Part shown: one piece after another, positions 1 through 22,830 of the stretch
Position numbering within the stretch: position 1 is the stretch's first letter
Layout: each line of letters begins with the position of its first letter
DNA from: a virus
Taxonomy: Duplodnaviria; Heunggongvirae; Uroviricota; Caudoviricetes
Direction: 5' to 3' (one strand)
Virus record (IMG/VR): IMGVR_UViG_2663763054_000006
DNA: 22,830 nt
Program-made: the position numbers and the translations under genes
The notes under the pieces: model-generated
What the model was told of the DNA's origin: nothing
What the model saw: only the letters and a program-made list of their open reading frames with translations
The model's database searches: none

Positions 1-50
1 TTTTCTGCTCATTATTAGCTCCTTCTGATGCCATTCTATTTCAGGAAGGA

Positions 51-416
51 GTGTCCGTTAAACTCAGGCTACCTCAGTCTGCTGATTTGAGTCGCTACAG
101 TGGCACGGTGGTTAACCGTCCGACGTTTTTTGCTTTTGCAAAAGGCGCGGGTGTGATGGGGGAAGCGGGACCTGAAGCCATTCTGCCACTGCGTCGCGGT
201 GCTGATGGTAAGCTGGGGGGTGTGGCGGATACTGGTGGTTCAGGCATGGTGATGTTTGCCCCGCAGTACAACATTGAGATCAATAACGATGGCACGAACG
301 GGCAGATAGGTCCGGCTGCCCTGAAGGTGGTTTATGACCTCGGGAAAAAAGCGGCCGCGGACTTTATGCAACAGCAGGCCCGTGATGGTGGCCGGTTAAG
401 TGGAGCATACCGGTAA
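51..416 (+). CDS. H: C-terminal fragment of tail tape-measure protein (gpH-like), 121 aa from a GTG; stop overlaps the M start (TAATG)
   Basis: Sits immediately upstream of M with a 1-nt stop/start overlap, as in the lambda H-M arrangement. The upstream 50 nt are AT-rich with rare codons and, in copy 2, carry an in-frame TAG, so only the 3' end of H is present. Assignment is by position, not by recognised sequence. Confidence 0.5.
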   Translation: MSVKLRLPQSADLSRYSGTVVNRPTFFAFAKGAGVMGEAGPEAILPLRRGADGKLGGVADTGGSGMVMFAPQYNIEINNDGTNGQIGPAALKVVYDLGKKAAADFMQQQARDGGRLSGAYR

Positions 417-745
417 TGGAGACGTTTCACTGGAAAGTGCGCCCGGATATGAATGTGGTATCAGAGCCGAAAGTGGTGACAGTGAAGCTGGGCGATGGTT
501 ATGAACAGCGTCGTGCGGCGGGACTGAATAACCAGTTGTCGACTTACAGCGTGAAGATACGTGTTCGTAAAGGTGAACACCCATTTTTAAAAGCCTTTCT
601 GGAACGGCACGGTGGCGTCCGCGCATTTCAGTGGACGCCACCTTATGACTGGAAGCCGATCAGGGTGGTTTGTCGTAAATGGTCGGCAAGCGTGGGGGCG
701 TTGTGGGTAACCATAACGGCAGATTTTGAACAGGTCGTGGCATAG
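416..745 (+). CDS. M: Minor tail protein M (109 aa)
   Basis: 109-aa ORF (MxTFxWKV... GDGYxQR... WTPPY... FEQVV) in the lambda M position and of lambda M length; AGGAGG lies 4 nt upstream of the next gene. Confidence 0.85.
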   Translation: METFHWKVRPDMNVVSEPKVVTVKLGDGYEQRRAAGLNNQLSTYSVKIRVRKGEHPFLKAFLERHGGVRAFQWTPPYDWKPIRVVCRKWSASVGALWVTITADFEQVVA

Positions 746-754
746 GAGGCTCTG

Positions 755-1453
755 ATGCAGGATATTCCACAGGAAACACATCATGAGACGACACGCCTCA
801 CTCAGTCAGCCCAGGTGGTGCTCTGGGAAATCGATCTGACAGAGGTCGGTGGAGAACGTTATTTTTTCTGTAATGAGCAGAACGAAAAAGGTGAGCCGGT
901 TACCTGGCAGGGGCGGCAGTATCAGGCATACCCCATTCAGGGGACGGGATTTGAACTGAACGGCAAGGGCAGTGCTGCCCGTCCGACACTGACGGTTTCT
1001 AACCTGCACGGAATGGTCACCGGGATGGCGGAAGACCTGCAGAGTCTGGTCGGCGGAACGGTGGTCAGGCGTAAGGTTTACGCCCGTTTTCTGGATGCGG
1101 TGAACTTCGTCAACGGAAACAGCGACGCCGATCCGGAACAGGAGGTGATCAGCCGCTGGCGCATCGAGCAGTGCAGCGAACTGAGCGCGGTCAGTGCCTC
1201 TTTTGTGCTGGCCACACCAACGGAGACGGATGGCGCGGTTTTCCCGGGGCGTATCATGCTGGCGAATACCTGTATGTGGACTTACCGTTCTGATGAGTGT
1301 GGTTACACGGGCAGGGCAGTGGCTGACGAGTTCGACAAACCAACGACGGATATCCGGAAGGACAAATGCAGCAAGTGTATGCGCGGGTGTGAGTTGCGCA
1401 ACAATACCGGTAATTTCGGCGGTTTCCTTTCCATCAATAAACTTTCTCAGTAA
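755..1453 (+). CDS. L: Minor tail protein L (232 aa) with C-terminal Cys cluster
   Basis: 232 aa, the length of lambda gpL. AGGAGG is at 745-750, 4 nt before the ATG. C-terminal cysteines (CMWTYRSDECGYTG ... CSKCMRGC) are consistent with the reported Fe-S-binding gpL family. Gene order M-L-K-I-J. Confidence 0.85.
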   Translation: MQDIPQETHHETTRLTQSAQVVLWEIDLTEVGGERYFFCNEQNEKGEPVTWQGRQYQAYPIQGTGFELNGKGSAARPTLTVSNLHGMVTGMAEDLQSLVGGTVVRRKVYARFLDAVNFVNGNSDADPEQEVISRWRIEQCSELSAVSASFVLATPTETDGAVFPGRIMLANTCMWTYRSDECGYTGRAVADEFDKPTTDIRKDKCSKCMRGCELRNNTGNFGGFLSINKLSQ

Positions 1454-1457
1454 ATCC

Positions 1458-2201
1458 ATGACACAGACAGAATCAGCGATTCTGGCGCACGCCCGGCGAT
1501 GTGCTCCAGCGGAGTCGTGCGGCTTCGTGGTAAGAACGCCGGAGGGGGAAAGATATTTCCCCTGCGTGAATATCTCCGGTGAGCCGGAGGCGTATTTCCG
1601 TATGTCGCCGGAAGACTGGCTGCAGGCAGAGATGCAGGGTGAGATTGTGGCACTGGTCCACAGCCACCCCGGTGGTCTGCCCTGGCTGAGTGAGGCCGAC
1701 CGGCGGCTGCAGGTGCAGAGTGATTTGCCGTGGTGGCTGGTCTGCCGGGGGGCGATTCACAAGTTCCGCTGTGTGCCGCATCTCACCGGGCGGCGCTTTG
1801 AGCACGGGGTGACGGACTGTTACACGCTGTTCCGGGATGCTTATCATCTGGCAGGGATTGAGATGCCGGATTTTCATCGCGGGGATGACTGGTGGCGTAA
1901 CGGTCAGAATCTCTATCTTGACAATATGGAGGTGACGGGTTTTTACCGTGTCGCACTGACAGAGGCACAGCCGGGCGATGTGCTGCTGTGCTGTTTTGGT
2001 TCATCGGTGCCGAATCATGCCGCCATTTACTGCGGTGACGGCGGGCTGCTGCACCATATTCCTGAACAACTGAGCAAACGAGAGAGGTACACCGACAAAT
2101 GGCAGCGACGCACACACTCCCTCTGGCGTCACCGGGCATGGCGCGCATCTGCCTTTACGGGGATTTACAACGATTTGGTCGCCGCATCGACCTTCGTGTG
2201 A
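1458..2201 (+). CDS. K: Tail assembly protein K, MPN/JAMM plus NlpC/P60 domains (247 aa if started at 1458; 199 aa if started at the internal ATG 1602)
   Basis: JAMM motif HSHPGGLPWLSEAD (HxHx7Sx2D); NlpC/P60-like Cys (DCYTLF) and His (HAAIY). The ATG at 1458 is 4 nt after the L stop; the internal ATG at 1602 is preceded by GGAGG. The 3' end overlaps I by 103 nt. Confidence 0.8.
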   Translation: MTQTESAILAHARRCAPAESCGFVVRTPEGERYFPCVNISGEPEAYFRMSPEDWLQAEMQGEIVALVHSHPGGLPWLSEADRRLQVQSDLPWWLVCRGAIHKFRCVPHLTGRRFEHGVTDCYTLFRDAYHLAGIEMPDFHRGDDWWRNGQNLYLDNMEVTGFYRVALTEAQPGDVLLCCFGSSVPNHAAIYCGDGGLLHHIPEQLSKRERYTDKWQRRTHSLWRHRAWRASAFTGIYNDLVAASTFV

Positions 2202-2740
2202 AAACGGGGGCTGAAGCCATCCGGGCACTGGCCACACAGCTCCCGGCGTTTCGTCAGAAACTGAGTGACGGCTGGTATCAGGTGCGCATTGCCGGGCGTG
2301 ATGCAGGTGAAACCGAATTGTCTGCCCGTCTTAATGAGCCGCTGGCAAATGGTGCAGTGATCCACATAGTACCGCGTCTGGTGGGAGCTAAAAGTGGCGG
2401 TGTGTTTCAGGCGGTGCTGGGGGCGGCTGTTATGGCGGTTGCTATATGGATGCCGGGGGTAGGAATTATGGCGAGTAATCTGCTGTTTTCTCTCGGTGCC
2501 AGTATGACGCTTGGCGGTGTTGCACAGATGCTGGCACCGAAAGCCAGAACTCCCCGTACACAGACAACGGATAACGGTAAGCAGAACACGTATTTCTCGT
2601 CACTGGATAACATGGTTGCCCAGGGCAATGTTCTGCCCGTTCTGTACGGTGAAATGCGCGTGGGGTCACGTGTGGTTTCTCAGGAGATCAGCACGGCAGA
2701 CGAAGGGGATGGTGGTCAGGTTGTGGTGATTGGTCGCTGA
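2099..2740 (+). CDS. I: Tail assembly protein I (213-aa variant)
   Basis: Starts MAATHTLPLASPGMARICLYGDLQRFGRRIDLRVKTGAEAIRALATQLP; has a hydrophobic Gly/Ala-rich segment and the conserved C-terminus ...EISTADEGDGGQVVVIGR. GAGAGG SD 11 nt upstream; overlaps the K 3' end in another frame. Confidence 0.85.
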   Translation: MAATHTLPLASPGMARICLYGDLQRFGRRIDLRVKTGAEAIRALATQLPAFRQKLSDGWYQVRIAGRDAGETELSARLNEPLANGAVIHIVPRLVGAKSGGVFQAVLGAAVMAVAIWMPGVGIMASNLLFSLGASMTLGGVAQMLAPKARTPRTQTTDNGKQNTYFSSLDNMVAQGNVLPVLYGEMRVGSRVVSQEISTADEGDGGQVVVIGR

Positions 2741-2757
2741 TGCAAAATGTTTTATGT

Positions 2758-2779
2758 GAAACCGCCTGCGGGCGGTTTT
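2758..2779 (+). terminator. Conserved I-J intergenic hairpin (AAACCGCC-TGCG-GGCGGTTT) followed by a T-rich tract
   Basis: 8-bp stem with a UNCG-type loop, directly followed by TTTTGTCGTTT. Recurs at 6431-6451, 8966-8987 (with wobble-compatible change) and 10415-10435. Confidence 0.35.
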
Positions 2780-2800
2780 GTCGTTTATGGAGCGTGAGGA

Positions 2801-3622
2801 ATGGGTAAAGGCAGCAGTAAGGGGCATACCCCGCGCGAAGCGAAGGACAACCTGAAATCCACGCAGTTGCTGAGTGTGATTGATGCCATCAGCGAAGGGC
2901 CGGTTGACGGTCCGGTGGATGGATTAAAAAGCGTGCTGCTGAACGGTACGCCGGTCCTGGACAGCGAGGGGAAGACAAACTTTTCCGGTGTTACGGTGGT
3001 GTTCCGTGCAGGTGAGCAGGAGCAGACACCGCCGGAGGGTTTTGAATCCTCCGGCTCCGAGACGGTGCTGGGTACGGAAGTGAAATATGACACGCCGATC
3101 ACCCGGACCATCACGTCGGCAAACATCGACCGTCTGCGCCTGACCTTCGGTGTGCAGGCACTGGTGGAAACCACCTCAAAGGGTGACCGGAATCCGTCGG
3201 AAGTCCGCCTGCTGGTTCAGATACAGCGTAACGGTGGCTGGGTGACGGAAAAAGACATCACCATTAAGGGCAAAACCACTTCGCAGTATCTGGCCTCGGT
3301 GGTGGTGGGTAACCTGCCGCCGCGCCCGTTTAATATCCGGATGCGCAGGATGACACCGGACAGCACCACAGACCAGCTGCAGAACAAAACGCTCTGGTCG
3401 TCGTACACCGAAATCATCGATGTGAAACAGTGCTACCCGAACACGGCGCTGGTCGGCGTGCAGGTGGATTCAGAGCAGTTCGGTAACCAGCAGGTGAGTC
3501 GCAATTATCATCTTCGCGGGCGCATTCTGCAGGTGCCGTCGAACTATAACCCGCAGACGCGGCAATACAGCGGTATCTGGGACGGAACGCTTAAGCCAGC
3601 ATACAGCAACAACATGGCCTGG
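2801..3622 (+). CDS. J: Host-specificity / central tail fibre protein J, N-terminal fragment (aa 1-274), cut off at the N-marked junction
   Basis: MGKGSSKGHTPREAKDNLKSTQLLSVIDAISEGPVDG... continues colinearly in the other copies ([12 protein letters not shown]...), but here is followed by N at 3623 and unrelated sequence. Confidence 0.8.
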
Positions 3623-3672
3623 NGAACCGTTCTGACAGCTTCGGCTTTGAACTCTTTAGAGTAACGTTGGGT
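3623..3672. other. Breakpoint: N at 3623 plus about 49 nt of unassigned sequence linking truncated J to a second copy of the module
   Basis: Sequence after the N does not continue J; from 3673 it is identical to window positions 1 onward. Confidence 0.7.
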
Positions 3673-3722
3673 TTTTCTGCTCATTATTAGCTCCTTCTGA
3701 TGCCATTCTATTTCAGGAAGGA

Positions 3723-4088
3723 GTGTCCGTTAAACTCAGGCTACCTCAGTCTGCTGATTTGAGTCGCTACAGTGGCACGGTGGTTAACCGTCCGACGTTT
3801 TTTGCTTTTGCAAAAGGCGCGGGTGTGATGGGGGAAGCGGGACCTGAAGCCATTCTGCCACTGCGTCGCGGTGCTGATGGTAAGCTGGGGGGTGTGGCGG
3901 ATACTGGTGGTTCAGGCATGGTGATGTTTGCCCCGCAGTACAACATTGAGATCAATAACGATGGCACGAACGGGCAGATAGGTCCGGCTGCCCTGAAGGT
4001 GGTTTATGACCTCGGGAAAAAAGCGGCCGCGGACTTTATGCAACAGCAGGCCCGTGATGGTGGCCGGTTAAGTGGAGCATACCGGTAA
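3723..4088 (+). CDS. H: gpH-like C-terminal fragment, copy 2
   Basis: Identical to 51-416; in-frame TAG at 3657-3659 upstream. Confidence 0.5.
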   Translation: MSVKLRLPQSADLSRYSGTVVNRPTFFAFAKGAGVMGEAGPEAILPLRRGADGKLGGVADTGGSGMVMFAPQYNIEINNDGTNGQIGPAALKVVYDLGKKAAADFMQQQARDGGRLSGAYR

Positions 4089-4417
4089 TGGAGACGTTTC
4101 ACTGGAAAGTGCGCCCGGATATGAATGTGGTATCAGAGCCGAAAGTGGTGACAGTGAAGCTGGGCGATGGTTATGAACAGCGTCGTGCGGCGGGACTGAA
4201 TAACCAGTTGTCGACTTACAGCGTGAAGATACGTGTTCGTAAAGGTGAACACCCATTTTTAAAAGCCTTTCTGGAACGGCACGGTGGCGTCCGCGCATTT
4301 CAGTGGACGCCACCTTATGACTGGAAGCCGATCAGGGTGGTTTGTCGTAAATGGTCGGCAAGCGTGGGGGCGTTGTGGGTAACCATAACGGCAGATTTTG
4401 AACAGGTCGTGGCATAG
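4088..4417 (+). CDS. M: Minor tail protein M, copy 2
   Basis: Identical protein to 416-745. Confidence 0.85.
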   Translation: METFHWKVRPDMNVVSEPKVVTVKLGDGYEQRRAAGLNNQLSTYSVKIRVRKGEHPFLKAFLERHGGVRAFQWTPPYDWKPIRVVCRKWSASVGALWVTITADFEQVVA

Positions 4418-4426
4418 GAGGCTCTG

Positions 4427-5125
4427 ATGCAGGATATTCCACAGGAAACACATCATGAGACGACACGCCTCACTCAGTCAGCCCAGGTGGTGCTCTGGGA
4501 AATCGATCTGACAGAGGTCGGTGGTGAACGTTATTTTTTCTGTAATGAGCAGAACGAAAAAGGTGAGCCGGTTACCTGGCAGGGGCGGCAGTATCAGGCA
4601 TACCCCATTCAGGGGACGGGATTTGAACTGAACGGCAAGGGCAGTGCTGCCCGTCCGACACTGACGGTTTCTAACCTGCACGGAATGGTCACCGGGATGG
4701 CGGAAGACCTGCAGAGTCTGGTCGGCGGAACGGTGGTCAGGCGTAAGGTTTACGCCCGTTTTCTGGATGCGGTGAACTTCGTCAACGGAAACAGCGACGC
4801 CGATCCGGAACAGGAGGTGATCAGCCGCTGGCGCATCGAGCAGTGCAGCGAACTGAGCGCGGTCAGTGCCTCTTTTGTGCTGGCCACACCAACGGAGACG
4901 GATGGCGCGGTTTTCCCGGGGCGTATCATGCTGGCGAATACCTGTATGTGGACTTACCGTTCTGATGAGTGTGGTTACACGGGCAGGGCAGTGGCTGACG
5001 AGTTCGACAAACCAACGACGGATATCCGGAAGGACAAATGCAGCAAGTGTATGCGCGGGTGTGAGTTGCGCAACAATACCGGTAATTTCGGCGGTTTCCT
5101 TTCCATCAATAAACTTTCTCAGTAA
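4427..5125 (+). CDS. L: Minor tail protein L, copy 2
   Basis: Identical protein to 755-1453. Confidence 0.85.
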   Translation: MQDIPQETHHETTRLTQSAQVVLWEIDLTEVGGERYFFCNEQNEKGEPVTWQGRQYQAYPIQGTGFELNGKGSAARPTLTVSNLHGMVTGMAEDLQSLVGGTVVRRKVYARFLDAVNFVNGNSDADPEQEVISRWRIEQCSELSAVSASFVLATPTETDGAVFPGRIMLANTCMWTYRSDECGYTGRAVADEFDKPTTDIRKDKCSKCMRGCELRNNTGNFGGFLSINKLSQ

Positions 5126-5129
5126 ATCC

Positions 5130-5873
5130 ATGACACAGACAGAATCAGCGATTCTGGCGCACGCCCGGCGATGTGCGCCAGCGGAGTCGTGTGGCTTCGT
5201 GGTAAGAACGCCGGAGGGAGACAGGTATCTTCCCAGCGAGAATATCTCCGGTGAGCCGGAGGAACGGTTCCGGATGGCTCCGGAGGACTGGCTGCGGGCA
5301 CAAATGCAGGGTGAGATTGTGGCGCTGGTCCACAGTCATCCCGGTGGTCTGCCCTGGCTGAGTGAGGCTGACCGGCGGCTGCAGGTGCAGAGTGATTTGC
5401 CGTGGTGGCTGGTCTGCCGGGGGGCGATTCACAAGTTCCGCTGTGTGCCGCATCTCACCGGGCGGCGCTTTGAGCACGGGGTGACGGACTGTTACACGCT
5501 GTTCCGGGATGCTTACCATCTGGCGGGGATTGAGATGCCGGATTTTCATCGTGAGGATGACTGGTGGCGTCACGGTCAGAATCTCTATCTGGATAATCTG
5601 GAGGCCACAGGGCTGTATCAGGTGCCGTTGTCAGCGGCGCAGCCGGGCGATGTGCTGCTGTGCTGTTTTGGTTCATCGGTGCCGAATCATGCCGCCATTT
5701 ACTGCGGTGACGGCGGGCTGCTGCACCATATTCCTGAACAACTGAGCAAACGAGAGAGGTACACCGACAAATGGCAGCGACGCACACACTCCCTCTGGCG
5801 TCACCGGGCATGGCGCGCATCTGCCTTTACGGGGATTTACAACGATTTGGTCGCCGCATCGACCTTCGTGTGA
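5130..5873 (+). CDS. K: Tail assembly protein K, copy 2 (distinct allele)
   Basis: Same JAMM and NlpC/P60 motifs; clustered amino-acid differences from copy 1 in two patches. Internal ATG at 5274 is preceded by GGAGG. Confidence 0.8.
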   Translation: MTQTESAILAHARRCAPAESCGFVVRTPEGDRYLPSENISGEPEERFRMAPEDWLRAQMQGEIVALVHSHPGGLPWLSEADRRLQVQSDLPWWLVCRGAIHKFRCVPHLTGRRFEHGVTDCYTLFRDAYHLAGIEMPDFHREDDWWRHGQNLYLDNLEATGLYQVPLSAAQPGDVLLCCFGSSVPNHAAIYCGDGGLLHHIPEQLSKRERYTDKWQRRTHSLWRHRAWRASAFTGIYNDLVAASTFV

Positions 5874-6412
5874 AAACGGGGGCTGAAGCCATCCGGGCAC
5901 TGGCCACACAGCTCCCGGCGTTTCGTCAGAAACTGAGTGACGGCTGGTATCAGGTGCGCATTGCCGGGCGTGATGCAGGTGAAACCGAATTGTCTGCCCG
6001 TCTTAATGAGCCGCTGGCAAATGGTGCAGTGATCCACATAGTACCGCGTCTGGTGGGAGCTAAAAGTGGCGGTGTGTTTCAGGCGGTGCTGGGGGCGGCT
6101 GTTATGGCGGTTGCTATATGGATGCCGGGGGTAGGAATTATGGCGAGTAATCTGCTGTTTTCTCTCGGTGCCAGTATGACGCTTGGCGGTGTTGCACAGA
6201 TGCTGGCACCGAAAGCCAGAACTCCCCGCACACAGACAACGGATAACGGTAAGCAGAACACCTATTTCTCCTCACTGGATAACATGGTTGCCCAGGGCAA
6301 TGTTCTGCCCGTTCTGTACGGTGAAATGCGCGTGGGGTCACGTGTGGTTTCTCAGGAGATCAGCACGGCAGACGAAGGGGACGGTGGTCAGGTTGTGGTG
6401 ATTGGTCGCTGA
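5771..6412 (+). CDS. I: Tail assembly protein I, copy 2 (213 aa)
   Basis: Identical protein to 2099-2740. Confidence 0.85.
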   Translation: MAATHTLPLASPGMARICLYGDLQRFGRRIDLRVKTGAEAIRALATQLPAFRQKLSDGWYQVRIAGRDAGETELSARLNEPLANGAVIHIVPRLVGAKSGGVFQAVLGAAVMAVAIWMPGVGIMASNLLFSLGASMTLGGVAQMLAPKARTPRTQTTDNGKQNTYFSSLDNMVAQGNVLPVLYGEMRVGSRVVSQEISTADEGDGGQVVVIGR

Positions 6413-6472
6413 TGCAAAATGTTTTATGTGAAACCGCCTGCGGGCGGTTTTGTCGTTTATGGAGCGTGAGGA

Positions 6473-7918
6473 ATGGGTAAAGGCAGCAGTAAGGGGCATA
6501 CCCCGCGCGAAGCGAAGGACAACCTGAAATCCACGCAGTTGCTGAGTGTGATTGATGCCATCAGCGAAGGGCCGGTTGACGGTCCGGTGGATGGATTAAA
6601 AAGCGTGCTGCTGAACGGTACGCCGGTCCTGGACAGCGAGGGGAAGACAAACTTTTCCGGTGTTACGGTGGTGTTCCGTGCAGGTGAGCAGGAGCAGACA
6701 CCGCCGGAGGGTTTTGAATCCTCCGGCTCCGAGACGGTGCTGGGTACGGAAGTGAAATATGACACGCCGATCACCCGGACCATCACGTCGGCAAACATCG
6801 ACCGTCTGCGCCTGACCTTCGGTGTGCAGGCACTGGTGGAAACCACCTCAAAGGGTGACCGGAATCCGTCGGAAGTCCGCCTGCTGGTTCAGATACAGCG
6901 TAACGGTGGCTGGGTGACGGAAAAAGACATCACCATTAAGGGCAAAACCACTTCGCAGTATCTGGCCTCGGTGGTGGTGGGTAACCTGCCGCCGCGCCCG
7001 TTTAATATCCGGATGCGCAGGATGACACCGGACAGCACCACAGACCAGCTGCAGAACAAAACGCTCTGGTCGTCGTACACCGAAATCATCGATGTGAAAC
7101 AGTGCTACCCGAACACGGCGCTGGTCGGCGTGCAGGTGGATTCAGAGCAGTTCGGTAACCAGCAGGTGAGTCGCAATTATCATCTTCGCGGGCGCATTCT
7201 GCAGGTGCCGTCGAACTATAACCCGCAGACGCGGCAATACAGCGGTATCTGGGACGGAACGCTTAAGCCAGCATACAGCAACAACATGGCCTGGTGTCTG
7301 TGGGACATGCTCACTCATCCGCGCTACGGCATGGGGAAACGTCTTGGTGCGGCAGATGTGGACAAATGGGCGCTGTATGTCATCGGCCAGTACTGCGACC
7401 AGTCAGTGACGGACGGATTTGGCGGCACGGAGCCGCGCATCACCTGTAACTCTTACCTGACCACACAGCGTAAGGCGTGGGATGTTCTCAGTGATTTCTG
7501 CTCGGCGATGCGCTGTATGCCGGTATGGAACGGACAGATGCTGACGTTCGTGCAGGACCGACCGTCGGATAAGGTGTGGACCTATAACCGCAGTAATGTG
7601 GTGATGCCGGACGATGGCGCGCCGTTCCGCTACAGCTTCAGCGCCCTGAAGGACCGCCATAATGCCGTTGAGGTGAACTGGATTGACCCAGATAACGGCT
7701 GGGAGACGGCGACAGAGCTTGTGGAGGATACGCAGGCCATTGCCCGTTACGGTCGTAATGTCACGAAGATGGATGCCTTTGGCTGTACCAGCCGGGGGCA
7801 GGCACACCGAGCCGGGCTGTGGCTGATTAAAACGGAACTGCTGGAAACGCAGACCGTGGACTTCAGCGTGGGCGCAGAAGGGCTTCGCCATGTACCGGGT
7901 GATGTCATTGAAATCTGC
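6473..7918 (+). CDS. J: J fragment (aa 1-482), ends at the N-marked junction at 7921
   Basis: Colinear J N-terminal region through ...[21 protein letters not shown], then N and mid-K sequence. Confidence 0.8.
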
Positions 7919-7922
7919 GANC

Positions 7923-8378
7923 CGGGGGGCGATTCACAAGTTCCGCTGTGTGCCACATCTTACCGGGCGGCGCTTTGAGCACGGGGTGACGGACTGTTAC
8001 ACGCTGTTCCGGGATGCTTACCATCTGGCGGGGATTGAGATGCCGGATTTTCATCGTGAGGATGACTGGTGGCGTCACGGTCAGAATCTCTATCTGGATA
8101 ATCTGGAGGCCACAGGGCTGTATCAGGTGCCGTTGTCAGCGGCGCAGCCGGGCGATGTGCTGCTGTGCTGTTTTGGTTCATCGGTGCCGAATCATGCCGC
8201 CATTTACTGTGGTGACGGCGAGCTGCTGCACCATATTCCTGAACAACTGAGCAAACGAGAGAGGTATACCGACAAATGGCAGCGACGCACACACTCCCTC
8301 TGGCGTCACCGGGCATGGCACGCATCTGCCTTTACGGGGATTTGCAACGATTTGGCCGCCGCATCGACCTTCGTGTGA
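7923..8378 (+). CDS. K: K C-terminal fragment (NlpC/P60 part, from about aa 97), joined to J at the N
   Basis: RGAIHKFRCVPHLTGRRFEHGVTDCYTLF... matches K internal sequence. No start codon context; begins at the breakpoint. Confidence 0.75.
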   Translation, partial: RGAIHKFRCVPHLTGRRFEHGVTDCYTLFRDAYHLAGIEMPDFHREDDWWRHGQNLYLDNLEATGLYQVPLSAAQPGDVLLCCFGSSVPNHAAIYCGDGELLHHIPEQLSKRERYTDKWQRRTHSLWRHRAWHASAFTGICNDLAAASTFV

Positions 8379-8947
8379 AAACGGGTGCCGAAGCCATCCG
8401 GGCGATGGCCACACAGCTCCCTGCGTTTCGTCAGAAGCTGAGCGACGGCTGGTATCAGGTGCGTATTGCCGGGCAGGATGTTAGCACGTCCGGATTAACG
8501 GCACAGTTACATGAGGCTCTGCCTGACGGCGCTGTGATTCATATTGTTCCCAGAGTCGCCGGGGCCAAGTCAGGTGGTGTATTCCAGATTGTCCTGGGAG
8601 CAGCCGCCATTGCCGGATCATTCTTTACCGCCGGAGCCACCCTTGCAGCATGGGGGGCTGCCATTGGTGCCGGTGGTATGACCGGCATTCTGTTTTCTCT
8701 CGGTGCCAGTATGGTGCTCGGCGGTGTGGCTCAGATGCTGGCACCGAAAGCCAGAACTCCCCGCACACAGACAACGGATAACGGTAAGCAGAACACCTAT
8801 TTCTCCTCACTGGATAACATGGTTGCCCAGGGCAATGTTATGCCTGTTCTGTATGGTGAAATGCGCGTGGGGTCACGTGTGGTATCTCAGGAGATCAGCA
8901 CGGCAGACGAAGGGGACGGTGGTCAGGTTGTGGTGATTGGTCGCTGA
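8276..8947 (+). CDS. I: Tail assembly protein I, 223-aa variant with longer Gly/Ala-rich hydrophobic segment
   Basis: Same N- and C-termini as the 213-aa form; central segment differs (AAAIAGSFFTAGATLAAWGAAIGAGGMTGILFSLGASMVLGG). Confidence 0.85.
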   Translation: MAATHTLPLASPGMARICLYGDLQRFGRRIDLRVKTGAEAIRAMATQLPAFRQKLSDGWYQVRIAGQDVSTSGLTAQLHEALPDGAVIHIVPRVAGAKSGGVFQIVLGAAAIAGSFFTAGATLAAWGAAIGAGGMTGILFSLGASMVLGGVAQMLAPKARTPRTQTTDNGKQNTYFSSLDNMVAQGNVMPVLYGEMRVGSRVVSQEISTADEGDGGQVVVIGR

Positions 8948-9007
8948 TGCAAAATGTTTTATGTGAAATCGCCTCCGGGCGGTTTTATCGTTTATGGAGC
9001 ATGACGA

Positions 9008-10396
9008 ATGGGTAAAGGCAGCAGTAAGGGGCATACCCCGCGCGAAGCGAAGGACAACCTGAAGTCCACGCAGCTGCTGAGTGTGATCGATGCCATCAGC
9101 GAAGGGCCGGTTGAAGGTCCGGTGGATGGATTAAAAAGCGTGCTGCTGAACAGTACGCCGGTGCTGGACAGTGAGGGGAATACCAACATCTCCGGCGTCA
9201 CGGTGGTGTTCCGGGCAGGTGAGCAGGAGCAGTCACCGCCGGAGGGATTTGAATCCTCCGGCTCCGAGACGGTGCTGGGTACGGAAGTGAAATATGACAC
9301 GCCGATCACCCGGACCATCACGTCGGCAAACATTGACCGACTGCGTTTTACCTTCGGTGTACAGGCACTGGTGGAAACCACCTCAAAGGGAGACAGGAAT
9401 CCGTCTGAAGTTCGCCTGCTGGTTCAGATACAGCGTAACGGTGGCTGGGTGACGGAAAAAGACATCACCATTAAGGGCAAAACCACCTCGCAGTATCTGG
9501 CCTCGGTGGTGGTGGATAACCTGCCGCCGCGCCCGTTTAATATCCGGATGCGCAGAATGACGCCGGACAGCACCACAGACCAGCTGCAGAACAAAACGCT
9601 CTGGTCGTCATACACCGAAATCATCGATGTGAAACAGTGCTACCCGAACACGGCACTGGTCGGCGTACAGGTGGATTCGGAGCAGTTCGGCAGCCAGCAG
9701 GTGAGCCGTAATTATCATCTTCGCGGGCGCATTCTGCAGGTGCCGTCGAACTATAATCCGCAGACGCGGCAATACAGCGGTATCTGGGACGGAACGTTAA
9801 AACCGGCATACAGCAACAACATGGCCTGGTGTCTGTGGGATATGCTGACCCATCCGCGCTATGGCATGGGGAAACGTCTTGGTGCGGCAGATGTGGATAA
9901 ATGGGCGCTGTATGTCATCGGCCAGTACTGTGACCAGTCGGTGCCGGACGGCTTTGGCAGCACGGAGCCGCGCATCACCTGTAATGCCTGGCTGACCACA
10001 CAGCGCAAGGCGTGGGATGTGCTCAGTGATTTCTGCTCGGCGATGCGCTGTATGCCGGTATGGAACGGGCAGACGCTGACGTTCGTGCAGGACCGACAGT
10101 CGGATAAGGTGTGGGCCTATAACCGCAGTAATGTGGTGATGCCGGATGATGGCGCGCCGTTCCGCTACAGTTTCAGCGCCCTGAAAGACCGCCATAATGC
10201 CGTTGAGGTGAACTGGATTGACCCGGATAACGGTAAGCAGAACACGTATTTCTCGTCACTGGATAACATGGTTGCCCAGGGCAATGTTCTGCCCGTTCTG
10301 TACGGTGAAATGCGCGTGGGGTCACGTGTGGTTTCTCAGGAGATCAGCACGGCAGACGAAGGGGATGGTGGTCAGGTTGTGGTGATTGGTCGCTGA
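9008..10396 (+). CDS. Chimeric ORF: J aa 1-409 (distinct allele) fused in frame to the last 53 aa of I
   Basis: J sequence runs to ...NWIDPDNG, then switches to I C-terminus KQNTYFSSLDNMVAQGNV...VVVIGR at the shared 10-nt cggataacgg (10224-10233). Confidence 0.75.
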   Translation: MGKGSSKGHTPREAKDNLKSTQLLSVIDAISEGPVEGPVDGLKSVLLNSTPVLDSEGNTNISGVTVVFRAGEQEQSPPEGFESSGSETVLGTEVKYDTPITRTITSANIDRLRFTFGVQALVETTSKGDRNPSEVRLLVQIQRNGGWVTEKDITIKGKTTSQYLASVVVDNLPPRPFNIRMRRMTPDSTTDQLQNKTLWSSYTEIIDVKQCYPNTALVGVQVDSEQFGSQQVSRNYHLRGRILQVPSNYNPQTRQYSGIWDGTLKPAYSNNMAWCLWDMLTHPRYGMGKRLGAADVDKWALYVIGQYCDQSVPDGFGSTEPRITCNAWLTTQRKAWDVLSDFCSAMRCMPVWNGQTLTFVQDRQSDKVWAYNRSNVVMPDDGAPFRYSFSALKDRHNAVEVNWIDPDNGKQNTYFSSLDNMVAQGNVLPVLYGEMRVGSRVVSQEISTADEGDGGQVVVIGR

Positions 10397-10456
10397 TGCA
10401 AAATGTTTTATGTGAAACCGCCTGCGGGCGGTTTTGTCGTTTATGGAGCGTGAGGA

Positions 10457-12007
10457 ATGGGTAAAGGCAGCAGTAAGGGGCATACCCCGCGCGAAGCGAA
10501 GGACAACCTGAAATCCACGCAGTTGCTGAGTGTGATTGATGCCATCAGCGAAGGGCCGGTTGACGGTCCGGTGGATGGATTAAAAAGCGTGCTGCTGAAC
10601 GGTACGCCGGTCCTGGACAGCGAGGGGAAGACAAACTTTTCCGGTGTTACGGTGGTGTTCCGTGCAGGTGAGCAGGAGCAGACACCGCCGGAGGGTTTTG
10701 AATCCTCCGGCTCCGAGACGGTGCTGGGTACGGAAGTGAAATATGACACGCCGATCACCCGGACCATCACGTCGGCAAACATCGACCGTCTGCGCCTGAC
10801 CTTCGGTGTGCAGGCACTGGTGGAAACCACCTCAAAGGGTGACCGGAATCCGTCGGAAGTCCGCCTGCTGGTTCAGATACAGCGTAACGGTGGCTGGGTG
10901 ACGGAAAAAGACATCACCATTAAGGGCAAAACCACCTCGCAGTATCTGGCCTCGGTGGTGGTGGATAACCTGCCGCCGCGCCCGTTTAATATCCGGATGC
11001 GCAGAATGACGCCGGACAGCACCACAGACCAGCTGCAGAACAAAACGCTCTGGTCGTCATACACCGAAATCATCGATGTGAAACAGTGCTACCCGAACAC
11101 GGCACTGGTCGGCGTACAGGTGGATTCGGAGCAGTTCGGCAGCCAGCAGGTGAGCCGTAATTATCATCTTCGCGGGCGCATTCTGCAGGTGCCGTCGAAC
11201 TATAATCCGCAGACGCGGCAATACAGCGGTATCTGGGACGGAACGTTAAAACCGGCATACAGCAACAACATGGCCTGGTGTCTGTGGGATATGCTGACCC
11301 ATCCGCGCTATGGCATGGGGAAACGTCTTGGTGCGGCAGATGTGGATAAATGGGCGCTGTATGTCATCGGCCAGTACTGTGACCAGTCGGTGCCGGACGG
11401 CTTTGGCAGCACGGAGCCGCGCATCACCTGTAATGCCTGGCTGACCACACAGCGCAAGGCGTGGGATGTGCTCAGTGATTTCTGCTCGGCGATGCGCTGT
11501 ATGCCGGTATGGAACGGGCAGACGCTGACGTTCGTGCAGGACCGACAGTCGGATAAGGTGTGGGCCTATAACCGCAGTAATGTGGTGATGCCGGATGATG
11601 GCGCGCCGTTCCGCTACAGTTTCAGCGCCCTGAAAGACCGCCATAATGCCGTTGAGGTGAACTGGATTGACCCGGATAACGGCTGGGAGACGGCGACAGA
11701 GCTTGTGGAGGATACGCAGGCCATTGTCCGTTACGGTCGTAACGTCACGAAGATGGATGCCTTTGGCTGTACCAGCCGGGGGCAGGCACACCGCGCCGGG
11801 CTGTGGCTGATTAAAACGGAACTGCTGGAGACGCAGACCGTGGATTTCAGCGTGGGTGCTGAAGGGCTTCGTCATGTACCGGGCGATGTCATTGAAATCT
11901 GCGATGATGACTATGCCGGTATCCGCACCGGCGGGCGCGTGCTGGCGGTGAACAGCCAGACCCGGACGCTGACGCTCGACCGTGAAATCACGCTGCCATC
12001 CTCCGGC
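10457..12007 (+). CDS. J: J fragment (aa 1-517), ends at the N-marked junction at 12008
   Basis: Colinear J to ...[10 protein letters not shown], then N and a frame-shifted restart of J at aa 115. Confidence 0.8.
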
Positions 12008-12008
12008 N

Positions 12009-15000
12009 ACCTTCGGTGTGCAGGCACTGGTGGAAACCACCTCAAAGGGTGACCGGAATCCGTCGGAAGTCCGCCTGCTGGTTCAGATACAGCGTAACGG
12101 TGGCTGGGTGACGGAAAAAGACATCACCATTAAGGGCAAAACCACTTCGCAGTATCTGGCCTCGGTGGTGGTGGGTAACCTGCCGCCGCGCCCGTTTAAT
12201 ATCCGGATGCGCAGGATGACACCGGACAGCACCACAGACCAGCTGCAGAACAAAACGCTCTGGTCGTCGTACACCGAAATCATCGATGTGAAACAGTGCT
12301 ACCCGAACACGGCGCTGGTCGGCGTGCAGGTGGATTCAGAGCAGTTCGGTAACCAGCAGGTGAGTCGCAATTATCATCTTCGCGGGCGCATTCTGCAGGT
12401 GCCGTCGAACTATAACCCGCAGACGCGGCAATACAGCGGTATCTGGGACGGAACGCTTAAGCCAGCATACAGCAACAACATGGCCTGGTGTCTGTGGGAC
12501 ATGCTCACTCATCCGCGCTACGGCATGGGGAAACGTCTTGGTGCGGCAGATGTGGACAAATGGGCGCTGTATGTCATCGGCCAGTACTGCGACCAGTCAG
12601 TGACGGACGGATTTGGCGGCACGGAGCCGCGCATCACCTGTAACTCTTACCTGACCACACAGCGTAAGGCGTGGGATGTTCTCAGTGATTTCTGCTCGGC
12701 GATGCGCTGTATGCCGGTATGGAACGGGCAGACGCTGACGTTCGTGCAGGACCGACAGTCGGATAAGGTGTGGGCCTATAACCGCAGTAATGTGGTGATG
12801 CCGGATGATGGCGCGCCGTTCCGCTACAGTTTCAGCGCCCTGAAAGACCGCCATAATGCCGTTGAGGTGAACTGGATTGACCCAGATAACGGCTGGGAGA
12901 CGGCGACAGAGCTTGTGGAGGATACGCAGGCCATTGTCCGTTACGGTCGTAACGTCACGAAGATGGATGCCTTTGGCTGTACCAGCCGGGGGCAGGCACA
13001 CCGCGCCGGGCTGTGGCTGATTAAAACGGAACTGCTGGAAACGCAGACCGTGGACTTCAGCGTGGGCGCAGAAGGGCTTCGCCATGTACCGGGTGATGTC
13101 ATTGAAATCTGCGATGATGATTATGCCGGTATCAGCACCGGTGGTCGCGTACTGGCGGTGAACAGCCAGACCCGGACGCTGACGCTCGACCGTGAAATCA
13201 CGCTGCCATCCTCCGGCACCACGCTGATAAGCCTGGTTGACGGGCAGGGGAATCCGGTCAGCGTGGAGGTCCAGTCCGTCACCGACGGCGTGAAGGTAAA
13301 AGTGAGCCGTGTTCCTGACGGTGTTGCTGAATACAGCGTGTGGGGGCTGAAGCTGCCGACGCTGCACCAGCGATTGTTCCGCTGCGTGAGTATCCGTGAG
13401 AACGACGACGGCACGTATGCCATCACCGCCGTGCAGCATGTGCCGGAAAAAGAAGCCATCGTGGATAACGGGGCGCACTTTGACGGCGACCAGAGCGGCA
13501 CGGTGAATGGTGTCACGCCGCCAGCGGTGCAGCACCTGACTGCCGAAGTCACCGCAGACAGCGGGGAATATCAGGTGCTGGCGCGCTGGGACACGCCGAA
13601 GGTGGTGAAGGGCGTGAGCTTCCTGCTCCGTCTGACCGTAACAGCGGATGACGGCAGTGAGCGGCTGGTCAGCACGGCCCGGACGACGGAAACCACTTAC
13701 CGCTTCACACAACTGGCGCTGGGGAACTACAGGCTGACAGTCCGGGCAGTAAATGCGTGGGGGCAGCAGGGCGATCCGGCGTCGGTATCGTTCCGGATTG
13801 CCGCACCGGCAGCGCTGTCGCGGATTGAGCTGACGCCGGGCTATTTTCAGATAACCGCCACGCCGCATCTTGCGGTTTATGATCCGACGGTACAGTTTGA
13901 GTTCTGGTTCTCGGAAAAGCGGATTGCGGATATCAGGCAGGTTGAAACCACAGCACGCTATCTTGGCACGGCGCTGTACTGGATAGCCGCCAGTATCAAT
14001 ATCAAACCGGGCCATGATTATTACTTTTATATCCGCAGTGTGAACACCGTTGGCAAATCGGCATTCGTGGAGGCTGTTGGTCAGCCGAGTGATGATGCAT
14101 CCGGTTATCTGGATTTTTTCAAAGGCGAGATAGGGAAAACCCATCTGGCTCAGGAGCTGTGGACGCAGATTGATAACGGTCAGCTTGCGCCTGACCTGGC
14201 TGAAATCAGGACGTCCATTACGGATGTCAGCAATGAAATCACGCAGACCGTGGATTTCAGCGTGGGTGCTGAAGGGCTTCGTCATGTACCGGGCGATGTC
14301 ATTGAAATCTGCGATGATGACTATGCCGGTATCCGCACCGGCGGGCGCGTGCTGGCGGTGAACAGCCAGACCCGGACGCTGACGCTCGACCGTGAAATCA
14401 CGCTGCCGTCCTCCGGTACCACGCTGATAAGCCTGGTTGACGGAAGTGGCAATCCGGTCAGCGTGGAGGTCCAGTCCGTCACCGACGGCGTGAAGGTAAA
14501 AGTGAGCCGTGTTCCTGACGGTGTTGCTGAATACAGCGTGTGGGGGCTGAAGCTGCCGACGCTGCACCAGCGATTGTTCCGCTGCGTGAGTATCCGTGAG
14601 AACGACGACGGCACGTATGCCATCACCGCCGTGCAGCATGTGCCGGAAAAAGAGGCCATCGTGGATAACGGGGCACACTTTGACGGTGACCGGCGCGGCA
14701 CGGTGAATGGTGTCACGCCGCCAGCGGTGCAGCACCTGACTGCCGAAGTCACCGCAGACAGCGGGGAATATCAGGTGCTGGCGCGATGGGACACGCCGAA
14801 GGTGGTGAAGGGTGTGAGCTTCCTGCTCCGTCTGACCGTAACAGCGGATGACGGCAGTGAGCGGCTGGTCAGCACGGCCCGGACGACGGAAACCACTTAC
14901 CGCTTCACACAACTGGCGCTGGGGAACTACAGGCTGACAGTCCGGGCAGTAAATGCGTGGGGGCAGCAGGGCGATCCGGCGTCGGTATCGTTCCGGATTG

Positions 15001-18000
15001 CCGCACCGGCAGCGCTGTCGCGGATTGAGCTGACGCCGGGCTATTTTCAGATAACCGCCACGCCGCATCTTGCGGTTTATGATCCGACGGTACAGTTTGA
15101 GTTCTGGTTCTCGGAAAAGCGGATTGCGGATATCAGGCAGGTTGAAACCACAGCACGCTATCTTGGCACGGCGCTGTACTGGATAGCCGCCAGTATCAAT
15201 ATCAAACCGGGCCATGATTATTACTTTTATATCCGCAGTGTGAACACCGTTGGCAAATCGGCATTCGTGGAGGCTGTTGGTCAGCCGAGTGATGATGCAT
15301 CCGGTTATCTGGATTTTTTCAAAGGCGAGATAGGGAAAACCCATCTGGCTCAGGAGCTGTGGACGCAGATTGATAACGGTCAGCTTGCGCCTGACCTGGC
15401 TGAAATCAGGACGTCCATTACGGATGTCAGCAATGAAATCACGCAGACCGTCAATAAGAAACTGGAAGACCAGAGTGCGGCAATTCAGCAGATACAGAAG
15501 GTTCAGGTTGATACAAATAATAACCTGAACAGCATGTGGGCTGTGAAGCTGCAGCAGATGCAGGACGGACGCCTTTATATCGCGGGTATTGGTGCCGGTA
15601 TTGAGAACACCCCTGACGGCATGCAGAGTCAGGTGCTGCTGGCGGCGGACAGGATTGCGATGGTTAATCCTGCGAATGGCAACACAAAACCGATGTTTGT
15701 TGGTCAGGGCGATCAGATATTCATGAACGACGTGTTCCTGAAACGCCTGACGGCCCCCACCATTACCAGCGGTGGAAATCCATCGGCATTTTCCCTGACT
15801 CCGGACGGAAAGCTGACCGCTAAAAATGCGGATATCAGTGGCAGTGTGAATGCGAACGCCGGGACGCTCAACAATGTCACGGTAAATGAAAACTGTACGA
15901 TTAAGGGCATGCTGGAGGCGACNTGGGAGACGGCGACAGAGCTTGTGGAGGATACGCAGGCCATTGCCCGTTACGGTCGTAATGTCACGAAGATGGATGC
16001 CTTTGGCTGTACCAGCCGGGGGCAGGCACACCGAGCCGGGCTGTGGCTGATTAAAACGGAACTGCTGGAAACGCAGACCGTGGACTTCAGCGTGGGCGCA
16101 GAAGGGCTTCGCCATGTACCGGGTGATGTCATTGAAATCTGCGATGATGATTATGCCGGTATCAGCACCGGTGGTCGCGTACTGGCGGTGAACAGCCAGA
16201 CCCGGACGCTGACGCTCGACCGTGAAATCACGCTGCCGTCCTCCGGTACCACGCTGATAAGCCTGGTTGACGGAAGTGGCAATCCGGTCAGCGTGGAGGT
16301 CCAGTCCGTCACCGACGGCGTGAAGGTGAAAGTGAGCCGGGTTCCTGACGGCGTTGCAGAATACAGCGTGTGGGGGCTGAAGCTGCCGACGCTGCGCCAG
16401 CGTCTGTTCCGCTGCGTGAGTATCCGTGAGAACGACGACGGCACGTATGCCATCACCGCCGTGCAGCATGTGCCGGAAAAAGAGGCCATCGTGGATAACG
16501 GGGCACACTTTGACGGTGACCGGCGCGGCACGGTGAATGGTGTCACGCCGCCAGCGGTGCAGCATCTGACCGCCGAAGTCACCGCAGACAGCGGGGAATA
16601 TCAGGTGCTGGCGCGATGGGACACGCCGAAGGTGGTGAAGGGTGTGAGCTTCCTGCTTCGCCTGACCGTGGCAGCGGACGACGGCAGTGAGCGGCTGGTC
16701 AGCACAGCCAGGACGACGGAAACCACATACCGCTTCAGGCAGCTGGCGCTGGGGAATTACAGTCTGACAGTCCGGGCGGTAAATGCCCGGGGGCAGCAGG
16801 GCGATCCGGCGTCGGTATCGTTCCGGATTGCCGCACCGGCAGCGCTGTCGCGGATTGAGCTGACGCCGGGCTATTTTCAGATAACCGCCACGCCGCATCT
16901 TGCGGTTTATGATCCGACGGTACAGTTTGAGTTCTGGTTCTCGGAAAAGCGGATTGCGGATATCAGGCAGGTTGAAACCACAGCACGCTATCTTGGCACG
17001 GCGCTGTACTGGATAGCCGCCAGTATCAATATCAGGCCGGGCCATGATTATTATTTTTACGTTCGCAGTGTGAACACCGTTGGCAAATCGGCATTTGTGG
17101 AGGCCATCGGTCGGGCGAGCGATGATGCAGAAGGTTATCTGAATTTTTATAAAGGGTTGATCAATAAAACGCATCTCGGCAAGGAGTTGTGGACGCAGAT
17201 TGATAACGGTCAGCTTGCGCCTGACCTGGCTGAAATCAGGACGTCCATTACGGATGTCAGCAATGAAATCACGCAGACCGTCAATAAGAAACTGGAAGAC
17301 CAGAGTGCGGCAATTCAGCAGATACAGAAGGTTCAGGTTGATACAAATAATAACCTGAACAGCATGTGGGCTGTGAAGCTGCAGCAGATGCAGGACGGAC
17401 GCCTTTATATCGCGGGTATTGGTGCCGGTATTGAGAACACCCCTGACGGCATGCAGAGTCAGGTGCTGCTGGCGGCGGACAGGATTGCGATGGTTAATCC
17501 TGCGAATGGCAACACAAAACCGATGTTTGTTGGTCAGGGCGATCAGATATTCATGAACGACGTGTTCCTGAAACGCCTGACGGCCCCCACCATTACCAGC
17601 GGTGGAAATCCATCGGCATTTTCCCTGACTCCGGACGGAAAGCTGACCGCTAAAAATGCGGATATCAGTGGCAGTGTGAATGCGAACGCCGGGACGCTCA
17701 ACAATGTCACGGTAAATGAAAACTGTACGATTAAGGGCATGCTGGAGGCGACTCAGGTCAGAGGTGACTTCGTTAAAGCTGTATCCAAATCATTTCCGAA
17801 ACAGGCTGGTACGTGGGGTAACACGGAAACACCAAACGGGACGGTTACAGTCACCATAAGCGATGATCATAACTTTGACCGCCAGATTATTATTCCGCCC
17901 ATTATTTTTAACGGTATAGCGTATGACGATCCGGGGAGCGGAAATAACCCAGGAGGCACGCGATACACGGGTTATGGTTTTGAAGTTCGCAAAAACGGCG

Positions 18001-18194
18001 TATTAATCGCATCCAGAGAAACTAAAGGTGCCATTCCCGGTAGTTACAGTGCAGTTATTGATATGCCTAGTGGTGGTGGTAGCGTCACTCTGGAGTTTAA
18101 GATTTTCCAGAAAGGCAATCAGGGGGCAGGCAATATCACCGACTGTACGGTGATTGTGACCAAAAAAGCGGCTTCCGGCATCAGTATTCGTTGA
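12009..18194 (+). CDS. J: Rearranged J: aa 115 to about 1010, then aa 463 to about 1120, then aa 410 to the C-terminus (2070-aa ORF; native J inferred at about 1165 aa)
   Basis: Blocks such as [26 protein letters not shown] and the FN3-like segment [33 protein letters not shown] occur three times in this ORF. Internal junctions at 14241-14251 (microhomology) and N at 15923. Ends ...[15 protein letters not shown]. Confidence 0.7.
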
Positions 18195-18216
18195 AATATT
18201 TATAACCCCAATAAAT

Positions 18217-18243
18217 GGCGTCAGGAATGACGCCTTTTTTATT
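18217..18243 (+). terminator. Rho-independent terminator after J (GGCGTCA-GGAA-TGACGCC plus TTTTTTATT)
   Basis: Perfect 7-bp GC-rich stem with a 4-nt loop followed by a T-run, 23 nt after the J stop. Confidence 0.7.
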
Positions 18244-18264
18244 GCAGAAAAGCGAGAGGTAATT

Positions 18265-18558
18265 ATGCGTAAAGTTTGTGCAGCCATTTTGTCCGCAGCC
18301 ATTTGCCTGGCCGTATCCGGTGCGCCTGCATGGGCGTCTGAACATCAGTCCACGCTGAGCGCGGGGTATCTTCATGCCCGGACCAACGTTCCCGGCAGTG
18401 ATGATCTGAACGGGATTAACGTGAAATACCGTTATGAGTTTACGGATACGCTGGGGCTGGTGACGTCATTCAGCTATGCAGGAGACAAGAATCGCCAGCT
18501 GACCCGTTACAGCGATACCCGCTGGCATGAAGATTCCGTGCGTAACCGCTGGTTCAGC
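18265..18558 (+). CDS. lom: Lom-family outer membrane protein (Ail/Lom/OmpX-like), N-terminal 98 aa, fused at the N to J
   Basis: Signal peptide MRKVCAAILSAAICLAVSGAPAWA followed by SE; family motifs GINVKYRYEFTD and SFSYAGD. GAGAGG SD upstream. Position directly after J, as in lambda. Confidence 0.8.
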
Positions 18559-18561
18559 GNG

Positions 18562-20571
18562 GCGGTGAACAGCCAGACCCGGACGCTGACGCTCGACCGT
18601 GAAATCACGCTGCCATCCTCCGGCACCACGCTGATAAGCCTGGTTGACGGGCAGGGGAATCCGGTCAGCGTGGAGGTCCAGTCCGTCACCGACGGCGTGA
18701 AGGTAAAAGTGAGCCGTGTTCCTGACGGTGTTGCTGAATACAGCGTGTGGGGGCTGAAGCTGCCGACGCTGCACCAGCGATTGTTCCGCTGCGTGAGTAT
18801 CCGTGAGAACGACGACGGCACGTATGCCATCACCGCCGTGCAGCATGTGCCGGAAAAAGAAGCCATCGTGGATAACGGGGCGCACTTTGACGGCGACCAG
18901 AGCGGCACGGTGAATGGTGTCACGCCGCCAGCGGTGCAGCACCTGACTGCCGAAGTCACCGCAGACAGCGGGGAATATCAGGTGCTGGCGCGCTGGGACA
19001 CGCCGAAGGTGGTGAAGGGCGTGAGCTTCCTGCTCCGTCTGACCGTAACAGCGGATGACGGCAGTGAGCGGCTGGTCAGCACGGCCCGGACGACGGAAAC
19101 CACTTACCGCTTCACACAACTGGCGCTGGGGAACTACAGGCTGACAGTCCGGGCAGTAAATGCGTGGGGGCAGCAGGGCGATCCGGCGTCGGTATCGTTC
19201 CGGATTGCCGCACCGGCAGCGCTGTCGCGGATTGAGCTGACGCCGGGCTATTTTCAGATAACCGCCACGCCGCATCTTGCGGTTTATGATCCGACGGTAC
19301 AGTTTGAGTTCTGGTTCTCGGAAAAGCGGATTGCGGATATCAGGCAGGTTGAAACCACAGCACGCTATCTTGGCACGGCGCTGTACTGGATAGCCGCCAG
19401 TATCAATATCAAACCGGGCCATGATTATTACTTTTATATCCGCAGTGTGAACACCGTTGGCAAATCGGCATTCGTGGAGGCTGTTGGTCAGCCGAGTGAT
19501 GATGCATCCGGTTATCTGGATTTTTTCAAAGGCGAGATAGGGAAAACCCATCTGGCTCAGGAGCTGTGGACGCAGATTGATAACGGTCAGCTTGCGCCGG
19601 ACCTGACTGAAATCAGGACGTCCATTACGAATGTCAGCAATGAAATCACGCAAACCGTCAATAAAAAACTGGAAAATCAGAGTGCTGCAATCCAGCAGAT
19701 ACAGAAAGTTCAGGTTGATACAAATAATAACCTGAACAGCATGTGGGCTGTGAAGCTGCAGCAGATGCAGGACGGACGCCTTTATATCGCGGGTATTGGT
19801 GCCGGTATTGAGAACACCCCTGACGGCATGCAGAGTCAGGTGCTGCTGGCGGCGGACAGGATTGCGATGGTTAATCCTGCGAATGGCAACACAAAACCGA
19901 TGTTTGTTGGTCAGGGCGATCAGATATTCATGAACGACGTGTTCCTGAAACGCCTGACGGCCCCCACCATTACCAGCGGTGGAAATCCATCGGCATTTTC
20001 CCTGACTCCGGACGGAAAGCTGACCGCTAAAAATGCGGATATCAGTGGCAGTGTGAATGCGAACGCCGGGACGCTCAACAATGTCACGGTAAATGAAAAC
20101 TGTACGATTAAGGGCATGCTGGAGGCGACTCAGGTCAGAGGTGACTTCGTTAAAGCTGTATCCAAATCATTTCCGAAACAGGCTGGTACGTGGGGTAACA
20201 CGGAAACACCAAACGGGACGGTTACAGTCACCATAAGCGATGATCATAACTTTGACCGCCAGATTATTATTCCGCCCATTATTTTTAACGGTATAGCGTA
20301 TGACGATCCGGGGAGCGGAAATAACCCAGGAGGCACGCGATACACGGGTTATGGTTTTGAAGTTCGCAAAAACGGCGTATTAATCGCATCCAGAGAAACT
20401 AAAGGTGCCATTCCCGGTAGTTACAGTGCAGTTATTGATATGCCTAGTGGTGGTGGTAGCGTCACTCTGGAGTTTAAGATTTTCCAGAAAGGCAATCAGG
20501 GGGCAGGCAATATCACCGACTGTACGGTGATTGTGACCAAAAAAGCGGCTTCCGGCATCAGTATTCGTTGA
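18562..20571 (+). CDS. J: J fragment aa 497 to end (about 669 aa), in frame with the preceding lom fragment through the N
   Basis: [30 protein letters not shown]... through ...[10 protein letters not shown] stop. Confidence 0.75.
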
Positions 20572-20935
20572 AATATTTATAACCCCAATAAATGGCGTCA
20601 GGAATGACGCCTTTTTTATTGCAGAAAAGCGAGAGGTAATTATGCGTAAAGTTTGTGCAGCCATTTTGTCCGCAGCCATTTGCCTGGCCGTATCCGGTGC
20701 GCCTGCATGGGCGTCTGAACATCAGTCCACGCTGAGCGCGGGGTATCTTCATGCCCGGACCAACGTTCCCGGCAGTGATGATCTGAACGGGATTAACGTG
20801 AAATACCGTTATGAGTTTACGGATACGCTGGGGCTGGTGACGTCATTCAGCTATGCAGGAGACAAGAATCGCCAGCTGACCCGTTACAGCGATACCCGCT
20901 GGCATGAAGATTCCGTGCGTAACCGCTGGTTCAGC
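20572..20935 (+). repeat. Direct repeat of 18195-18558 (terminator plus lom 5' part), offset 2377
   Basis: Identical intergenic region, hairpin and lom N-terminal translation. Confidence 0.85.
20594..20620 (+). terminator. Rho-independent terminator after J (second copy)
   Basis: Same hairpin and T-run as 18217-18243. Confidence 0.7.
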
Positions 20936-21079
20936 GTGATGGCGGGGCCGTCTGTGCGCGTGAATGAATGGTTCAGCGCGTATGCGATGGCGGGTGTGGC
21001 TTACAGCCGTGTGTCGACTTTTTCCGGGGATTATATCCGCGTAACTGACAATAAGGGGAAAACGCACGATGTGCTGACC
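20642..21079 (+). CDS. lom: Lom-family outer membrane protein, N-terminal 146 aa, interrupted by the N run
   Basis: Continues beyond the first lom fragment (...VMAGPSVRVNEWFSAYAMAGVAYSRVSTFSGDYIRVTDNKGKTHDVLT), showing the lom body is in the data. Confidence 0.8.
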
Positions 21080-21090
21080 NNNNNNNNNNN
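21080..21090. other. Run of 11 N: gap or join between lom (aa 146) and the J C-terminal region
   Basis: Ambiguous bases flanked by unrelated genes. Confidence 0.9.
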
Positions 21091-22567
21091 CAGCACAGCC
21101 AGGACGACGGAAACCACATACCGCTTCAGGCAGCTGGCGCTGGGGAATTACAGTCTGACAGTCCGGGCGGTAAATGCCCGGGGGCAGCAGGGCGATCCGG
21201 CGTCGGTATCGTTCCGGATTGCGGCACCGGCAGCGCCTGTCACTATTGAACTGATACCGGGGTATTTTCAGATAACGGCGGTCCCGAAACTGGCTGTATA
21301 TGACCCGACGGTGCAGTTTGAGTTCTGGTTTTCGGAAAAGCGGATTGCGGATATCAGGCAGGTTGAAACCAGCGCCCGCTATCTTGGCACGGCGCTGTAC
21401 TGGATAGCCGCCAGTATCAATATCAGGCCGGGCCATGATTATTATTTTTACGTTCGCAGTGTGAACACCGTTGGCAAATCGGCATTTGTGGAGGCCATCG
21501 GTCGGGCGAGCGATGATGCAGAAGGTTATCTGAATTTTTATAAAGGGTTGATCAATAAAACGCATCTCGGCAAGGAGTTGTGGACGCAGATTGATAACGG
21601 TCAGCTTGCGCCGGACCTGACTGAAATCAGGACGTCCATTACGAATGTCAGCAATGAAATCACGCAAACCGTCAATAAAAAACTGGAAAATCAGAGTGCT
21701 GCAATCCAGCAGATACAGAAAGTTCAGGTTGATACAAATAATAACCTGAACAGCATGTGGGCTGTGAAGCTGCAACAGATGAAGGACGGACGCCTTTATA
21801 TTGCGGGTATCGGTGCCGGTATTGAGAATACGCCAGCAGGAATGCAGAGTCAGGTGCTGCTGGCGGCAGACAGGATTGCGATGATTAATCCTGCGAATGG
21901 CAACACAAAGCCGATGTTTGTTGGTCAGGGCGATCAGATATTCATGAACGACGTGTTCCTGAAATGCCTGACGGCTCCGACCATTACCAGCGGCGGTAAT
22001 CCTCCGGCATTTTCCCTGACACCTGGCGGACGGCTGACGGCGAAAAATGCCGATATCAGCGGTAACGTGAACGCGAACTCCGGGACGCTCAACAACGTCA
22101 CGATTAATAAGAACTGTCGGGTTCTGGGAAAATTGTCCGCGAACCAGATTGAAGGCGATCTCGTTAAAACAGTGGGCAAACCTTTCCCACGGGACTCCCG
22201 GGCACCGGAGAGGTGGCCATCAGGGACCATTACCGTCAGGGTTTATGACGATCAGCCGTTTGATCGGCAAATTGTTATTCCCGCGGTGGCGTTTCGCGGT
22301 GCTAAACATGAGCGGAAGAATAACAATATTTATTCGTCATGCCGCCTGATAGTGAAGAAAAACGGTGCTGAAATTTATAACCGAACGACCCTGGATAATA
22401 CGCTGATATATACGGGTGTTATTGATATGCCTGCCGGTCACGGTCACATGACGCTGGAGTTTTCTGTATCGGCATGGCTGGTAAATGGCTGGTATCCCAC
22501 AGCAAGTATCAGCGATTTGCTGGTTGTGGTGATGAAGAAAGCCACTGCAGGCATCACGATTAGCTGA
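21091..22567 (+). CDS. J: J C-terminal fragment carrying the alternative receptor-binding module (ends ...[16 protein letters not shown])
   Basis: Upstream part is highly similar to the other J alleles; the last 150 aa or so (from about [19 protein letters not shown]) is strongly divergent from the ...ASGISIR module. Confidence 0.75.
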
Positions 22568-22586
22568 ATTTTATAACCCAGATACG

Positions 22587-22613
22587 GGCACCAGAAATGG
22601 TGCCTTTTTTATT
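22587..22613 (+). terminator. Rho-independent terminator after J, variant stem (GGCACCA-GAAA-TGGTGCC plus TTTTTTATT)
   Basis: Stem differs from 18217-18234 at paired positions, with complementarity preserved. Confidence 0.7.
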
Positions 22614-22634
22614 GCAGAAAAGCGAGAGGTAATT

Positions 22635-22830
22635 ATGCGTAAAGTTTGTGCAGCCATTTTGTCCGCAGCCATTTGCCTGGCCGTATCCGGTGCGCCTGCA
22701 TGGGCGTCTGAACATCAGTCCACGCTGAGCGCGGGGTATCTTCATGCCCGGACCAACGTTCCCGGCAGTGATGATCTGAACGGGATTAACGTGAAATACC
22801 GTTATGAGTTTACGGATACGCTGGGGCTGG
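22635..22830 (+). CDS. lom: Lom-family outer membrane protein, third copy, 5' part (runs off the window end)
   Basis: Identical N-terminal translation to the other lom copies; GAGAGG SD at 22624-22629. Confidence 0.8.
   Translation, partial: MRKVCAAILSAAICLAVSGAPAWASEHQSTLSAGYLHARTNVPGSDDLNGINVKYRYEFTDTLGL

Follow-up and report, generated by a model that had tools for sequence, protein, structure and literature searches.

The window analysed here, a stretch of 22,830 nucleotides of phage DNA, carries the genes of a lambdoid tail tip several times in series, and the question is whether such a series exists in a genome or was produced by assembly software. A chimeric open reading frame (ORF) at positions 9008-10396 of the window has a single record, CXFM01000166.1 of assembly GCA_001247155.1, an N-containing draft scaffold that is also 22,830 nt long; the window is therefore the complete scaffold. 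It starts inside IS600, ends inside lom and contains repeat material only. The sequenced isolate is to all appearances Shigella sonnei. The evidence given below makes it almost certain that the 22.8-kb window arose artificially, through short-read assembly, scaffolding and gap filling, with no genomic structure behind it. It consists of nine overlapping blocks, mixed in silico from two tail-tip regions of ordinary lambda-like prophages in S. sonnei.

The block structure was derived from self-BLAST and from BLAST against the annotated module of phage cdtI (NC_009514.1); module positions are given in L001 coordinates. Nine blocks map onto a single 6.9-kb lambdoid H'-M-L-K-I-J-lom interval, so that the 22.8 kb represent 3.3-fold coverage of one tail-tip module. 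This bears out the preliminary description of the window as a serial mosaic of tail-tip modules rather than one colinear locus. Copies of the module within the window share 88-100% identity across 0.2-3.6 kb, a similarity that chance cannot account for. At all eight joins the next block begins 1.2-3.7 kb upstream of the end of the preceding one, with a different pair of end points each time. The block edges at the joins recur exactly, over 64-1229 bp, inside another block, and there the sequence runs on uninterrupted.

Two parental loci were recovered from finished genomes. P1 is the IS600-truncated H'-M-L-K-I-J-lom remnant of S. sonnei Ss046 (CP000038.1), found also in three other multi-Mb chromosome records (loci L007, L009, L011 and L012); P2 is part of a complete lambda-like prophage carried by CP023645.1 and is present in CP022459.1 as well (loci L017 and L018). 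In the closed genomes examined, each is a single, separate, colinear locus without N, and gene calls give an intact J (1159 and 1165 aa) in most of them. Over ∼6.9 kb the sites that differ between P1 and P2 lie less than 90 bp apart, with many identical stretches of 30-89 nt between them. The closed genomes that yielded P1 were not those that yielded P2, and co-occurrence of the two was seen only in this scaffold and in two sister drafts of the same accession series, CXBT01000039.1 and CXAW01000054.1, in which these modules follow one another in a different order and the breaks are again marked by N. The separate origin of the two references would fit a mixed or contaminated culture, in which alleles of two strains were interleaved by the assembler. 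Both P1-specific and P2-specific sequences are present in each of the two independent sister drafts, however, and lambdoid tail modules are commonly found several times in one complete E. coli genome (median of 3 places per genome having any). We regard a mixed culture as extremely improbable; it would leave the window an artefact all the same.

All nine blocks lie on the plus strand. B1 (1-3622; L001 2884-6555) runs from an IS600 end through H' (51-416), M (416-745), L (755-1453), K (1458-2201) and I (2138-2740) to a J truncated after 822 nt of its 5' part (2801-3622). It carries the P1 allele with P2 patches at 853 and 1505-1697, and its identity to the Ss046 locus is 99.28%, all 26 of 26 mismatches being P2 alleles. 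B2 (3624-7920; L001 2837-7181) again begins with an IS600 end and contains H' (3723-4088), M (4088-4417), L (4427-5125), K (5130-5873), I (5870-6412) and the 5' 1448 nt of a truncated J (6473-7920). It is likewise P1, with P2 patches at 5516-5639, 6229-6271 and 6382, and its differences from the Ss046 locus (99.35% identity) are complementary to those of B1. B3 (7922-10233; L001 4672-6959) is pure P2: it comprises the 3' part of K (to 8378), I (8276-8947) and a 5' part of J (9008-10233), and matches the CP023645.1 locus (L017 9647-11958) at 100.000% identity (2312/2312 nt; 248/248 informative sites P2). B4 (10224-12007; L001 5501-7284), with the 3' 173 nt of I and a 5' part of J (10457-12007), is P1 to 10861 and P2 from 10936.

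The remaining blocks are pieces of J with or without the start of lom. B5 (12009-14251; L001 6076-8318) is an internal J fragment that alternates between P1 and P2 with five switches, and its first 480 nt repeat the end of B1 without a mismatch. B6 (14241-15922; L001 7108-8789) is another internal J fragment, mainly P2 with three P1 patches. B7 (15924-18559; L001 6961-9595) contains the 3' part of J (stop at 18194) and the 5' 295 nt of lom (18265-18559) in the allele order P1, P2, P1 and then P2 from 17222; its first 221 nt copy the end of B2 exactly. In B8 (18561-21079; L001 7221-9738) the 3' part of J (stop at 20571) is followed by the 5' 438 nt of lom (20642-21079), and the allele is P2 with a single P1 patch at 19599-19707 (99.6% identity to L017). 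B9 (21091-22830; L001 7737-9496) has the 3' part of J (stop at 22567), ending in the other receptor-binding C-terminus, and the 5' 196 nt of lom (22635-22830). It is P1 to 22601 and P2 from 22673, with 98.97% identity to the Ss046 locus.

The N characters are found at 3623, 7921, 12008, 15923 and 18560 (single) and at 21080-21090 (11 N), and all six sites fall exactly on block joins, as had been proposed. Block mapping also reproduced every type of join listed earlier (J to upstream of H', J to mid-K, J to I, J to J and lom to J). At 3623, J (∼6555) is followed by IS600/H' (∼2837), ∼3.7 kb back; at 7921, J leads into the middle of K, ∼2.5 kb back. Two J to J joins, at 12008 (out of frame) and 15923, step back ∼1.2 and ∼1.8 kb, respectively. 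The lom to J joins at 18560 (∼2.4 kb back) and 21080-21090 (∼2.0 kb back) create lom'::'J chimeric ORFs at 18265-20571 and 20642-22567. Two further joins have no N. At 10224-10233, J (6959) passes to the 3' end of I (5501) through a 10-nt overlap, CGGATAACGG, which yields the 462-aa J'::'I ORF at 9008-10396; at 14241-14251, J (∼8318) passes to J (7108) through an 11-nt overlap, ACGCAGACCGT. Every non-colinear join in the window is thus either gap characters or a minimal-overlap merge (six and two, respectively). The k-mers across both N-less joins are absent from P1 and P2, and neither junction was found in 5,426 complete E. coli genomes, GTDB species representatives, JGI metagenomes or IMG/VR.

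Pfam analysis of the window confirmed the domains of M, L, K, I and J as well as Lom (Phage_min_tail, Phage_tail_L, Prok-JAB plus NLPC_P60, Lambda_tail_I, the GpJ domains and Ail_Lom), and the order M-L-K-I-J-lom after the tape-measure gene H, with matching families, is seen in individual blocks. The window contains no intact J (∼1160 aa) or lom (∼199 aa) and hence no complete module: every copy of J is either cut short or fused (287, 501, 462 and 531 aa, and chimeras of 2054/2070 aa), and lom occurs as three 5' fragments. All window ORFs are tail-tip genes or fragments of them. Programmed tail-fibre diversification by a shufflon, a diversity-generating retroelement (DGR) or invertible cassettes was also considered and set aside, as no recombinase or reverse transcriptase is encoded among the called ORFs.

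Terminal IS600 sequence abuts the truncated tape-measure gene H' twice, both times on the minus strand: 74 nt at 1-74 and 123 nt at 3624-3746. The first 74 nt of B1 are identical to nt 50-123 of B2, and nt 1-123 of B2 match, at 100% identity, the ends of IS600 copies that carry the annotation "IS3-like element IS600 family transposase". The arrangement is that of an IS600 (IS3 family) insertion, with terminal IS sequence including the orfA start set against interrupted target DNA; the H frame is lost upstream of 3747, and stops occur in all frames upstream of H'. The sequence called "upstream of H'" in the earlier list of joins is the end of IS600. The same IS600::H' junction occurs in further closed genomes besides that of S. 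sonnei Ss046 and was found in no complete E. coli genome searched.

Could the joins nevertheless be real, a series of truncated modules left by recombination between two prophages, possibly mediated by IS600 or by microhomology? The 10-11 nt of microhomology at the N-less joins could serve illegitimate recombination too, IS600 sits at a module edge, and an ORF stays open across 5 of the 8 joins, a proportion that is not significant (binomial estimate, p ∼ 0.09). Against this, the eight junctions all differ and define no constant repeat unit, six of them coincide with N, and a single-copy IS600::H' junction is present twice. Both loci are colinear in the closed genomes examined, the N-less junctions occur in no complete E. 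coli genome, the order differs among the sister drafts, and neither J nor lom is intact anywhere in the series. A genuine genomic array therefore has a vanishingly small probability. The claim that the isolate bears a real "graveyard" of truncated tail-tip modules from repeated two-prophage recombination, with the Ns masking short unresolved bases, is just as hard to credit. The two-locus composition, the absence of the N-less junctions from the collections searched and the sister drafts support the earlier proposal of a mis-scaffolded short-read assembly, or a collapsed repeat path, of co-resident lambdoid prophages.

Allele painting with two parents gave further evidence for the artefact. 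At 3,573 of 3,573 informative sites the window carries the P1 or the P2 allele, and at none does it differ from both. B1 and B2 are both P1 with the same IS600::H' junction and depart from P1 in short complementary patches, the union of which comprises all differences between these two blocks. Up to four distinct sequences occur in one 300-bp bin of the module. Of the preliminary count of at least three allelic versions, several distinct sequences are indeed present; all of them are recombinations of only two parental alleles, which suffice for the whole window. Likewise, alignment of the blocks to closed prophage loci recovered two prophage sources, with the blocks being P1/P2 chimeras and not faithful copies of separate prophages. 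The presence of up to five copies of one region, all of them different P1/P2 recombinants without a private mutation, speaks further against a genuine array.

In an alignment-free comparison at k ≤ 33, P1 and P2 between them contained every k-mer of the window free of N except for three clusters, which lie at the two joins without N and at a single allele switch across 14 nt. The number of novel k-mer clusters rose to 6, 11, 19 and 26 at k = 35, 41, 51 and 71, respectively. At assembler word length, the sequence can be derived from the true copies, with novel words only at the N-less joins and at this switch. Inside the blocks there are 28 allele switches, 27 of which fall in stretches of 32 or more nt without a difference between P1 and P2; counted by interval, 27 switches fall in the 184 intervals with at least 30 identical nt and 1 in the 3,380 shorter ones. 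The exception is a colinear P1 to P2 switch at 14814-14827 across 14 shared nt (GTGAGCTTCCTGCT), which looks like a closed gap. The sharp threshold of ∼32 nt is another point against a genuine array.

Co-resident lambdoid prophages exchange segments, and the joins might be artefactual while the switches within blocks are real products of gene conversion between the prophages of the isolate. Homologous recombination, too, requires a minimal run of identity some tens of nt long, and the threshold is to that extent not unique to software. B1 and B2, however, share the unique IS600::H' end and yet have complementary P2 patches, where real conversion would give one version only. Up to four P1/P2 combinations exist at one module position, though two loci suffice, and B3 is pure P2 over 2.3 kb while the overlapping B4 is P1 and then P2. 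We consider gene conversion very unlikely.

A route to the assembly artefact can be proposed. The isolate would carry two lambdoid tail-tip modules, P1 (H cut by IS600, followed by M-L-K-I-J-lom) and P2 (in a complete prophage). Short k-mers could not separate P1 from P2 across identical stretches, and paths would therefore flip between the alleles. Read pairs would link fragments of both copies according to their position in the module, so that the scaffolder would set them in series. Edge-by-edge k-mer extension may then have lengthened each fragment beyond its neighbour, with a single N staying where no closure was accepted and neighbours fusing where the extensions shared 10-14 nt. What was observed directly is the mixing of two parents, the k-mer threshold, the short overlaps at the joins, the position of the Ns and the normal layout of both loci in finished genomes; as to the software, we infer a Velvet-SSPACE-GapFiller pipeline with GapFiller defaults, which matches the signatures of the window. 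In GapFiller, sequence is extended base by base using 30-mers, and a gap is closed once the extensions overlap by at least 10 nt (Boetzer and Pirovano, 2012), and greedy tools can produce false joins according to the paper describing the pipeline (Page et al., 2016). A de Bruijn assembler with k of ∼31-33 would produce the same switch threshold.

The window is thus no biological feature, and what lies beneath it is a pair of ordinary lambdoid tail-tip modules of S. sonnei whose sequences were already available. CXFM01000166.1 is a warning about database quality: a public draft with 3.3-fold redundant, chimeric prophage sequence, whose artificial ORFs (the 2,054-aa "J", the lom::J fusions and the J::I fusion) are already in protein collections as real. 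Such records can mislead surveys of tail-fibre and receptor-binding diversity, prophage counts, scans for repeats or "amplification", and training sets for sequence models. Two flags can be raised for them without reads: a two-parent painting with zero private sites, and a novel k-mer count that stays near zero to k ∼33 and rises beyond.

Tandem gene amplification, kept in the preliminary description as a less likely alternative, is now effectively excluded, with no constant unit and no private sites. A constant unit with a repeated novel junction was not seen among the eight joins and their eight end-point pairs; nor was divergence by own mutations, every difference between copies being a choice between the P1 and P2 alleles. 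The sole resemblance is the head-to-tail recurrence of the genes on one strand, whereas the copies in the window differ by up to 12%, are all two-parent chimeras and have N at 6 of the 8 joins. Greedy scaffolding and gap filling (SSPACE/GapFiller after Velvet) resembles the window in the N at its unresolved joins and in its duplicated block edges. The default closure of GapFiller corresponds to joins closed on overlaps of 10-14 nt, and its 30-mers with 29-nt overlap correspond to allele phase being lost only across at least 32 identical nt, the published default overlap being 29 nt vs. a smallest switch interval of 32 nt in the window. A prophage in a real genome has this module once, with a length of 6.7-6.9 kb and normally with J and lom intact, in contrast to the 3.3-fold window in which neither is. 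Each block is a colinear piece of a lambda-type module (phage cdtI, NC_009514.1; the Ss046 remnant; the CP023645.1 prophage), and the P1 and P2 modules together account for 100% of the window sequence.

When aligned with the tail genes annotated in phage cdtI, the window resolved into nine serial blocks (B1 to B9), all on the plus strand and all falling in a single 6.9-kb interval of a lambdoid module that comprises the 3' end of the tape-measure gene H, M, L, K, I, J, and lom. Each block starts 1.2–3.7 kb upstream of the end of the preceding one, and self-BLAST gave many direct matches within the window (0.2–3.6 kb, 88–100% identity). Gene identities in the blocks were backed by Pfam. The 22,830 bases include 16 Ns, present as single characters at positions 3623, 7921, 12008, 15923, and 18560 and as a run of 11 at 21080–21090. 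Six of the joins between blocks are exactly the six N sites. The two other joins lack N, and the sequences on either side have 10 nt (CGGATAACGG, 10224–10233) and 11 nt (ACGCAGACCGT, 14241–14251) in common. At the joins, each block edge duplicates without mismatch, over 64–1229 bp, an internal stretch of some other block that continues past that point. Block ends were therefore extended into sequence that the scaffold contains in assembled form at another place as well. The reading frame is kept at five of eight joins, a number to be compared with chance at p ∼0.09 (binomial estimate). Every join type listed in the preliminary description, from J to upstream of H' through lom to J, was confirmed.

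B1 and B2 open with 74 and 123 nt, respectively, that match the IS600 terminus at 100% identity (positions 1–74 and 3624–3746, minus strand); this terminus takes in the beginning of orfA and adjoins H. These nucleotides are not H sequence, because they contain stops in all frames; H is interrupted by IS600, leaving an H' ORF of only 121 aa. The identical IS600::H' junction is thus present twice in the window, and it was found in 0 of 5,426 complete E. coli genomes. The 121-aa ORF was detected in four chromosome records, closed or of multi-megabase length, among them CP000038.1, the chromosome of Shigella sonnei Ss046 (PMC6562246), and the junction is identical in Ss046 and other closed genomes. 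Each of the four records contains one colinear copy of this locus, designated P1 (1862591–1882956 in CP000038.1), in the order IS600, H', M, L, K, I, J, Lom, tail-fibre fragment, IS. Its J is called intact (1159 aa) in three of the four; in the P1 record L009 several genes including J are split in the gene calls. The junction could act as a lineage marker of the P1-type defective prophage. A query with the I protein of B3 identified a second locus, P2, which occurs in two closed chromosomes, CP023645.1 (1260987–1281658) and CP022459.1. P2 is a complete lambda-like prophage with the order E ... V-G-T-H-M-L-K-I-J (1165 aa)-tail fibre. No N characters were present in the closed P1 or P2 loci checked.

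B3 is identical to P2 at 2312 of 2312 positions, and B1 and B2 each show 99.3% identity to P1. B1 departs from P1 solely at 853 and 1505–1697, and B2 solely at B1-equivalent positions 1844–1967 and 2557–2710; taken together, these differences are the exact list of differences between B1 and B2. When the nine blocks were aligned with P1 and P2, which differ at sites spaced <90 bp apart, the P1 or P2 allele was found at all 3,573 informative sites (none was unlike both). The allele runs were 1/2/1/2/1 in B1, all 2 in B3, 1 to 2 in B4 and B9, five to six alternations in B5 and B6, 1/2/1/2 in B7, and 2/1/2 in B8, with 28 internal allele switches in total. In an alignment-free check at k ≤ 33, all N-free k-mers of the window occurred in P1 or P2 save three clusters, which correspond to the two N-less joins and to positions 14814–14827; the novel clusters numbered 6, 11, 19, and 26 at k = 35, 41, 51, and 71. 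We concluded that two parental alleles are enough to explain the window and that the blocks are themselves chimeric. The three or more allelic versions noticed earlier are real as a count, with up to four distinct sequences in a single 300-bp bin, but all are in-silico recombinants of two alleles. Two prophage loci explain the source of every block, but the blocks do not each derive from one prophage, B3 alone being pure P2.

Exact-overlap threading of the blocks (B1+B5+B8, termed hapA; B2+B7; B4+B6) had pointed to at least four prophages. Painting showed the threads to be P1-to-P2 chimeras. Exact block overlaps are thus no evidence that the blocks are really linked, and the inference of four prophages was abandoned. 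Against complete E. coli genomes, hapA aligned as one colinear piece at only 95.7% identity and B2 reached 97.1% at best. Real gene conversion between resident prophages, as a source of the internal allele switches, is contradicted by the complementary P2 patches of B1 and B2 and by the occurrence of up to four P1/P2 combinations over one position.

Searches with the whole window covered 50,697 phage records and the 5,426 complete E. coli genomes; the best places listed spanned only ∼6.7 kb of a record, and no near-identical full-length source was found in these collections. The absence of a full-length match in the E. coli genomes (95–97% identity at best) is explained by a source in Shigella, which is absent from that collection. 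Probes of 400 bp over the two N-less joins had no colinear match in the 5,426 genomes, and the exact junction 44–46-mers had none in GTDB species representatives, JGI metagenomes, or IMG/VR. The absence of these exact junctions is consistent with unique artefacts and says nothing on the source. Nineteen E. coli genomes with 100% coverage of the first junction probe matched in two pieces in normal I-to-J order, in J-deleted prophage remnants, and one genome with 81% coverage of the second also matched in two pieces in such a remnant; none of these matches is a junction of the window. These loci, in E. coli K_EC180 (NZ_CP062203.1, 3100945–3107705) and 18 similar genomes and in NZ_CP148405.1, are degraded lambdoid remnants with internal J deletions; the K_EC180 remnant adjoins tRNA-Ser/hyaA and its I is partial as well. 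In the E. coli genomes nearest to the window's modules, ipaH was observed beside the prophage (11613–11721 of the FDAARGOS_944 locus, NZ_CP065613.1). The presence of ipaH hints at EIEC or Shigella-like strains that were deposited under E. coli, in line with a Shigella origin of the window.

P1- and P2-specific sequences are also chained in two drafts with neighbouring accessions, in orders unlike that of the window and with Ns at the block breaks: CXBT01000039.1 (7795, 8762, and 17517–17520) and CXAW01000054.1 (9255–9275, 9899–9901, and 14832–14842). Block order that varies between drafts but not between closed genomes is the expected mark of an artefact, which looks systematic for this data set. 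The proposal of a mis-scaffolded assembly or collapsed repeat is supported by the two-parent painting, the k-mers, and the sister drafts. The sister drafts are also an argument for the joint presence of P1 and P2 in the same isolate. A mixed culture in place of two co-resident prophages is very improbable but conceivable, P1 and P2 being known from separate closed chromosomes; it would leave the verdict of artefact unchanged.

No intact J or lom is present in the window. J occurs as truncated genes, a J'::'I fusion ORF (9008–10396, 462 aa), a J-J-J chimera (12030–18194, 2,054/2,070 aa), and two lom'::'J fusions (18265–20571, 768 aa; 20642–22567, 641 aa). The chimeric ORF at 9008–10396 is recorded in one contig only, CXFM01000166.1 (NCBI GCA_001247155.1), whose length is 22,830, so the window is an entire draft scaffold that consists of nothing but the repeat, spread over 3.3 copies. 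Several findings contradict a real tandem amplification or a rearranged array: eight different junctions without a repeat unit, the coincidence of six of them with N, the absence of private mutations, the duplication of the unique IS600::H' junction with complementary P2 patches, and the lack of an intact J or lom. The window is no biological feature. Its artificial fusion ORFs have been called as genes and are kept in a public protein collection as if real. An antisense ORF of 1,525 aa (12597–17174, minus strand) spans the chained J fragments, and each J copy is faced by shorter antisense ORFs (99–395 aa), so stop codons seem to be almost absent from one antisense frame of J. The sole value of the scaffold is as a warning that such assemblies and fake giant J proteins stand in public databases, and as an illustration of how tests that need no reads can expose them.

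The allele switches follow a sharp threshold. Where the identical stretch between neighbouring informative sites was <30 nt (3,380 intervals), one switch occurred; where it was ≥30 nt (184 intervals) there were 27, all at ≥32 nt. The sole exception is a colinear P1-to-P2 switch across 14 shared nt at 14814–14827, a hidden third N-less merge that looks like a gap closed in the right place with the wrong alleles joined. A search for literature on the assembly or its WGS accession gave no match. A de Bruijn step with k ∼31–33 would give the same switch threshold. From these signatures and the ENA-style accession series we infer that the record was made by the Velvet–SSPACE–GapFiller high-throughput pipeline, in which scaffolding is iterated 16 times and gap filling 120 times and whose authors state that its greedy tools can produce false joins. 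GapFiller grows gap edges one base per step, using majority voting and 30-mers that overlap by 29 nt, and deems a gap closed once both extensions overlap by ≥10 nt; this published behaviour fits the switch and overlap figures of the window.

Follow-up and report, generated by a model that had tools for sequence, protein, structure and literature searches.

[quoted passage not shown] Translation places position 17715 at the first base of the Asn codon in NENCTIKG, and the TGA stop at 18192-18194 follows ...AASGISIR. The v1-bearing fragment matched PF12421 (Ig_GpJ_C) at 89.9 bits over profile positions 1 to 134 of 135, and v2 matched it at 126.4 bits (curated cutoff, 26.2 bits). By phmmer, the v1 RBD corresponds to residues 980 to 1131 of the 1,132 residues of lambda J and also aligns to the A8 gpJ chain of PDB entries 9wca/9wcb. 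Domain order between 15924 and 18191 is Phage-tail_3, Ig_J, Ig_J_second, and Phage_Tail_Tip, with PF12421 at the extreme C terminus; lom (PF06316 Ail_Lom, E = 5.6e-57) begins 70 nt past the J stop. Tail genes M, L, K, and I lie on other scaffold fragments and in reference loci L001 and L002; linkage of M-L-K-I, J, and lom is established in the reference genomes and is visible in the window only within fragments.

Table 1. Features of the window that bear on the J receptor-binding domain and its exchange
Feature	Position	Strand	Remarks
Whole window	1..22830	.	Nine overlapping fragments of one H'-M-L-K-I-J-lom tail-tip map
Scaffold fragment F5, carrying v1 copy A	15924..18559	+	J from codon ~410 to stop, plus lom 5' end
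Conserved fiber segment upstream of RBD (left homology arm)	17601..17714	+	32/38 residues identical, v1 vs v2
v1 copy A, J RBD	17715..18194	+	159 codons plus TGA; translation, PF12421, phmmer, AF2/Foldseek
Cassette-specific intergenic DNA with terminator-like hairpin	18195..18240	+	Terminator scan
lom RBS region and lom 5' part (right homology arm)	18241..18559	+	lom ATG at 18265; truncated by N at 18560
v1 copy B, J RBD	20092..20571	+	Identical to copy A (0 mismatches, RBD and intergenic region)
v2, J RBD of second allele class	22106..22567	+	153 codons plus stop; homologous position; PF12421

An AF2 model of v1 yielded 11 strands with a mean pLDDT of 77.8 and blocks of 73 to 96 across the bulk of the RBD. 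Confidence in this monomeric model is moderate, with pLDDT values of 57 to 70 in its first 60 residues, which form a fiber part that is naturally trimeric. The top four Foldseek matches in the PDB were all gpJ chains (8xcj, 9wca, 8xck, and 9wcb; E = 1e-17 to 2e-16), with TM-scores normalized to the query of 0.61 to 0.63 for 8xcj, 9wca, and 9wcb; the next match reached only 1e-4. The predicted fold is thus an Ig-like beta-sandwich like those of the solved gpJ RBDs (8xcj, 9wca, and 9wcb), which, together with the PF12421 score, upholds the assignment of this segment as the receptor-binding C terminus of J in the preliminary description.

The same description called the two C-terminal modules "unrelated-looking," a view that our comparisons do not support: v1 and v2 align at 40% protein identity with 7% gaps (BLASTP, E = 4e-34), and both match PF12421; they are clearly homologous alleles of one fold, differing mainly in four loops. 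Allowing gaps did not bring the pair to high identity. Nor does a frameshift account for their divergence, since a tblastn search with the v1 protein against v2 DNA returned a single in-frame HSP across the whole domain. Framework positions are 54% identical between the two alleles and the four loops 8 to 20% identical; these loops also show the highest column entropy across 26 homologs. Along the strand order, variable loops alternate with conserved ones, a pattern that puts the former at the same end of the sandwich. Four indel hotspots previously reported in J by Maddamsetti et al. in 2018 (lambda positions 1012, 1048-49, 1077-78, and 1107; PMC6646904) coincide with our four variable loops. 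From the alignment, these indel hotspots, and the strand topology, we infer that the variable loops correspond to loops L1 to L4 of lambda.

When the three J 3' ends in the window were aligned as DNA with gaps allowed, v1 and v2 showed a sharply stepped identity profile: 92.5% (916/990) at 16720-17709, about 53% of alignment columns (52.2% by codon alignment) at 17710-18240, and 210/210 at 18241-18450. The alleles are therefore alike up to about GTLNNVT and then diverge abruptly, as had been noted earlier. The divergent cassette, ∼530 bp, comprises the RBD coding part and the J terminator hairpin, with breaks at ∼17710 on the left (lambda ∼979) and 18240 on the right. Its left homology arm has the lowest column entropy among the 26 homologs and 80 to 100% DNA identity per 30-nt window; on the right, identity is regained 24 nt before the lom start and is 100% in all three copies from 18241 onward. 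The hairpin downstream of v1 (18217-18234; GGCGTCA-GGAA-TGACGCC, then a T run) is replaced downstream of v2 by one with a different stem (22586-22605).

Sequence upstream of the cassette is shuffled relative to the RBDs. Copies A and B of v1 are identical from 934 nt upstream of the lom ATG to 295 nt into lom. At 17020-17199, copy A is 100% identical to the v2-bearing fragment and copy B differs; at 17200-17379 the pattern is reversed, with copy B 100% identical to the v2-bearing fragment and copy A differing. One RBD (v1) is therefore found on two different upstream backbones, one backbone segment is common to v1 and v2, and the pairing of backbones with RBDs is shuffled across fragments F5, F6, and F7, the link between RBD and backbone inside each fragment relying on an assembler that made demonstrably chimeric joins elsewhere in this scaffold. 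Identity is lost sharply at lambda ∼979, the flanks are highly identical, and one RBD is shared across backbones, as in a recombining J specificity region (left edge near lambda ∼960 to 980). Maddamsetti et al. described J residues 960 to 1132 as such an independently recombining module, the "specificity region," in a survey of 1,207 homologs (PMC6646904); the v1 cassette occupies this same region, and our window adds one further instance, seen via a fragmented assembly.

The window itself is a patchwork that arose in assembly and not a natural stretch of genome, and its "J alleles" are scaffold fragments, not contiguous genes. Ns join the fragments at 3623, 7921, 12008, 15923, 18560, and 21080-21090, and two N-free joins occur at overlaps of about 10 nt (∼10224-10233 and ∼14241-14251). 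None of 5,426 complete E. coli genomes spans the 14241-14251 junction, and genome, viral, and metagenome contig collections contained no exact match to the 46 nt across it. Windows of this type are scaffolds in which the repeats of polylysogenic E. coli have collapsed, and the long "genes" in them, here a 2,070-aa ORF, are artefactual. Fragment F5, whose edges are the Ns at 15923 and 18560, maps to positions 7725-10360 of reference locus L002. Mapping fragments to references revealed at least three tail-tip haplotypes in the window; which prophage carries which RBD is not something the scaffold tells. Hence, the earlier proposal that the source carries or samples phages with differing receptors rests on an artefactual scaffold, from which the haplotypes can be shown but the RBD-prophage links cannot.

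Outside the window, v1 is widespread. At ≥90% identity it occurs in 74 phage records, including 2851, WGPS6, cdtI, Ayreon, and mEp332, and it is carried by 2,083 of the 5,426 complete E. coli genomes (about 38%), at up to seven copies per genome; v2-like cassettes are present in 3,349. The closest DNA match to v1 among these genomes is 97.9% identical, so the very strain that the window came from is not among them. At the protein level, identity is 99.4% for phages Evi, 2B8, PhiR26_1, and PhiR29_1; 98.1% for cdtI; 97.5% for 2851, Stx2a_WGPS6, and mEp460_ev081; and 96.9% for Ayreon, mEp332, phi458, and many Stx2c/Stx1a phages. These phages have the same 159-aa module in the same position, with lom next, and differ from the window's v1 by one to five amino acids. 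RBD allele classes that include v1 circulate among lambdoid prophages of Escherichia, Shigella, and Salmonella. Accordingly, v1 is a real, already well-described version of the J RBD; its modular exchange was published in 2018, and structures of RBD-LamB and RBD-OmpC exist.

In light of the joins described above, one of them missing from all 5,426 complete genomes, v1 might be suspected of being an artefact itself, the product of chimeric assembly, of a frameshift, or of sequencing errors in a repeat that was scaffolded wrongly. We consider this barely conceivable and, since database matches carry both cassettes, already refuted: each is intact, with the J-lom context kept, in complete genomes numbering in the thousands and in dozens of finished phage genomes; v1 and v2 form one in-frame HSP; and v1 copy A lies well inside F5, with 1,791 nt separating it from the upstream N and 365 nt from the downstream one. 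It is also very improbable that v1 and v2 diverged where they stand, through point mutations sped up by diversifying selection in an arms race with the host and with no exchange of a pre-existing cassette. The specificity region is indeed fast evolving and a mutational hotspot in experiments (PMC6646904), and alleles within one class differ by a few percent. Against this, identity falls from 92 to 100% to 52% within about 10 to 30 nt at each edge; the drop extends into noncoding DNA, where the terminator hairpins have different stems; the allele classes are discrete, as identity to v1 among phage records is either ≥90% or <60%, with none between; a single class is found on different backbones; and phylogenies of RBD and backbone are reported to be incongruent (PMC6646904). 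Cassette exchange fits these patterns better, and the swap would proceed by homologous recombination between co-resident or coinfecting lambdoid phages via the near-identical flanks. Of the "host-range cassette swap" proposed in the preliminary description, the recombinational exchange is supported (52% identity inside, 92 to 100% in the flanks, and shared backbones); a change of receptor is not implied.

How v1 relates to gpJ RBDs of known receptor specificity bears on that last point. Lambda gpJ (RBD, residues ∼980 to 1132; PDB 8xcj/8xck; LamB binding) shares with v1 the PF12421 domain, its C-terminal position, the preceding domain series, the same predicted Ig-like sandwich (Foldseek E = 1e-17), and the framework motifs NxNC, GD.VK, FP, DDxxFDRQ, KNG, DMPxGxG, and KKxxxGI. 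Nevertheless, v1 is only 37 to 41% identical to lambda-type RBDs in phage records and falls outside this LamB-specific class; its four variable loops match those of lambda neither in sequence nor in length and do not align with them residue for residue, and v1 lacks the Cys of the Y-S-x-C motif, having a Cys in ...ITDCTV... instead. We found no evidence of LamB use by v1. The v2 allele is about 40% identical to lambda J.

Among solved structures, the best-scoring relative of both alleles over the RBD is A8 gpJ (111 bits for v1 and 182 bits for v2), a natural OmpC-binding RBD used on engineered lambda particles (PDB 9wca/9wcb; Brodel et al. 2024) whose fold both share. The A8 cassette is natural and prophage derived and was grafted at lambda residue 964, making it the same kind of modular unit as seen here. 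Neither allele belongs to the A8-type class: v1 is about 43 to 47% identical to A8-type clusters (P0053/P0066 groups), and v2, whose alignment to the solved A8 chain spans its entire length, reaches about 60% identity to them in phage records. The RBD of Stx phage phi330, which uses OmpC, is probably also A8 type, since its published loop numbers (T918-Y921, E953-S962, and A1015-P1020) fit A8-type sequences and not v1. The closest relative of phi330, WGPS6, is v1 class, which had suggested that phi330 is too; this was rejected, as the published numbering fits only the A8 type.

On the model provided by the solved lambda and A8 gpJ structures and the literature, the three RBDs at the J trimer tip would each push four distal loops into a trimeric outer membrane beta-barrel from its extracellular side; binding would spread the RBD bases, and this movement would travel up the beta-prism fiber and open the tail tip for DNA ejection. 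In lambda, the four bottom loops L1 to L4 bind LamB and trigger opening (PMC11101478). The loops would thus decide which receptor, or receptor variant, is accepted.

The preliminary description took the two modules to mean different outer membrane receptors, but different RBD classes need not imply this, because several diverged classes all use OmpC. The RBDs of 434 and phi330 are only 35 to 40% identical, and both use OmpC (PMC12502783), as does the J RBD of Gifsy-1 (PMC12312913); natural C termini grafted at residue 964 switch lambda to OmpC, and OmpC likewise serves the natural RBDs A8 and 1A2, which prefer different variants among 23 (PMC11338833). With the studied non-lambda J RBDs thus mostly OmpC users, and v2 being relatively close to the OmpC-binding A8 class, v1 and v2 may bind one receptor, most plausibly OmpC, each tuned to different natural variants, such that cassette diversity tracks receptor-allele polymorphism; we give this reading appreciable weight, albeit somewhat less than even. 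It has to contend with the modest identity of v1 to both the A8 and lambda classes, its four loops being unrelated to either, and with the use of LamB by lambda-type and Phi21-type RBDs, in which single mutations shift use to OmpC or OmpF; such shifts indicate that sequence class does not predict receptor. It is unlikely, though worth considering from sequence, that v1 docks on an outer membrane protein new for lambda-type J tips, being neither LamB nor OmpC/OmpF: its loops are unlike those of any class with a known receptor, the usual second cysteine is absent, and no receptor for a v1-class RBD is assigned in PMC12502783, PMC12312913, PMC11893012, PMC13190303, PMC3442831, PMC6646904, or a 2026 receptor-prediction preprint.

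A very common RBD class that is also present in Stx-converting phages, v1 seemingly lacks an experimentally assigned receptor; this gap matters when forecasting how Stx phages spread and when selecting tail-tip modules for lambda particles engineered for delivery. A K-12 host is on record for the v1-class phages Ayreon, PhiR26_1, PhiR34_1, mEp332, and phi458; because these phages are propagated on K-12, the v1 receptor is evidently present on E. coli K-12.

The feature at 17715-18194 is real, correctly placed, and correctly named: it is the C-terminal receptor-binding domain (RBD) of J. It belongs to one of two J RBD allele classes in the window, which we call v1 and v2. The J fragment bearing v1 has the domain order Phage-tail_3, Ig_J, Ig_J_second, Phage_Tail_Tip, and PF12421 ([quoted passage not shown]), and the gene after J is lom (PF06316). 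PF12421 scored 89.9 bits in this fragment (cutoff, 26.2) and 126 bits in v2. A comparison with solved structures matched the v1 RBD to lambda J 980-1131 and to "A8 gpJ 713" (9wca/9wcb). We modeled the last 197 residues of v1 J with AlphaFold2 from a 26-sequence alignment; the model has eleven strands and a mean pLDDT of 77.8. Its top four Foldseek PDB matches (E, 1e-17 to 2e-16) are the lambda gpJ-LamB complex (8xcj), closed lambda gpJ (8xck), closed A8 gpJ (9wca), and A8 gpJ with OmpC (9wcb); the fifth is weaker by thirteen orders of magnitude.

The 3' ends of the three J copies, aligned with gaps, bore out the sharp divergence after ...GTLNNVT noted in the preliminary description: v1 and v2 are identical at 916 of 990 positions over 16720-17709 (92.5%), at ~53% of columns over 17710-18240 (52.2% if codon aligned), and at all 210 positions of 18241-18450. 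The divergent block is thus ~530 bp long and takes in the J-lom intergenic DNA as far as 24 nt short of the lom start codon (ATG at 18265). A frameshift as the cause of divergence was ruled out, because tblastn of v1 protein against v2 DNA gave a single in-frame high-scoring pair (residues 1-158). The Asn codon of NENCTIKG... begins at 17715, and the stop codon is 18192-18194. Copies A and B of v1 are identical, and the identical stretch runs from 934 nt ahead of the lom ATG to 295 nt inside lom. Between J and lom, v1 and v2 each bring a terminator-like hairpin of their own, with unlike stems, arguing that the exchanged unit is RBD plus terminator and reaches beyond coding DNA; the T run is only partly common to v1 and v2.

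Features of the window, placement of its pieces on L002 (a complete E. coli prophage locus, strain LD93-1), and v1-v2 identities by region (numbered on the 197-residue query)
Feature	Position	Details
v1 module, copy A	17715-18194	159 codons
v1 module, copy B	20092-20571	159 codons
v2 module	22106-22567	153 codons
v1 hairpin	18217-18234	stem GGCGTCA/TGACGCC, then T run
v2 hairpin	22586-22605	stem GGGCACCA/TGGTGCCT, then T run
N-free join 1	~10224-10233	J fused to end of I
N-free join 2	~14241-14251	...EITQT fused to VDFSVG...
Artifact ORF	11982-18194	2070 aa
Artifact antisense ORF	12597-17174	1525 aa
Gene I, longer form	8276-8947	223 aa
Gene I, other form	2099-2740; 5771-6412	213 aa
Piece 1	L002 3764-7319	
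Piece 2	L002 3764-7945	
Piece 3	L002 5436-7718	
Piece 4	L002 6270-8048	
Piece 5	L002 6840-9077	
Piece 6	L002 7878-9553	
Piece 7	L002 7725-10360	
Piece 8	L002 7985-10503	
Piece 9	L002 8501-10261	
38 residues before RBD (...GTLNNVT)		84% identity
RBD framework		54% identity
Loop	67-79	8% identity
Loop	104-123	10% identity
Loop	137-151	20% identity
Loop	169-178	10% identity

The modules had been described as unrelated looking; they are in fact homologous (40% protein identity; E, 4e-34). Column entropy across 26 homologues peaks in the four loops that differ between v1 and v2. Along the strand order of the v1 model, these loops alternate with the conserved turns DDxxFDRQ, KNG, and DMPxGxG, the pattern expected if all four were gathered at one end of the sandwich. 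Four indel hotspots reported at lambda residues 1012, 1048-49, 1077-78, and 1107 (PMC6646904) fall in the same places. Lambda inserts four bottom loops, L1-L4, into LamB (PMC11101478); we infer, independently of the residue numbers of L1-L4, that the four variable loops are their counterparts. v1 lacks the cysteine of the Y-S-x-C-R-L strand found in nearly all other classes (v1 has YTGYGF), carries one in ...NITDCTVIV... where other classes have ISDLLV, and retains the invariant N-E-N-C cysteine; a repositioned disulfide is possible.

The 22.8-kb window is a mis-scaffolded repeat, not a natural genome stretch. Single Ns interrupt it at 3623, 7921, 12008, 15923, and 18560, and a run of eleven fills 21080-21090; every piece between Ns starts over further back on one lambdoid tail-tip map (end of H, M, L, K, I, J, lom). 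Mapping onto L002 resolved the window into nine overlapping H'-M-L-K-I-J-lom fragments strung end to end, with two N-free discontinuities that each fall on a shared string of ~10 nt. The second of these junctions was spanned in 0 of 5426 complete E. coli genomes, and its exact 46-mer had no match in three contig collections; the long ORF and antisense ORF are therefore artifacts. Up to three distinct haplotypes occur at any single map position, which argues for at least three related tail-tip loci in the source; polylysogenic E. coli commonly carry several such loci. There are two forms of gene I; the larger one has a distinct and extended glycine/alanine-rich segment in its center. K has a divergent patch between fragments (EGERYFPCVNISGEPEAYFRMSPEDWLQAEMQ versus EGDRYLPSENISGEPEERFRMAPEDWLRAQMQ).

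The near-identical DNA on both sides of the cassette meets the needs of homologous recombination, by which the cassette may have been swapped between lambdoid prophages. Over 17020-17199, the v2-bearing fragment agrees with copy A of v1 at 100% identity and departs from copy B; over 17200-17379, it agrees with copy B and departs from copy A. RBDs and backbones within the window thus appear reshuffled, to the extent that assembler-dependent phasing within fragments holds. The "specificity region" (960-1132) was shown in 2018 to be an independently recombining module (PMC6646904), and natural C termini grafted at residue 964 retargeted lambda particles from LamB to OmpC (PMC11338833). J has another, small divergent patch (16840-16929 versus 21231-21320) within its second Ig/FN3-like domain, with 63-83% identity per 30 nt amid DNA of 97-100%; judged by sequence, it would be another mosaic segment of J.

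In lambda, the J trimer inserts the distal loops of its three RBDs into a trimeric outer-membrane barrel; the RBD bases then spread, a movement that twists the beta-prism fiber and opens the tail tip (PMC11101478). Lambda-like docking of distal loops with tail-tip opening would most likely be the mode of v1 and v2 as well. It had been proposed that the source samples phages with different outer-membrane receptors, which is plausible but not established. Both classes fall outside the lambda class (37-41% identity) and the A8 class (v1, ~43-47%; v2, ~60%) of characterized J C termini, and the literature searched contained no receptor assignment for v1. Stx phage phi330 is OmpC dependent, with loop residues T918-Y921, E953-S962, and A1015-P1020 (PMC12502783); this numbering agrees exactly with an A8-type sequence and disagrees with v1, which speaks against a v1 RBD in phi330 and suggests that its RBD is A8-type and OmpC-binding. 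Its closest genome relative, Stx2a_WGPS6 (PMC12502783), carries a v1 RBD (AP012539.1/NC_049945.1); if phi330 is indeed A8-type, the pair would be two near-identical Stx2a phages that differ by an RBD swap. OmpC is the receptor of both 434 and phi330, whose RBDs are 35-40% identical (PMC12502783), A8 and 1A2 likewise bind OmpC but prefer different variants of it (PMC11338833), Gifsy-1 J is an OmpC user as well (PMC12312913), and point mutations shift the Phi21 receptor from LamB to OmpC to OmpF. Diverged RBDs may thus share OmpC and close ones may switch, so v1 and v2 need not differ in receptor. Because v1-class phages have been grown on K-12, the v1 receptor is present there; gpJ 1A2 gives poor delivery to MG1655, which hints weakly that v1 and 1A2 are distinct.

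The v1 allele class was already known, as was the modular host-range determinant to which it belongs; homologous J tails cluster into several discrete classes. At ≥90% identity it occurs in 74 phage records, including many Stx2c and Stx1a phages; v1-class phages include Evi, 2B8, and PhiR26_1 (99.4%), cdtI (98.1%), 2851 and WGPS6 (97.5%), and Ayreon, mEp332, and phi458 (96.9%). Among the 5426 complete E. coli genomes, 2083 carry v1, in up to seven copies, and 3349 carry v2-like cassettes; v1-class protein fragments are also annotated in E. albertii and Shigella sonnei. In several database proteins from other genomes (P0005, P0006, P0043, and P0048), the J C-terminal domain is fused directly to a domain of minor tail protein L or of Lom, and many J entries are truncated by contig ends; these fit deletion remnants and routine short-read breakage inside J.

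Follow-up and report, generated by a model that had tools for sequence, protein, structure and literature searches.

The gpJ of phage lambda carries an Ig-like domain that enters the LamB trimer with its four bottom loops, and this binding is then relayed up the fibre so that the tail opens (PMC11101478). OmpC has been assigned to two further J proteins, as A8 gpJ delivers via this porin (PMC11338833) and phage phi330 requires it, according to knockout and complementation experiments (PMC12502783). In an analysis of 1207 natural J homologues, the C-terminal region of J (residues 960–1132) was found to recombine independently of the rest of the protein and to contain four indel hot spots, at positions 1012, 1048/9, 1077/8, and 1107 (Maddamsetti et al. 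2018; PMC6646904). For this family, solved structures and a curated Pfam model are already available, and the modularity of the gpJ domain has already been used to retarget lambda particles through gpJ engineering. Swapping of the tip between phages by recombination is thus a real and already published phenomenon.

The window examined here is a stretch of 22,830 nt (22.8 kb) of viral DNA, which contains several partial J genes. The C-terminal receptor-binding module of the last of them (variant 2) is compared below with the module found in other J fragments of the same window (variant 1). Variant 2 is an annotated and very common gpJ allele, and a domain identical to it is annotated in RefSeq genomes. 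We consider it very probable that the locus encodes the tip domain of a lambdoid gpJ that is exchanged as a recombining cassette.

Structure of the window

By combining a self-comparison with an alignment to the finished prophage of E. coli FDAARGOS_943 (L001), used as the reference for the window, we found that the 22.8 kb consist of nine lambda-type tail-region fragments that overlap in content and are placed head to tail, this content running from the end of H through M, L, K, I, and J to lom. The window is therefore a mis-scaffolded chain of paralogous prophage fragments and no natural genome stretch. The joins between fragments, and the ORFs that cross them, are the following:

3623, 7921, 12008, 15923, and 18560: five of the six joins marked by N, with a single N each
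21080–21090: sixth join marked by N, a scaffold gap of eleven N between the preceding lom fragment and the variant-2 J fragment
about 10224–10234 and about 14241–14251: two joins without N, where the neighbouring fragments overlap by about 11 nt
11982–18194 (2070 aa), 18265–20571, and 20642–22567 (641 aa): artefact ORFs crossing joins

The join at about 14241–14251 produces an in-frame pseudo-duplication of 1200 nt of J, and it is because of this pseudo-duplication that the window displays a sense ORF of 2070 aa and an antisense ORF of 1525 aa (12597–17174). Across the gap at 21080–21090, the matching L001 position changes from 10982, in lom, back to 9001, in the middle of J; the 641-aa ORF, in which the lom start codon is read through the gap into J, is an artefact. 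Any "tandem J genes" or giant ORFs taken from this window would likewise be artefacts. Variants 1 and 2 come from different prophages, whose fragments the scaffolder strung together; they are not neighbours in one phage.

Five fragments overlap at reference positions 9001–9582, where they differ from one another by 2–12%, which implies that the source carries at least five lambdoid J genes chained by the scaffolder. The fragment ending at the N in position 15923 contains, at 15884–15922, the first 40 nt or so of a variant-1-type cassette, and there are therefore three fragments with variant 1 and one with variant 2. Three of the J 3' fragments (21091–21960, 16700–17570, and 19077–19950) are patchworks in which blocks of 100% identity alternate with blocks of 70–88% identity, the identical partner changing from block to block. 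Such patchworks could result from gene conversion among co-resident prophages or from path switching by the assembler. The blocks of 100% identity between paralogues of the window, including the one at the start of lom, could in part be collapsed repeats or products of the same path switching. Because the window is a scaffold artefact with possible repeat collapse, our argument on the cassette leans on finished genomes.

The gpJ fragment and its downstream region

The piece of the window that carries variant 2 comprises the following features:

21091–22830: variant-2 piece as a whole, with 491 codons from the end of J, the J–lom spacer, and 65 lom codons
21091–22567, + strand: 3' fragment of gpJ (tip attachment or host specificity protein J), covering the C-terminal 491 codons (reading frame from 21092) and the stop
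21095–21229, + strand: Pfam Ig_J (end of the domain)
21233–21541, + strand: Pfam Ig_J_second
21701–22087, + strand: Pfam Phage_Tail_Tip
22106–22564, + strand: receptor-binding domain, variant 2, 153 aa, predicted Ig-like beta-sandwich
22175–22564, + strand: Pfam Ig_GpJ_C (PF12421), fragment residues 362–491
22586–22611, + strand: predicted intrinsic terminator, stem-loop GGGCACCAGAAATGGTGCCT followed by a T-run
22635–22830, + strand: 5' portion of the lom gene for an Ail/Lom outer-membrane beta-barrel, 65 codons up to where the window stops

The 491-aa fragment (21092–22564) matched lambda J (PDB 8iyk) over lambda residues 669–1131 and through to the last residue of the fragment (E = 1.7e-186). 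Its domains come in the order Ig_J, Ig_J_second, Phage_Tail_Tip, and Ig_GpJ_C, which places the receptor-binding domain at the extreme C-terminus. This last domain matched PF12421 (Tip attachment protein J, C-terminal receptor binding domain) with 126.4 bits, for a cutoff of 26.2, over positions 2–135 of the 135 in the profile. Given the strength of the lambda J and Pfam matches, 22106–22564 is no chance ORF. An earlier note, made from the sequence of the window, had placed the module at 22105–22567; the peptide and the ending that it quoted are present, but its start is one base early, since the codon phase runs from 22106, and the TGA at 22565–22567 closes the variant-2 J.

The predicted fold is in agreement with this assignment. 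The AlphaFold model of the variant-2 domain, which represents the monomer of a trimeric protein and in which the first 40 residues are of low confidence, is all-beta with a pLDDT of 81. The top Foldseek matches were 9wcb, 9wca, 8xck, and 8xcj (E-values from 1e-15 to 1e-18, TM 0.70–0.72), that is, A8 gpJ in complex with OmpC (9wcb_F, "A8 gpJ 713 with OmpC from EDL933", E = 9e-18, TM 0.70) or in the closed state without OmpC (9wca), and lambda gpJ in the closed state (8xck) or with LamB (8xcj; TM 0.71–0.72 for the two lambda structures). The profile match of 126 bits, the sequence similarity to J proteins of solved structure, and the modelled fold together identify the region with high confidence as a lambda-type gpJ C-terminal receptor-binding module, as the earlier note had proposed.

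In finished genomes, the identical domain belongs to a gpJ of 1159 aa and is surrounded by genes in the order L-K-I-J-lom-stf. It is through these genomes that variant 2 can be assigned to a lambda-type tail module (M-L-K-I-J-lom), the fragment in the window containing only the 3' end of J and the 5' end of lom. Over the last 491 residues of the 1159-aa protein, the window differs by 4 aa from L001 and by 10 aa from another finished prophage with variant 2 (L016), all of these differences lying in the 338 residues upstream of the domain. A frameshifted ipaH effector gene adjoins the gpJ-carrying prophage in both cases (L001 13374–15019; L016 7847–9410).

Downstream of the stop codon, we recovered the terminator–lom arrangement that had been described from the sequence. 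The hairpin at 22586–22605 has a stem of 8 bp with 5 GC pairs and a loop of 4 nt, and it is followed by TTTTTATT. Its fold energy is −14.2 kcal/mol (z = −3.4, RNA fold), and it is the sole terminator-like site in 22400–22830. A GC-rich stem-loop, a U-run, and a location 3' of a stop codon are all present, as predicted for an intrinsic terminator. A scan of the whole window against Rfam at gathering thresholds matched no family, and thus no known RNA element in the J–lom spacer. The ATG of lom lies at 22635, and the 65 codons present match positions 1–65 of the 199 in the Ail_Lom profile (PF06316; E = 5.2e-37, 128 bits). This lom start is 100% identical to those found behind both variant-1 copies (from 18265 and from 20642).

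Bounded divergence and its possible origins

The modules of variants 1 and 2 align from end to end, with 64 identical residues over 151 positions (42% aa identity) and a few indels, located in loops; the view that they have only short motifs in common must therefore be abandoned. Nucleotide identity along the variant-2 piece, measured in sliding identity and codon windows against the variant-1 copy at 16700–18559, is distributed as follows:

21091–21960: 93–100% for most of the stretch
21181–21300: local dip to 70–80%
21962–22105, + strand: 5' part of the exchanged module, 78–87%, almost all changes synonymous
22106–22530: 40–60%
J stop codon and terminator stem: identity rising again
about 22607 to 22830: 100%, starting in the T-run of the terminator and continuing into lom

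In 21962–22105, which corresponds to lambda residues 931–977 or so in the 8iyk alignment (base of the central straight fibre), 16–18 of the 20 residues in each window are still identical between the two variants. The 5' nucleotide boundary, near 21962, thus lies about 145 nt (48 codons) upstream of the boundary seen at the protein level, and the 3' boundary falls within the terminator, in its stem. The segment exchanged between this pair of variants would thus extend from about 21962 to about 22607. Divergence does not run on through the terminator and lom, as the complete identity downstream of 22607 attests. At 21965–21967, on the 5' edge of the exchanged module, the window has a TGC codon (Cys, in FLKCLTAPT) where lambda, variant 1, and the gpJ of L001 and L016 have Arg (CGC); this Cys is a private substitution or a sequencing error.

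Within the domain, the indels between the two variants fall in four predicted loops (lambda residues 1006–1015, approximately, 1046–1050, 1075, and 1111, via the 8iyk alignment), at or beside the published hot spots 1012, 1048/9, 1077/8, and 1107 (PMC6646904). Mean conservation, at 0.77 in strands versus 0.73 in loops, is uninformative, the alignment being dominated by variant-2-like sequences. The terminator stems also differ, GGCACC/GGTGCC in variant 2 (22586–22605) versus GGCGTC/GACGCC in variant 1 (18217–18234), but the two pair changes are compensatory and the hairpin is kept, which fits a functional hairpin that would travel with each cassette.

Finished genomes display the same pattern. 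The 1740-nt variant-2 fragment is colinear and gapless with finished gpJ–terminator–lom sequences, at 98.5% identity in FDAARGOS_943 and 98.6% in Shigella flexneri SFBU1023 and E. coli ECMA0423 (L002/L003). When L016, which carries variant 2, was compared across K-I-J-lom with L017 (strain XJW9B277), which carries variant 1, the two were 93–98% identical outside discrete islands, about 50% identical in the cassette, and back to 94% exactly at the J stop. Two other islands of low identity between these prophages, at L016 928–1190 and 3892–4290, lie in gene I and in the part of J encoding the alpha-helical shaft, the latter with a length difference (gpJ of 1159 aa vs. 1137 aa). The claim that recombination exchanges just the receptor-binding cassette is hence supported, with a refinement: divergence is indeed bounded by conserved flanks, but "just" is too narrow, as patches in other parts of J, in gene I, and in lom are mosaic too.

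Comparison of the window with SFBU1023 and ECMA0423 gave no mismatch over 562 nt (21966–22527) and 18 mismatches in the next 303 nt, of which 7 are in the last 13 codons (22528–22567) and 11 in lom (22635–22830). One and the same cassette is thus joined to differing 3' flanks. A second breakpoint can be placed at 22528, and from there on the window, in its final 13 J codons and in lom, derives from another lineage than the SFBU1023 and ECMA0423 copies. Bounded divergence and the presence of one cassette on different flanks are the two traits of the independently recombining J specificity module (PMC6646904), and both were found here.

In the explanation that we favor, the 3' end of a lambdoid prophage gpJ gene encodes an Ig-like receptor-binding domain, presumably trimeric, which forms the tip of the central tail fibre. 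If lambda gpJ on LamB and A8 gpJ on OmpC are taken as models, the bottom loops of this domain would dock into the extracellular face of a trimeric outer-membrane porin, and docking would trigger the opening of the tail. Variant 2 would be one of several long-diverged allele types that pass, as a recombining module, between prophages of E. coli and Shigella. Through homologous recombination upstream, in conserved fibre-shaft sequence (near 21962), and downstream, in the terminator or lom, the domain would move from one phage backbone to another, with a change in host range; phage Red/Rad52-type enzymes or host RecA may be responsible.

Other origins of the pattern have to be considered. The two variants may have diverged in place, their receptor-binding loops being subject to rapid point mutation and to diversifying selection, with no exchange of segments. 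The raised substitution and indel rates reported for residues 960–1132 of J homologues (PMC6646904) and the location of our indels in predicted loops agree with such a scenario. However, divergence starts with synonymous changes, 48 codons ahead of any divergence of the protein, and structurally conserved strands are also about 50% diverged in DNA. The boundaries are sharp, 100% identity resuming in the terminator T-run, and the identical 562-nt cassette is found beside different 3' flanks elsewhere. Moreover, trees of the specificity region and of the rest of J are incongruent, with a Robinson–Foulds value of 0.93 (PMC6646904). Divergence in place is accordingly very improbable. Hardly more credible, and if anything slightly less so, is the idea that the conserved flanks are an assembly artefact, a foreign cassette having been stitched onto collapsed repeat contigs in an arrangement absent from real genomes. 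The window is demonstrably mis-scaffolded, with its nine overlapping tail-region fragments, and three fragments agree at 100% over the start of lom. Yet the 1740-nt fragment is gapless and colinear with finished chromosomes at 98.5–98.6%, and the pattern of an island between flanks recurs between the finished L016 and L017.

A third scenario would have the cassette switched within one phage by a programmed mechanism, such as a diversity-generating retroelement or an invertible or shufflon-type segment. Comparable systems do target phage receptor-binding proteins, as with Mtd of Bordetella phage BPP-1, Gin of Mu, and Cin of P1. Against this, blastn and tblastn searches of about 9 kb on either side of gpJ in two finished genomes (L001 and L016) revealed no further copy of the cassette, neither a template nor an inverted one, and a local programmed switch is therefore excluded. 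Nor is any reverse transcriptase or invertase annotated near gpJ in these two genomes, and the differences between variants comprise indels and all types of substitutions. The probability that we grant to programmed switching is negligible, and exchange of the cassette by recombination between phages remains by far our preferred reading.

Distribution, candidate receptor, and relation to described J proteins

A megablast search with the 411-nt cassette, at a threshold of at least 80% nucleotide identity, found cassettes of the variant-2 type at 7346 places, distributed over 3365 of the 5426 complete E. coli genomes (62%). The variant-1 type cassette was present in 2106 of the 5426, and variant 2 is the commonest type of gpJ tip in E. 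coli. When only the best match of each record was retained, identity was at least 99% in 11 records, 95–99% in 4, 90–95% in 2799, and 80–90% in 574. Among the matches listed, all those spanning essentially the whole cassette were annotated as J-type tail tip or tail proteins. The type also occurs in E. albertii and E. ruysiae and, at 88–94% protein identity, in phage records that include Stx1a and Stx2a phages, O157 PPompW prophages, PhiR46_1, and PhiR49_2.

The closest relatives are gpJ proteins of finished genomes. At the protein level, the gpJ of E. coli FDAARGOS_943 (WP_197939856.1) and that of CFSAN029787 (WP_046880234.1) match the variant-2 receptor-binding domain at 100%, and those of S. 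flexneri SFBU1023 and E. coli ECMA0423 at 99%. In these four copies, the cassette DNA is 99.7–100% identical to that of the window and is followed by the same terminator–lom arrangement, with the difference, for SFBU1023 and ECMA0423, of the last 13 codons and lom. A partial protein labelled Shigella dysenteriae (P0047) is a further match at 100% identity. Taken with the ipaH gene that adjoins the best DNA matches, in strains of enteroinvasive type, it hints at Shigella or enteroinvasive E. coli as the source. A 3.8-kb contig labelled "MAG: Clostridiales bacterium" (L009, SFGJ01000067.1) also encodes, at 1307–1768, a gpJ receptor-binding domain that shares 59% identity with variant 2; this contig probably belongs to an enterobacterial phage and was assigned to the wrong bin.

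With respect to J proteins of described phages, the variant-2 domain is 64–65% identical to that of A8 and phi330, about 63.5% to that of phage 21, 41% to that of lambda (residues 978–1131), and about 41% to that of phage 434. The A8 sequence used here is the one printed in the PDB alignment, and the phi330 domain is 99% identical to it. Variant 2 is thus not nearly identical to the OmpC-binding type (A8/phi330), of which it is a sister, forming another allele type; at 41% identity, neither does it belong to the LamB-binding lambda type. Because A8 and phi330 are the closest among the tested types, OmpC, or a subset of OmpC alleles, would be the most likely receptor of variant 2, with a probability that we place slightly above even. 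On the other hand, given the 64% identity and the indels in putative contact loops, it is quite possible that variant 2 uses another receptor or another range of OmpC alleles. That variant 2 recognizes something other than OmpC (e.g., another porin), or tells OmpC alleles (for instance those of Shigella and enteroinvasive E. coli) sharply apart, seems to us rather unlikely; if true, co-resident variant-1 and variant-2 prophages would target different receptors. In the literature consulted, we found no experiment, complex structure, or direct receptor assignment for the variant-2 type, and no receptor named for the ECOR13-infecting phages PhiR46_1 and PhiR49_2, whose domain is 88–90% identical. 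The receptor of so common a tip type represents a modest and easily testable gap for the engineering of phage delivery.

Comparison with the described systems places variant 2 as follows. The gpJ of A8 and phi330 has the same domain and fold at the same position in the protein, and the sequences of the N-terminal strand and of the C-terminal end are common to both types, whereas about 35% of residues differ and three loops contain indels (after PR.., after KHE.., and in the SAW/SSS loop). The LamB-binding domain of lambda gpJ (residues 978–1132, approximately) is homologous over its full length and has the same Ig-like fold, which is predicted for variant 2, with four bottom loops. Lambda J also shares a conserved upstream fibre with variant 2 and the same terminator–lom arrangement downstream, but it is 1132 aa long, compared with 1159 aa for full variant-2 proteins, and its domain is only 41% identical. 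Finally, the exchanged module corresponds in concept to the J specificity region (lambda residues 960–1132; PMC6646904), and the indels between variants 1 and 2 lie at the four places described for it. It differs from that region in that the nucleotide breakpoint for this pair is slightly further upstream (about lambda residue 931) and in that its 3' end is mapped to the terminator.
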